A DNA stretch of 64,000 nt from positions 1 through 64,000 of the forward strand of contig MEDY01000067.1 of assembly GCA_001724265.1 (NCBI GenBank), given 5' to 3'. The stretch comes from Rhizaria sp. SCN 62-66 (taxonomy: Eukaryota). The position numbers and the translations under genes were made by a program. The notes beneath the pieces are model-generated. The model saw only the letters and a program-made list of their open reading frames with translations. It made no database searches and had not been told where the DNA came from. Positions within the stretch are counted from its first letter, which is position 1, and each line of letters begins with the position of its first letter. This document shows positions 1 through 64,000 of this stretch, piece by piece.

Positions 1-158
<158 letters not shown>

Positions 159-721
159 TTAGATGTGAGGAATCTGTTGGAAGGGAGGTGATGAACTTGA
201 AGCACGATGAACGCGGAGCCAGATGCACGCCCCAATGCAAAACAAAGAGCTAAATGGTGTAGAAGGCACATTGAAATACATAGTTCTACACCAAACAGCA
301 CAGTTCCGATGTAAGAAAGCGATCAAATAGCCGTTTACTTGCAAACGGGCAGCATCGACGGTTATGCCCTGAGTTACACGTAATTCAAATTCCGAGCATG
401 AAGCTGTGAACAAAATAGACTCTTCTTAACAAGAATAGATACACGGCAGTTGCAAGTACTAGCATGTCCAGCCACTTTAGCGGGCCATGGGCTGTACAGA
501 CGTTGACTCTGCAGTCAAAGCTTGCCACTGAGCTAGGCCTGCATTCAGAAACCGACGATCATTTTGGCATCGCAAAATGTCGCACAGAATGTGCACGATC
601 GTGTTCTCGCAAAATAATAACAAGTAAACAATCGTGTTTACAAACTTTTGAGCGAAACTTTAGCTTACTGCGCCTTCTGCAAGTCATCATTCAATCAAAT
701 TTGCGCTGAGCTCAACTCCAA

Positions 722-737
722 CCCCCCCCCCCCCCCC
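722..737. repeat. C16 homopolymer (G16 on - strand) in a divergent intergenic region
   Basis: Run of 16 C read directly from the sequence. Confidence 0.9.
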
Positions 738-1030
738 ATTCCGATTGATGGCCGCCTCTCGTCAGCTGCTCCCAGTCAAACGGCTAGTGACCGTGGGATT
801 CGGTGAACTCGACTGAGAAACTAACAAAACATAGATGATGTGGCTGTATCTCTTTGGGTGTGCGATTTATTATATTGTTTTTGTGTTCACCACGATTGTA
901 TTTATATAATGCTGCGATGGCACTTTCATCAACGGAAATTTCACTTTTATTAACCCCGATTTACTAGCTTGAGACAAGAGACTTCAGGTAACAGCACTGC
1001 ACTCGAAGTCACAAAAGCAACTGTACAGGG

Positions 1031-4000
1031 ATGGCCACTAGGCTGACATCAGCGCGACCACGCTCTGCCATTCCAGGGCAACCTGTTGTAACGTTCGCGC
1101 CGCAGGACCAGCTTGTTTCAATTTCTGGTCCCGCACATGGTCCGCAAACAGCTGCTCCTGGCCCTCCTGTGCCTCCTATGCCAACTTCGTCTTCGTCTTC
1201 ATCCTCCTCTGCGGCAGCACCCGCTGCTTCTGCTTCTACGCGTCAGACTCCGGCGTACATGCGTGGCACGACCAGCAGCAGCCATCGCCGTCCCGCGCCT
1301 CCAGATGCTGCCCCTGCTGCTGATAGCAGTGCCCGTAACTCGCGGCCTGCCTCAGCACGTCCGACAAGCACCAACGCTGCTATGAGTAGCGCCAGTACAA
1401 CAAGAGCGGGTGATAACACACAACGGTGTTCACGCCCTGCTACTGCGCGTCCCAGTGCCATTACTGGACACGCGTGTGACGAGCCAATCAGCTCTATGTC
1501 TCTCAGTGTAACTGAACAACAACAGCAGAGCCAGCAACAGAAACAGCAACGGAAACAGCTGCCGCAGCAGCAACAGCGACCCGCTTCGTCCCGCTCCCCA
1601 GCTCGCGTTCCGTCGCACTCACCCGCGCGATCGCACTCCCCGACTTCGGCCACGCGGCCCACGTCCTCTCCAGGCCGGGACCGTGGCCGTGGGATCAGCG
1701 CCCGTGGCAACAGCGCCCGCGGCGGCCGCGCCCCGCCGCTGCCACCGCTGACGTCCCCGGCCAAGAACGCTGGAGCTGCCCAACCGGGCTCTGCGTCCGC
1801 GCGCCGCCCCCGCGGGTTACCACTGCCGCCGCCTGTGGGCAGCGCAGACCGCCGCGGTCCGCACAGCCGCTCTCCGCCCCGCACAGCCGCTGGTGGCAAC
1901 GCCATTTCTTCACCTTCGAGGTCGAACCACCACACCTCCCCTATTAACCGTAAAGGCTCCTCGCTCGCGCACAACCGCGCCGGGGCTTAGAGCGACGGCG
2001 GCTATGCCAGTGCCCGCGATCGTGACGGCGACGGCGCGCCGGGCAGCGAGTCGAATCTGCAACCTCTACCGTCGCCGCTGGAGCCGTGGCGCGAGCCGCA
2101 GCTGCTGGCGACCAACGCGCGCGGGAGCTACACCAACCACGCCGCGGATTCCGCCCGCGACGGTGGCTTGGCCAGTAGAGTATACGACCCGACTGAGCTG
2201 TACGAGCGGACGCACCCGCAGCCGACGGCGCACATCAGCGACGACGAGAACGATCCTGCCACGCCGGTCCGCGGCCGCAACGCCGGTCAGTCCCCGCCGG
2301 CGAGCTATCCGCAGCAACAGCAACACTAGCCACTGCAGCGCACCAGTCTGCCAGCCGCCGCGGCCTCATCTAACTAGTCCGCTACCGGCGCCGGTCACTC
2401 TGTCCCCGGCAGCGGCCAGTCCGACTCTGGCAGCCGCCACAGCAGCCCCGGGCGCCAGGGCCGGTCTCCGTCGGCGCGGCGCACCATGCGGCTTTCGGCG
2501 GCCGACATCCACGCAGTGCGCCGCGACAGCCTCTCGCACGTGCCGCTGAACGAGTTCGGACACGAAGTGGTGACGGACGCGGACCCGTTCGACCGGTGCG
2601 ACCTCGCCCAGCTGACCGCGACGGACCCTGCAGAGGCGGCGACGGCGGAGGCCGCGGGCAACGCGGCGGCGTCGGAGCTGGCGGCTGCCTTCCGCATCCG
2701 CGTTGCCGCCGCAATCGCGCCCTCAGCGGCGGCCGCGCAGACGCTGTCGACGACTGCGAAGCCGCCGCCGACGCCGCGGCCGGGCCGTTTCGCCACGGTG
2801 ACGCAGCAGAACGCCATCGCCGCGGCGCTCGCATCAGAGCAGCAGTGTTCGGCCGCGCACGCTGCCGCGGTCACCGCGTTGCGCGCTCTCTGCGCCGAGG
2901 CTGTCGCAGCAGCTACTACGGCCGTACGCGCGCGCGCTGTTGCAGAAGGCGAGGCGCGGGCACAGCGGCGGCGCGCGTAGCGTTTGCAGAGCGAGGCGCT
3001 CAAGCAGAGAAGGCGCGCGGGCGCTATGCAGGCCGCGCTGCTCCTCACTGCTATCGCTGCCAGGCGTGCCAAGGCTGCCGGGCCTGCTCAGACGCAAGTT
3101 GCACAGGAAACGCACTTTGGCAGCGCGGGCGCAGTCAATGGCAGCGGTGCGAGTCGTGCTATCTTGGGCTCCAACGCAAGTGCGTCTAGTTTCCAGTCTG
3201 ACATGGCGCTGCTCACAGTGACTGCGCCCGCCAGAGCCGCCGTTGCGGGTGCTGCTGGTGCGGCGGGCGATGAGGACGAGAACTACGGCCACGAGAACAT
3301 CTCGGTGCCGGATGCGCTCAACAACAGCGCCGCAAGAGGCTATCCCGCCGGCAACGGTGCGATAGACTCGCCCCGCCAAGGCGCCAATCGGGTTGGCGTC
3401 TCCCACATGCCTGCGCAAGCGCGCAGTGCCGCGACGCCAGGTCGCGTGGTCACACCGCCTCCTTCGCTGCTGTTCTCAGCGTCGGCCCGTAACACTGCAC
3501 ACCCCGATGCGCAACGCGCCGATCCCGTCGCCGCCGTTGCGCAGCTTGAGCTTGCTAATCATCAGCTCAAGTGCACTCTGGCGGCTGCGCGCGTGCGGCT
3601 GGGTACGCTTGGGTTGGAGCAAGCGCGCAAGAACGAGTACCGCATGGTGCTTGCCGCTGTCGGTGGCGCCGTTTTGCTGAACAAGATGCGCGTGCGCGGC
3701 GTGCTTTCGGGTGCTTATGGAACTCTGGCTTCTGCAATCGACGACGTCACCGGTGAGGCGCTACGCCGCAAGACTAGGACCGCCGCAGGCACAGCTTCTG
3801 CGCCTGTGAGCACCAACGGAGCCACGCAGAACACTGCGGCTGAGGTAAGGTCCCGGTCTCCCTCTCCTGTCCTCGCATCTTCATCTACGTCTGCGTCTAC
3901 TTCTGCTTCGGCGACGCGTCCCCGCTCTCCGACGCGCGGCAGATTGCCAACGCGCGCGCATTCGCCGTCGCGCGTGCCCACGCGGCTATCGGCGGCTGCA

Positions 4001-4966
4001 GTTGCAGCCACCGCGATGCCGACTCTAGCGCAGTCGCAACTGCGGCAGCTGCCGGAGGTGTCGCAATGGTTCGACACCCGTCCCGAAACGGAACATGAGC
4101 TCAAGCTCGCTCAATCGCACATCGCTCACACGCATGCACCGCCGCAGGCTGTATCTGACAAGCCTCCCCCGCGCGCGTCGTCGCCAACGTCTCCAGCAGC
4201 ACTGCTATCCAAGCCCGCACGTCGTCCCCGTGGACCGGCGCCGTCGCTACACAAAACGGCCATCGCGGTCGCTGCTGCGGCGGTGGCGGCGGCCGCTGCA
4301 GTGCGTGGCGCAACTGACGCGCGTGACACGGCTACGCGCGCGGCGGCATGGGAAGGCGCACGTGCTGCAGAGCTCAAGGAGCAGCTCCAGGCGAGCGCAG
4401 CGCGCATCGAGGCACTCGAAGCTGTTGCTGCGAAGCTACGCTCGCAGATTGATGACGGCGAATCGCGCGAGCAAGCGACGCGGCTTGAGCTAAAGCGCGT
4501 GCTCACAGCCCGCAAGAAGCCACTCGTGCCGGGCGGGTTTGGGCGCGGCCCGGTGACGGTGGCGCCGCAACCATGGTACCTCGCGACCACAGGCGGCGTG
4601 ACGTATCGAGACTACCGTGAAATGACAGGGCCGATGGAGGGCGAACCTCAGTCCGGCCGCAGGGGACGCAGGTATGACGCTGGTGTGGGGTTGGCTGCTG
4701 AGGTGCGCGAAGCGCAGCAACAGAAGCACCAACCGGTGTCACCGAAGGCACAGGAGCCACCCACTGAGTCTGCGTCAACTTCATCTGATCCTGCACCGGC
4801 AGCGCCTTCTGTTTCCGAGGCTGTGACAGCGCCTGAGGAGTCACCAAATGATCGGGGTGAGTATGCGCCTGAACACGGGGCTGCAAGTGCGAACAAGAAC
4901 TCGTACATAATAGTGATTGATGAGCCTGCTGTTATCGCCGAAGTTGCTGCAGTCGCAAGTGATTAA
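1031..4966 (+). CDS. Unknown 1311-codon protein: Pro/Ser/Arg-rich disordered N-half, predicted coiled coil in C-half, four in-frame TAG
   Basis: ORFs 1031-1990, 2486-2980 and 2984-4966 share one frame. The only interruptions are TAG at 1988, 2327, 2375 and 2978. Coding-like GC-rich sequence runs from the ATG after the AT-rich spacer to TAA 4964-4966 (followed by TGA) before the next AT-rich spacer. Confidence 0.8.
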
Positions 4967-5239
4967 TGAAACAGTTATATGCTTAAAATGTACATTTAGT
5001 TAAATTGATGAAGTGGAGAGTTCACTTTTTGAACATTAGAATACATAATACTTGTTGATATTGATTACTACCAAGAAAATACTGGCGGCAAAAAGTGTTA
5101 AAAAAATAGAAATGTATTGGTCACGCAAATCAAGTGGCGTTTCAGATGGTATGGACTACAGTAACTCGTGTAAAGGTTCAATTATGAAAGTATGAAGATG
5201 ATTCAAGCAAAATATGTTTGCATGGTGCAATGTAATGGA

Positions 5240-8200
5240 TTATTTCTTGGAGCCGCCCTTAGCTCCTGCAGCGCCCTTACGCGCCGCAACAACGGGTGCA
5301 GCGGCAGAGCGCCCGCGGCGGGCCGGAGCAGCAGAACTCGGTGCAGGACCGCGCCGTCCGCCGCGTAAAGTGGGGCCTTCGTCCTCGCTCTCCTCGTCAG
5401 AGTCGGCGTCGACCTCGCCGGACTTAGCCTCGGCGTCGCTATCGGCGTCAGACTCAGCGACAGCAACGCTTGAGTCGCTGTCGTCGTTGTTGTCAGCGTC
5501 ACTGTCAACGAGCTCGGCGGTGTCGCGTCTACTGCCCTTCCGAGTGGGAGCGACAGTGGGCTTGGCACTGCGGCCGCGTGCAGCAGCAGGACTTGCAGCG
5601 GGAGCAGTCGCCGAAGCACCGCGTCCACGGGGACGTGCCGGCGTTGCAGCCGCAGCAGCGCTCGTCTTCTTGCCCTTGGTCGCCACAGGCGCAGTCTTGC
5701 CGGCGTCAGCGTCGGTGTCACTGCCAGAGTCAGATGAGAGTACAGCGGCATCGTCCGCGTCGCTGCCATAGTTGACAACGACTGGGTCGTTGCTTGAGTC
5801 ACTCAGCAGCGACACAGCGGTTGCTGCGGCCGCGTTCTCTGCCTCGTCATCGTCGGAGTCGTCCTTGCTCTTGGCGCCCTTTCTAGCCCCAGACTTGCCC
5901 GCCACAGCGGCAGCCTTCGAAGTGGCGGCCTTTGTCGCGGCTGGCGGACGTCCACGGCCACGCTTGACAACCGGTGCAAGATCGGTACTCTCCGTGGTGT
6001 CGTCGGGAGGGGCGGCTGACTCAGCCTCGGCTTCAGAGTCCGCGTCATTACCGGGAGCAGGGCGCTTGCGGTTGCCTGCAGTTGCCATCGCTCTCGGTCT
6101 AAAGGTCGTCGCGGGCGTAGACGCGGGGACTGACGCATCAACAACAGCGGGACTATCATCCACCGCAGCAACGGGTGCAGACGCCGTGGGATAGTATGCA
6201 GTTGCTGCGGTGTCAGCCTGCGTTGTGCCAGTCGTTGACGCAGCAGCATACGACGTGCCTGTGGGTGCGTATGCGTAACCCTGAGTTGCAGCGTATGCCT
6301 GAGTCTGAACTTGGGCCTGCGCCTGATCGGGGCTCTGGCCCTGGGACTGAGCGTAAGCAAGCGTCTGCGCCTGTGCATGCGCCTGTGCGGCTGCGGTGTA
6401 CTTCGCAAGCTCTGCAAGCAGCACCTCGTGCTCATATATCTTAGCCTTGAGGTGCAAGTCAACAGCGGTTACCACGGGCGCGGGCCACAAGTGCTGCGCC
6501 TGCACCTGCTGTTGCAGCTGCTCCAGCACGCGAACCGAGAAGAAGAGGTGCGGCGCAGAGCCCACTGCGTCAGCCAGGTGTTGCGACGAGTGCTGCGTCG
6601 CTGCGGTCAGGAGAGTGTCCACGAGCGTAGTCGCTAGCGCCGCGTGCTCTGCCGAGAGAGGCGCGAGCAGCTCAGGCGCAATCGGCGTCGGCGCAGGCGG
6701 CGTGACAGTCGGCACAGCCACAGCGATGGGCATGGGAGCGTTCACCGCAGGCGAAACACCAGCCACAGCAGTCGGCGACATTGCTGACGCGTCACCAGCA
6801 GCAGGCACATCAGTAGTGACGCCGCCCGGGGACATCATCGCCGTGGCCGTGGACGTGGACGGGTAAGTCCCGGCGGAGACCGACGTGGGGACAGAACCAG
6901 AGGCGGCGTAAGCTGCACCCGTGGAGTCGGTCGTGGTCGAACTCGACATCGTTGCGGCTGCACCGGGTACCGTTTGCGCGGTCTGCATGTAACCGTCAGT
7001 GACTGGCGATGTTCCGATGGGCTGCTGTTGCATCTGCTGCATCTGGTACTGTTGTTGCTGTTGCTGGTACGCCAGCTGCTGCTGTGAGTAGGCCATCTGC
7101 TGCTGCTGCTGCTGCGGCGGCGGCGGCGGCGGCGGCTGCGGCTGCTGCTGTGGCTGCTGTTGCTGCTGTTGCTGCTGAAGCAGCATCGCAGAAGTGGCAG
7201 TGTACGCATGTGCCGCGGCAGGGACGTTACTCACGCTCGAAGGCGGGCCGACAAAGCAGCAGCCAGGAACGGCCGCTGCAAAGGCCGCAGACAACGCACG
7301 CACCATCAGCCCACCGTCAGCATCGTTGACGGGCACAGCAGGGGATGCCTCCGCCTCAGCCTTGGCTGCGCGCACGGCGGCAGGAAGCGTCGCAGCAATC
7401 GCGGCGATCGCACTCAACGGAAGCTCAGAAAGCAAAGCACCGACGGTCACGAGCACGGCAGGAGGAGGCGTGCTGCCAGGCGTCAACGCCGAGGTCGCGG
7501 CGGCCATGGTCGTCTGTGGCAGCATCATCGGCAGCAGCGGGTGCGACGCAGCAGTCGCGGGTGCCACCGTAGAGTCAACAGCGACAGAACCAGTCGGGGT
7601 CGCAACGGCTGACGGCGCAGTAAGCGGGGCAGTTGCGATGATCGCGGCGACCAGAGAAGCAGCAGCAGTTGCGGCGGCAGCGACGGGATCGGCAGTCACG
7701 ATGGCGGCCGCAGCAGCGCCAACGGAAACAGTCGCCTTCTTGCCCTTCGCACCCTTCCCGGCGACAGCGCCCGCCTTGCCCTTGCCCTTGGCAGGCGCGG
7801 GGAGCGCGGACGCGGCAGTGCCATCGGTCATAGCGACTGCGCGCTGGCATGCAGCGAGGAGCGCGCGCACGGCAGCGGCGGCGGCAGGCGCGGTGGCAGC
7901 CGTGGCAGATAAGTATCGGCTCTCAGCAGCGGACAAGGGAGCGGCTCCAGTAGACGCAGTGACCACGGGAGCGGGCGTAGCAGTCGAGTACTTGTAGAAC
8001 GAATAACGCGCGACTGACTCGGCGGTGGCGTCGGCGGCCGCCGCCTTCTCGCGGCCAAACAGCAGCGCGCGCGCAGAGGTACCCGAGCCGGAGGCGATTG
8101 CGCCACCGACGGTGGAGGCCGGCGAGGGAGCAGGGCCCGTCACTGCGCTAGTGCTGGATGTCGCTGGCGCAAGAGACCACACACCGCTCTCGCCCACGGT

Positions 8201-11200
8201 CGTGGCCGCGAATGAACCAGCTGAGGAGCCAGCAGCCGAGCCTGCAGTAGAGCCCGCGGCCAGCGACGCCGCAGAAGGCATCGACGGCGACAGAGGGAAT
8301 AGGCCCGGAACGCCAGAGCCAGTGGCGCTGGCGGGGCCGGAGCCAGGGAACGACGGGGAGACGAGCGGCGAGTGGCCACTAGCGCCAAGGCCCGCGGCCG
8401 CGACGGCGATCGAAGACGGCTTGCGTGCACGCTCAGAACGCGGTCGCGCCTGAGATAGCGGCGAAGACAGTGGCGTCACCGAGCCCGCGGGTGCGGTGGC
8501 GAGTGATGCCGTGGACGCAGTGGCGTCGCCGGCAGCATCAGCGACGACGGAGCCACTGCTTGTAGAGGGCAACAGCGAGGGCAGCGCAGTTGCAGAGGGC
8601 GTCGAAGCAGCAGCTGCAGCAGCAGCCGCGGCGGCAGCAGCCTTACCCTTACTAGTGCCCGCCGTCGTAGTGCTCGGCGTGGCGGCGGGAGCGGCGCCGG
8701 CGCCCATCATAGACTGCACAAGAACCTGTGCCGTGTGGTACATGAGCTCGATCCGCGGCACGGCGGAGGCGACGGCAGCAGCGGCGGCGCGAGCCGGCGC
8801 GGGGCCCATCGCGACCATCGCAGTCGCAACGCCGCCTGAGCCAGTTGTCCCGGCACTGGAGCCGGAGCTCGCCGCGGGGACTGCACCCGACACTCCAGCG
8901 GCGGAACTAACAGAGAGGAGAGACAGGGAATGCATAGCGCTGCCAACGAGGCGTCCACGCACACGCGCAGCGGCAGCTCCAGCAACAGCGCCTCCAGCGG
9001 CAGCAGCGGCACGTGCGGCGGCGAGAGCATTCTTGTAGCCAGCGGCAGCGGCGCGGACGCGAGAAAGCGCGCCAACTGCAATGCGGAGCGGTGCGAGGTG
9101 CGGAGCGAGCGTTGATGCAGGCAGCGGCAGCAGCGAGCTCGCGTTGACGACGCCCGGGCCGCCGGCAGCGGCCAGAGCCTGCGCCTGCGCTTGCGCGTGT
9201 GCGTGCGAGAACCAGGCGCCGGTACCGTGCTGTGACGACAGTGCAACACCGTCTTCGTCCTCACCGTCACCTTCGCCGGTCATACCTGCAGACTTGAGAT
9301 GGGGGCCAGGGGCAGGCGCACGGCGGCGGCGCTTGGCGGGTGGCGCGGCGGCAGCGCCAGGAGCGCCAGCTTCGCCGGAGGCAGCCTCTGCTGAGCCCGC
9401 CTCAACAGGCGCCACAGCAGCCTCATCACCAGCAGTCGCACTGGAAGATGGGTCCGCGTTAGAGCTTGTTGCAGCGGGCGCGGAGGCAAGCGCGGCAGTT
9501 GAGTCCACGTTATCGCTGGAAGTCGCAGCTCCAGGAACGTCAGCCGCGACATCATCGTCCTCGATAAGTGAAATCGTGGCGGATGACTCAGCGGATGCGG
9601 GCGGCATCGGCGGAGCGGGTGGAGCTACGGCCGCGAAGGCCAGCAGGCTGCCGCTAATGCCAATCACCACGCCAGGCGCGGGCGCGTTGGTTGCGGCGGC
9701 GGTCGCAGCCGCGGGACCTGCGCCGGCGGCAACGGTGAGCAGTCCTAACAGCGCACGCGCAGTGTCCGTTGCGGGGAGTCCGTCGTTCTCATCTCCGTCC
9801 ACCGAGCCATCTCCGTTACTCGGCGACAGAGTGTTGGCAGAGGCCGCAATTGACGGGTAGGACGTCGGGTACGCTGGCGGAATAGCCAGATTCGACGGCG
9901 GCAGTGCCGTCGAAGCAGGCGCGGGCGACAGAAGCGTGCTTACAGTACTCAGGCACGCGCGCAGCGCCGCGGTCGCGGGGGCGTACGCAAGGCGCGAGGC
10001 TGCAGCGGCCGCAGACGCGGTGCGCGCGAGCAATGGGGCAAGAGCAGTGATCGTGGGCGCAGGCAGGGCCGTGGTGACCATGGTGGCGCGCAACAGCGAC
10101 GGCGGCGTGTGCCGCGAGCAGAGTGCAACGGCACGGGCCAGCGACGCAAAGCCAGGGCACGGCGCCGGCACGTGTGGCGGGCACAATGCCGCGGCAAGCG
10201 CGGGTCCAGGCGCAGGAGCGGCGGACGATGCAGCGGCAGCGGCTTTCGCGGCCGCAGTTGCACCAGGCGCGGGGTCATCAAACGCGATAGCGGACGACGC
10301 AGACGCCGCAGCAGCAGCAAGGGCAGGCGCTAACGCGGTTGCGAAGGACAGCTGCGGTGCGTTAGAGGAGGACGATGACGAGATGGGCAGCGGTGGCGGC
10401 AAAGACATGTGGCCACCCGCGATCGCGCCGTTACAGATCGGGTGGAAAACAAGCTAAAAATGGAAATATTAACAGAGGAACATAAGTTAAAAGATGTGAG
10501 ATATCAATAAAACATGTGGTCAAGATAATGATGAAGCAGATTTATAAAGTAGGGGGGTTCGTGACGTACGTTACACTTGAAGTCGGTACACTTGATGAGG
10601 AGTCCGCCAGCACGGTGGCAGACGTAACACTTCGTCGCAATCGGTGGCATCGCACCAGCACCAGCAGCAGCAGCCGCGGTCGCTGCAGCCGCTGCAGCAG
10701 CAGCGACGGAGGCCGCAGGCCCGCCAGCGAGCAGGCGCGTGAGATCCTTGAGACCAATCACAGGCTCCAGTGACAGCGGATGGGCGAAGCCGGCCTGTGC
10801 GCCTACGGCGCCCGCGGCCGCAGCCGCAGCAGTGGCAGCGGCAACAGCGGCCGCAGACGAGCCACCAGAGCCGGAGCCTGTGCCAGCGCCGGAGCCCGGC
10901 GTGCCTGCAGCGGCTGCGGCAGCCAGAGCAGCGTTTGCGGCCGCAGCAGCGGCGTCGGCAGCAATAGCGGCCTTCGCAGCAGCTCCAGGCGGCGCGCCGG
11001 GAGCGGCGGCAGCTGTCGCAGCAGCCGCGGCGGCGGTCGCAGCAGCGCTGGCGGACGCAGCGGCGTTGGCGAGGTGGTGCTGCAACGCGAGGGCTGCCGC
11101 TGAGCCAGCCTGGCCAGCGGCGCCTGCAGTGAGCGCGAGCACGACGCCACCTGCCGCAGCGCCGGAAGCGAGCGCGGCCTCGGCAACAGCGTCACCGGCA

Positions 11201-14200
11201 GCCGCGGTGGGGCACACGCCTGCAGCCGCGGCAGCGACGGTCGCAGCGGAGGCGGCGAGGCGTCCGCGCGCGGCAGCGGCCACGAGAACACCCCAGTGTG
11301 CCTCGGCCGGGGACGGGCCCCACGGCGGGCGCGCGCCAGCGGCAACCGCAGCGGCGGCGCCGGGCGCGGGCAGCCGCAGCGTGGTGCCCGGCGCGGCGCG
11401 GGGCGGCGCGTGGTCGCGCGCTGAAAGAAATCCGCCCCACAGCACGCAGGTGAGGTGCGCCCAGCGGCCCGCGGAGCCGGCAACGGGCACGAAGGCCGAG
11501 CCGCCGCGACGCGGGCACAGGATGCAGATCGGTGGGTCCGTGGTCAGCGCCGCAGCGGCAGCCGCGGAAGCTGCGGCAGCAGCGGCGGCGGACGCAGTGG
11601 AAGCGTTTGAAGTAGCCATGACCGCGGTTGTGTTGTTTGATGCGTTAGAGCTCGCGGCCTGGGACGAAGGAGCTGCTGCGGATGCAGCGGCAGCGGCTGC
11701 AGTCGGGGAAGGCAGCGGGGCCTCGCCAGCCACACCAGCTGCGGCACCGGCAGCAGATCCTGCGGCAGCCGTGCCGGCGCCAGATGCGGACGATCCAGCG
11801 GCAGCAGCGCCGCCGCGCCCGACAGCGCCGCCACGGCGCCCGCCGCGGCCGCCACGAGTGCCAGAGCCGGTGCCTGCCCGTGTGACCGCGGCGCCCGCGG
11901 CTCCCGCCGCAGCTGCGGTTGCGCCGTCGGCACCGGCACCGGTGGCAGCGGCGCCTGTCGTGGCGGTTGCAGAGTTCGCCGCAGCGGCCGTGGTGGGCGC
12001 AATCGTGCCGGCCGTGCCTGCGGTCGCGGGAATCGTGGCTGAAGCAGCCGTGGCGGACGAGGAGTGGCACTTGCGGCATCGCCAGAGCGCGAGCGCCGCG
12101 GGCAGCAGCACGGGCGCGGGCGGGGGCGAGGGGATGAGCTCAAGCTGCCGGTGCAGCATGCCGGGGCACCACGGCTGCGCGCAGTCGCACTCGTGCTCGC
12201 CGTCGTAACTGCCGCTCGAGGCCTGGCTCGCACACTGACGCGGGCCGGAGCGACCCCGCATGTGCGCCTCGGCGAGGTAGCCGGAGGCGAACGACAGCGG
12301 GCCGGTGACGGTGAGCGCCGCAGCGGCGGCGGGCGGCAGAGGCTGCGGGAGAGCGCGCGAGAGCGGCTGCGGACGGTACACAGGCGGCGCCGCGTACGTC
12401 AGCGCAGCGGGCAGCGCGGGGAGCGGCGTGCCAGCGGAGGCGGCCGCAGTGGCAGGACCAGCAGACGTCAGTGCCGCGGCAAGAGCGGCAGCAGCGGCGG
12501 GCGGCGCGAGACGCGTGAGCCCGGCCTCCTCAGCAGCCTGCAAAGCAGTCTGCATGGAACCCGCGCCGAAGCGGGCGCGCCGGAGCGGTGCAACCGAGAG
12601 CGTGGTGCCGTCGGCAGCGCGCAGGACCACAGTGCCCAGAGGCAGCGGTGCAGCGGCCTGGGCCGTCGACAACGCTGTAGCCGGGACTGCGCCGGCGCCA
12701 GGTGCCGTGGTGACAGAGACAGCAGCGGATGCCGCCGCGGCCGCAGCAGCGGCACACAGTGCGGCGAGCTCGGCGGTAGTCACACCGTAGCACTGCGGGT
12801 GTGCTTCGACACCGCATGACTGACACGTCAGCGTCGCGGTAGCTGGGTCACAGCCGTGACCGCGGTCGGCCACCTCGTCAGCGTCGCTGCCATCATGGCA
12901 GTGGGCATGGCAGGCGGGAGCGGCAGTGCCTAGTCCGTAGATCGCTCCAGAAGCGAGCTGACCACGCAGGTACACGGCCAGCGGCGCGGGGGCAGACAGC
13001 GGCGTAAGCGCGGGCAGCGAGGGGGGCAGGTTCTGTGAGCGCGCACGCTCACGGAAGGCCGCGGCAAGGCGGCGACGTTCGGCGCGAGGTAACGCGCTGA
13101 GGTCGGGAATTGTGCTTGCACTACCGAAACCGGCGGAAGAACTGAGGTATCCGACATCAGCAAGCACGTGGCGCCAACAAGCCGCAGCGGCTGCCCCACG
13201 ACGAGAGCGCTCGATTGCGTATGCGTGGGTTTGCGCAGCCCAGGCACGTTGCAGCCGCATAACTGAAGTCATCTCGGCCTGCTTGCGCGCGTGCGTGTCG
13301 CGCGCTGACTCAAAACAAATGGTGCAGCGTCCTGGCTCGCCAGCATCGCACACAGCCATGGGAGGCGGTGAAGAGATCAACGAGCTGACAGCTGACGCCA
13401 AAGTGGCAAGCGAAACCCCGCCGGGCCCTGTGGCGCCTGGAGCCCCGGGCACAGGACTGGGGACACGCGAGAGTGAAAGAGAGCGCTCGAACAGAGGCTG
13501 AAGCACGGTGAGCAGGTGGCGCGCTATCGACAGCTGGCCGCTAAGCCCACCCGTGCTGGAGGCAGCGCCGGGGACAGTGAGGGCGCCGTCGCCCGCAGTG
13601 GACGGTGAAGCGGCGGCGGAAGCGGCAGCAATGGCTGCAGCGGCTGCGGTGGCCGCGGGGCCTGCCGTGAGAGAGAGCAGCAGCAGCCCCGCACCTGTGG
13701 CAGAACCTGCAAGGAGACGGCTAATGTTCGACACGCGCGAACGCACAGCGGCCTGCGCAGAAGCAGCGCGCGCAGCGGCGGCGGCGTGACGTGCGCGCGC
13801 TGCGAGCGCACGCGTAGCCTCGAACTTAAGGCGGCGGAAGCGCATCGCAGCTGCAGGGCTCGCGGAAGATGCGAGAGCGCGCGCGCGGAAGGCGGACTGC
13901 ACAGAACGGCGAAGCTGGCAAAGAGAAAGCGGTGTAATGCGCTCGCAATCATTGGCTGGCAGCGAAAGAATTAGGATATTGGACGGTGCAGCAGCAGTAG
14001 ACGCAGAACGCGCGGCCGGCAGCAGCGACACAAGCACGGGGTTGAGGCTCGAACCGTTAGACGCAACGCGATCAATTTCCGTCGCAGTTAGTGCAAGACC
14101 AACGGTAGCGAAGCGCCGGAACACTGTCATTTGCGCAGCCATATCCACGTAGTCATTGGCAACCAGGGCATCGGGCATCACCTGCCCCAGTGTCTTCGTC

Positions 14201-17200
14201 TCCATCGAGGCACTGGCAGAGCGGCCCGAGAGGACGACGGCGCGCGGGGTGTGGGGCTCGCAGAAGACGCGCCAGAGCAAACCGGGGAGCGCAGCGTCCG
14301 GCTCGCACGAAGCCTTGTCAACGTAGAGACCGGCTTGCCAGGCACACAGAGGGTGGAAGCGCGCGGTGCAAGCAGATCCAGGCCCGTGGGTGTGAGCGCA
14401 AGGCAACGTGACACCGTGGTCAATGTGACACACACCGCAAAGACCTGCAGCGAGGATGTCGGTGGACGCAACGATAGCGCGGCGCATCCGTGCGTGGCGA
14501 CGGCGGGCAGCATCCACACCAACGATGGGACCCAGAGTCTCGGGATTGGCGAAAGACACACCGGGAGTCAGCAGAGCGCACACAACGTGGCACCACTCAC
14601 CCTCAATGATGTCACTGTCCTTGCACTCATCGTGGTCAGTGTCGCTGTCACTAGCGTCGCTATCGGAAGCAGCGACCGCGGCGGCAAACGCCTGAGCCAC
14701 AGCATCAGGAGCCATATCTGTCCGTCCTGAAAGACCAGCAGCAATGTCTGCAGTAGCAGTGTGAGCGTTGGTCCTTGCGTTGACGCGGGACGCGCGAGAC
14801 TTGCGCACGCGATTGATAGTGAGGCATGGCTTCAATGCGCCGTGAGAAGACGGGCATAATGCGCAGGCAAAGCGGCGGCGTAGAGACAGCGGGGCATTAG
14901 AACGACTCTGGGCCGCATCCGTGTCCACATCAACCATAGCAGCGCCAGCATGTGCGCTTGTAGAGCTGCTAAAGAGCGCCTGAGGCGCGAGTGTAGGAAC
15001 CGCCTCGTGCGAGCTCTTGCATTCGTCATCAGCGCAGCTCGCAGTGTGGTTGCGGCAGGCATCACCGTGCTTGCACTCGTCATCGCTCTCATCATCGTAC
15101 TGATCGTTATCATCAGCAGCGTCCGTAGCGCCAAACGCTCCACGGGGAAGGGCAGGTGCCTCCTTGAGTTCGGCCATGGCGCTCGCAAGCGCGCGCGCCA
15201 TGCCGCGGCTCCAGACGGGCGCCCACCCGGCATTGGCGCGCGTAGCCGCGGAAGACTCGGGTTTGGCACCGCAGTGCGCACGCTGGCCGCGGGCCTGCGC
15301 GCGCGCGAGGTGCGTGGAGACCTCGGCGGCGCCAGCGTACCAAGCCCAGGCGGCCTGACTCTCGGCGATGCCGCGCTGCTGCAGCCGCGCCGCAGCGCCG
15401 GCCGCGCAGTGGTCGCACTGCCAGGGGCGGCCAGCGCCAGGAGGCGCGTCCGCAGCGGGTGCAGCGGAAGCAGCGGCAGTGGCTGCAGCGTTCGCAGCAG
15501 CCGAGGCGCTCGCCGCGGTCGCAACCAATGCGTTCGACACACATGCACCATCAGCGTTTGAGCTGTCGGCTGCGGTGACTGCAGCAGCAGGGCGGGAGAC
15601 GGCGAGAGCAAGCGGCTCGGCACGGTGGCCGTAGCAGCGCGCGTGCACAACCAGGCCGCAACCGTCGCACAGCAGCACAGCATCCACAGTGGCAGTTGCC
15701 TGGCGCACTGCAACTGCAGCAGGCGATGCAGAAGCGGCACAGGTGGCCGTCGCTGAACCAGACACCGCCGATGACGATGAAGCGGCCGCAGACGTCGCGT
15801 CAGTCGTCGCAGCAAGTGAGCGCGAGACAGTGTTCTCGAGCAGCGCCTGTGTGCGCGTGCCAGTCACAAGCGAAGCCGCGGCGACGGCGTCGGTGGTAAC
15901 GTCCGCGACATTTCCAGTGCCCATTGCGGGCGTCAACGTAGATGCAGCAGCAGCAAGCGCAGCACCAAGCGTCTCAGAGTTGAGGGACGGAAGCTGCGTG
16001 TGCGACGCGGTGACTGCAAGAACGCCAGCAACAGCGCCCGCGACAGCGGTCACGGCGCCCATAGGCCCCGCGCTCGCGGCCTCGGTGACGGGCGCCGCAG
16101 CCAGCGCAAGCACGCTGCCCGGCGCAGTGACCGTGGGTGCGGCAGAGAAGAACTGCACACTGGCGGGGTGGCCGTGCGCTGCGGCCGTGGCCAGCGCGGC
16201 AGCCGCGGACACCGCGGCGGGCACGGCGGCAACGGTCATCGTCGCCGCCATCGCAGTGGACGGCGGCGGGTGAGCGCCCACGGAGACCTGGAGCGTTGTC
16301 ATGCCGGGCAACACAGTGCCTGCGGCGGCGGAAGCCAGTGCGTCGGCCAAAGCAGCCTCGGCCCCTCTACCAATGCCTGTGCCTGAGCTGGTCCCAGCAC
16401 CTGACAGGATCGCACCTGCGCCGAGATTGAGGGAAGTGGCAGCTGCAGCTGCGGCAGTGTGCGTCTGCGCTGCCGATGTGGCGCTAACCGCAGCCTGGTG
16501 GTTGCTTTGAGTAGTTTTGGCGGCGCCAGAGCCCGTGCCAATATGAGAAGCAGGCAGGGCAACGGCAGATGCAGACGTCGCGGGTGCGACTGGGGCAGCG
16601 GCGAAGCATACGCCGCAGACGGCATGCTCAAGCCCACCTTCGGTGCAATCACCGCGAAGCGCCAAAAGACGAGGACGCGCCTGCGCAACGGGCACCGTGG
16701 GCATGAGGCGCGAGCGCAGAGCGGCGTGCGACGGGGAAGCGTCGACGGCCGCTGCGAGCAGCGAGGACCACGCCGTGGGCCTGAAGAAGTCCTTCGTCGT
16801 GGATGACGCAAAACCGCAGGGGTTGGGCGGGGTAGCGGCCTCATCCTCATCCTCGGCGTCGTCGTCGTCGCAGCCACCGCAATCGAGCATCGAGCAAGCG
16901 GGTGTGGTCCTAGCGGGGGGCGCGATGCCCACGGCAGCAAGCGCCGCGGCAGAGGGCGCAGGAGCAAAACCGAGCGCTGAGAGCAACTGTTGCGAGCGCA
17001 CCGCAATTGAGCGTGCGAGATGAGACGTCGCAGCACAGCGTGCGGTGGCCGTCTGGCCCAGCAGCGCCTGCTGTTGTGAGCGCAAGACGTCGTCGGGCGA
17101 GTAGCGCCGCAGCAGCCACAGCGCCTCACGCGGCACACGCCCGCGGGCGGCAGATGCGGCGTCTGCAGCGGAGTTGTTGGCGATAGAGTCGTGCATAAGC

Positions 17201-20200
17201 ACGGTTTCATCACCGCTGGCGGCCCAGAGCGCGACCGCCGGCAGCCAGAGCTCGGCAGACGCGGCCGCGACAGCTGAACGACCGGCGGCCGTCCACGCGA
17301 CGGGCGCAGTCTCAGCCTCAGCCTCCGCAGCAGCTGCGGAAGCAATCGCTGCAGCGACGGCAGCCGCGTACGCGCTGGAGCTTGCCGCGGCGGATGTGCG
17401 ACCCCGGCCGCCGCCAGTAGCAGGTGGCACGGCGCCAGCAGTTGCGGAGGGGCCTGCTGCGGCGGCGGCAGCTGCGGCAGCAGCGGCAGCGGCAGAGGCT
17501 GCAGTTGCAGCGGCGGAAGGCCTGCCACGGGCGTTCGGAGGCCTGCCCGTACCAGCCGTTGCGCCTGCGCCAGACGAGGTGGAGACGGCGGCAGCGGCAG
17601 CGGCGGCAGCGAGCGCGGCAGGAGTGTTGCGGGGGCGAGCGGAAACAAGATCACCGTGGAAGACGCCGCCCGCAGCGCTCGGGTCAGCGTTCGGGCTCAG
17701 CAGGGTGAATGCCGGCGGGAACGCACTCGCACCAGCTGCGAAAGCGGCAGCAGCGTCTGCAGCCTCGACGTCCGAGACGCTCGCACCCGCAGATGCGGTG
17801 GGCGCGGACGGCATTGACGAGGCGGGGATGCCGCGCAGGTAGCGAGCGCGGGCGCGGTCGCTTTCCTCGGCAGCCAGGGGCAACAGCAGCAACGCGGCCG
17901 CGGCGGCGCACCGCACACGCGCGGGCGTCGAATCCTCACTCGAAGTGCTTGCGTTATTGTTGGCTGAGAGAGCATCGTCACCGTGATCGCCATGCAAAAG
18001 CAGGTCAACACCGTACCGGCACCCAGCACGGCCTTCGCACTGAGCGCCGTCGCGGCTGCTGCCACTGTTGCTTTCAGAGACAGTGCTGGCGCTCGATGCG
18101 GCGACATCGGGCGCAGCGGCGCGACAGGTGCAGACGCCGGGCAACGTGAGCACGGTCGTCACAACACAAAGCGCGAGGGGGAACAGTGTCGCAGCAGCAG
18201 CGGCATGCGCTGCAGCGGCGGCGGCAGCGGCGGTCGCAGCAGGAGTGGGTGCGGCCGCTCTGCCAGGACCGAAGCTCGACGAAGCCGCCTCCGCAGCGGC
18301 GGTGACGCTCGCGGCCGCAGCGGACCCCGCGAGCGCAGGGGCTGCAGGAGCAAGCTGGTTGGTGACCGTGAGCAAGGCCTCGCGCACCGCGGTCGTCGGC
18401 ACGGTCGCGGGGGCGTCGAACACACCGGCGCCGACGCGGCGCACGCCGCGCAGCGCAGCGGTCGCAGAGGGCGCGCCAGTGCCCGCGCGGACGGCGAGCG
18501 CACGCGTGCGGGCGCTGGCAGCCTCAGCAGCGGCGGGACCAGACGCATCAGCGCAGCCAGACACGGAGGCCACACTGCCGCTCACAGGAGCTGAGGAATC
18601 ACTCGTCGCGGACGCAGCGGCGGCGTATGCAGCAGCAGCGGCAGCAGAAGCGATGAACCCCATCACACGTGCACGGGCAGCGCGCTTGGAAGCATCGGAA
18701 CCCGTTTTGCCGGCGCGACCACAGTGTGCGGCAGCGGCGCGGTATAGAAGAGCAGCGAGCGGACCGCCACGAGCGACGCTCGCGCGCGCCCAGGACGGCA
18801 GTCCAGAGATGTCGCTCGCACTCGACTCAGCACTCTGATTCGACGCAGCGGCAGACGCAGCGATGCCGGCGCTCGTGCACAGCGACGCGTTGACGTGATA
18901 TGCAAGCGCGGATAGTGTGACTGCATCGTGGCATAAGGCAGCGCGACCGGCAGCGCGCGCGGCAGCGGCAGCATCTGAAGCGGCAGCGGCCCGCGCTGAG
19001 GCAGCCGCAAACACGGTATCAGGGACAGTGGCCACATCAGACGCTGCAGTACCGCACGAGAGCGCGCGGATGGCCTGCTTGCGCGCGTTGCGCTGTGTCT
19101 TGTCAGTGCCAGCGCCCGCGAACCAAGCACCGACAGAGGCAGCAAGCGCAGCGTCAGCGGCGCGTGCACGCGAGCGGGCTGTCGCGAGCGCGGTAGCCGC
19201 CTCAGGCAGAGCGGCGTCGCTCAGGAAGCCGCGGGAGGCAAGCGCAAGCGGCAGCCCAAACAGCGGCGGTATTGATGCAGATGCGGAAGCAGGCACTGTG
19301 GCGGAGAGCAAAGAGGGCGTCGGGCGCAGGAGGAACACGTGCTCGCCGAAGCCGGCGCTCAGCGCGAGCAGCAGCGGGCGCCAGCGCAGGCGGTGCAGCA
19401 GCGCGCGCACAGTCGCGTGCGCGTCGGCCGCGCGCAGCGCAGTCTCACGGCTGGTCACAGCAGCGGGCGGGCCGCACAGGAACGGCAGCGCCGGTGTGCG
19501 TGCAACAGGGGCGCGGGCGCGCACGGTCAGCGCGTGCGAGGGCAGCACCATCGCGCCGGTAGAAGCGGCGGCGGCAGCAGCGGCGGCGGCAAAGGATGAG
19601 GCGCGCGCACGCGCGCGGTAGGCGCGTATGCTGTCCAACAGTGCACGCGCCGCAGCGGCGTTGGCAGCGACCTGCGACTGCAGCACAGCCTGAAGGTGTG
19701 CCAGCGCCGGCGCCACGTCATCCTTGACGTCCAACACTCCTGAAAAGCCAGCGGCGGCTGCGGCAGATGCGGGCGTAACATTTGCGGCACCCTCAGCGCC
19801 AGCAGTAGCAGCGGCAATCGCGGCGGCCTCAGCGTAGATGCGCGGCAGATACGGCAGGTCGGGGAACGCGGGCGGGCCAGAGCGCCGCAAGGTTGAGCCC
19901 CACACCAGCAGCGGCGACGGCAGCGGCGTGCGCAGCAGTGTCGCGCGGTCAATCGCGGTTACGGCGCTGGCGGGGCGCGCGGAAGCTAGACGCAGTGTGG
20001 GCTGCTGCGCGCCCTCATCGATGATCATCTCAAGCAGCACGGTAGCGACGCCACCGCTGCAACTCGCGCTCGCGCTCGCAGTGCGAGGGCGCTTGGCGTC
20101 AGGGCCGCCGACGGCGAGCCGAACAAGGACGGGGCGCGAAGTCTCGCACGCTTTGGCTGCACGCGCAGCAGTGGGCAGCGCGTAGGGACGCGTGCCCAGA

Positions 20201-23200
20201 GGTGGGAACACGAACGCAGGGTCGGTCTCGCTCGGCAGCGGAGAGTCGATCGATGCGATGACGTCATCGTCGTCACCATCGCTGTCGGTCTGCTTGGAGT
20301 GGAGGCTGCTTGGACGGGCTGCACGGCGGAGAAAGGTGAGATGAGCAGGGGTAAGCGGGGCGAAGTAACCCTCTGTCACGGCAAACAGTGCGGCATGCGA
20401 CGCGATTGTAGGCTCTTCCAACACCGACGCGCCAAGACTGGCACTTGCACTCGAGCTTGCGCCAGCCCCGGATGTAATGCTACTTAGCGCAGGTGTGGCA
20501 CTAAGCGACGCGGAGGAGCTAGCGCTGAACGCGGGAACTGCAATCGGCACCGGCGCAGGCGCAGGCACGGGGGTTAGCAGACCCGGCGTAAAGACCACAG
20601 CGCTGCCGCACACATTACTGCCGACGGCGCCAGTAGCGGTCGCGGTTGCCGGCAAGAGAGCCGATAAGGCGGCGAAGCGCTGACTCGACCAGGTACTCTG
20701 GCCGGGGGCGGCAATCTTCGCAGTTCCAGTCGACAGCGCGGGAGCGGGGACGAGGATGGGCGCAGGAGCAGCGGCGACGTCGGCGGGCATCGCTCCCGCA
20801 GGCCCGGCGACCGTGGCCGCCGTGTGGTGGTCACTGAGCGCAAGCAAGGGCGCGGCCACGGCTGCGGCTGCGGCAGCAACGGACGCCACGGTCACTGGCA
20901 AGGGCACAGGGGCGCCGACCGTGACGCCCAAAGGCGGCGCAGCGGCCGCAGGCACGGTCATGGGCGCGGGGGGCGCGAGGGCGGGCGCCAGCGCAGCGGA
21001 CGCGGCTGCAACAGCAGCAGCAAGCAGCGCCGGCGGCAGCGAAGCGTTGTGTACGTTGCCGTCGACCAGCCCGGTGATGATGCGGCGTGCGCGCGCGACT
21101 GCGCTGTTCTCACCGTCCGTCATCGCCTTGTCAGATGTAGAGGAGAGAGAGTCCGCGGCAGGCGCGGGAAAGAGCCAGGGGGCGGCGGCAAGTGCGGTTG
21201 CAAGGGTGATGCTTCCAGTACTGCCGCTCGCGCCCACAGCTACTGCCGAGTCCGCTGCCGAAGCAAAAAACGACGCGGTAGGTGCGCTGGAATCCGCAGG
21301 CGGGGTCGCGAGCGCGATGGCGGGTGCAGCCCCGGCGGCGGCGAAAGACCGCAGCGCAGGCGAGAGGTGCAGGAACTCAGGCGTGCCCCAACGCCACTGA
21401 CCGCGGGCCTGAGACTGCGCAAAGGCCGCGTGCGCGGAGCTCGTTGACACGCGCGCCGCGCCGTCCGACACGACCACGTGCAGAGTCAGTGCGTCGGTCT
21501 CGGAGTCAGGATGGGCGAGAGCGTTGGTGAGCTGGCCCGCGGCGAAGCGCGCCGCTGTGAGTGCCGCGGCGGGGTCGAGCAGGGCCAGCTGGCGCGCGGT
21601 GGCGGCGCGGCGCGCAGCGGCCGCGGGGCCCTGGGCGAAAGCGGGCTGACGCGAGTGAAAGCGACCGCGCTGCCGACCAACAGCACTCGCTGCGGCAGCA
21701 GCTGCAGCGGCTGCGGCAGCCGTCGTCGAGCCAGCAGGGACGGCCCCCGCGCCGGTCGAAGGAGGAAACACCAGCGCAGCCGACGCGTGCGGCCCAGCGC
21801 CGGTCTGCGCGCGTGCCGGCGAGCCAGGCGCCACTCTGGCCCCCGGGTTGAGCGACGTGAAGCGCCCGCCGCGGCCCGCAACGACGCCGCGCGGACCGCC
21901 CTTGCTGGAGGACTTAGGCGGCCCGGTGCTGGATTTGCCGGGCGTCAACGAGCCCTTGGGCGACGACAGAGACGCGCCGGGGCGGACCGCGGTGCCGGTG
22001 CGCACGGGCGACGACGCGCCGGGCGCTGCGAGGCGCAAGCCGGAGGCAGAAGCGGGCGCGACGGCCGTCACAGAGGGACGGGCAGGCACGGCAACGGCGA
22101 CAGGGGCAGGAAGTGCAGCAGCGGTCGGGACAGGGGCGAGCATGGAAACTGCTGAAGCGGCGGCGGTGGCGGTCGCAGCAGCAATCACTGCAGCAGCAGC
22201 GGCCGTCGCGGCAGCAGGAGCAGCGACGGTAAGCAGTGACGCGGGCAGCGAGGGCGTGACGTGCTTGACTTGTTCTGCGTCGTCGTCCTCACTGTCAGCA
22301 GGCGCTGTCGTGGAGCTGATGATGAAAGCGTGTGCGCCCGCGGTGGCAGCGGGCGCGGCAGCGGTGGCCGAGGCGCCAGTGCGCAAAGTGTGCACATCGA
22401 CGGTGATGTCCTCGCCCGCCACAGCGCGTGTCAGCAGCGTGCAAGGGAAGAAAGTCGTGCTCACTGTTACTGCGCCTTCGCTCTCGCCCACATTCTCTGA
22501 GGCAGCCTCTGTCTTCACAACGGCATCGTCGGCATCAGCCGTAGCGGCGGTCGCCGGAGATACGGTATCGTCGTCATGCTCGTCATCGTCGTCGTCATTA
22601 GCGGCGGAAGATGCGGAAGCAGTCGCGTCAGCCTTGCCGGCGACCGCGGTGACCGTGGTCACGGGGACGACACTGGCGCCATCGGCGGCGAGCGCGGCGG
22701 CAGCGGCGATTGTGAGCGCGACTGCGCGCGCGTCCACGGCAACGGGCGCGGGCAAGTACGCCAGCGCAGCAGTCGTCAGCGAATCCGTGCCGGGCTCTGC
22801 GTTTTTGCTCGCGTCCGCGGCCGAGATGAACGCGGAAGGACGGGCCAGAAGCGGCGCAAGCGTGGGCGCGCCGGGAGTAGCGTTGTTCGCAGTGTAGTAG
22901 AGCAATGGGGGCAGCGTGGCCTCGTCCTGCATCTGGCCCTGGTTGTGTGTAGATGCAGGGGGCGATGCAAAGATGGCAGCTGTGACCGCAGCGGCGTCCG
23001 CATCGGCAGCCGCAGATAGAACAGCGTTTTCCTCAGCAGCCCACGCACGCATCGCGCACGCGCCGCAATTCCACGCGTGGGCCGCAAGGTCCTCCTGGCC
23101 AGCGGCAGCGTGTGCGCAGCGGGTCAGCGACAGCGAAAGCGGGGCGGGGCGGGGCAGCGCGCGGGCCGCGGCGAGCACGGCGGCGACGACCGCGGCGACG

Positions 23201-26200
23201 CCCACGGTGGCCGCGGGTGTCCGCGCAGCCGGCGCGGGCTGGGCGGCGAGAAGCGCGCGCACAAAGGCGAGGTGGTACGGTGACGCAGCAAGCGGTGACG
23301 GCGCGGCCGCTCTCTCGCTTCTAGCGTCAACTGAATTTTCATCGCCAGCGACAATGACAGCGGCGTCAGCAGCGAGAGAAACGTCCGCAGCGGCGACGAG
23401 CGCAGCGGCGTCGGCGAGCGTGGCCTCCGCCGCACCAAGCGCGGACGCGGGCGCGGGGGATGCAGTCCCAGCCGCTGCGACGACCGCAGCGGAAGCAGCG
23501 GCGGAAGCGGCCGCGGCAGCCACAGCAGGAGCGGGCGTGACCGTGAGCGCAGGCATGTAACCCTGTGCGAGTCCGAGGCCCGTGCCCGTCGCTGTCGCTG
23601 TGACAGCACCGGCGGCGTCCAGTGCGCGCGCCGCCGCTATGGAGGCTGCGGCAGCCGCAGCGGCGGGCGTGACGAGCTCGATGCGCGCCTCGTCGTCCGC
23701 AGCAGCAGAAGCAGGCTCCTGCTTGACGGCAGCGTCGTCGGTGGGCGCGGCACGTTTGGCGCGGCGCAGCGGCCGCTCGGCGGTCACAACGGTGACAGAC
23801 ACAGGGCACGCGAGGCCGGTCGCGACGAGGCGCGAGGCCGGGAACTGCGCCTGGGCCTGCGCCTGCGCGTGGGCCTGCGCCCGCGCCTGCGCCTGCGCGG
23901 CGTCGGGACCTGTGATCGCGACGGGGGGCGCGATGCCGGCGTGCTGGTGGTGGTGGTGATAGTCACGGCACGCCTGCGAAGAGGCGTCGGCCAGCGCGAG
24001 CGGCAGCGCCGCGGGGCTGTGCGTGGCCGTGGTCACACCTGAGACAGCCGCGAACACGCTCACGACGCCGCTGCCGCCGCTGCCGGACCCGCTGGCGCCG
24101 GCCACGGTGGACGCGGCGCTGGGTGCGGCGGCAGAAGCATCCGCAGCCGCAGACGTAGCGCCAGCGCCCGTCGAAGCATCGGAACCGGCGGAAGATGTGG
24201 TACTGCTCGCGCTAGAGCTACTGCTGCCGCTGCTGCTGGCCGCAGCGGCGGCAGCGGTGGCGGCGATCGCGAGAGCCGCGGCCCCGGAGACAGAGCCCAG
24301 CGCGCTCGCGCCCGCGCCCACGGCGGACTCGCCGTTTGCACCCGCGCCCGCGCTGACGCCGTCGCCGGCAGCCACCGCGAGCGCGAGGCTCACAGTGTCG
24401 AGGGCGCCGCCCGCGGCACCGCTGCTGGCGCTGCCGGAGGACGACGCAACAGAAGCAGGCGCGGTCACCAGCGGGCCGGGAGGAGGGACGGCGCCAGAAA
24501 CAGCGTATCCCGCGCCCGCGGCCGCAGCGGCGAGCGCGATCGCAGTCGGCAGCGGCTGCGTGGTCGCGGCAGCCGGCAGCGAGGTGAGCGTCGCCGTCGC
24601 GGCGAGGGATACAGCCGACGTGGTCGCAGACAGAGGGCAGTATGCGGGAGCGCGCGGGGCGCCGGGCGCAGCGACCACGGGCGCAGCAGCGGAGGCGGCG
24701 CCCGAAGGCAGCGGCGCAAGCGGAACTGCGGCCGCAAGGCCGAACAGCGCTGCCGACGCGGCGTCAGCATAGGGCCCGCTGGGACGGGTCTCACCCTTGG
24801 CCTGCGCCCTCCGCGACACCGCCGCTGCGGGGGGCGCAAGCAGGGGGGCGATTGCGGTGTTGACGGCACCCCAAACTGCGTAGCGGTGGCGGAGGGCGGT
24901 CACCGCGGCGCGCGCGTGGTTGCTGCCTGAGATACCAAGGATCGCGGCGCCGGCGCTCGAGCTAGTGGTCACGCCCGCGGCGGCGGCGGCAGCGGCGGCG
25001 GCGGCGGCGGCGCTCGTGGGCGACGGCAGCGGTGCGGCCGCGCCGGCCGAACCGGCCCCAGCGGCGCCAGTCGGCGTGCGCAGCGATAGCGGGCCGGTGC
25101 CGCTGCCGGCGGTGACTCCGCCTTCTGAGCCCGCGCCCGCGCCGGCGCCCGCACCGGGGCCCAGTACCGCGGCGGCGGCGGCCAGCGCGCGGCGGCGCGA
25201 CGCCCCCGAGCCGCGCGGCGCGGTCGCGGAGACCAGCAGCGCGCCCAGCGGGCCCGCGGCGGCGGCGGCGGCCGCGGCGGCGGCAGCGGGGTCCAGGCTT
25301 CCCACCGCTGATGACGGAGAGGACGAGGAGGCGGGCGACAGCGCCGGCAGGCCGCGACGGCCGGCGGCTGCGGCCGCGTCAGGCGCGGCGAGCAGGAAGT
25401 CAAGCCGCCCCTGCGACAGCAGCGCGGTGAGTGCGCGCGAGCCCGCCCCGGCGGCGGCCGCAGCCGTGCGGCCGCCGCCGGAGGCGACGGTGAACAGTCC
25501 GCCCCATCCGGCCCCGGGGCCCGCAGTCGCAGCGCCGGCAGCGGCGGCCCCGGCGGCGGCCGCAGCAGCGGCAGCGAGCGCGGGCGCGAAGGCCGGATGC
25601 GGTGCCGCGAGCAGCAGCGGGAGCCCGTGCGTGAGGACCGGAGCGGTCTGTGTCAGCCGCAGCAGGTGCGCCGCCAGCGCGCGCGGCGCGTGGTGCGCGA
25701 AGCTCGACAGCAGCGTCAGCACGGCCGAACCGGCGCCCGCGCCAGTTGCGGCGCTCAGCGCGGCCGCCAGCGCAGGGGCGCCAGCGCCCGCGGCGGCTGC
25801 GGCGGCCGCAAGCGTCGCGAAGCGTGGCAGGGGCAGCAGCGGGAACGGTGACGGCGGCGGCGCAGCAGCCGCGGCAGCGGCGGCAGCTGCGGCGGAGGCA
25901 GCGTTCGCCGCAGCGAGCGCAGCAGCGGCCGCAGCGCGGCGCGCGCCAATGGAGTCCGCTGCCGCCCCACCAGTAGGCACGGCGGCGTTCGCGGCGGCAG
26001 CGGCAGCGGAAGCGGCAGCAGCGGCGGCAGCAGCAGCCGCAGCAGCGGAGGTCCCGGTGGTCCCCGTCGCGACCTTGCCAGAAGTCAAGACAGTGCCAGA
26101 GGCGGGGGCAGCGTTCGCCGGCGACCCCAAAGTAAGCGCAGAGCTCCCGTGGCTGTGCGTAGACGCGACGCCGATGTACGCGGCGTCCTGTGCGAGCGGC

Positions 26201-29200
26201 AGCAGCAGCGGGTGCGACGAGGCGAACGCGAGCGCGGCCGCCGTGGCCGCCGCAGCGGCCTCGTCCTGGTCCTCGTCACTCCCGCTGTCAGCCACGTCGT
26301 CGCTGTCGTCGCCCGCCGCGGCGGGGACGGGGACGGGGACGGGCGCGGGCAGCGGCGCGGGCGCCCAGTGGCTGTGCGCGGGGCACAGGTACAAGCACGA
26401 CGTGCTAACCAGCACGGGCTCCTGCTCCGCCGCGGCGTCCGCGGCGGGCTCCTCGGCGTCGGCGGCACCGCGCACGACCAACGCGGTCGACACTGCCGCG
26501 GCGGACTGCGGCGGCGGCAACAGTGCCAGAGGGTGCGCCGGGTGCCCCATATGCGGCTTGACTTGAGCAGCGGACGGCTTACTTTCAGTGGCAGTGCGAG
26601 TGAGCGTGCAGGGCAGCGAAGAGTAAGCGCCCGCAGCGCCGGGCTTGGTGGGGCCCAGCGCGAAGAGCGCGTGCGCGAACAGAGAGTCGCGCGACAGCAG
26701 CGCAGCCTTCCTCTCGCGGGCAGGCGCTGTACTCGCCGTCGGAGTGACTGCTGCAAGCGGCAGCACGCGCGCGACAAGAGCGAACCCGTCTTCATCCGCC
26801 ACGACACCGCTCTCAACCGCCCAGTTACTGGCAGCAGCGGCGATGGCGCTCGCGCCGGCGCTAGTGGGGGTGACGGGGACGAGCTGGCGCGCGGGGACGC
26901 GCCAAGTCTGCAGGGTGACCGGGACGCAGCCGGCCTCTTTGCCGCAGCTCGCGTGCACGACGTGGCGGCACCCGGGGGCCGGGCACGGCGCGGGGCAGCC
27001 CTTGTTGCGGCCGCACAGGTGGCAATACAAGCGCGCGTGGAACGAGCCCTGCAGAGGCAGGTGCGTCAGCGGAGACAGAGTCGGCGCGGTCGGCAGCGGC
27101 GCGCTGAAGCTCGACGCCAGCGTCGCGCATGCGGCGGCGGTCGCGGCCGCAGCGCAGACTGCCTCGGAGTCGATGGGGTCGTCACTCTCCGCAACGGGTG
27201 CGCTGGCAGCGGCCTCGCTCTCGGCGTCTCCGTCCTCCATCTTAATCGCAACAGCAGTCACGCCGGGCTCAGTCTTTACAGTTACGGCGGCCGCCGCGAG
27301 CTCAGCGGTGACCGTGGCGGCGCGCGCGGCAGCCGAGGCAGCGGCGGCAACAACAGACTCGCGCGATCCCAGCACCAACGAGGGGAAATGGTCGTAACTG
27401 AGCGCGAACGAGGGCGATGCCAGAGCCAGTGCGCAGTCGACGTGCGCCCAGCGCAGCGACACATCGTGCGGCTGCAGCGACGGAGTCGCGGCCGCAGCGG
27501 CCTGCGCCGCGGCGCCCGCGGCAGAGCCCGAGGCGCCCGTCGGTGCGGCGGGCACAGCCGTGGCCTCAGTGAGGATCTTAAGCGCGAGCGCAAGCGCGTC
27601 GCCAGTGGTGGCGGCAGCGGTGGCGGACAGCTGCGCCTGTGTGGGCGCAGACGTCACCGAGGCCACGGCGGCCGCAGTGGCTGCAGCGGTTGCGGCAGCG
27701 GCAGCGGCGGGCGTGGGCGCGGTGGGCGGCGACGCAGCAGGCGCGCGCTTGCCGCCGGAAGGCACGAGCGCAGCGGGGCTGCCGGCGGCGATGAGCGCTG
27801 CAGAGGCGGCGGCGGTCGCGACAGCTGTTGCAGCAGAAGCGGCAGCGCGCAGTCCCTTAGTTGAAGCGCGGAGCATGTATGGCGCGACAGTGGGCAGCGT
27901 GGTGGCGAGCTTCAGCGCGCCGCCCGGCGTGGGGCAGAGCGCGCAGGACGCCTCGCGGCACGCGGCGGCGGCGGCCAGAGCGGCGGCGGACGGCGTCGCG
28001 CTCGACGAGCTCGAGCTCGAAGTGCTGGACGTCACAGAGGACGAGGACGATGAGGATGATGAAGAGGAAGACGATGACGACGATGACAAAGTTGTCGCAG
28101 AAGAGCCAGCGCTTGTAGTTGCTGACGACGACTGAGCAAAGCCGGACGAGGACGACGGCACAAGCGTTGTTGTGGCTCCAGCGGCCACCGCAGCAGCAGC
28201 TCCGGGAGTCGCAATTCCGGCTCCCGCAGCCGCAGCAGCGGCCGCAGCGGCGCGCGCCGGCGGAGCAATCAACGCAAGTAGTGGCGACTCCGCAAAAGCA
28301 TCGTCCTCAGCCTCTTCGAGCGCGTCCGCTGCCGCAGCAGTAGCCGCAGCTAGTGCGATACCCGCTGCGTCCGCGGGTCCGGCCGCGGCGGCGAGCGCTG
28401 TCCCATTCGCGATAGACGAGCAGCGCGCGAGGAACTCCCTCCGGCGCTGGAGTGTGAGCGCAAAGAACGCGTCGTTACCCAGCGAAGATGAGCCCAGCTC
28501 GGGGGTGTAGCCAAACTCGGCGCAGACGGTGGCATAGGAAGCCCCGCCCAGCGCGGACGACGCCAGCGAGCGCTCAGGAGGCGGCGGCGGCGGCAGAGCG
28601 GCGGCCGCGGCGGCAGCGGAGGGCGACGGCTCCGCGCGGCGCGCGCTTGAGCGGCGCTCGGCGGGCGGAGTGCTGCCGGTCTTGGCGGGCGCATTGCCGT
28701 CGCCGCCCAGCGCCGAAGACGAGGACGAAGACTCCGAGAGCGTGAGCGCCGCAGTGTGGTTCTGGCCGGGGCCGAGCAGCGCGGGGCCGGCAACGGCGAC
28801 GGCGGCGTTGTGCGCGGACTCAAGAGCCTGCAGAGCGCGCGCCCGCGTCACCACGGCGTCGGCCGCGGTCACCGCGGCGTCAGCGGCCAGCAGCGCGCGC
28901 GGCGCCGCACCGCACGCGACCAGGCATGGCGCGCAGAACCAACTGGGAAAGGAAGCACCGGCCAGAGGTGGCAGACCTGCGGCCGCAGCGGCGCGCGCGA
29001 GCACGGGTACGCGCGGTGAAGAAGTGGCGGCGTTGCCATTGCTGCTAGAAGTGGAGTCAGTGCTGCTTTTGGTACTCGGAATGTACTGCAGCGGCGGGTT
29101 GAGGTGCGGCGACTGCGGGATACCGTAGCAAAGCTGGTGCACGCAGAGGCCGCAGCGCGCGCACGACACCAAATGGTTGTGGCTCAGCGGCACGCGGCCA

Positions 29201-30414
29201 GTCTGCTGCGCCAGAATCTGCGTTTGCAGCTGCTGCTGCTGAGTCGGAGTCAGCGAGAACCCTTGCGACGCTACCGCAGCCGTGGCAGCCAAAGCAACGG
29301 AGGCCGCAGCAGCCGTAGCAGCAGCGAGCGAGAACGGGGCGTTGCCGCCCAACCCGGCGACTGTGAGCGCGGTGGTGGAAACGGTCAACGCACCAGCAGC
29401 GGTCGCGCTTGCGCTGCAGCCTGCAGGGGGGAGAGCCGGTGGCACGTGGCCGCTGCCGCAGACAGCGCAGGCAGCGCCGGCAACATCGACGGTCGGTGCG
29501 CCCCACATCGACACAGAGGAGGCGACAACCGGCGCGGAGTGCGACGCTTGCGCCGCCGTGGTACTGCTGTTGCTGCTGCTGCCACTGCCGCTGCTTGCAG
29601 CGTCTGACGGGAAGGAACACAGCGCGAACAAGCCGTCGCCGGCGCCTGCGCCGGAGCCCGAAGCGGCACCGGCACCCGCGCTAGCACCCGCACCCGCGCT
29701 GCCGGTCGCGCCCGCAGCGCCGCCGGCCGCGGTCCCGACGCCGGCGCCAGAACCCGTGGCGGCCGAGCCCGACGGTGCAGGCGCGGCGCCGCGCGGGTGC
29801 CGGCCAGCGCGCGCGCCGCGGCGGGCCGAGGTCGAGGCCTCGTTGGCCAGCACCCACTGGCGGCCGCTCAGCAGCGCCAGCGCGAGCCGCGCGCGTGGCG
29901 GCAGCGGGACTGCGGCGGACGCGGCGGCGGCCAGCGCGGCGGCAGCGGCGGTCGCGGCAGCGGGGGCGGGTGAGGCGGCCGGGGTCGGGACTGTAATCTG
30001 GGGCAGCCACGGCGCCAGCGCGGATGTCAGCGAAGCGTGCGCAATGTGCGAGGCAGTTGCAGGTGCAGTGGGGATCGTTGCAGCAGAGCTGGAGCTGCTA
30101 GTGCTGGGGGTGGTTTGCGGTGCAGCTTCGGCAGAGGCGCCGCGGGGACCGCGCGCTCTTGATCCAGATCCGGCGGAGGCCACTGGTGCGCTCGCGGGCG
30201 GTGCAGAGGCAGGCGTCATGGCCGCGGGAGCCTTCGCCTTGGACTTGCCCGCGGCACCGGTGGCGGGTGCAGTGGGGGGTACAGAGGCTGCGGCGGGACG
30301 CGTTGTGGGCGGCGGCGACGGGGAAGGTCCAGTCGCATTGCGAGAACTACCGCGGCGCGTAGGCGGCGCGGCAGAAGATGCAGCCGCTGCAGAACGGGTC
30401 GGGGCCGAAGGCAT
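5240..30414 (-). CDS. Giant (~8352 aa) PHD-finger chromatin protein: three PHD/Zn-knuckle/extended-PHD (PZP-like) modules, an Ada3-like segment, poly-Q and AT-hook; exons 30414-10570 and 10453-5240
   Basis: Three repeats of the series CxxC...CxxCxxxVHxxCYG...WxCxxC...CxLCP..G...WxHxxC...CxxC...HxxC...CxxH. Removing intron 10454-10569 joins LIKCTDFKCN to LVFHPIC in frame and completes the third ePHD. Ends at TAA. The frame is also open for 32 codons upstream of the ATG to an acceptor at 30511, so the true N-terminus is uncertain. Confidence 0.88.
7025..7184 (-). repeat. CAG/CAA poly-Gln and CCG poly-Pro tract within the giant CDS
   Basis: Translates as QQQQQQQQPQQQPQPPPPPPPQQQQQQMAYSQQQLAYQQQQQQYQMQQMQQQ. 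Confidence 0.9.
10454..10569 (-). other. Spliceosomal intron, 116 nt, phase 0
   Basis: GTACGT...TTTTTAG, AT-rich, contains the TGA that ends the 6636-aa ORF. Splicing restores the frame and the C..C...FHPxC motif. Confidence 0.92.
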
Positions 30415-31811
30415 AAGCTTAGGATCTGCGACGGCGGCGAGGAGCGTCGGCGGGGAGAGAAGCTGGAACGCGGTGGCGGGCTTCGTAGGGGCTGGAGGGG
30501 GAGGGTCGACCTGAAAGGAAAGATCAGGGTTTAGCGCCGCAACGCGAGGATAAGTTAAAGAAACGTAGGTTTACAGTTCAGTCGGCAGGATAAACACGGA
30601 AATCGGTATATATCCAGACCTGGGAACGCGCGGAAAGAAACAGAGCGAAGAAATGGGGTATTGTAAGCGATGCGCAAAAAGGCCTCCTGAGAGGTCAGAT
30701 TATGTCTAAACGTAATGTTAGTCGGAAATAAAGTATTTGAGAATGTTTTATATAAAATAAATAGCGTGATTTCTGCATCAGTTAAGCAACCAGTGCAAGG
30801 GTGAGAGGACTCGGAACAAGTCCTCGGCTACATAGACTGACCGTGGGAAGGGGCAGAAAAGCAGCTGGTAGGATATATAGAATCAGTCAAATAGCACTGG
30901 TATAGTGCCACCAAATAGAAATTCACAAATAAACTTGGATATTTTAATTAAACTCTGTGGATCGCATTACATGGCTCAATAGACCTTGGGATAATGTCGC
31001 GGTCTGGGCCGAGTGACACGAGGTGTAAGGGGTGACTGTGCGCAATTTTGATCGTTCGCGATATATCTTGGTATATGTTGTATTTTAGAGTGCATGTGTA
31101 TTATTACGACTGATAAGTAGTACCTGTGTATTATATTTCAATTGGGCTGTGATCTGAGCGGTTTATCTTTCGTGCGATCAGATAGTTCAGTTTCACCTCT
31201 GGGCGCGAATGTGTTACGCTCCTGAAAGTCATAAATTTGTGATAGGATTGGGACACTCTGGCAACATATGACTTCGATTTTGGAAAGTCCATAAAGATTG
31301 TCAATGTTAAGCTCACACCATGAACGACGCTGTAAAAATGTATCATTAACACCCTCAACTGTCATGGCGTACGCTCCTGGTCATCAGTTACGCAGCCGCG
31401 TTGACTTGTGATCGAAGGACCATGTACGACAATTTGGTTATTTTTGACAATTTTATCGTGATGTAGTGTGAATATCTTGCTTTCAAACAACATATCGTGA
31501 ACTTGTTTGAATACATAATGACTAACAGCCAAATCTGATCAGAAGATGCTCTTTGGAGTGTCTGTCACTGACCTATCGACGGAGTTGACCCAGAGAAGGA
31601 TTGGGAGGCTTCACAAAACCCAGGGTTTCGGGCCCATATCAACATTGAATAGAACATAATTTGGTGGTCGTTAGAAATTGTGTATAACACACTATATATG
31701 TCTTTACTTTGCTAACTGACGTTGGACATCTCTTGATAATTCCTCTTCAAGTTCCCGCAAGGTCGTAACGACTGTTAGTCCTCTCAGACCCACTAAACCT
31801 CTTCACACAGC

Positions 31812-34800
31812 ATGTTCCCGGTTGACGGCGTGAGGCATGGCCCTCAACCGGCCACAACTCCGTCTTTTGCGGCAACGGCGCCGTCCGCTGGCGACCCGTC
31901 ATAGCATCTCGCCTCCGCAGGGAAGATGACTCCTGTTTCGAGCCACCATGCAGCCGTCCCCAGCTCAGCGCAGGGTTTCTCCCGTTTCCCTGGCCCGTCC
32001 TCCGCCCGTGGCATCAGTGAGGCCCAAATTCGTGCTCTCGGCACCTCTACTGCTACATCATCTGTGCCCGTTACGTTACCCGGGCTTCCCAGTGCCACGC
32101 TAGGCTCTCCCCGCACAGCTCGCACAACCACCTCTGCAGCAGCGGCCAACGCTGCCGCGGCCGCTGCTGCGACAGGCGCCCTGCCCGCCGCGGTCTCGCT
32201 TGCAGTCCCGCTGAACCTCTCTCTCGCGCGCCCTCGGACAACCGCCGGCACAGGCGGCGGTTTTTCCATTGTGCCGACCAACGCCCCCGCGCCCGCCGCG
32301 CCTCTCTCCTTCGCCGCCGCACCCGCCTCGTCGCACGCGCCCGCGCCCGCCGCGGGCCTGTCCGCGCGCGAGCTGCTGGGCGCGAACGAGCAACTGCAGG
32401 GCCAGCTGAACGACTTGCTGCGTCTAAACGAGCTGCTGCGGCTCGACATCCTCGTCGCGCGCCGACAGCTCGGCGACGTCGCCGCGCTCGAGGGCTCGCT
32501 GCAGCACGCGAACGCCGTTGCCACGGAGCGCCTCGTCGAGATCAACGACCTCAAGCGCGCCGCGCGCGAGGCGCAGGCCGCCGCGGCCGAGGCAGCGCGC
32601 GCAACGGCCGAGTCTGCGATGACCGCCGACGCGCGCGTGCGCGCCGCGGACGCCGCGACGGCGGCCGCCGAGTCCGCGGCGCAGGCCGCCACGGAGCGCG
32701 AGCGCGCGGTGACCTCCGCGGCCGAGGAGCGCGTGGCGACGGCGCAGCAGCAGCTCGCGCTGGCGCACGCGGCGCTGGCGGAGCGCACAGGCGGCGGCGC
32801 CGTGTCGGCTGAGGCGCACCGCCACGCGCTCGCAGAGGCTGCCGAAGCGCGCGCTGCCGCCGCGGCCGCGATGGCGGCGCGCGACCGCGCTGTGGCGGCA
32901 CACACGGGGTGCGGGCTGGCGATGATCGAGCTGTCATCGCTGCGGCGCGACGCGGGCGACGCGAAACGCGTGTACACGGCGCAGGAGAAGCTGCGCGGGA
33001 TCGTGCTCGCGCTCGAGAGTGAGCTTAAGGAGGCGCGCAAGGACTGCAAAACGCTCGAGGACCTCTCGACGACGCGACTTAACGCGATCGGCGAGTGGCG
33101 TGACAAGTTCACCGCCGTCTACGCTGATCACCACGGCTGCGCGGCGGCCGCGACTGAGGCGGCGGCCGAGATCGCGGCCCTGCGCGAGCGCGCAGAGGCT
33201 GCTGAGGCGCGTGCCGCGGCTGCCGAGGCCAAGGCCGCGGTGGCGCACGCGGAGAAGGTCGAAGTGGCGACGACGCTGGAGCGTGCGACCGAGACACAGA
33301 CGCTGCGCGTGGCGGAGCTGAGCAGCCGCGTGGAGCAGCTGACCGTGGCCAATACCACGCTCGAGGTGCAGCACGCGACGGTGAGCCGCGAGGCCGTGGC
33401 GCGCGTGGACCGCAGCGCAGCGCTCGCGCGCGAAGTCAAGGTTGTCGAGAAGGCGCGCGACGAGGCGCTAGCCGAGGTCGAGACGCTCAAGGGCCGGCTC
33501 ACGGCCGTCACGGCGCGTGCTGACAAGACCGAGGCGCGCGCGCGTGCTGTGGCGAGCGAGAACGACGCCGTGCGCGTGAAGCTCGCCGAGGCCGAGGCCG
33601 GCGCGGCGCGCGCGCACGAGACGCTGGCCGTGGTGCAGACAAGCGCGGACCGGCGCACGCGCGAAGTGGAGCTGCTGACGCAGCGCAGCGAGCTGCACGC
33701 GCAGTCGACGCAGCGCACGCACGAAGCCATGGCCGCGCTCGAGACGCGACTGGCCAACTACAACGACCTGGTCGCGCAGCTGGGCGACACGCGCGAGAAG
33801 CTCGCGGCGACCGTGGCCAAGCTCGAGGCCGTGAGTGCAGACGCGCGCCAGCTCGCAGCCGTGCATGCGGCGACTACGGAGGACCTGCGGCGCGTCTCGC
33901 AGGCGCACGCCGAGCTCGAGTCCCGGTCCGCGGGCGTGTCGATGCGCAACGCGCAGGTCGAACGCCGCCTCACGGACCAGGCCTCGGACCTGGGCGGCAT
34001 GAAAACCGACTACCTGCGCGTCGTCGCCGAGCTCGTGCGCCACGAGCGCGCCGCGCTGGCCGCGCGCTGCGCCAACGTCGACCTGCAGGAGGCCGTTGCT
34101 GCGCTCGCCGCGCGGCTGGGCGAGAGCAACCGCCGCGGACACGCGCTGGCTGCGCGCGTGCGTGAACGTGAGGCGCAGCTCGCGGCGCTCGCGCAGCGGC
34201 TCGATGACGCCGCGCTGGCCGGCGGCATGGCGCTGCAACTCGGCGCCGCGCTGCACTCGTCAGCCGCTGTGCACGCGCTTGTGGCGCGTGCTAATGACGG
34301 GTCCACGGGCGGAGGCACTGCTGCCGTCGCCGCGGCCGCCGCGGCCGCAGCTGCCCCGCGCAAGCTGCAGCAGATCGCGGTGTCGCTGCGCAACGCCGTA
34401 AAGTCGCTTGAGCCCGTTGTGCGCGCCACTGTTGCGCGCGCTGACGCCCTCGCCGCTGGTAATGTCCCCGCACGTGACGCCAGCAGTGTGCCTGGTCTCG
34501 CGTTCCTGAGCCCCATCGTCGGCCCCTTGCAACTCGACGCGTTGTCGTGGCCGCCGGGCACCGCGCCCTTTCCTCTCCGCGGCCTTGCGCCCGCTGCGAC
34601 TGCCGCGACCCAGGACGCGCACGGCCAGCCGCTGCCGCCGACGCGCGCGGCCCCGCTGGCGTCCGGTGCGATGGCCGTGCTGCCCGCGGCGCTCGCCCCG
34701 ACGCTGCCGCCCGCGTTGTCGTCAGTGACGCCCTGGATGCCCGCCCCGCTGGGCCGCGCAGGCTCGGTCACCAGCGGCGTCGAGCTCGCAGTGCATGTTC

Positions 34801-37800
34801 CGCGCACTGCTGCTGCGTCCGCAGCGACTGCGCCACAGCAGCTACAGGAGGAGGCCACTGTAACCGTGGACGGCGTCGAGGCGCCCGCGCCCGCGCTGCC
34901 GCTGCCGCTCGTGCAGCGGGAGCTGGAGCCGGTGCATGAACAACACCAGCAGCAATGCGGCGACGCACAGAAGCGCGCCGGCAGTGAGAAGCACAACGGC
35001 GACGACAACAACACGCCGACGAGTAGCACGGCCAGCGCGCGCGCGAGCACCGGCCACAGCGCCTCGAGCAGCGCGAACCTGCCCGCTGGCGGCGCCGGGA
35101 ATAGACGCGGCCGCGCTGCGGGCTCCGCCGCGGCGACCGAGGCCGACGCGACGTCGCCGAGCCCGCTGAAGCAGGGCGCGGCGCGGCGCGGTGGCGGCCG
35201 CAGCGGCAGTCGCACTGGCACGCGGTCGGTGCAGAACGCGGCAAATGTGGCGGCGTCGTCTGGCCCCGCCACGCCGCCGCAGGGCCCGCGCACGCTGCCC
35301 GGCCAGTCGCGTTACTCACACTCGCACTCACACTCGATGTCTATCACGTACTCCCCGCCGTCGCAACAGCAGCAGCAGAGCGCGGCGCCGCAGTACGCCA
35401 CGCAGCAGCCGACGGCCGCGGCGGTGACCGGCGAGATTAGTGTCGCCGCCGCAGGCGCGTTGGCGGCGCCGCTGCCGCCGACGACGACCGCGGTCGCAGC
35501 CGCTGGCGAGACGCGCGCAGCCGCCGCGGCGATCCTGGCGACGATGTTCCCGCCCATTCCGTCCTCCGCCTACGCGGCCGCGACCGCCGCCACGACGGGC
35601 GCGGGCGCTGGCGTCATCGGCATGCGCGGCGACGCGTGCGTCGTGTCCGTGCACGCGGGCTTTACGCCCAGCTTCATGCTTCAGCTGCTGCGGACCGTGG
35701 CGGCGCAGGCGGACGCGGCCGCGGCCGCGGCGGCGGACCAGCGGCGCGCCGAGGCGCAGCTCGCGACGGCGCTGCGCAACAACGCGGCGCTGACGCAGGC
35801 GCTGGCTGAAATGCCCAAGATGGAGTGGACCGCGCAGCTGCGTGACGTCACCGCCGCGCTCGCGCGCACCAACCGCGCGCTCGCCGCCATGGAGCACGAG
35901 GGCGCGGTTGCTCTCGCGAATGATGGTGGCGACGCCGCCGCCGCCGCTGCGGACCCGTCTGTTGCGGGCATCACTGTGCCCGGGGTGGGCGGCCGCGTGG
36001 TCGCTATGTCCCCAGGCAAGAACGCCAAGGCCATCGTCGACAGCAACCTCGCGCCGCGCGCGCTGCAGGACCAGGGCTCCGAGTGGGAGTGGCAGCGCCT
36101 CCCGCAGATGGGCGCTATGGCTAACGCGACGGCGATGAGCATGAGCGCCAGTCGGCCTGTCACCGCCTCCGCGTCTGTATCTGCGGCTGCGCCGCCCGGC
36201 TCCGCGCTGGGCCCGCGCCCGCGGCCCGTGGCACGCCTCGCGCTCACGGCGACCGGCGTTGTGTGTCTGCCGCCGTCGACCGTGGCCCCAGCTGCCGCGT
36301 CCGCCTCTGCCGCCGACGACGCTGCGGCCGCCGGCGACAACTGCGACGCGGCGAACGCGCAACTCGTCGCCGCGACCGGCACCGCGGCCGTGCACGTGAC
36401 GTCCGCGGCCGCCGCCGAGCTTGATGCCACGGTGCCTGTCCCGGTGACAGTGGCGATGCCCGCAGCCGCGGGCGGCATGCCTGCGACGCCCGTGGGGCTG
36501 GGCCCCGCGCCGCCGGTGCGGCCCGCGGGGCTCGACGACGCGCTGCTCGCGCTACGCGCGCTCCGCGCCGCGCTGGCCGACACGCGTGACACCACCGCTG
36601 CAGCGGCGCCGGCGACGGCTGCGCGCAGCGGTGGTCCGAGCCCGCTGCTGGCAACGCCCGCGCTAGCCGCGACGGCGCGCGAGTTTGCGCTGGATGCGTC
36701 TTCGCCGCTGTCGGCGCTGAACCTGCAGGTCAACGAGCTCGCGCTGGCCGTCGAGTCGCACCTAGCGACCGCGGCGGATGTCGCGGCGCTGCTGCGCGTG
36801 GCGAACCGCGCCTGTGCCCTGGGCCTCGCGCCCGGCGCGCAGGGGCTGCACACGCTGCTGCCGCGCCTGGCCGGGCTTGCGCGCGCGCGGCCGCAGTGGG
36901 CGGCGATGCTGTTCGAGGTGTCGCAGCTCGTGCTGTGCGCACGCGACACGCTGAGCGTCACCGCGCACTTCGAGGGCACGCTGCTTAAGGGCGCCGCCGC
37001 GCTGCACCGCACCGCGCTAGCGGGCGCCACGTCCACACGCGGGCTCCGCGCCGCTGTTCTCAACAAGCGCACCTCTGCGAAGAGCATGCGGCGCCGGTCA
37101 CGTCGCTCAACGGTCGTTGCAGCCGCGAGCGAGAGTGAGAGCGAGTCTGAGGTTGTCAGCGACGCTGATAGCCCCGCAGTTGCAGTCACTGGTCAGCCCA
37201 GTAAGAGCGAGGATGACGATGCTAGTGCAAGTGAGAGTGAAAGCGAGAGCGAGAGCCAGGCTGGTAGCGATGCCCTCGCATCACTGCCGCTGCCCACTGT
37301 CGGTCAGCCATCGCCCTCAGCCTCGCCTGCGCCCAGCGACGCCGCTGCCAGTGCCGCGACGACCGCCGAGTCCGAGCAGTCGCAGGCGGCCACGCCCATT
37401 GCGCGGACCGACTCTGCGCGGCGTTCGCGTTCGTCGCGCCCGCCGACTGCGCCCGGCGCGGCCGTCGTGCTCACAGTTAGCCCGCACGATGACGGGAAGC
37501 CCAAGGGCAAAGGCAAGAACAAGGGCAAGGGCAGCGTCACCGTGTCGCGCCGCCCGCCACTCACAATCGAGTTGTCGCAGCGCCTGCCGAGCCGCGGCAG
37601 CGACGCCGGTGACAGCGCAGACGCCAGCGAGAACGAGTCCGTGGCCACGCGCGCACCGCTGACGACGCTCTCCTCTGCGGGCACCGTAAGCATGAGCAAC
37701 CTGCACGTGCTGCGCGACCAGATCCTGACCGTGAGCACGCACCCGCAGTACGCGGCGCCGCTGCGCGGGCTTGCCGGACACATCGCGGACCTCCTGGCCG

Positions 37801-37925
37801 CGGTCGAGTTTATGTACGACCGGCAGGTCGAGTTGATCGAACAGGTCGCCGCAGCGGCGCCAGTGCCCGCAGTCGCGGCTGCGCATGGTAGCGAGGCCGA
37901 CGTTGCGGATATGACGCCGATGTAA
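31812..37925 (+). CDS. Unknown ~2037-aa protein with a long N-terminal coiled coil (Ala/Glu/Arg-rich) and low-complexity C-half; one in-frame TAG near the N-terminus
   Basis: The 1999-aa ORF 31926-37925 ends at TAA. An in-frame ATG at 31812 lies at the AT/GC boundary directly after ...CACACAG C. It is separated from the ORF only by TAG 31902-31904. Helical heptad-like sequence spans about 32360-34230. Confidence 0.8.
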
Positions 37926-38183
37926 CGAAGTACAGACATGTACAACAAAGAAAACAACCGATATTTACATTAGCTTTACTTAAGAATGAAACAATGGCGT
38001 ATCCGTCAATAAACAAGCATGATTTTGATTTCACTGAGCGCAAGAATAAACTGTTCCGTTTCGATTTGTATTTACATAAATATGTACATTGTACACACTG
38101 TATCATTGTTTTACATTCACGCTGGCCCTACATTCACAAACATATGATCAAGGCATCGACAATACTGGTAGCTGCTCGCGTGT

Positions 38184-41100
38184 TCACTAAAAGCGCGCAA
38201 AGTGCGCCGCGGTGGCACGCGGCATCACGAGCGACGCGTGCGCCATCGCGCCCAGCCCCGCCCCGCCCAGCATAGCGCCGCCGTGAAGCCCAAGGCCAAC
38301 GCCACCGAGGGCAACGTCCCCCAGAGCTGCGCCGCCGCCGATCATGGCCGCGCCGGCGCCGGTGACATCACCAGCGGCGGCGGCACTGGCAGCGGCTGCA
38401 GCGGCAGCGGCGGCTTGCGGGAGCACAAGCCCGGGGATCAGCGCGTTGGCCGCGCGGGCCAGCACGCTCGCGAGCGCGCGCGCAACGATCCCGCTGAGCC
38501 CGCCGCCGTTGCGGTGGCGCCGGCCCTGCAGCCCGGCGGCAGCGTCTGCGGCGTCGTCGCCGTCGTCGCCGTCATCCGCGCCCGCGCCGCCACAGCAGAG
38601 CGCGGCCAGCAGTCCGCGGCTGCGGCGCGAGGCGCGGGTGACGCGGATGACCACGGCGGCGCGCGTGGCGTTGTTGATCACCTCAGAGGCGAGAGCGACC
38701 GAGTCGACGAGGCGCATGGCGAGCGCGTCACGGCCGAGCCAGACCTCGCCCGTGGTAATCTGCGGCAGTAGCGGAAGCAGCACGGGTCGGAACAACGCGA
38801 CGTGGTCCGAGAAGGCCGCGTGGATCGTCTCCAGCTCCTCCTGCAGCTTCGCGCGGCCCTCGGGCGTAACCTCGCCCGTCGTCGTCACCGTGCGCTTGTA
38901 GCGGCCCGCCGTAAACTGCAGCATGTCGACCTCATGACGCTTGAGCACCTTGGAGATGTTGGGGATCTGCGCGATCACGCCCACCGAGCTGTCGCAGAAA
39001 GAAAGAAAAAAGTTCGAATCGTGAGAAATGGGTTTAAAAAAAATGAAATTGAGCAACATCGAACAAACAAAAGAAAAATTACTCGTGAATCATAAAGTGT
39101 GATGATAATAGCCACGTACCCGACGTAAGCAAAAGGCGCGGCGACGATGCGGTCGGCGACGGCGGCCATCATGTACCCACCACTGGCAGCGACCTTATCG
39201 ACGCACACAGTGAGGTGGATGCCGTGCTCGCGGAGACGCGCGAGCTCGTAGGCAGCGCGGCCGTAGTGCGGGACGGCGCCGCCGCCGGACTCAAGGCAGA
39301 GCACGACCTCATCCTTGCCGGGCACACACGTCTGCACGGCGAAGTCGACGAACTTGGCCAGCAGATCCGTCCCCGAAGCGAAGATGTCGCCGCTCCAGTC
39401 GAAGACGAGCACGCGCGCGGGCCGCAGCGCCGCCTCCCAGAGCCGCGCCAGCTGCCCAGGGTGGCACTCGGGCCCCAGCGCGCTCAGCTGCGCGGCAAAG
39501 TTCTCCGTCAGCGCGGCCGTCTGCACCGCGCGCGCGGCGTCCCAGACCGGCGCGCGCGCCGCGAGCTCGTCGTGCAGCAGCGCCGCCGCGTCCGCCGCGA
39601 AGTCGCCCCGCGCGTCCTTGCTGGAGCCCTTCTTGGCTGCCTTGGCCTTAGAGACGGCCTTGTCGTCAGCCTTGCCTCTGTTGCTGTCGGCGGCCTTCTT
39701 GCTGCCCTTCTCGGAGGGCTTGGAGCTCTTGAAGACGGTCTTGCTGGTGGGCGTGGTGAGCGCGACCGTGGGCGCGGCGGTCATCGCGCCCAGGAACGGC
39801 ACCACGCGGCCCGACGGCAGCGCGCGCTCAGCACTCGCACGCGCGGCTGCGCTGCCGTCGGCGTTCTGAGTGGCAGAGTCGTGCGCATCGCTCTTCTTGG
39901 CGTCGGCGTTCACGCTGGCGGTGGTGAACGGGGACTGGGTGGCGCGAATGATGTGGCTCAGAGTCGCACTGAGCGCCAGCGCGGCGGTGCGCATCTTGGC
40001 CAGGCCACCGTCAGCAGCAGCAGCAGCGGTCTCGACGTCCGTCTCAGCGGCAGACTCGGTGCCAGTGGCGGCGGCGACGACGGGGGGCGTGCTGACGTCA
40101 GCGGCGTCGACCTCGGCCTCGGCCTCGGACTCTGCGTCGGACGCAGCGGCGACGGCGACGGCGGCGGCTACGGTCGACCCGCGGGCGGTGCGCGCACGCA
40201 CGCCGGCCTTGGCCTTATTTGCCGCGGCCACAGCGACGGACTGGCGGCGACCACGAGCAGCCGCCACGGCAGCCTTTCCGCGGCCCTTCTGTTCATCCTC
40301 CTCTTCTTCCTCGTTGTCATCGTTCTCACTGCCGCTGCCATCGCTGTTGTTATCCCCAGCAGCGGCGGCAGCGGCAGCGACAGGCTGACCGCGGATCACA
40401 GCGGCTGGGACCGCGCCGCCAGCGGGGGCGGTGCGCGTGAGTCCTGCGAGCTCCGTGGGGAACGCGCGGCCCGCGGCCGGGTACTCAAGAGTCCCGCCCG
40501 TCGCGCGCGCGGCTTCGGCGTCCGCGGCGGCAATGCCCGCGAGCAGCGTCGCCAGCGAGGCTTCGTCGCGACCGTACCCGCCGTTGAGGACCTCGAAGTC
40601 GAACGTGGTCTCCGCGGCAGCGTCAGCGCCGGCGGCCGCGGCAGCGGTCGAGCGCGGAGGACCGCGCGCGCCGCCACGCTTGCCGCCACCACCGCCGCCG
40701 CAGCAGCAGAGCCAACTGGAGCCGGAGCTGGAGCCGGCAGCGGCGTCGGCGCGGGCGCCCGCGGCGGCGGCGGGGGAGCTGCGGTACATCGCGGAGCGGG
40801 CGAGGCGCGGGGCCGCGAGCGCGAGCAGGACGCCGGCGTAGAGCAGCAGCGAGGCAGAGCCATCCCAGGTAATGTGCCAGTCCCAGAGGTAGCTGTGCAG
40901 GAAGGCGCGGTAGCGCAGCGCGAGGCCGGCGAGCAGCAGCAACAGCCCCAGCTGCGTTGCTCGCGAATAGGCGCTCGCGGCGGCGGCAGGGGAGGGCGCC
41001 GCGCGCCACGGCAGCGGCACGTGCGGGATGAACGGCGGCAGTGGCGCGCGGGAAGGGATGCCAACGGGGAAGAGGTCGCGCGCGGCAGGTGACGGGGCGA

Positions 41101-41323
41101 GAGCGGTGGCAGCAGGGGCAGCTGTGGTGGCGGCGTCAGCAATTGCGCTGTGCGTGCCACGAGCTGGTTTGGCGCCACGGGACTTGGGCACAGACGCAGT
41201 AGACGCGCGGGCAGGCGAGCGGGCGGGCGAGGCACTCTCACGGGCACGCGATGGAGCGCGGGCGGTAGGTGCTGCGTCGTCCGAGTGGTGCGGCGCGGTA
41301 GATCGGCTGCGGCGCGGAGGCAT
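38184..41323 (-). CDS. sohB: Peptidase S49 (SohB-like) membrane protease with long N-terminal extension; exons 41323-39120 and 38988-38184 (~1002 aa)
   Basis: Contains LESGGG...YG.AA.EL.RLR...LTVCVDKVAASGGYMMAAVADRIVAAPFAYVG|SVGVIAQIPN...TAGRYKRT...TGEVWLG, the S49/SohB signature with the catalytic Ser (AASGGY) and Lys (YKRT). There are two hydrophobic segments near the N-terminus. Ends TTT TAG TGA (38187 if TAG is the stop). Confidence 0.92.
38989..39119 (-). other. Spliceosomal intron, 131 nt, phase 2
   Basis: GTACGT...T-rich tract...GACAG. Splicing gives AYVGSVGVIAQ, the conserved S49 GSxGV motif. Confidence 0.93.
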
Positions 41324-41677
41324 GGCAGCTGCAGCGCGGCGCACGGTCGTCAGAAGATTTTGAACAAGATATAGAGGTGTAAGAAAGGTCACTGTAAATG
41401 TATAATTAATATTTGCAGTGTATATTCTAGAAATATAGTCATCAACTACAAATAATCATTCTGTGTCGATCTATTTATGGAGATATGCTAAATCGGGTTT
41501 AGGCGCGATCGACGTGGGTGTGCGACGGCATGTAGGAGATTTTCATGAAACAAAAACATTCTCGAACTAGACAGATGTTCGTACAAGTGCGTGTCAAATA
41601 GTTGCGCCGGAATACCTTAATTATTGTGTGCATTGTTTTGAAACTACACTGTTGATACAGTTAGTCTATCTTGCCCG

Positions 41678-41696
41678 ACAGATGCCTCCTTTTCGT
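41678..41696 (+). promoter_or_regulatory. Shared upstream motif ACAGATGCCTCCTTTTCGT
   Basis: 18/19 identical to the sense-strand motif upstream of BRX1 (55527-55509). It starts 154 nt before ATG 41832. Function is inferred only. Confidence 0.45.
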
Positions 41697-41831
41697 CCAC
41701 TCCAATCTCACACCCTTGTCACGCTGATCTTTGTCACATGAACTGCCCAGCATCACCTCACATAGAAAGCAACAAATTGACATTGTTCGCGAAGACATAA
41801 GAGCTGTTAGGACCCTGTAGGCGAGTGCTTA

Positions 41832-44800
41832 ATGTCTGACGAGTCCGGGCTCCGCGCCCGCGGCCGTGCTCGCAACCGCGCAGCCACGACCGATCTCGCC
41901 GACTCAGGTGACCACGGCGTTCCTGACGTCGCGCATACAGCAGACCCGACAACTATCGGCACATCATACGGCCCCACAGCCCCCGCCGGCGCTCTTGCGC
42001 CCTCTATCACTGTCTCATCCTCGTCCTCGCTGCTGGCGCCCGGCACGGCGGCCCCGGAGATCGAGCTCCTCACCCGCGGCGGCAGCGCCCGCGGCAGCGC
42101 TGGCGCCGACCCCGACCTCCGCATCCCCGCCGCGGGCCCGCGGCCGTCGTTCTCTCTCCCCGCGGGGCCCGGCGACGGCGCCGCTGCGGCGCTGCTTGTG
42201 CTGCCGGGCCGCAACAGCGGCAGCGGCGGCGGTGGCGGCGCGGGCAACCTGCGCCTCTCGGTGACGCCGCAGCCGCCGATGCGGACGCGCTCATTCCAGA
42301 CAGGCGCCACGAACGCCGCGGACTCCGGGGCCACTGCGGCGAGCGGCTACGATAGCCATGGCGACGACCACGCCGGCGTGCACGACGACGACGACGACGA
42401 TAACGAGTACAGTCCGGACGTCCCCGCGCCGCTGCTGCCGGCGACGAGGCTGCGACGCGCGCCCTCCACCTCCTCGGCCACGTCCGCGCGCATGCGCCGC
42501 CGCGCGGGGGCCGGGGCTGGCGCCGGCATATCCACGGCAGCGCTGCTCGACGCCGCCGCCGACGCCGCCGTGGCCGCGCCGGGCACCGCGTCGTCGGCGG
42601 TGCTCTCGGCCGCGGCCGCGCAGCGCGCGCGGCGCCGCGAGCGCGGGCTGCAGTCGGCGGTGAAGCGCGCGGCGGCCCGCGAGCTGCGCGCGCGCGAGTC
42701 CGCGCTGGGCTCGATGCGCGGCGTGGGCTGGACCGTGGTGTTGGGGCTTGCGCTTGTGGTGCTAGCGGAGCAGCTGTACGCCGTGCTCGACGCCCAGAGC
42801 ACGGCCTCCAAGTGGCTCTTCATGTACCTCGTCGTCATCGTCGTCTTCTACCTCTTCTCCTCGCCCTTCCGCGCTGGCGGCGCTGAGGAGGCGCGCGCCC
42901 CGACCCGCGGCGCGGCCGCGCGCGACGGACTCGGCCTAGGGCTCGGCGGCGGCTCCGGCGACGGACTGGGCGGGCTCACCGGCAACGGCACCAGCACCAG
43001 CGGCGGCTCGGGCTCCTCCGCGGGCGCCGGTTCCGGGTCCGGGGCCAGCGCCGACAGCGACGACGGCCCGGACGCGGCGTCCGGCGGCGGCGGCAGCGGT
43101 CTGCCGCGGCCGAGCTACTTCTCCGTGTCGACAGTGTACGTGGTGTGGCTGCTGCTGGCAACCGTCTACCACCTCCCGCCACTCAGCGCGCTCGGCATCG
43201 ACCTGCGCATCTCTATCTCTGTGTTCCTCACGATTCTCATCGCGACCTTCACGGCGCTGCTGCTGTTCCGCGGTGTCTACGCGCTCGCCGGCCTGGCTGC
43301 GCACGCCACGGCCCCGCGCTGGGCGGCCGGCAACTTCGCGCCGCAGCACCGCCTCAAGGGCCCTTTCAGCGTTGCTGAGGTCTGGCTGGCCGCCAAGAAC
43401 GCGCTGCTCATCTCGCTCGCGTGCTGCATCGCCTACGCGCACTGCGGCAACGAGGCTGAGGCGCTCGCGGGCTCCGTCGCCTCCGCTGTCGTCACCTCCG
43501 CCGCCACCGCCGCCACCGCCGCCACAGCCTCGGCGACGGGGGTCGGCGCCGCGCTCGCGGCCGAAACGCACGCCGCCACTGCCGCTGCTGCTGCCAAGTA
43601 CGAGTCGCCGACCGCTGCGTCTCAGTATACGCAGCCGCAGCCTGCGCTGCTACCCAACGGCACGCTCGCGGGCTCGGCGCTGCCGCCCTTCTCGCCCGTC
43701 ACGCCCGTTGCGCGCGTGGTCGCGGCCGACCGCGGCGACGGCGAGGACGACGAGGGCCTGCTGGAGCTGCTGGGCGCGCTCTGGGAGTCCACCGCGCACG
43801 CCGTCACCGAGACCGTGCTAGGCACCGCCTCAGACGCCCCCGCGACCGTCTCGTCCAAGTTCGGCGCTGCCAGTATGGCGTCACCGCGGGCGTGGGGCGC
43901 GGCGGCGTGGCGCGCGATGCAGTGGCGGCCGTGGCGCTCGCAGGCACTACTGGCCGGGCTGCGGTCCAACGTGTGCACGACGTGGTTTGTGTCGCTCGAG
44001 GCCAGCGCGTACCATCCTCTGTACCAGGCGCTCGCGCTCTACCAGGAGGGCCGCGCGGGCTCGCCGCAGCGGCGTCCGCTGGCCGGCGTGCAGACGGACA
44101 AGCAGCGGTGCATGCACCGGCTCGCGGCCGCCCCGCCGGCCTGCGCCAAGAGCAGCGGCTCAAAGAGCAGCGGCCGCGACCGCAGAGTCGATGCGGCTGA
44201 GAGCGGCGAGCTGGACTGGGTCGACGCACTGCGCGCGGCCGCCGGCGCCGCAGTGAACGAGGTGTTCTGGCCGCAGCCGTTCAGCTCGCTCCCGCGCCAT
44301 GCGCCGCCTGCTGCGTCGCGCGCCGCCTCGTGCCGCGACCAGCCGGCCTCGGCCGAGTCAGCGCCAGCGACCGCGCGCGCGCAGAGCGCCACCCAGCGTC
44401 ACGACGAGAACCTGACTCGCCACGCCGACGCGGACGCGGACGCGGACGAGAGCGCTCATGCCGCCGCCGGTGCCGCCCTCTCGGGGGCCATCCCGGACCC
44501 TCTGACGGCCGCGGTCGCCACAGCCCGTGCGCTGGGCCGCACCACCGTGTCCGTCGCTACCTGGGTCTTCCCCTCGCTGGCGGCGTCCGGCGCGCCCGCC
44601 AACACCGACGCGGCTACTGAAGCGCACGGCGCTGTTGAGCTCGACACCGACCCGTGCCCCGCCCCGTCGCGCGACGGCGGTTTCGACAGCGCGTTCTCCA
44701 TCGACGACGGCGAAGATATGGTCGACGCGCCGCCGCCGCAGATCTCCGCGATCTGGACGCTGTGGATGACGCTGGTGATGATCTACATTGTCAACTACTC

Positions 44801-47800
44801 CTTCGAGCGCTCCGCAGTGTGGTCACTGGCCTTCATGGACCCCGACGCCGCTGCTGCGGCGCTCGCGGCCGTCGCGGCAGCCAACGCGGCCGCGGCCACC
44901 GCTGCGGCCACCGCCGCCGCGGCTGCGGCGGCAGCGGGCGGCAAGGATCTGCCGATCCTCTTCTCGGGCGCCTACGCCGGTCTCGTCGACGCGCGCACCA
45001 AGGGCACTGCCGCTGCCGCAGCTGCAACAGCGTCTACGGGCAGCGCAGACAGCACCGCCGACGCTGACAACATCAGCGCCAATAACGGCACTGTGTACGG
45101 CAAGGCGGCGCGGCCCTCTGCGACTGCACCGTCGACGGCCGCGGCCGTGGCTGCTGCGGCCGCCGGTCTGGCGGCGCCGTCGGAGGCCGCGAGCGCCGGT
45201 GAGCAGCAGTTGCAGCAGCTGCATCAGCAGCAAAAGCTCCGGCGCGCGCAGCAGGCCGCTGCTTCCGCTGCCGCGATGGTCGCGGTCAGGGACTTCCTGG
45301 CCTTCACGCACCCGCAGTACGCCGCAGCCGCTGCTGCTGCCGCCGCCGCCGCGACCTCTGCGAACGCGATCGGCGCGCACAGCAGCGGCGGGCACACCCG
45401 TGGCCAGTCCGCGCTCGAGTCACTGTTTAACGACCCCCGCGGCGACGCCAGCAGCAGCGTCAGTGGCAGCAACAGCGGCGGCGTGGAGTCGGCCTCGGCC
45501 ACGCCCGCAGACGGCGCGGCCGGTTGTCCGCAGCCGGGGTCCGCGCGCGGCTCGCTGACGTCACCGTCGTCGGTGCTGCGCACTCTGGCCAGCTCCACGG
45601 CCGCGCGCCAGCCGCTGGCGTCGCTCTTCTCGCAGCTCGACGAGGAAACGCCCGGCGAAACGTCCGGCGCGCGCGGCGGCGCGGGCACCGGCGCCTCGCC
45701 CGCATCGCCGCCCTCGTTGCCGGACGCTGAGTCTGCGAGCAGGGGCGGTGCTGTTGTCGCGCGCGCGATGCCGCCGTGCCGCCTGACGCCGCCGCCGTCG
45801 ACGCACGGCCTCGCGCTGTCGCCGCTGGGCTACGTGCTTGGCGCCAAAACGCGCGTGCGCACAGCGTTCGACCACCCCGGCGCGCGCCCACGCTTCCTGC
45901 CCATGGTGTCGTGGTTTGCGGTCACTTCTGCCGACATCTGGCAGTCGGTCTTTGACATCATCGTCTCGTTCAAGCTCTTCTTGGGGCGTTTTGACCGCCG
46001 CTCCATGCAGGCCGCGCTCGCGCCAGCCGCCGCCAGCGCCGCTCACGCGCTGGTAAAGGCGCGCGTCCCGCCCGCGACGGCCGCCGCGCTCTCGCACGCC
46101 GAGAGCGCCGCCGCCGCCGCCGCGCTGGCCTCGGCGCTCGCGCTCGCGCACGGCAACGCGGCCTCGGCACGCGCGGCAGCCGTGGCGCACGCCATCTCGG
46201 CCGTCGGCACCGCGCTGCGCGCCGCGTCCTCGGCCTCGGAGCGGCTGCAGCTGCAGTCGGCCGCCACGGGCGCTGCGGCGTCGGCGCACTCGACCGCTCT
46301 CGCGCTGCTCACCGCGCGCGTCGCCGCGGCCGAAGCCGCGAGTTCGGGCCGCTAGGCCGCTGCGGTCGCGCGCGGCGCCGCCGCCGAGGCGCAGGCCGAG
46401 GCCGCGGTGCGCCGCGCGAAGGCCGCGGAGCGCAAGCAGCTCCGGCGCGCGCAAAGGGCCGAGCGCGAGGCTGCCGCCGCCAAGGACGGCGCCGCCAAGG
46501 TTGCCGCGGCGCTGCTCCAGCTCGCGCAGGCTGTCGCCGCTCCGGGTGGAAACCGCCGCGCCGAGGCCTCTGTGAAGGCTGCTGAGGCCGCGGTGGCCGC
46601 CACGACCGCCTCTGCTGCGCCGCACAGTGACACTGAGCCCAGCTCTTCGTCTGAGTCTGAAGCAGAGGCGGAGGCTAAGGCAGAGACCACTGTGGCGGCG
46701 CAGCCTGCGCCTTCGAGCACGCAGAGTCAGGGCCAGCTGCAGTCGCTGTCGCAGTCGTCGCAGCCCCAGCCGCAGCAGGGGCATGCAATGTTCCAGTCTC
46801 TGTCGCTGACGAGCCTGCCCGGGGCTGCGAGCGCCGACAGCCTGTCGTCGAGCGGTGATGCGACTGCAGCGCACATGCTGCTGGCGCCGCCCGTGGCCCC
46901 GCTGACGATGCCCATGCCTTCGCCGCCGTCGGTGACCGCGACGCCGCTCTTTGTGCCGCTGCAGACGCTGCCGCCGCTGACGCCCGCGTCGGGCCTGCCG
47001 ATCGTGGGCGTGGGCTCTGCGCAGACGCAGCCTGTGGCCTCGGTGGCGGGGATGCCGATGGGCACTGCGGGCTTCTCGCTGTCTGCGCTTTCGATGCCCT
47101 CGCTCGCCACCACCAACACTGTCGGCAGCAATCTTGCGACAGTGCCCGTCGTCGCTAATGCTGCTGTTGTCCAGAACTCGCTGCCGCTGCATGCGCCCGG
47201 GCCGCTGTTCAACATTCCCAGCACCGGCACTAGCGCCGGCACTGGCGTCAGCTCCGGTACCGGCAGCAACTCCAACCCCAACACCATCACCGGCGTGGGC
47301 GCGATCGCAGGCGCGTTGGCGAACAGCGGCAATGGCGTGGCTAGCGATACTGGTTACTCCTTGACCGCGTCTTCCGTCGCGTCGTCAGCGGCGGCAGCGG
47401 CAGCGGCGGCGGGAGCGTCGTCCGCGGCTGCGCTTGCGATGTTCGCGGCGCACATGAGCGCCACGCCCGCCGCGTCCCCCTCGCATGGCCCCGCAGTCGC
47501 GCCCGCGTCTATCCCGGCGCTGCCGTCGAACAACACTACTTCGTCGACGCTGTCTGCGCCCGCGGCCGCGGACGAGGCCGAGGCCGCGCTGGCAGCGCTG
47601 CACGCGCGCCTTGCCCAGATCGACGCCGAGGAGGCCGCCGCGGTCGCCGCCGCCTTCGCCGAGGCCGAGGCCGCTGCGGCTCAGACGCGCGGCGAGCCAT
47701 GCGCGGCCGAGGCGGCGCGGCTCGCGCAAGTTGCCGCCAAGGTCGCGTTCCGTGCTCAGACCGAGGGCGCGCTGTTCACGCACTTTGCCGAGGTTGACGA

Positions 47801-50800
47801 CGCCGAGCGCGCCGCGGCTGAGACGGCGGCCTGCGTCGACGCCGCCGCACGCGGAGAGCCCGCGCCCGCGGACGCTTTGGCCTACGCGCGCGCGGCTGCC
47901 GACGCCGCGGGCGTGGGCCGCCGGTTTGCCGACGGCGCCGAAGGCACCGTAATCGCTACGGGCCGCAGTCTCGGCGGCGGCAGCAGCGCGCGCGCCGACG
48001 AGGACAGCGCCGGCGGCGCGTGCGACTTTTGGTTCGACTGGTTCGCCGACACCGGTGACGGCGGCGACGCGACGTACACAGTGGCCTGGCTTAGTGCGCA
48101 GCCGTACCTGGACCTGGAGGTGCCGGGCCCGCTGGAGACGGCGGCGCCGCTGCCGCTGGAGCTGCTGCGCTTCCGCCGCGACCGCGAGCGCGAGGACCGG
48201 AAGCGCGGCTACCACGGCGGCATGCCCGCCACGCCCGCTGCCGTCGCCGCGGCCGCTGCGGCGCGCGCCGCGGCTGCCAAGGCCGCCGCAGAGGCGGCGC
48301 CCAACAACGCCACTCTCGCTGCGGCTGCTGCGGACGCCGCGGCTGCCGCTGCGGCGGCGGCGGAGGCCGTGCCCGCGGGTTACGGTCTCGGGCTCGGTCG
48401 GCGCAAGCTCCAGCAACAACAGCAACAACAACAGCTCCTGCAGCAGCAACAGCAACAGCAGCAGGGCGTGCGTGCCGGTACCGGTGCGAAGGCGCCCGTG
48501 CGTGCGTCGCTGACCGGCGGGCTGCTGCACCCCTGGTCGTCCTCGGCCGCGGGCGCCGCTGTCGCCGCCGCCGCGGGCGCGAGCGCCGCCGCTGTGGCGG
48601 GGCGCGGCGCGTGGGGCAGCCCCGTGCTGCCGCTGTCGACCGGCGGCCCGCGCCGCGCCCCGCTGCAGCAGCGCCAGGCACGCGCGTCAGGCCGCAGCGG
48701 CGCGCGGCGCGTGGCCTACGGCGCGACGCTCAGCGCGGGCGCCGAGGCCGCTGCGATGGCGGCGGCGGTGGGCCGCGAGCGCGAGCGCGAGCGCGAAGGC
48801 GGCGCTCTCGACGCTGAGACAGGCAATGTTTTCGTGAGCACGGCGGCGAGGCCGAGTATCGTCGCCGCAGCCGCCACGGTCACCGCGGCCGCTGCTGCCG
48901 CCGCCGCTGCGGGCGACGTCAGAGAGAGCGCAAGCGCCCGAGACGAAGACGACGAGCAGGAACAGGAGCAGGAGCAGGACGCCAGCGGCGACCAGTACCC
49001 GTCCCCCGCGCGAGACGGACCGGCTTCTCCCCGCGGCGGCCTCGCCGCGCTGCAGATGCGCCGCTCGCGGTCCTCGATCACGACGCCGCGTCCCAGCCCG
49101 CCGGCCACCTGCCGCGGCGCCGCGCTCGCCGCGCTCGCCGCCTCGCCGTGCTCTCCCTCCCCCGCAGCGGCCGACGCGAGCAGCAGTTATGTGGCGCTGG
49201 AGGCCGAGGCTCCGGCGACGCCCGTCACCGTCACCGAGACTACCAGCACGGGTGCGCAGGGCCTCTTCGCGTCTGCGCTTGCACGCGCGCCTGCCGCGGC
49301 CGCTGCGAGCGTGAAGCGCATGCTCACCGCCACGCGCAAGCCGCTGAAGCAGCTGCGCAAGCGCTCCGCGGCCGCCGTGCGCGCGGCGCGCCGTCTGTTC
49401 GCTGCGGCCGCGGGCCATCCCGCCCGCACTGGCTCCGGCGCCGGCGCCCGCATGGTGCACCCCGGCGCCGGCACCGGTGCTGACGGGGCTGCTGTCGACG
49501 CAGGCGCTGGTGATGAGGGGATGTTGCGCGAAGTGGGCGACTACCAGTACGACGAAGATGAGGAGGAAGACGAGTTCGACGAGGACGAGGACGATGACCA
49601 GCACGCTGGTGACGGCATCGACGGTGCTGGTGCTCATGCTGACGAAGCTGGTGCTATCAGTGCTGACCTGGACGCTGAGGATGCGCTCTACTCCAACGCT
49701 GACGCCGAGGCCGACGCGGATGCTGAAGCTGCGGCCGAGGCGGAGGCGGAAGCTGAGGCGCAGGATGAGCTTGAGTCGGGGTCAGAGACCGGGGATGATG
49801 ATAGCGCTTCTGGTGATGACTCAGATGGCGCCGTTCCCGCTGAGACCACGGCGGACTCCCTCGCACTGCCCGGTGGAAATGCGTCCATTCCCCATAGCGC
49901 CACGGCCCCCGCGCATACCGGCGTCGCCGTGCCCTCGGTCACGCTCACGGTCACCGCGCCTGGCGACGCCGACAACGGCAGCCACCGCCACACCGGTGAC
50001 AGCAACAGCGGTGCCGCAGTGCGCCGGTCACCGTCGCGCTCCTCGCGCGCGCGCTCGCGCACCGCCGCTGCGTCCGAGACCGTGGGCACGCCTGACGGCC
50101 GGAGGCTCCCGTCGGCTTCGCTGTCCGCGACGGGCGGGCACAAAAGTGGCAGCAGCCGGCGCAGTCACAGCATCACCAAGGGCCCTGCCGCCCTGCTGGC
50201 ACCTTCCGCCGTGACCGCCGCCGCCTCGGTCGCCACACCCTCGCGCCCCGCCGCAGGAGCACGCGCGCCCGCTGTGGGCACGTCCTCCAACGCCACGACC
50301 ACGGCGACGACGACTGTGGCGTCATCAGCGAGCCGCGTGTCGCGCCGCGACCTGCCCCACGTGCGCCTGCCGCGGCCGCGCGTGCTGGTGATCGGCGGCG
50401 ACATGGCGTACCCCACGCCCAACGCGGAGACGTTCGACGAGCGGCTGCTGCTGCCGTTCGAGTACGCGCTGCCGCCGCCCGCGTGGCGGTCCTTCGCGAG
50501 CGCGGCCGTGCGCAAGCCTGAGCTGCCGCGCGGCGTGACGCTGCGCGCCTACCACGGCCCGCAGGCCTTCGTGCTGCCGGGCAACCACGACTGGTTCGAC
50601 GGGCTCGACACGTTCGCGCGCTATTTCATGCACCGGTCCTGGTTCGCCGGCTGGCTGCTGCCGCAGACGCGGTCCTACTTCGCGCTGCGGCTGCCGTGCA
50701 AGTGGTGGATGTTTGCCGTGGACCTGTCGCTGACGCTGGACATCGACCCCGCTCAGTACCAGTTCTTCGCCGACACGATCGAGCGCGAGATGGGTCCCGA

Positions 50801-53800
50801 CGACCGCGTGATTGTGTGCACGCATGAGCCCACGTGGCTGCTGGCGTGGTACGAGGGCGCCTCGGAGCCGCGCTCGCTGCTCGAGCTCATCGAAGCCAAG
50901 CTCCGCGGCCGCTGCGTCATGCGAGTTGCTGGCGACGTGCACCACTACTGCCGCCACTCGGCTGCCGTCGCCGACCTTGCCGAAGAGCGCAAGGACGCCG
51001 CCGCCGCGCTGCTCGAGGCCACCGGCGCGCTTCCGCCGCTGCCCAGCGCCACGGCCGGCGCGACCGCTGTGGCGGCGGCGGCGGCGGCGGCGTTTCCTGA
51101 TCCCACAAGCCCGCTGTCGCAGGCGCGGGCCGTGGCCGCCGACTCCAAGACCGGCGCTGCGGGGCTCAACAAGCCCCTGCGCGGCGCACGCACGGCTGCT
51201 GCTGCCACCGCGGCCGCGGAGGCCGAGAGCGCGCGCGCGCGCAAGCTGGCGGATCGCGAGGCCGCGGCGGGCATGACGTTCCGCGGGTGGCTGCGGCGGC
51301 TGTGGCGCGCGGCCACGCTGCGTGGCTGGGGCGAGACTGACGTGCTCGAGACCGTGGGCGCGGTCGCCGACGCCGAGGCCGAGGCTGACGCGGTCGCTGG
51401 CGCCAACGGCCTCGGCGACGACGACGCTGACGGCGACGGCGACGGCGAGACGTCGCCGCTCGCTAACGCGACCATCACCAGCGAAGACGACGACAACGAT
51501 GAGGCCGACGCCGACGCGGGCTTCACACCCGTGAACCCCAAGAGCCCGACCGCGCCGCAGCAGCTGCAGCAGCAGCAGCAGCAGCAGCAGCAGAGCAAGC
51601 CGGCGCAGAGTCAAGAGGAGGCGCGCCGCGAGCGCGAGCGCACTCAGCTGCGCGGTCTGACCGGCCCCCGCCACTTAATCGTCTCAGGCGGTGGCGGCGC
51701 GTTCCTGCACCCGACGCACCCGTTCTCCGCGCCCCTGCGCGGCTACAACGGGCGCGTCTACCCGCACGCCCGGTCCTACCCGTCGGCCGAGGTGTCTCGC
51801 AAGATCACCTTCGGCAACCTCATCAAATTCCGAAAGAAGAACTGGCGCTTCGACGTGCTCGGTGGCGTCATGTACTTCGTGCTCATTATCTCCGTGCTGC
51901 CGCTGTGCGGGCTGTCGGACTACCTGCACGCGCCGCCGCTGTCGTTCATCCCCACATTCTCGGCCTCGGTGCTGACGTCGGCGACGTCGACTGCGCTCAA
52001 GCACTCGCTCAGCGTCATCAAGACCTTCACCACCGAGGCGCCCAACGCCGCCGCCGCCGCTGCGGCCGCGAGCCCGGCTGGCGTTGCTGGAAGTGGCATG
52101 CCGCCGCTGATGGCCACGCCCGCGTCCACTGCGTCGTCGGCCCCCACTGTGGGTGCGAACGAGGTCCCGGAGATGCCGACGTACATGTCCATGCTCAACG
52201 CCTCCTGCCCCGCGTTCCCCCCGTTCCTCTTCTCGCCGGGCCCGCACGCCGACGCAGCAGTCGCGAACGCGGAGATTGGCAACAGTGGGTTTGGCGTGGC
52301 CGCGTCGGCGCTCGCACTACAGCGCACGTCCCCGCTCTCTCTGGTCCCCGCGCCGTCCCCGGCCGTGCCTGCGTGGGCCCTGCTTGCGCCCCCGCTGACC
52401 TTGTTGTACTACGTGATCCTGCTGTGCGCGCGCCACGTCACCGTCGTTGTCGCCATCGTCGCCTCCATGGTCGTCAACGGCGGCGCGTCGCTCATCGCGC
52501 TCGCGTTCTTTTCCGTCATCATCTTCTGCTTCTGCCCCTCGTCGCTGCCGTGGCGCCGCCGCGCGCCGCTGGCGGCCGCGCACTTGCTGTTGCACGTGTT
52601 CTTCGCGATCACGCTGGCCATGATCTTCGAGGTCGCGCTCGAGGTCTCGGCCAAGGCTGGCCTCGTCGGCAAGGCAGGGCTGCACGCGCTGTACGCCGCG
52701 TACGCGGAGCAGGAAGCGATGCACTTCCCCGACCCTAACGACATCCGCGGCACCATCGCCTCGCTCACGTTCGGACTCTACCCGGCGTGCATCCGCTGGG
52801 CCATGACACTCTTCGACGTGCTCGAGTACTCGGCCTTCTTTCGCGCGCAGGTCTGCCAGGCGTGCGGCAACTTCGCGTCCTTTTCGAGCCTTGCGACGTT
52901 GGCGTACTACGCGTCATTCTTCGTCTACTTCTGGGTTCTCGTCACGCCCGTCTTCGCTTTCATCATCGGCTGTTACCTATACGTCGCGCTTAATTACTGC
53001 AACGTGCACTGGGACGAAGGTTTCTCGTCGCTGCGCATCTCGCACTTCAAATCCTTCCTGCGCTGCCGCATCACACCGCAAGGCGACCTGCACGTTTTCT
53101 GCGTCGGCATTGACCGCGTGCCCAAGCTTTGGCGCCCCGAGCCGCGCTGGCGCCTGCTGCCGCGCCAGATTGCCGCCATCTTCTCGCGCCGCGCCACCGC
53201 CGCCGCAGCAGCAGCAGCCGCGGCCGCGGGGCGCGGGCAGGCAGGCGCCGGCAGCGGCGCTGGCGGCAGCTGCCCCGTTGCGGCCGCCTCCGCCGTCGTC
53301 GCCGCGCAGGCGCAGGCCAAGGCCAAGGCGAGCCGGCTGCAGCAGCTGCGCGTGATGGCCTCGCGCTTCATCGACGTCACCTCCACGGTTACCGTCAAGG
53401 CGCTGGGCGCGATTGCGGGCGTGGCCGTCGCGCCGCGCCGCTCGCCCGCCGCGGCCAGCGCAGCAGCAGCCGCAGCCGCAGCCGCCGCGGCGACCGCAGC
53501 AAGAGCCGCGGCGCAGCAAGAGCCGCAGAGCGCTGAGGCCGCGCGCGCCGAGGCCGCGGCTGCCGCGGTGGACGCGCTGGCGCTATCAAGCCTGTTCGAC
53601 GACGCGCACCTGCTGGCGCACCCCGAGTGGGGCGCCAGCGACGCGGCCTGGTTGCGGCTCAGCTTCCGCGACGCGCACCCGTCGCGCTGGCGGCCTGATG
53701 AGCTGTTCCGCCCGCGCATCGTCGACTACTTCTGCGTGCGCGCCGCGGACCTGCCCTCGTCACAGGGCACTGCCGCGGCCGCGCTCTCGCAGGGACAGCA

Positions 53801-53834
53801 ACAGGCGCCACAGAGGTTCACGGCTGCTAAGTGA
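41832..53834 (+). CDS. Multi-pass membrane calcineurin-like metallophosphoesterase (~4000 aa), one in-frame TAG at 46353
   Basis: ORFs 41832-46355 and 46407-53834 are in the same frame, separated only by TAG. Metallophosphoesterase motifs: FADTGDGG (48042), IGGDMAYP (50391), PGNHDWFDG (50577), THEP, AGDVHHY, VSGGGGAFLHPTH. Hydrophobic TM-like blocks flank the catalytic part. Ends at TGA. Confidence 0.9.
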
Positions 53835-54357
53835 AGCAATTCTGTGAGATATTGTATATGGAGTCCGCAATTATTGGCTCCAATTTACTCTGATTGATTT
53901 ATGATAGCTCTGTTTTCTTTAAAATACACGATATTATTTGCTATAACACATCAATAACACTGAAACGTATCATGACTGTAAGTTTAATGAAGCGTACTAA
54001 CTGAGAATGATGACTATAGATTCAAAAAGATGTCAACATGTTCATCTCAAAGTGTTTGTGTCTTCAATGGCAATGTACTTTATGTTACTTAATTTTGGTT
54101 GAAAATATTTCACACTTGCAGATTTTAGCACGACTAAAGTTAATTCAAATAAAGTGTTCAGAAAACAAGATGAAGTGAACATTGGAATGTGCTATGTATG
54201 AAAACGAGTGTTTCTTCTTAATGTGTCACTCTGACGTCGCGCTACATGAGCTTCGACTCGTATCTGTTTATAAAGTTACTAAAATCCCGCAAACTGCGGC
54301 GATAGGGTGTTATATGTGGCATTTTTTCACTGATAAAGTGAATGTGACGCGCTGCAT

Positions 54358-55350
54358 TTACGCGAACATGTCCTCGAGCTCGTCCTCCTTGAGGGGGTTC
54401 TCCTCAATGTGGGCAGCGCGGGCGCGCTTGGCACGCTCGCGGACGACCATGGTGTCCTGCGAGCGGCGCTTGAGCAGCGCGCGCTTGATGTTGGGCGACA
54501 CGTAGTCGGGGTTCTCCCAGAGAACGGCGCCGCGGAAGGAGCCGGCGAAGATCTTGACGGGGGTCAGCACAAAGCGGGGGCCAATCTCCACCAGCACGGG
54601 CTCACCCTCCTTCTCCGTGCCGTGGTTGGCGTCATAGGCGATCTGGTAGTTGCGGAACCAGATGCGGCCGTTGATGAAGAAGAAAGAGAAGATGTGGTCC
54701 ACGAAGGGCTTCGTCTTGGGGTGGCCCTTGGGGGACGCGAAGCACTGCGACAGTAACTCGCGCATCAGCACAGAGTGCGGGGCGTCCGCAAACGAGCGGT
54801 CGAAGTGCATCACGGGGCGGGAGCCCTTGAGGCAGTTACCGGTAAGCTTAACCTCGGACATGGTGTGGATGTTCTGCACCAGGAACTTGATCGACGGGCC
54901 CGTGGGCGCGCGCGCGGCCCACATGTACAGGTCCTTGAACTTGCGCGCCTCGAAGAACAGGCAGTTGTTGCAGTTCTTCATGTCGGCAACGTCGTTCACC
55001 TCCTCCATGTTGTCTGTGAGAGAGGAGCAGCAGAGAGCGTGGGTGGAAAGAAAGGTCGCAAAGCAGAGGAAGTGAGATTTAGAAAGGATGCTGGAGAGTG
55101 CATAGAGCAAGAATACATATTAGAAATACAGCAGAAAGATAATATAGTATATGAAAAACGTACTCTTGCCATCGAACTTAGAGTCCTTGCGGCTGTGGGG
55201 GAGAAGGTCGCGGATATCCGTCAGCAGGTGGCGGTCGCGGTGCACAATGCCACGGGAGGCGAAAACAAGAGTGCGCTGCTTGTTCAGATAGTTGCCCACG
55301 TCCTTGTGGGCCTCACGGGCCTCCTTAGTGGCTTGAATACGCTTGAACAT
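54358..55350 (-). CDS. BRX1: Ribosome biogenesis protein BRX1/BRIX1 (Brix domain), 280 aa; exons 55350-55164 and 55013-54358
   Basis: Contains NKQRTLVFASRGI..RHLL.D...LLPHSRKDSK, KNCNNCLFFEARK, PTGPSIKF.VQNIHT..E.KLTGNCLKGSRP, KPFVDH, IWFRNYQI and LVEIGPRFVL..KIF.GSF.G..LWENP.YVSPN. Ends at TAA. Confidence 0.97.
55014..55163 (-). other. Spliceosomal intron, 150 nt, phase 1
   Basis: GTACGT...CTCACAG. Splicing joins the two BRX1 ORFs in frame (FDGK-N-NMEEVN). Confidence 0.92.
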
Positions 55351-55508
55351 TGCCTCAGATTATTGAATCAACGGTCAATCACACCCTATATTCAACATTT
55401 GCGAAACGTCCTCTGGGCCGGCCCAGTCGGTCGAACTCGCTTGAGTTTGGATCGGATGGGTTCGTGAAAATTAAAAGGAATTCCGTCCCGCTTAGAAATG
55501 GTCGGTCA

Positions 55509-55527
55509 ACGAAAAGGAGGAATCTGT
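55509..55527 (-). promoter_or_regulatory. Shared upstream motif ACAGATTCCTCCTTTTCGT
   Basis: It starts 177 nt upstream of the BRX1 ATG on the sense strand. It matches 41678-41696 and partly 178-167 upstream of beta-tubulin. Confidence 0.45.
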
Positions 55528-55741
55528 TCGAGGTCATTGTGGACTCTACATAGGGTGTTATGATACTGCCGTATTTATTTGTGACTCTACATAGTTCTTT
55601 GTTTTCTATATTTAACCCACATATCGCCTGACGGTTGTTTGTCCTCTGTTCAGCCTCTGGAAGATCTCACCTCATGCCTCCTCGTTTACCCTCTTTTTGC
55701 CCCTTGCTTGTTGCCTTTTCCCCACAGTGTAGCCGCATAAA

Positions 55742-56566
55742 ATGGCTCGCCAATTCCTTTTGGTGATTCTTTCTGTGGTCGCGATGCTCGCGGTTGGCGC
55801 TCTGGCCAACGTCGAGTACGCTGAGGCCGAGCTCGTCGAGACGGGCTCGCTGCTCGACCTCGCCAACCTCGAGGAGCCCGCCGTGGCTGCCCTCGTCGAG
55901 ATCGGTACCGAGCTCGAGGCTGAGGCCGAGGCCGAGGCCGAGGCTGAGGCTGATGCTGAGCTTGATCTCGAGGCTGAGGCTGAGGCCGATGCCGAGCTCG
56001 ACGCCGAGATGGACGCTGAGCTTGATGCTGAGCTCGACGCTGAGGCTGACGCCGAGGCTGACTTTGACGCTGACGCTGACGCCGACGCCGAGGTTGACGT
56101 CGCCGCCGAGGCCGAGGCCAGTACGGAGACCGAGGTCGACGCCGAGGCCAACGCCGACGCCGAGGCCCAGGCTGAGATCTTCATCGCGGGCCAGGTCGAC
56201 GTCGACATCGATGCCGAGGTCGAGGCCGAGATTGAGGCCGACATGGAGGCCGTCGCCGAGGCCCAGGTTGACGCTGAGGCTGAGGCCGAGGCTGGCGTTG
56301 ATGCTGAGGCCGAGACCGAGGTCGACGCTGAGGCCGAGGCCGAGTCTGAGGAGCCTTCTTTCCTCGAGTCCGAGATGTACCCCGACCGCCTCCCCGCGTT
56401 CAATCCCTACGCGGGCTACTCGGACGCCGACTCCCCGATCCAGAACGTCGCACTCGAGCCCACGTACCCGCGCACGCTGCCCTTTGCCACGCACCCCAAC
56501 CCCATCGCTGTGGCCACCGCCGCGCCCGCGCCCGCCGTGCCCGCCGCCGCCCCCATCAAGGTTTAA
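55742..56566 (+). CDS. Secreted highly acidic (E/D)A-repeat protein, 274 aa
   Basis: Signal-peptide-like N-terminus [22 protein letters not shown], then about 185 aa of EA/DA repeats and a Pro/Tyr-rich C-terminus. Strongly biased codons (GAG, GCC, GCT, GAC). AAAATG start context, TAA stop. Confidence 0.88.
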
Positions 56567-57515
56567 GCAATCAAGCGAACGAACGAGCGAGAGAGCATCG
56601 ATCTCTGCGAAGCGACCCAGTGACATGGTCACCGAAACGCGACGCGTCGTGCGATGGTAAGTGTGGATTGGAAGTGTGAATGGAGGATGACAACGACGGA
56701 CTGAGTGTCCGACTGTGAAAGCACAGTTGACGAAATGAGATTATGATGATGGGACGTGTGAGATGACAACGACGGCTTACGCTTGCGTATGTGCTCGTCT
56801 GTGCTTGCACGAGCACTTTGTATACAAAAGATATTCTCATACTCTGCGCTTTGGAATCGTTTTATCCTGACCACTGTGATCTCTTTCCTGAAATCATCCT
56901 ATGAAATGTATGCTGTATGCTGAACTGCATTGACATGAGAACTATATTTTAAGACATCTGAAAAGCATCGTTATAATAGCAATACAGGTCGAGTTAAAGA
57001 AAGTGACTTTGTATTCTGCCTGTCTCTCGCTGCGCACCCACCTCTGGGCAGCGAACCGCGGGCCGGGATAAAGATAAACGTATAGATTAGCTTAGTTTAG
57101 AAGTTGTTGTGTTTTTTTGTTCTTAATGGTGATGATGTTTTGCTCAATAGATATAATAATTTGCGAAATCTTCGCCAACTCGCTCGCTTGTCGCACTTAG
57201 CTCCACATAAACACGCACTTGCATGACACGATAGAACGGCTTGCAGCTCCTTGTTACACGATGCACTGCTGTCCCTGTTGGTCCGATGACTGCTGGATTG
57301 CTGCTGACGCACTTGCTAATGCTGTAACTGTGCCCCGTAATAATATTAATAACAGGTGGGACACATCAAAGCATAGCAGTGAAGCACTATCGCATCCCTC
57401 CGTCACCCCGCCTTCTTTATGATAGCGCGGACGGGTGCATGTTTGTACCTCCACAATCTTGTATCATGCGTGCATGCGTGCATGCGTGTCATGTGTGCGT
57501 TGTCAGTATGCGCGT

Positions 57516-58049
57516 TTACTGGCTGGGCGCAGGGACGGCGCCGGGGGTGCCAGCCTTGGCGGCAAAGTTCTCGAACGGCGGGAACTTGAAGGGCTCACTG
57601 AGACGAACCACGGCCTTCTTCCAGTCGGGACGCAGGTAGTAGAAGCCGAGCTTGTTGAGGCGCGTCTTGCCGATGAAGATGGACGTCTGCACGCGCATCA
57701 CGGGCGTGCGGTAGATCTCCTCAATGTAGTCCTTGATCTGCAGCTTGTTGAAGTTGATCGGAACGCGGAACACCACCTCGGTCGGGCGCATGGGCTTCGC
57801 GGGGCGCAGCATCATCATCGTCGTGCTGGGCAGCTTGATGCCCTTGAGCGCCGCGGTGTCCGCCAGACGGTTCGCCTGGCCCATGGTGCGCGCGTATTTA
57901 TGCGTCTTGCCGTAGGTCGCCTCGAGCGCCTTGGACTGGCGTGAGTCGGGCTGCGGCGTGCCGGCAGTGAAGCCGTTCTTGAAGCGGAGCCCGATCTTGG
58001 TGAGCTGCGCGGGCACGAGCTTGCGCACGGCCTGGGTCTGGTAAGACAT
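57516..58049 (-). CDS. MRPL23: Mitochondrial ribosomal protein uL23m (L23 family), ~177 aa
   Basis: EVVFRVPINFNKLQIKDYIEEIYRTPVMRVQTSIFIGK...RPDWKKAVVRLSEPFKFP is the bacterial/mitochondrial-type L23 domain. Basic N-terminal extension. The ATG at 58049 follows a polypyrimidine-CAG. TAA stop. Confidence 0.88.
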   Translation of the reverse strand: MSYQTQAVRKLVPAQLTKIGLRFKNGFTAGTPQPDSRQSKALEATYGKTHKYARTMGQANRLADTAALKGIKLPSTTMMMLRPAKPMRPTEVVFRVPINFNKLQIKDYIEEIYRTPVMRVQTSIFIGKTRLNKLGFYYLRPDWKKAVVRLSEPFKFPPFENFAAKAGTPGAVPAPSQ

Positions 58050-58526
58050 GCCTGTGGGGGGACAACGCGGCAAGCGGGTTGTTGTCGGCGCAGAGGAGCG
58101 AAGGGAAGCAGAAGGCAATAGAGAAGAAAGGCATAGAAGGCGAAAGTGAGTGCAACGACAGGCAGCTGAGAGAGGTCAATACAGGACAGGGCGTGGTTGC
58201 GCAAGAATGTAAAAAGTACATATGAATTTCCACGTCACATTGATTTTGTAAAATGCTATAGAATTTCTATTGGATACCACTATTATGTCCTGGGACAATC
58301 GAGAAATGCACTCCGCAAACAAATTCCTTTTCGACCAGTCCGACTTTTTCGGCCCTGCTGGCTTTGTGTCCATCCACATCACAGCATTTTCCAGTGCGCT
58401 CTGCTGATTTCTGTTGTCAAGTCAACGTATAATTGCACGTCGGTATACTTTCGATTGTATACAGCTCTGTGCTTTATCCGCAGCTCTATTAACGGTTGTC
58501 TGGCACTTATACCACCCTTCACATCA

Positions 58527-60651
58527 ATGCTGAGCCGAGCTCTCAGCCGGTCTGTAGGCGCTGCAGTGGCCCCCTCGCCGGCGCGACAGCTATTGTCGGT
58601 GCCATTGCGTTTCTTATCGGCTGATAAGACCGAACGCCAGCGCAAGAAGCGTCCGATGCAGCCCGTGCTGTCCTCAGCGCTGCCGCTGCTGCCGCGGCAG
58701 GAGCTGGTAGTCCGTCAAGTGCCGGCCACCTCCACCAAGCTGCGGCTGCGGCTGCGCGCGCCGACGCTGAGCGAGCCCAACGCGTTTGTGGTGACGCCCG
58801 CGCGCGTGGGCGAGAACCCATGGTACTTCGACGACGACCCTGACGCTGACGCAGTCGCGGACTCGGGCATCCGCAGGGCCAAACCCAAACGCGGCGCCAA
58901 TGTTGCGGCGGCCGACGGCGCTGACGGGGCCAGCAAGGATGAGATCGACACCGACGCCTTCTCCGTTGATAACGGCAGTCGGCGCAAGGGCGGCCGTGGC
59001 GCCACTGCGGCCGCCGGCACTGGGGCTGATAATGAGCACGCGCAGGCGCAGGCCGCTGTTGCCGCCGCAGCTGCCGCAGCACGCAACTTACAAGGTACGA
59101 TACCTCACTAATCTTCCGTGCTTCAAACTCGATTTGCACTGCTGTTGCATGCAACTGCTTGTTTGTCATTTGGCCTTTGCTAATTTTACTGTCTATTCAC
59201 TCAGCCTCATGGATCCACATTGCTCTCTGCTGTTTCCATGACTCTTGCTTCCCACAGAGACCTACGAGGCAATGCCCCTGGCCGTCCTGCTCGCTAAGGC
59301 CGCCGGCGGCGACGCCGTGGCGCAGCGCACGGCGGGCATTCACTACCTGTCGCACGAGACGCTGCTGCCCGACGGCCAGCGCGCGCTCGCAGACCGGGAG
59401 GCGCGTTCGCGCGCCGGCGCGCTCACCGCGGCGGACAAGAAGGGGCTCACCGCGCTGAGCGGACTGCATCCCGACGCCGCCGAGGCCGAGGGCGCGCGCT
59501 GGCTCGCGCTGGGCGCGGAACAGGGCGACATCGAGGTGCGTCAACACTTTGACAAACAAAACCTAACTTGAACCGATCTCTATCTGATATACTCTCCTGC
59601 TCATTTTTCCTTCGTTCTTCTCTGTCTAATTATTTTTTTTACTGACACACAGAGCCACATCTACCTCGCAGCGCGCGCTGAGGAGCAGGTGTTATCTTCC
59701 CTCGAGCACGTGTTCCTCACGCACACCACCAACCCGCCCCCGCGCCCCTCCTACGACAACAGCCCCGCGAGCGCTAGTGACAGCAACAGCAACAGCAACA
59801 GCAACAGCGCTGCGAGTGGTAGGAACTCCGCGGACAGTGACGCGACCGAGGCGGCGCTGCGCGCCTGGTCCCCCGACCGGCCGGGCGTGCTGGCTGCGCT
59901 CGAGTGGGCCGCCGAGCTCCACGCCGCGGCCGCGCAGCTGCTGGCGGCCAAGCTCCGCGGCGTCCCGGTGGCCGCGCCGTGTCTCCGCACGGCCCCACCT
60001 GTGCCCGTGGGCGTGTGGTGCTACGAGCGCGCCGTGGAGCTGTCGCGGTCGCCGCAATGCTTCAACCAGTACGTTTCCTGGCTGTTGCAGCTCGACCGCG
60101 TCTGCCACGCAGCTGTTGACACTGACGGCGACAGGAGCGGCAACGACGACGCTCACAGCCACGATGCGAGTGCAAGGGCGAGTGTGAGTGGGGCTGCGAG
60201 CGCCAAGGCGGGCGACGACGAGGAGCGCGCTGCTTTAGCGGCCATGTCCCGTGTCCTCAAGGAAATGGTCTGCGGTCCCGAGCCTGAAGCAGAGGTCGCT
60301 GAAGGCGCCGGATACGCCGAGGAGCGTTTCATCGGGCTCCCGCGCTTCCCCGCCGACACGGGCCGCACCGTGTTCCTGGTCTATCTGGGCCACTACGCGC
60401 AGCGCGTGGCCGCGGGCGGCGCGCCGGGACTCATGGGCGACGCGTGCATGGTGCTGGCTGAGCTCGCGCGCGGCGGCGGCGGCGCTGACGGCGGCAAGGA
60501 CCCCGAGGCCGCGACGCTGGAGGCGGAGAGGTGGGAGGAGGTCGGCCGCCGCAACGGCGGGCTTAGCGTCGCGGAGCGGGCGCGCGAGCGCGTGCGTGCG
60601 CAGCAGGAAAACGAGTCCGGGGACGAACAGGACGATGAGGGCGAGAACTAA
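58527..60651 (+). CDS. Probable mitochondrion-targeted helical-repeat (Sel1-like) protein, ~614 aa; exons 58527-59094, 59258-59535, 59653-60651
   Basis: The N-terminus MLSRALSRSVGAAVAPSPARQLLSVPLRFLS resembles a presequence. Sel1-like fragments KAAGGDAVAQRTAGIHY and GARWLALGAEQGDIESHIYLA. Two AT-rich introns join three ORFs in frame. TAA stop. The product call is weaker than the gene model. Confidence 0.72.
59095..59257 (+). other. Spliceosomal intron, 163 nt, phase 1
   Basis: GTACGA...CTTCCCACAG. Splicing keeps the frame (NLQ-E-TYEAM). Confidence 0.85.
59536..59652 (+). other. Spliceosomal intron, 117 nt, phase 0
   Basis: GTGCGT...T-tract, CTGAC branch-like site, ACACAG. Splicing gives QGDIE-SHIYLA. 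Confidence 0.87.
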
Positions 60652-61086
60652 GTGTGTCGTCTCTCTGTTCGGTCAGAATTGGACCGCTTACTGCTCTTTT
60701 GTTTAAGTCAGACTGCGGCTCCCAGCTTGGATTAGGTCAGATGATATGCGTCGTCAAATTGTGATTTTGAAACATTTACAAAGTTAACATTATTTATTCG
60801 AAACGAAAATCAATCTAAAATTGTTATTTTATTGTGATTATATAGCAAAACACGCACAATAAAAACAATGCCATTTTTCTCTCTGTTGCTCACGATCACT
60901 TCAAGTTGACTTAAAGCGAACCGACCGCAGGAGAGGCACCCTTGACTAGGCCGGGAGCCTTGTGTCGATTGTGCTCAAACCCGACTCATATTTGTCCTCT
61001 GGACTTGTGCAAGCATTTTCAGCACAAACATTGAGGGTGCATCTCTTCAAGTCGTTAATTGCACTCCCTGTGCACGGTAGCCGGGG

Positions 61087-64000
61087 ATGGCGCCAGGTCC
61101 GCACGAGTCTTGCAGACCGCGCTGCCATTGGAGACCCCCTGCTTCTCTCCATCCTAAATCAGCGGGTCGACACACTTACCTGCATTACTGGCTCTCAGCC
61201 CCATTCGTCGTGGCCATGTTATGTACGTTTCTATGGCTGGCCTGGCTCCTGCCGCCTGCATTTGCGCTGTCATCAGAGCAGGCCGCGCCACGTATCGCGC
61301 ACCCGCCAAATCAAGTGCACCTCGACAAGCGCTTTGGCGTCGCTGTGGAGCCCGGTCTGGAGCTCTTCACGGGCGACGTCATCGTGCTCACGGTCGAGGA
61401 CGCAGCCGTGTACGACTCGGAGTCCGTGTTCCGCGTGTGGGGGCTTGACCGGCTCGGTCAGATCACTTGCCAAGACCCAGCAGTCGAGGCTGCCGCGCTA
61501 GGCGCCAACTACAACGGCGGCACTGGCGCCGATTGGTCCCCGTCTCTAGCCAACATGTTCGTCGTGAGCGTCATCAGCGGCCGGCTGGGCGAGCTCTCGC
61601 TGTCGCCCGTCGTCGCCTTCCCCAACTCACCGAAGTACATCACTCCGCAGCCGCTCTCCCCGCGGTCCGGCGTCGTGCATGACATCGGCGGCGCGGGCTG
61701 GGAGGCCGGGGACGACGTGCTGCGCGTAGCGTCGTTCATCCCGCTGGCGGACCCGATGTACGCGTACGGCACGCACTTCAAGTACTTAGAAGACGGCACG
61801 CAGTACGGATACACGGACGCGCCCGCGCACGACTACGGTTTTACGTCATACTCAAAAGGTTACTCGGGCTCCAGTGCCAGCTACAGCTCAAGCTCGAGCT
61901 CTTCTAGCACGTCGGAGTACGACAGCGGGCGGCTGGCAATCCGCGGGAGCTCGTTCCACGACTTCTGCCGCTGCGACCCCACAACGGGGTACGTCAAGTG
62001 TCGGCACTTGGGTGTGGAGACAATGATGTACCCCACCCCAGAAGTCGTGGGCACGGCGTGGAGCTGGTTCAAAGTGACCAAGATCCCGCACACGGTGGTG
62101 CGGCGCATGCTCGAGAACTACCAGGCAGCCGTGTCCAACGGACTGCCGCGGTCGTTCCTGCTCTTCTCGTCGCTGCCCTTCACGGACCGCATTGACGCGG
62201 TGCACTATCACGGCGCGGAGGCGCAGCTCTCGGTACGCAACGCAACATGAAATAACTTGCAACTATACACATATTACTCCTGTGGTGAACTCCGTGTGCT
62301 ATTCAAGTTGCTCACATCGTTGTTATCGTGTATCTTACCTTATTCGCTCAGTCGCGCCGCGCGTTCCTGGGCCAAAGTCGTGTCGTCACGCGCGGTACGC
62401 GTCTCGAGCAGCAAAGCACGCTTGTTATTGAGAACACCATCACAGACGCAACCACTTTCTCGGTCGACGTGGGTTTCGCTGAAGAAGCACAAATAATGTA
62501 CGTTGATGCTGCTACGCGCATGATAACCTACAGACGTATGACTTGTTGTCACAAAAGAAATATCAATCGCATATCAAACGCAATAGCCAAACTTTCACAT
62601 TATTTTTCGATTCGCCATCTCCTATTTTTCAGAATCGACAACGTTCCTGGTGTTATCCTCCCCGACATCATCGTTCCGGTCCCGCCTGTGGTTCCAAGCG
62701 AGCAAGGTGAGCTGCCCACGCTTGTCGACACTGTCGCGGAGAAACAAGAGGCGCAATCGGTCGCATTAGAGGAGCTCAAAAGTCCTTATGCACACCCACT
62801 TGGCACACTTGATCATGACGATACTCACAACGCCATCAACGATGAAAATGACTCTGCTGATAAAAATGACCGCAGCAAGTTCGATGATAACGGTATTCGC
62901 CGCGCACGCCGGCGCGGCAACAAAGACAGTGCGAATGACTATGGCAGTGACCCAAACAGCAACAGCAAAAACAGCGCTGCTCGTAGCGGCGGCGCAAAGC
63001 CCACCCCGATTGCAAGCACGTTTAAGCGCGCACCAGCCGTTTTTGCTGCGGAGCGCACGCGCCAGGCAATGGCGGTGCTGGAGCACAAGCAGGAAGAAAG
63101 ACGCGAACGTGCCCAGCGCAAACAGTAGCAACGCAGCGCGCGGGGGCGCGGACGCAGGCGCGGAGGTGGACGGGGACGTGGCGGACGACGAGGACGCAGT
63201 GGGGGTGGAAAGACAACAGAGCCCAGCAACGTAGAGAATGCTGTTTCCGATAACGCATCTCCGTTGGACATCTCTCCCACATCCCTATTACGCCTTGCCA
63301 ACAAACTTTCGACGCTATCCGACTTAGCCCCAACTACAGACAAAAACTCAAACTCCCTAGATGTTCCCGCAGATAGCGTCGTCGCGCACAACACAGGTGT
63401 TACTGGTGCAACTGACGACGATGAAACGGCACCCGTGCTGCCAAGCAGCTGGACGCGACGTGGACTGAGTCCTGCTGCTCTTGATGCACTTGCTGCAGTT
63501 GGCGTTCACGGCGACGCGATTGCGCGCACAAATGTCCGTACAATCGGCAGCGAGCATCGCCACATTGTAGTGGCAAAGGACTCAAGTGTGCGCCGTGCGC
63601 CAACTGTGGGCGCTGGACGCAGCGGCGTGCGCGGCACCCTTGGCGTAACTAAGGCATCCGCAATTGCTGCAATCAGCAAACGTGTGAGCACTTTGTCTGT
63701 TGGCAACAGCGATGGTATCGACAGCGATGATGACGATAACAATGACGACGATGTAAGCTCTGATGACAACGATATCGACAACGTTGTATTTACTTCGCCG
63801 CTTCTCTCGAAGACGTTAATGCAACCGCAACCACGTTTTGCTCCGCTCTCGGTGACCGGCATCCCACTGACTAAGACTACAGGAAAGCCCGGCAGCAGTG
63901 ACTCCAACAAAGTGACTGTTGCGCCAGCGCCCGCGCCGCTGGTGTGGAGCGAGCGCAACGATATCGAGTTCACAGGCGGCGTTAACACTCCGGAGGCGCG
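61087..64000 (+). CDS. Unknown protein, 3'-truncated; exons ~61087(or 61216)-62232, 62352-62497, 62633->64000; possible signal peptide; one in-frame TAG at 63126
   Basis: ORF 61087-62250 joins ORF 62328-63128 through intron 62233-62351. After CAG TAG CAA the same frame stays open with no stop to the window end (about 290 codons). The hydrophobic stretch MLCTFLWLAWLLPPAFA starts at ATG 61216. Confidence 0.7.
62233..62351 (+). other. Spliceosomal intron, 119 nt, phase 0
   Basis: GTACGC...TCGCTCAG, AT-rich, contains the TGA that ends ORF 61087-62250. Splicing restores the frame. Confidence 0.8.
62498..62632 (+). other. Probable spliceosomal intron, 135 nt, phase 2, in frame and stop-free
   Basis: GTACGT...CTATTTTTCAG, AT-rich, in the same size class as the other introns. 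Confidence 0.7.

What the first reader, a model, noticed from the sequence alone, without database searches (positions are those of the whole stretch)
1988..63128. Variant nuclear genetic code: UAG read as an amino acid (probably Gln) while UAA and UGA remain stops
Seen: seven in-frame TAGs lie inside continuous GC-rich reading frames of four genes (1988, 2327, 2375, 2978, 31902, 46353, 63126), and none of the exons has an internal TAA or TGA. An eighth TAG (38189-38187, -) is immediately followed by TGA. The nine complete genes end in TAA (4964, 5240, 37923, 54358, 56564, 57516, 60649) or TGA (38184, 53832), each at an AT-rich boundary, so none depends on TAG. Random nonsense mutation would also produce TGA/TAA and frameshifts. 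Contexts such as PQQQQH*PLQ, AQRRRA*RLQ and RKQ*QR suggest Gln (CAG to TAG). Established: most nuclear reassignments change UAA and UAG together. Uncoupled UAG-only codes are rare; I recall UAG=Gln in the fornicate Iotanema and some ciliates, and UAG=Leu in a rhizarian. Inference: this GC-rich organism may be another independent case, implying a tRNA(CUA) and an eRF1 that distinguishes UAA from UAG.
Basis: partly seen in the sequence, partly recalled or inferred. Interest (0 to 1): 0.93.

Follow-up and report, generated by a model that had tools for sequence, protein, structure and literature searches.

The report
In-frame TAG codons, GC-rich eukaryote
Three otherwise intact genes of an uncultured, very GC-rich wastewater eukaryote carry six in-frame TAG codons that must be read through to make the proteins, so TAG is probably translated in this organism, but one 64-kb window cannot prove a changed genetic code.

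Summary
Positions 1988, 2327, 2375 and 2978 (orphan gene 1031-4966), 46353 (membrane metallophosphoesterase gene 41832-53834) and 63126 (gene ~62496 to beyond 64000) lie inside GC-rich reading frames that stay coding-like on both sides. These frames have no TAA, TGA or frameshift. TAG 31902 most likely sits in a 5' leader. TAG 38189 is a TAG-TGA tandem at a gene end and decides nothing.

The strongest case is 46353. Relatives, including an orchid protein, carry the N-terminal membrane blocks and the catalytic domain in one chain. Here the TAG falls between those two parts.

The best reading is that UAG is translated while UAA and UGA stop (confidence about 0.55). Gln is only a guess, because no TAG lies in an alignable column.

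Several points count against an established reassignment. TAG is very rare: 6 against 81 CAA and 459 CAG. It is internal to 3 of 11 genes and absent from 12,761 codons of the others. Random nonsense mutation in this codon usage would also be about 65-74% TAG. No tRNA, eRF1, RNA or peptide evidence could be obtained, and no genome is held.

The rivals are leaky readthrough, recent nonsense mutations and UAG-to-UGG editing. If true, this is a new, possibly nascent, member of a known kind.

The parts
1031..4966 (+). Gene 1. An orphan, low-complexity protein of 1311 codons that ends in TAA 4964-4966. It carries four in-frame TAGs.
   Evidence: Frame 0 has 0 TAA/TGA against 11-37 in the other five frames. 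Frame 0 is the best-scoring frame from about 1817 to 3800. No Pfam family and no homologue.
1988..1990 (+). In-frame TAG 1 of gene 1 (context RAGA*SDGG).
   Evidence: The following 112 codons (1991-2326) hold no ATG and score as coding: 0 of 264 off-frame windows score as high.
2327..2329 (+). In-frame TAG 2 of gene 1 (context QQQQH*PLQ).
2375..2377 (+). In-frame TAG 3 of gene 1 (context ASSN*SATG).
2978..2980 (+). In-frame TAG 4 of gene 1 (context RRRA*RLQS).
   Evidence: The ORF that this TAG ends (P0138) is on record from 4 contigs.
41832..53834 (+). Gene for a 4000-residue membrane protein with a calcineurin-like metallophosphoesterase domain and very large low-complexity inserts. It ends in TGA 53832-53834.
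   Evidence: Pfam Metallophos match. Colinear BLASTP blocks on both sides of the TAG against single-chain relatives P0010 (orchid, 1020 aa) and P0005 (metagenome, 3103 aa).
46353..46355 (+). In-frame TAG, residue 1508 of the 4000. It lies between the last N-terminal membrane block (residues 1352-1399) and the first catalytic motif (residues 2063-2099).
   Evidence: The next 144 codons have no ATG and score 0.486 per codon, which is fully coding. An X1 contig matches without difference. The upstream ORF P0004 is on 4 contigs.
62496..64000 (+). Gene of unknown family that runs off the window. The start is uncertain: ATG 62496, or an intron at 62498-62632.
   Evidence: Frame 0 has 0 TAA/TGA in 501 codons against 6-28 in the other frames. 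No Pfam family.
63126..63128 (+). In-frame TAG (context QRKQ*QRSARGRG), followed by an RGG-rich stretch.
   Evidence: For the downstream 290 codons, 0 of 92 off-frame windows score as high.
31902..31904 (+). TAG upstream of the probable start ATG 31927 of gene 31927-37925. Probably 5' leader or a short upstream ORF, not an internal codon.
   Evidence: The ATG 31813-to-TAG segment scores -0.485 per codon, like off-frame sequence. Sequence.
38184..38189 (-). TAG-TGA tandem at the end of the S49 peptidase gene. It fits TAG as a stop and fits TAG as a last sense codon equally well.
10454..10569 (-). AT-rich GTACGT...TAG intron (116 nt) in the giant PHD-finger gene 5240-30570. The TAG at 10454-10456 is the 3' splice site, not a codon.
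   Evidence: The frames of the two ORFs join in phase 0.
38989..39119 (-). AT-rich GTACGT...AG intron (131 nt) in the S49 peptidase gene.
   Evidence: The Pfam S49 profile runs over positions 3-35 before the intron and 42-151 after it. Sequence.
55014..55163 (-). AT-rich GTACGT...AG intron (150 nt) in the BRX1 gene.
   Evidence: Exon 2 matches BRX1 from about residue 72-103 onward.

Best explanation
In this uncultured, about 70% GC eukaryote from bioreactor and wastewater metagenomes, the ribosome translates UAG instead of stopping at it, while UAA and UGA terminate. UAG behaves as a rare, non-preferred sense codon. It appears at about the rate of other disfavoured codons in weakly biased or low-complexity genes, and is missing from the rest.

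The amino acid is not determined. Gln is the most likely, because CAG is the commonest one-transition neighbour, two sites sit in Q-rich runs, and Gln is the usual precedent. The low usage suggests a young reassignment or one that is still ambiguous.

Shown: six in-frame TAGs in intact, coding-like frames, one of which splits a conserved single-chain protein.
Inferred: decoding by a dedicated tRNA(CUA), weakened UAG recognition by eRF1, and the genome-wide scope.
For: 1. Conserved protein split by a TAG. The part of gene 41832-53834 before TAG 46353 has 120 relatives at E<=0.001. Of the 8 long ones I scanned (I left out P0005 and P0014 because of the residue limit), 6 carry Metallophos further down the same chain. 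BLASTP of the read-through protein against orchid P0010 gives colinear blocks at P0010 residues 42-367 before the TAG and 386-991 after it. The same order holds for P0005.

2. Coding stretches without a start codon. The stretches directly after TAGs have no ATG yet score as coding: 1991-2326 and 46356-46787.

3. Stops other than TAG are absent in frame. There are 0 in-frame TAA/TGA in 18,527 codons. The two off-frames of 15,307 codons hold 67 TAA, 409 TGA and 67 TAG. In gene 1, frame-0 TAG (4) is as frequent as in its two off-frames (3 and 6), while TAA+TGA are 0 against 20 and 37.

4. No decay. No frameshift interrupts any gene. The three frame breaks are AT-rich GTACGT...AG introns that join in phase.

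5. Constraint downstream of the TAG. Of the 22 listed differences between the window and polyA-RNA-library contigs X4 downstream of TAG 46353, 15 are synonymous and 7 are not (40 of 63 rows were shown).

6. Terminators. All 10 TAA/TGA terminators sit at the GC-to-AT boundary. The only terminal TAG is backed by TGA in the next codon.

7. Distribution across genes. TAG counts track CAA counts: gene 1 has 24 CAA and 4 TAG, gene 62634- has 6 and 1, gene 41832- has 14 and 1, the giant gene has 24 and 0. That is what a rare synonymous Gln codon would do.

8. Reproducibility. ORFs ended by TAG 2978 and TAG 46353 are each recorded on 4 contigs.
Against: TAG is very rare. It makes up 6 of 546 Gln-type codons (1.1%), is internal to 3 of 11 genes, and is absent from 12,761 codons of the other eight, including the 8,352-codon giant gene. 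In established UAG=Gln ciliates it is 18.5-31.8% of Gln codons and occurs in about 80% of genes (PMC11687900, section 10).

No TAG lies in an alignable column, so no residue is assigned.

The window holds no tRNA and no Rfam family. No genome is held, so tRNA(CUA), eRF1 and genome-wide terminator counts are untested.

The S49 gene ends in TAG-TGA, which the standard code explains.

TAG-only is expected in 8-16% of cases from six random nonsense hits under this codon usage (my arithmetic on the counts).

No RNA or peptide was shown to cross a TAG. The listed X4 pieces do not cover the sites (table cut).

The DNA checks beyond the possible source sample do not cover the six key sites in the listed rows.
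Confidence: 0.55

Rival explanations
1. UAG is still a stop codon but a leaky one. Near-cognate tRNAs, such as tRNA-Gln(CUG), read it through at a useful rate without any dedicated suppressor tRNA. In-frame TAGs are tolerated only in weakly expressed or disordered proteins.
For: TAG is strongly though not fully avoided. It stands at 0.32 per 1000 in-frame codons, against about 2.2 per 1000 in the off-frames of the three TAG-bearing genes. It occurs only in low-complexity contexts. One gene ends in TAG-TGA, the kind of back-up stop expected with leaky termination. Usage is far below that of fixed reassignments (PMC11687900, section 10).
Against: Four TAGs in one gene would multiply the losses: at 30% readthrough per site, under 1% full-length product would be made. 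The catalytic half of a conserved enzyme would depend on readthrough. No readthrough-promoting context was looked for.
Confidence: 0.17
2. The TAGs are recent nonsense mutations. The three genes would then be young pseudogenes or truncated alleles fixed in this population. The TAG-only pattern would follow from GC3-rich codon usage.
For: One-step paths to stop codons from the observed codon usage are 65% TAG, or 74% counting transitions only. All TAG-bearing stretches are fast-evolving, low-complexity sequence. Gene 1 is an orphan.
Against: Only about 2% of random single-base changes create a stop: 2685 of 137,763 paths. Six nonsense hits would therefore imply hundreds of other changes and, by inference from usual indel rates (recalled, not from a call), several frameshifts. 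None is seen, and there is no TAA or TGA. The 2,492 codons after TAG 46353 stay open, conserved (58% identity to P0005 in the catalytic block) and mostly synonymous in variation (15 of 22). Coding scores persist after every TAG. No variant at 10% or more appears at the three sites covered in the 27-33x contigs of X1.
Confidence: 0.12
3. The TAGs are corrected in the mRNA by A-to-I editing (UAG to UIG, read as UGG Trp). This happens in restorative editing of premature stop codons in filamentous ascomycetes.
For: Fungal editing prefers U at -1 and hairpin loops, and so often hits UAG (PMC11156358, abstract seen). 71 such pseudogenes are described in Fusarium graminearum (PMC10776026, abstract seen). 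It would give TAG-only interruptions in intact genes. 5 of 6 TAGs have the A in a predicted hairpin loop.
Against: The loop rate does not differ from controls: 50 of 83 off-frame TAGs and 73 of 150 in-frame CAGs are also in loops. Trp is rare in these proteins, with 4 TGG in the 1311 codons of gene 1. Nothing ties this 70% GC, intron-poor organism to Sordariomycetes. The listed X4 RNA differences include no A>G at a TAG, although cover of the sites is not shown.
Confidence: 0.08
4. Gene-model or assembly artefact. The TAGs would be true stops between separate same-frame genes, would lie in unrecognised GC-rich introns, or would be consensus errors.
For: No RNA read was shown across the sites. 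The start of the 62496 gene is uncertain. Gene 1 has no homologue to fix its model.
Against: Gene ends in the window are followed by AT-rich sequence: GC is 0.27-0.55 in the 150 nt after each of the 10 TAA/TGA terminators. The TAG sites sit in GC 0.64-0.83 with coding signal on both sides. All three verified introns are AT-rich, 116-150 nt long and start with GTACGT. No GTACGT lies in gene 1 or near 46353. The nearest to 63126 is at 62498. Single-chain relatives span the 46353 site. X1 contigs at depth 27-33 agree with the window, and TAG-bounded ORFs recur on 4 contigs.
Confidence: 0.05

Closest known systems
UAG=Gln with UAA and UGA as stops in the fornicate Iotanema spirale (PMC5304391; abstract and passages on eRF1 and figure legends read)
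   Same: Only UAG would be read as sense while UAA stays a stop. It is a non-ciliate eukaryote. The proposed mechanism is a tRNA(CUA) plus weakened UAG recognition by eRF1.
   Different: In that case UAG sits in hyperconserved columns of housekeeping genes such as RPB1, and the residue was inferred from many alignments. Here there are six codons, all in unalignable low-complexity sequence, and no eRF1 or tRNA data. The organism here is about 70% GC and unidentified.
UAG=Gln in the ciliates Hartmannula sinica and Trochilia petrani, and UAG=Leu in three TARA phyllopharyngean MAGs (PMC11687900; abstract, introduction and codon-usage section read)
   Same: UAG is reassigned alone. UAA is the preferred stop. 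The cases were found by mining metagenome assemblies.
   Different: In those organisms UAG is 18.5-31.8% of Gln codons, or 6.5-10% of Leu codons, and 78-91% of genes contain it. Suppressor tRNA genes were found. Here UAG is 1.1% of Gln-type codons and internal to 3 of 11 genes, and the organism is not a ciliate (long intron-poor genes on a contig of at least 124 kb, GC about 70%).
UAG=Leu in the rhizarian exLh (PMC5304391)
   Same: A UAG-only change outside the ciliates. It shows that Gln is not the only option.
   Different: The residue was assigned from conserved columns. Nothing here favours Leu: TTG is rare, with 8 in gene 1.
Ambiguous stop/sense codes, as in Condylostoma, karyorelicts and Blastocrithidia UAA (PMC4967479 and 10.1101/2022.04.12.488043, search-listing abstracts only; summary in PMC11687900 introduction)
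   Same: A codon that is sense inside genes and may still end a gene near the 3' end would fit the TAG-TGA end of the S49 gene.
   Different: Those codes involve all three stops or UAA, and the codons are common inside genes. Here only TAG is involved and it is rare.
Restorative A-to-I editing of premature UAG codons in filamentous ascomycetes (PMC11156358 and PMC10776026, abstracts seen)
   Same: TAG-only interruptions occur in otherwise intact genes.
   Different: That mechanism works on the RNA and gives Trp. It is stage-specific and known only from Sordariomycete-type fungi. There is no loop enrichment over controls here.

Membership tests
UAG-only stop-to-sense nuclear code (UAG sense; UAA and UGA stops) | In-frame UAG inside intact protein-coding frames | tested here: met
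   Six sites in 3 genes, with coding signal on both sides, no TAA/TGA and no frameshift. One site splits a conserved single-chain family.
UAG-only stop-to-sense nuclear code (UAG sense; UAA and UGA stops) | UAG aligns with one amino acid in conserved columns of orthologues | tested here: inconclusive
   No TAG falls in an alignable block. Gene 1 has no homologue. Site 46353 lies in a linker between blocks. The close relative P0143 covers only the C-terminus.
UAG-only stop-to-sense nuclear code (UAG sense; UAA and UGA stops) | UAG not used as a terminator; genes end in UAA or UGA | tested here: inconclusive
   10 of 11 gene ends are plain TAA (7) or TGA (3). One is TAG followed at once by TGA. 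Eleven genes are too few. A distant relative on locus L001 ends 3 of 6 ORFs in TAG.
UAG-only stop-to-sense nuclear code (UAG sense; UAA and UGA stops) | Widespread use of UAG across genes | tested here: not met
   3 of 11 genes. 6 TAG against 81 CAA and 459 CAG. 0 TAG in 12,761 codons of the other genes. For comparison, about 80% of genes in known cases (PMC11687900, section 10).
UAG-only stop-to-sense nuclear code (UAG sense; UAA and UGA stops) | Cognate tRNA with CUA anticodon | not testable with these tools
   No tRNA in the window, no Rfam hit, and no genome held.
UAG-only stop-to-sense nuclear code (UAG sense; UAA and UGA stops) | eRF1 changed in the stop-recognition motifs | not testable with these tools
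   eRF1 is not in the window and no genome is held.
UAG-only stop-to-sense nuclear code (UAG sense; UAA and UGA stops) | UAG present unedited and unspliced in mature mRNA, with peptides crossing it | not testable with these tools
   The one read-laying run listed no RNA contig over a TAG.
Pseudogenes / nonsense alleles | Other disabling changes (frameshifts, TAA/TGA) and relaxed constraint downstream | tested here: not met
   None in 18,527 codons. 15 of 22 listed variants after TAG 46353 are synonymous. Coding scores are kept.
Fungal-type restorative A-to-I editing of UAG | Edited A in a hairpin loop more often than controls; G seen in RNA | tested here: inconclusive
   5 of 6 TAGs against 50 of 83 off-frame TAGs and 73 of 150 CAGs. 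RNA at the sites was not seen.

The most novel reading that the evidence does not exclude
A non-ciliate, extremely GC-rich free-living eukaryote caught at an early stage of UAG capture. UAG has been lost as a terminator, with UAA and UGA taking over, and has only just begun to reappear inside genes as a rare sense codon, probably Gln by CAG-to-TAG change. So far it is confined to weakly constrained, low-complexity proteins. That would be a living intermediate of stop-codon reassignment, and a further independent break of the UAA/UAG coupling.
Probability: 0.3. Interest if true: 0.85.

Novelty: new member of a known kind. Interest (0 to 1): 0.62.

Why it matters
UAG-only reassignments are few: Iotanema, the rhizarian exLh and some phyllopharyngean ciliates. 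They break the usual coupling of UAA and UAG.

A further case would be unusual in three ways. It would be in a non-ciliate with about 70% GC. It would come from engineered wastewater systems. And UAG would make up only about 1% of its synonymous set, which would show what the first steps of a stop-to-sense change look like. That is the stage models such as codon capture and ambiguous intermediates argue about, and it is rarely observed.

There is also a practical point. Standard gene callers cut these genes into pieces: the public protein collection holds the fragments P0004, P0138 and P0139. Annotation of this organism's bins would therefore be wrong.

Tried and rejected
- Whole genome: none is held.
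- Relatives of gene 1 read through: none among 8000 scored candidates of 728-2317 aa. Low-complexity words saturate the index. The N-part of the 41832 gene found only itself in the word-index search; the full HMMER search succeeded.
- Metagenome contigs (JGI) with the C-terminal part of the 41832 gene: 596 pattern hits, none confirmed. Prokaryote genome contigs, tried in case of mis-binned contigs: 600 pattern hits, none confirmed.
- Second metagenome scan with relative P0005: gave L001 (292-kb contig, GC 0.53). It shares no synteny and uses TAG as an ordinary terminator; its class II aminoacyl-tRNA synthetase ends at profile position 306 of 308 just before a TAG. It is too distant (34-40% identity) to bear on the window's code.
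- Last word-index search with the C-terminal part: the named hits are mosses, a lycophyte, a fern (52-54%) and an oomycete (48%). The close unnamed relative P0143 does not reach the TAG. The organism stays unidentified.
- The uL23m atlas hits (Chordata, Basidiomycota clusters) are too coarse for placement.
- Read laying on 31000-50999: no listed RNA contig covers a TAG, and gene 1 and 63126 lay outside the stretch. Parts without cover are not evidence.
On the table-11 ORF 3026-4963 it gave only scores of 0.81, which is chance level.
- tRNA and Rfam scans of the window: nothing.
- An intron explanation for the TAGs: rejected.
- Literature: searches found no report of a GC-rich non-ciliate or wastewater eukaryote with UAG as sense.

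Full report
WHAT THE WINDOW IS

The 64-kb window is nuclear DNA of an uncultured eukaryote.
- Exons are about 65-79% GC and the spaces between genes are AT-rich.
- It starts with the first 27 codons of beta-tubulin on the minus strand.
- It encodes BRX1, a mitochondrial uL23, an S49 peptidase and an 8,352-codon PHD-finger protein.
- It also encodes a 4,000-residue membrane metallophosphoesterase and several orphans.
- Three frame breaks are short AT-rich introns of 116, 131 and 150 nt. All start with GTACGT and end in AG, and all join their exons in phase.
- The stretch 41000-50999 is held by bioreactor and wastewater DNA runs and partly by a polyA RNA library from activated sludge.
- No genome is held for the window.

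CHECK OF THE OBSERVATION

I trained a codon table on 15,307 clean codons of the window. The two off-frames of those codons hold 67 TAA, 409 TGA and 67 TAG. Chance open frames would therefore be broken mainly by TGA.

In the frames in question there is no TAA or TGA.
- Gene 1 (1031-4963) has 0 in 1311 codons, against 11-37 in each of its other five frames.
- Gene 41832-53831 has 0 in 4000 codons, against 18-82.
- Gene 62496-63998 has 0 in 501 codons, against 6-28.

After each internal TAG the next 150 nt keep GC 0.63-0.83, and the next 100 codons have no TAA/TGA. After each of the ten TAA/TGA terminators GC falls to 0.27-0.55, and 2-8 TAA/TGA follow.

The stretches just behind TAGs contain no ATG but score as coding.
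- 1991-2326 scores 0.180 per codon; 0 of 264 off-frame windows score as high.
- 46356-46787 scores 0.486 per codon; 0 of 202 off-frame windows score as high.

Two of the eight TAGs do not count.
- The 29 codons between ATG 31813 and TAG 31902 score like off-frame sequence (-0.485; 0 of 524 coding windows are as low). That TAG is most likely in the leader of a gene starting at ATG 31927.
- TAG 38189 is followed at once by TGA at the end of the S49 gene, which the standard code explains as well.

A ninth and a tenth in-frame TAG (10456 and 41808) are a 3' splice site and leader sequence.

The result is six internal TAGs in three of eleven genes.

THE KEY CASE

The part of gene 41832-53834 before TAG 46353 has relatives: 120 at E<=0.001 and 16 at E<=1e-10.
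- I scanned eight of the long ones. Six have the Metallophos domain further down the same chain.
- One of them, P0010, is an orchid protein named as a calcineurin-like phosphoesterase. Another is from Tetraselmis.
- The read-through protein aligns colinearly with P0010. Five blocks before the TAG match P0010 residues 42-367. The catalytic motifs and C-terminal membrane part after the TAG match residues 386-991.
- The order is the same in the 3,103-residue metagenome relative P0005, which is one open frame.

So the TAG sits inside a protein that is a single chain elsewhere, between its membrane part and its enzyme part.

The 2,492 codons after it are open and 58% identical to P0005 in the catalytic block. 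Of the 22 listed differences to related RNA-library contigs in that part, 15 are synonymous (23 of 63 rows were not shown, and those contigs may be another strain or species).

WHAT CHANCE AND DECAY WOULD GIVE

With this GC3-rich codon usage the one-step paths to TAG, TGA and TAA number 1753, 510 and 422 (my sums). That makes 65% TAG, or 74% for transitions only. Six of six then has p about 0.08-0.16.

What speaks against decay is different. Only 2685 of 137,763 possible single changes (2%) make a stop. Six stops would therefore come with hundreds of other changes and, by usual indel rates (recalled, an inference), with frameshifts. None is seen. Coding signal and constraint continue after the TAGs.

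HOW TAG IS USED

TAG is rare.
- There are 6 internal TAGs against 81 CAA and 459 CAG, and none in 12,761 codons of the other eight genes.
- Its spread follows CAA, the other disfavoured Gln codon. Gene 1 has 24 CAA and 4 TAG. The 62634 gene has 6 and 1. The 41832 gene has 14 and 1. The giant gene has 24 and 0. With a common ratio of 6 to 81 these counts are within Poisson scatter (my arithmetic).
- In gene 1, TAG in frame (4) is as common as in its off-frames (3 and 6), while TAA+TGA are absent.

This is how a rare sense codon behaves. But the level is far below the 18.5-31.8% of Gln codons and about 80% of genes reported for ciliates with UAG=Gln (PMC11687900, section 10 read).

REPRODUCIBILITY

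- X1 contigs at depth 27-33 (possibly the source sample) are identical to the window over 31000-39169 and 40105-48400.
- X2/X3 contigs, which look like one data set, cover 31902 and 38189 without difference.
- The ORFs that end at TAG 46353 (P0004) and at TAG 2978 (P0138), and the one that follows it (P0139), are each recorded on 4 contigs from Logan and ENA.
- TAGs 1988, 2327, 2375 and 63126 were not checked against reads.

WHAT COULD NOT BE DONE

- No TAG lies in an alignable column, so the residue is open. Gln is favoured only by neighbourhood (CAG is the commonest one-transition neighbour), by two Q-rich contexts and by precedent.
- No tRNA or Rfam family is in the window.
- eRF1, genome-wide terminator counts and RNA across the sites are out of reach.
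- A close GC-rich relative exists (P0143, 54% identity including low-complexity parts), but its 4.6-kb contig ends before the TAG region.
- The more distant relative on L001 (GC 0.53) uses TAG as a normal stop and shares no gene order.
- The organism could not be named.

RIVALS

- Leaky readthrough without a dedicated tRNA fits the rarity and the TAG-TGA end. It fits poorly with four TAGs in one gene.
- Recent nonsense mutations fit the TAG bias. They do not fit the absence of any other damage.
- Fungal-type A-to-I editing of UAG to UGG (PMC11156358 and PMC10776026, abstracts) would also give TAG-only interruptions. Five of 6 TAGs have the A in a predicted hairpin loop, but so do 50 of 83 off-frame TAGs and 73 of 150 CAGs. 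Trp is also rare in these proteins.
- Separate genes, hidden introns or consensus errors are unlikely.

VERDICT

The most likely mechanism is that UAG is decoded as an amino acid while UAA and UGA stop (0.55). It may be a young or still ambiguous reassignment.

The kind of code is known: Iotanema, the rhizarian exLh and phyllopharyngean ciliates (PMC5304391, PMC11687900). This would be a new member in an unidentified, very GC-rich, non-ciliate lineage. Searches found no report of such a case.

Proof needs the rest of the genome, the tRNA, eRF1, and RNA or peptides.

Noticed in passing
window 5240-30570 (-): A single gene of 8,352 codons with one 116-nt intron. It encodes a mostly low-complexity Ala/Ser/Pro-rich protein with several PHD-type zinc fingers (PF13831, PF13832, PF13771). 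It holds no TAG, TAA or TGA.
   Followed up: partly
window 10454-10569, 38989-39119, 55014-55163 (all -): All three verified introns are AT-rich, 116-150 nt long and begin with exactly GTACGT, set in about 70% GC exons. A fourth candidate with the same start lies at 62498-62632 (+). Its length is a multiple of three and it is open in frame.
   Followed up: partly
window 41832-53834 (+): The plant/algal-type membrane metallophosphoesterase is about 1000 aa in orchids. Here it is blown up to 4000 aa by low-complexity inserts, including about 750 residues between catalytic motifs I and II. The relative P0005 is similarly expanded to 3103 aa.
   Followed up: partly
window 721-737 (+): A run of 17 C in the AT-rich spacer between the beta-tubulin start (83, minus strand) and gene 1.
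   Followed up: no
window 55667-56740: Two long overlapping ORFs lie on opposite strands: + 55733-56566, which is Glu-rich with a signal-peptide-like start, and - 55667-56740, which has weak beta-barrel-type Pfam hits. Which one is the gene was not settled.
   Followed up: no
window 38184-41323 (-): A eukaryotic S49 peptidase with a SohB-type N-terminal domain (PF08496) behind a roughly 630-residue low-complexity N-terminal extension.
   Followed up: no
L001 (metagenome contig, 292,505 bp; locus 1-29309): A eukaryotic contig of GC 0.53 from another metagenome carries the nearest long relative of the metallophosphoesterase gene. Beside it are MAP65, a class II aminoacyl-tRNA synthetase, a protein kinase and an epimerase. 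Three of its six long ORFs end in TAG.
   Followed up: partly
window 33983-34106 and 50606-50825: PolyA-RNA-library contigs from activated sludge (X4) differ from the window by about 7% over these stretches, almost only at third codon positions. A sister strain or species is therefore present, and probably expressed, in another plant.
   Followed up: partly

Follow-up and report, generated by a model that had tools for sequence, protein, structure and literature searches.

A 4000-codon metallophosphoesterase frame contains a single in-frame TAG

The window, by which we mean the whole 64-kb stretch of DNA that was analysed, contains a long phosphoesterase frame on its forward strand, running from 41832 to 53834 (approximately 12 kb, 4000 codons). 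Between 41808 and 53832 the only stop codon in this frame is a TAG at 46353, whereas each of the other two forward frames has approximately 50-60 stops in that interval. The openness of a 4000-codon frame with one stop is thus beyond chance. The TAG divides the frame as follows:

41832..46352, forward strand: N-terminal part, 1507 codons; membrane-domain blocks with Ala/Gly/Ser-rich insertions between them
46353..46355, forward strand: in-frame TAG; the conserved N-terminal blocks end 115 codons before it and the catalytic motifs start 565 codons after it
46356..53834, forward strand: C-terminal part, 2492 codons and TGA; split metallophosphoesterase domain, then GNLIKFRKKNWRFD and the C-terminal membrane region

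The conserved blocks and motifs lie at these positions:

42810, 43167, 43194 and 43422, forward strand: upstream motifs KWLFMY, YHLP, GIDLR and CCIAYAHCGN, respectively
45885..46010, forward strand: conserved block closest ahead of the TAG (residues 1352-1393 of the N half; 55-66% identity to relatives)
45894 and 45978, forward strand: upstream motifs nearest the TAG, FLPMVSW and FLGRFDRR
48003..48122, forward strand: conserved block that comes first past the TAG (residues ~550-589 of the C half), which includes DTGDGGD
48048, 50391, 50580, 50820 and 50931, forward strand: catalytic motifs DTGDGGD, IGGDMAYP, GNHDW, THEP and GDVHHY
51813 and 53007, forward strand: C-terminal motifs GNLIKFRKKNWRFD and HWDEGFSSLRI

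All the upstream and downstream motifs quoted in an earlier note on this DNA were found in the frame. The note had also placed the catalytic motifs downstream of the TAG and called them intact, and all five were located there. They present the metallophosphoesterase signature D-x-G-D, G-D-x-x-Y, G-N-H-D, H-E and G-D-x-H in order. The Pfam domain PF00149 scored 18.8 bits on the C-terminal part, under the cut-off of 21.5, because an insertion splits the domain. Atlas searches recovered the phosphoesterase family, though no informative taxon, and an NCBIfam search assigned no family.

The surroundings of the TAG agree with what had been described from the letters. It stands in the context TCG GGC CGC TAG GCC GCT GCG. 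No AT-rich sequence or spacer accompanies it, the lowest GC content of any 60-nt stretch in 45001-48060 being 0.50, and the claimed run of more than 100 codons lacking an in-frame ATG extends to 46788, 145 codons on. GC content is 0.81 within 150 nt on each side of the TAG. When analysed by codon position, its phase is unchanged across the TAG, with a GC3 of 0.93 in the 300 nt before it and 0.83-0.84 after. Downstream of the TGA that closes the gene (53834), GC drops to 0.32 and the next stop follows after 20 codons.

The two halves match the same proteins

We searched each half of the frame separately. The C-terminal part alone gave 120 listed matches, mostly plant proteins of about 1010 aa named 'calcineurin-like metallophosphoesterase' (E ~1e-150), and 118 of these 120 relatives also showed a collinear BLASTP match to the N-terminal half. 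With the N-terminal part alone as an HMMER query, 120 proteins were listed; all 11 relatives of at least 700 aa, our own protein excluded, matched the C-terminal half in the right order. The two parts therefore match the same single proteins, as the earlier note had anticipated, and the plant-type membrane phosphoesterase family that it described is borne out by the collinear N- and C-terminal blocks of the relatives. Since the halves match the same relatives collinearly, they belong to one polypeptide in this family. This makes the phosphoesterase gene a good anchor for the reading of TAG as sense, because plant and protist relatives show the halves as one protein.

In the plant proteins of about 1010 aa, such as Arabidopsis P0045, the conserved blocks run as they do here, in the order N-terminal membrane domain, catalytic motifs, C-terminal membrane region. 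The N-terminal part is collinear with residues 92-188 and 316-357 of P0045 (1013 aa). Past the TAG, the catalytic and C-terminal regions share 54-58% identity with plant and other relatives and 78% with P0002, which indicates that the C-terminal part is under constraint; the catalytic core shows 54% identity over 202 aa to plant proteins bearing PF00149. P0002, as predicted, begins at a non-ATG start shortly ahead of its GGD motif. The protein encoded here differs from the plant proteins in being four times longer, through low-complexity insertions, and in being interrupted by the TAG. In 137 of the 238 retrieved proteins, the blocks that flank the TAG keep a constant order and a spacing of 15-128 residues (median 24), compared with 671 residues here, taken up by an Ala-rich linker; some 775 residues also separate DTGD from GGD. 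The TAG falls in the non-conserved linker, so no relative reveals the residue at that site. A search with the linker and TAG stretch among proteins of 647-2000 aa returned our own N half only.

This N half exists in the database as a stand-alone 1507-aa protein (P0122), which a public gene prediction takes to be complete, and was seen on 4 contigs. A scan of prokaryote genome contigs revealed no relative of the phosphoesterase. For AT4G11800 and AT4G23000, which we take to be locus names of plant family members, a literature search by locus name found expression studies only and no functional study.

These comparisons support the reading of 41832-53834 as one gene, predicted to encode a polytopic membrane metallophosphoesterase of about 4000 residues with Ala-rich insertions. 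A single polypeptide would result only from decoding of the TAG at 46353, for which the open frame, the codon bias and the missing spacer argue; we regard its translation as probable.

Five further in-frame TAGs occur in two other long frames

Across the six longest coding frames, which were delimited by TAA and TGA and together span 16,225 codons, we counted six in-frame TAGs. The lack of internal TAA and TGA in these frames follows from the way they were delimited. Besides the TAG in the phosphoesterase gene, the sites are:

1988..1990, forward strand: first TAG of the ORF at 1031-4966
2327..2329, forward strand: second TAG of this ORF, closing a Gln run
2375..2377, forward strand: third TAG of this ORF
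2978..2980, forward strand: fourth TAG of this ORF, followed by 661 open codons up to TAA
63126..63128, forward strand: TAG of the ORF running from 62328 to the window end, with a Gln codon on each side

Three of the roughly eleven genes in the 64 kb thus carry an in-frame TAG, one of them four without any indel. The PHD-finger gene of about 8,350 codons and a gene of 1999 codons contain none. The ORF at 1031-4966 shows neither TAA nor TGA in 1311 codons, compared with 11-37 TAA and TGA codons in each of the other five frames. An antisense artefact was ruled out, as the codon-aligned opposite frames of this ORF and of the ORF from 62328 carry 25 and 13 stops, respectively. Homology anchors one TAG-bearing gene, the phosphoesterase; the other five TAGs lie in two long frames without homology support. 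None of the six stands at a conserved, alignable position.

We then compared the in-frame TAGs with gene ends. In the 90 nt after the six TAGs GC content is 0.69-0.86 and the next TAA or TGA lies 290 to 2492 codons away, while 10 gene ends are followed by sequence with a GC of 0.26-0.59 and by another TAA or TGA 0-81 codons on. In-frame TAGs and gene ends were fully separated, with odds of 1 in 8008 when sites are counted and of 1 in 286 when genes are counted. The terminators at the 10 gene ends are TAA (seven), TGA (two) and TAG (one), the last with a TGA directly behind it:

38184..38189, reverse strand: TAG then TGA, closing the S49 peptidase gene; the sole gene end with TAG in the window

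The true end of the S49 gene may be this TAG. An unbacked TAG serves as terminator at 0 of the 10 gene ends in the window, a sample too small to show that TAG never terminates. We dropped the argument that only TAG, and never TGA or TAA, interrupts the frames (six of six, P ~0.06 under random nonsense substitutions). The pattern is weak on its own because 63% of the one-step paths to a stop in these GC3-rich genes give TAG.

With the five further TAGs in two other genes, the wider reading that TAG is a sense codon across the genome is well supported, though 64 kb fall short of proof.

Alternative explanations for the in-frame TAGs

TAG could still be a stop that ribosomes pass at certain sites or with partial efficiency, either as a codon of dual meaning or by programmed readthrough. 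As in programmed readthrough, the stops lie inside a continuous coding frame. TAG is rare in coding frames, and the TGA directly behind the TAG of the S49 gene is what would be expected for backing up a leaky stop. In eukaryotes a stop followed by C terminates weakly, and C follows three of the six internal TAGs. However, the codons right after the six TAGs (GCC, AGC, CCA, TCC, CGT and CAA) introduce no common downstream motif, and none of the gene ends in the window is an unbacked TAG. Four of the sites fall in one gene, where low-efficiency readthrough would give almost no full-length product. We consider readthrough unlikely.

Alternatively, the TAG at 46353 could be a real nonsense mutation. 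The gene would then be a recent pseudogene or yield an N-terminal protein cut short at the TAG, and a distinct C-terminal product might or might not be translated from the ATG at 46788. This ATG lies upstream of all catalytic motifs, so such a product would keep every one; a nonsense change in genes of this composition is most likely to give TAG, and the N half has a database entry of its own. Against this, the frame extends over 12 kb without a frameshift or second stop, its codon bias is the same after the TAG, and the C-terminal part is strongly conserved. Between the halves there is no AT-rich spacer or promoter-like gap, whereas past every gene end in the window GC falls to 0.26-0.59. Finally, mutation would have had to hit with TAG only in each of the three TAG-bearing genes, including four times in one gene without an indel. 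A nonsense mutation is therefore improbable.

It is very improbable that the TAG is lost or altered in the RNA, through an atypical GC-rich intron or U-to-C editing. As many as 3125 GT..AG pairs span 46353, 1111 of them of 3n length, and the linker is not conserved, so its partial loss could be harmless. The five introns seen in the window are, however, of a different kind: they are 115-165 nt long, with a mean GC of 0.32-0.45, GTRCG donors and 3' ends of 70-80% pyrimidines. A scan for GTRCG...CAG pairs of 3n length across the TAG revealed 21 candidates with a GC of 0.74-0.77 and 33-63% pyrimidines. All 21 begin at 45317 or 45855, upstream of FLPMVSW, so that splicing would remove this conserved block. 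The TAG is thus surrounded by no intron of the genome's kind, which upholds the earlier statement that splice-like sequence is absent there. The GC3 phase also continues through the TAG, and we know of no precedent for nuclear U-to-C editing.

A sequencing or assembly error, with a sense codon miscalled as TAG, is scarcely credible: a single base change would be enough and high-GC, low-complexity sequence is difficult to sequence, but no frameshift occurs in frames of 4000, 6636 and 1999 codons, which indicates an accurate assembly, six independent errors without shared context must all have yielded TAG, and the N-half protein recurs on 4 contigs.

UAG is probably a rare sense codon in this organism

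The explanation that we favour is that UAG serves as a rare sense codon, with UAA and UGA as stops, and we regard it as probable. The TAG at 46353, inside an Ala-rich insertion, would be decoded as an amino acid because the organism uses UAG in this way and terminates at UAA and UGA. Decoding would presumably involve a UAG-reading tRNA, and recognition of UAG by eRF1 may be weakened; both have been proposed likewise for other UAG-sense lineages. Over the 64 kb, ARAGORN detected no tRNA gene of any kind, a search against Rfam found nothing, and eRF1 is not among the genes encoded. As for the amino acid, two of the six TAGs lie in Gln runs, a weak hint that TAG encodes Gln.

Such a code would be of a known kind, and the window is likely to represent a new member. 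In the account of Panek et al. 2017 (PMC5304391), the uncultured rhizarian exLh uses UAG for Leu, with 384 UAG codons in 71 genes and Leu shown at conserved positions. Its stops as given there are UAA (56) and UGA (15), never UAG, and UAG is scarcest in the genes for ribosomal proteins, a class with typically high expression and strong codon bias. The window resembles exLh in that UAG alone would be a sense codon and in its unbacked terminators, TAA (seven) and TGA (two). It differs in that UAG is frequent in exLh, compared with six in approximately 16,000 codons here, and in that two TAG sites hint at Gln rather than Leu.

The same paper describes Iotanema spirale, an anaerobic flagellate of the Fornicata, as reading UAG as Gln, with UAA still a stop and UAG codons scarce (PMC5304391). 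The scarce UAG and a UAG-only reassignment would be common to both, and Gln would suit the two TAGs in Gln runs. The organisms are nevertheless unrelated, and nothing marks the window as fornicate. Further UAG-only codes are reported in PMC11687900, with UAG as Ser in Scotinosphaera and as Leu or Gln in phyllopharyngean ciliates and Protocruzia. In these lineages, as would be the case here, UAG is decoupled from UAA. These lineages are green algae or ciliates; the exons of the window are very GC-rich, and its introns are AT-rich with GTRCG donors. UAG-only nuclear codes are rare, and they depart from the usual joint change of UAA and UAG. The two sources (PMC5304391 and PMC11687900) name a single rhizarian, a single fornicate, a single genus of green algae and a few ciliates.

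More tentatively, a GC-rich protist lineage that is undescribed or unrecognised may have made UAG a sense codon independently while keeping UAA and UGA as stops; we hold this possible, with the odds somewhat against it. The reassignment would be at an early stage, with approximately 0.4 UAG per 1000 codons, mainly in genes of weak bias. If true, this would show, as a natural snapshot, a captured stop codon at the start of its re-population, and public gene predictions for the genome would end prematurely at every TAG. Annotation with the standard code would cut proteins in this way, and the 1507-aa entry P0122 is already in the database. A very GC-rich lineage with scarce sense UAG would also inform how stop codons are captured and refilled.

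To place the organism we used the BRX1 protein encoded in the window. Its nearest named relatives among the matches listed are Rhizaria, with 57-61% identity. For a tree we picked 21 rows from 120 listed matches, namely the named ones and the closest unnamed ones. BRX1 of the window did not group with the sampled green algae; among these 21 rows it clustered with six unnamed environmental or unannotated sequences, inside no named group.

A single TAG interrupts the phosphoesterase frame

From ATG 41832 to TGA 53832 the reading frame is unbroken save for the TAG at 46353-46355, the sole stop within 4000 codons; each other plus-strand frame holds about 50-60 stops over the same span. GC3 was 0.93 in the 300 nt preceding the TAG and 0.83-0.84 afterwards, and the GC phase by codon position was unchanged, which bears out the earlier note's description of a TAG in an otherwise open frame. 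It had also claimed that no in-frame ATG follows for more than 100 codons; the first lies 145 codons downstream, at 46788. The conserved motifs that it cited were all located at the positions it implied. In 60-nt windows from 45001 to 48060, GC never fell below 0.50.

More generally, this genome combines AT-rich introns and spacers with extremely GC3-rich exons. Genes have a GC content of 0.70-0.79, and some 2-kb windows fall to 0.51-0.61. Minus-strand ORFs of 380-540 codons (45561-47192, 47385-48530 and others) run antisense to the phosphoesterase gene. We rejected them as genes, since they are by-products of GC3-rich coding, with antisense position 1 at 85-90% GC.

Relatives join both halves in one protein

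Pfam returned no match for the N half (41832..46352) and a sub-threshold Metallophos match for the C half (46356..53834; 18.8 bits, cut-off 21.5). NCBIfam has no model for this family. We compared the halves with individual proteins, as the earlier note had proposed. A 961-residue piece of the C half, running from the catalytic core to the C-terminal membrane region, matched mostly plant calcineurin-like (metallo)phosphoesterases of ~1010 aa at E about 1e-150 (best 120 of 210 proteins used). In local BLASTP with both halves, 118 of these 120 also matched the N half, always collinearly. For example, residues 92-188 and 316-357 of the 1013-aa Arabidopsis relative P0045 align with N-half residues 429-540 and 1352-1393, while its residues 375-414, 419-620, 630-720 and 783-952 align with C-half residues 550-589, 1336-1536, 1772-1863 and 2084-2255.

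The reverse search (full HMMER, N-half residues 290-1420 only, 1.84 billion representatives) returned 120 proteins, twelve of at least 700 aa. Among the twelve, P0122 (1507 aa) is, at 100% identity, the N half of the window gene itself; all 11 others matched the C half in order, the closest being the 3103-aa P0123. The same single proteins were thus reached from either half. Both flanking blocks, the final one of the N half and the first of the C half, occurred in 137 of the 238 retrieved relatives, N before C in every case, separated by 15-128 residues (median 24). Because of these collinear matches and the constant order and close spacing of the blocks, both halves are, on homology, parts of one family member.

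In the window gene, 671 residues separate the same two blocks, and the TAG falls 115 residues into the interval. Judged from this alignment, TAG 46353 sits in a lineage-specific Ala-rich insertion. The gene contains further insertions of this kind, one of them, of ~775 residues, separating the DTGD and GGD motifs.

P0122 figures in a public protein collection as a complete protein; standard-code gene calling therefore cut the gene at the TAG. The closest C-half relative, P0002 (4,639-nt contig), is 78% identical in the catalytic core. Its start, shortly ahead of the GGD motif, is a non-ATG codon read as M, so its frame too is presumably broken further upstream, either by a stop or by an intron. 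The family is uncharacterised. Its Arabidopsis members are presumably AT4G11800 and AT4G23000, for which the records returned by a literature search described expression work only.

In-frame TAGs differ from gene ends

Reading through TAG also joins other frames of the window:

1031-4966, plus strand, 1311-codon ORF free of TAA and TGA; in-frame TAGs at 1988, 2327, 2375 and 2978
62328 to window end, plus strand, 557-codon ORF free of TAA and TGA; in-frame TAG at 63126
31902, possible seventh TAG between ATG 31812 and ATG 31926, left out of the count

Other frames contain 11-37 TAA and TGA codons each over the first ORF (all five) and 7-30 over the second. GC within 150 nt of all six in-frame TAGs was 0.64-0.81. 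Because TAA and TGA served as the boundaries of these frames, both are absent inside by construction; the real contrast is between the sequence downstream of the TAGs and that downstream of gene ends.

Sequence downstream of in-frame TAGs and of gene ends
Sites; GC of next 90 nt; distance to next TAA or TGA
6 in-frame TAGs; 0.69-0.86; 290 to 2492 codons
10 gene ends; 0.26-0.59; 0-81 codons

The two classes did not overlap on either measure (chance 1 in 8008 by site, 1 in 286 with each gene counted once). The TGA at 10504 was left out of the gene ends because it sits in an intron. TAA terminates seven of the ten genes although coding GC3 is ~0.85; TGA terminates two and TAG one. That TAG ends the S49 (SppA-type) peptidase gene (38184-38189, minus strand), where TGA follows it in tandem.

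By itself the TAG-only pattern is weak, because TAG is the outcome of 63% of the single-base changes that would create a stop in such GC3-rich genes (six of six, P about 0.06 under random nonsense substitution). TAGs are also spread very unevenly, with one per 4000 codons in the phosphoesterase gene, five per 1868 codons in the two ORFs, and none across the ~8,350 codons of a PHD-finger gene or in a 1999-codon gene. The two TAG-richest genes have the weakest codon bias, CAA making up 34% and 60% of their Gln codons against 10-17% in other long genes. This distribution fits a non-preferred sense codon. Relaxed constraint on the two genes would also fit, but neither carries a frameshift or any other stop. 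TAGs 2327 and 63126 lie in Gln runs and none of the six is at a conserved position; that TAG might be read as Gln is a lead, no more. The 64-kb window contains no tRNA genes and no Rfam families.

ORF 1031-4966 is low-complexity and Ser/Pro/Ala/Gln-rich, with a weaker GC3 bias than other genes and no Pfam family. We rejected it as an antisense artefact, the codon-aligned opposite frame having 25 stops. A run of ~15 C lies at about 735-750 in the AT-rich spacer upstream. At 31797-31926, gene 31926-37925 may have an N-terminal extension from ATG 31812 that includes TAG 31902; GC rises directly after an acceptor-like CACACAG (about 31803-31809), upstream of this TAG.

UAG is probably a sense codon

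The TAG inside the phosphoesterase gene is real, and these results support the earlier note's view that its TAG is translated. All relatives have the gene product as one polypeptide, and decoding of TAG 46353 as an amino acid would be the simplest account. Together with the five other in-frame TAGs and the lack of a clear TAG terminator, this makes a genome-wide change of UAG to a sense codon the best explanation, and probably the right one. A dual meaning of TAG, or readthrough, would accommodate the peptidase terminator and is unlikely. Still less likely is a real nonsense mutation or a split gene; the base-path bias towards TAG would suit the former, and the collinear relatives of both halves speak for one protein.

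Removal or editing of the TAG at the RNA level appears improbable. Five introns were inferred from frame changes in conserved genes of the window:

about 38990-39119, minus strand, S49 peptidase gene
BRX1 gene, one intron
58528-60651, gene with two introns
about 10569..10455, minus strand, AT-rich, GTACGT...TTTTAG, joining two giant ORFs

All five are about 115-165 nt long with a GC of 0.32-0.45, start with GTACG or GTGCG, and end in a pyrimidine-rich tract (70-80% pyrimidines) and AG. Only three GTRCG donors lie within 1500 nt upstream of TAG 46353, and nothing around it resembles these introns, in agreement with the earlier note, which had seen no splice-like sequence there. The TAG is spanned by 21 GTRCG...CAG pairs of 3n length, which are GC-rich (0.74-0.77) and whose 3' ends contain 33-63% pyrimidines. 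Each begins at 45317 or 45855, and their removal would therefore cost the conserved FLPMVSW block. A non-consensus intron spanning the TAG seems unlikely. A sequencing or assembly error is the least probable account; P0122 is found on 4 contigs, the longest of 124,639 nt.

Known UAG-sense codes and BRX1 relationships

Two nuclear codes that read UAG as sense and keep UAA and UGA as stops have been described (Panek et al. 2017, PMC5304391). In the sainouroid rhizarian exLh, UAG encodes Leu and occurs 384 times in 71 genes, with UAA (56) and UGA (15) as terminators; in Iotanema it is Gln and scarce. Further cases, given in PMC11687900, are Scotinosphaera (Ser), Protocruzia and several phyllopharyngean ciliates. 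By analogy, the window would work like these codes. UAG is used often in exLh and is far rarer in the window, whose UAA-rich terminators resemble usage reported for exLh and Guttulinopsis (PMC5304391). The records returned by our literature search included no GC-rich non-ciliate UAG-sense case.

Among the matches listed for BRX1 exon 2, its own protein was followed by relatives at 88, 78, 72, 71 and 68% identity. Of the named taxa listed, Plasmodiophora and Spongospora came closest, at 61%; two chlorarachniophytes followed at 57-58%, then plants and fungi at 50-56%. In a tree of 21 rows chosen from these matches, the window fell in a well-supported clade with six other sequences, a clade which joined none of the sampled named groups with resolution. 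The lineage is possibly rhizarian, as far as this one protein indicates.

Other genes of the window

Minus-strand ORFs 30414..10504 and 10408..5240 form the giant PHD-finger gene (5240-30414), with several PHD or PHD-like zinc-finger matches. Its GC is flat by codon position (0.73/0.70/0.72), unlike that of neighbouring genes. A 274-codon gene at 55742-56566 (plus strand) begins with a signal-peptide-like segment, continues in long acidic Glu/Asp-Ala repeats and has no real family match; the opposite-strand ORF 55667-56632 was rejected as its antisense shadow. At 57516-58175 (minus strand), a gene terminated by TAA encodes a ribosomal L23-domain protein that looks mitochondrial rather than cytosolic.
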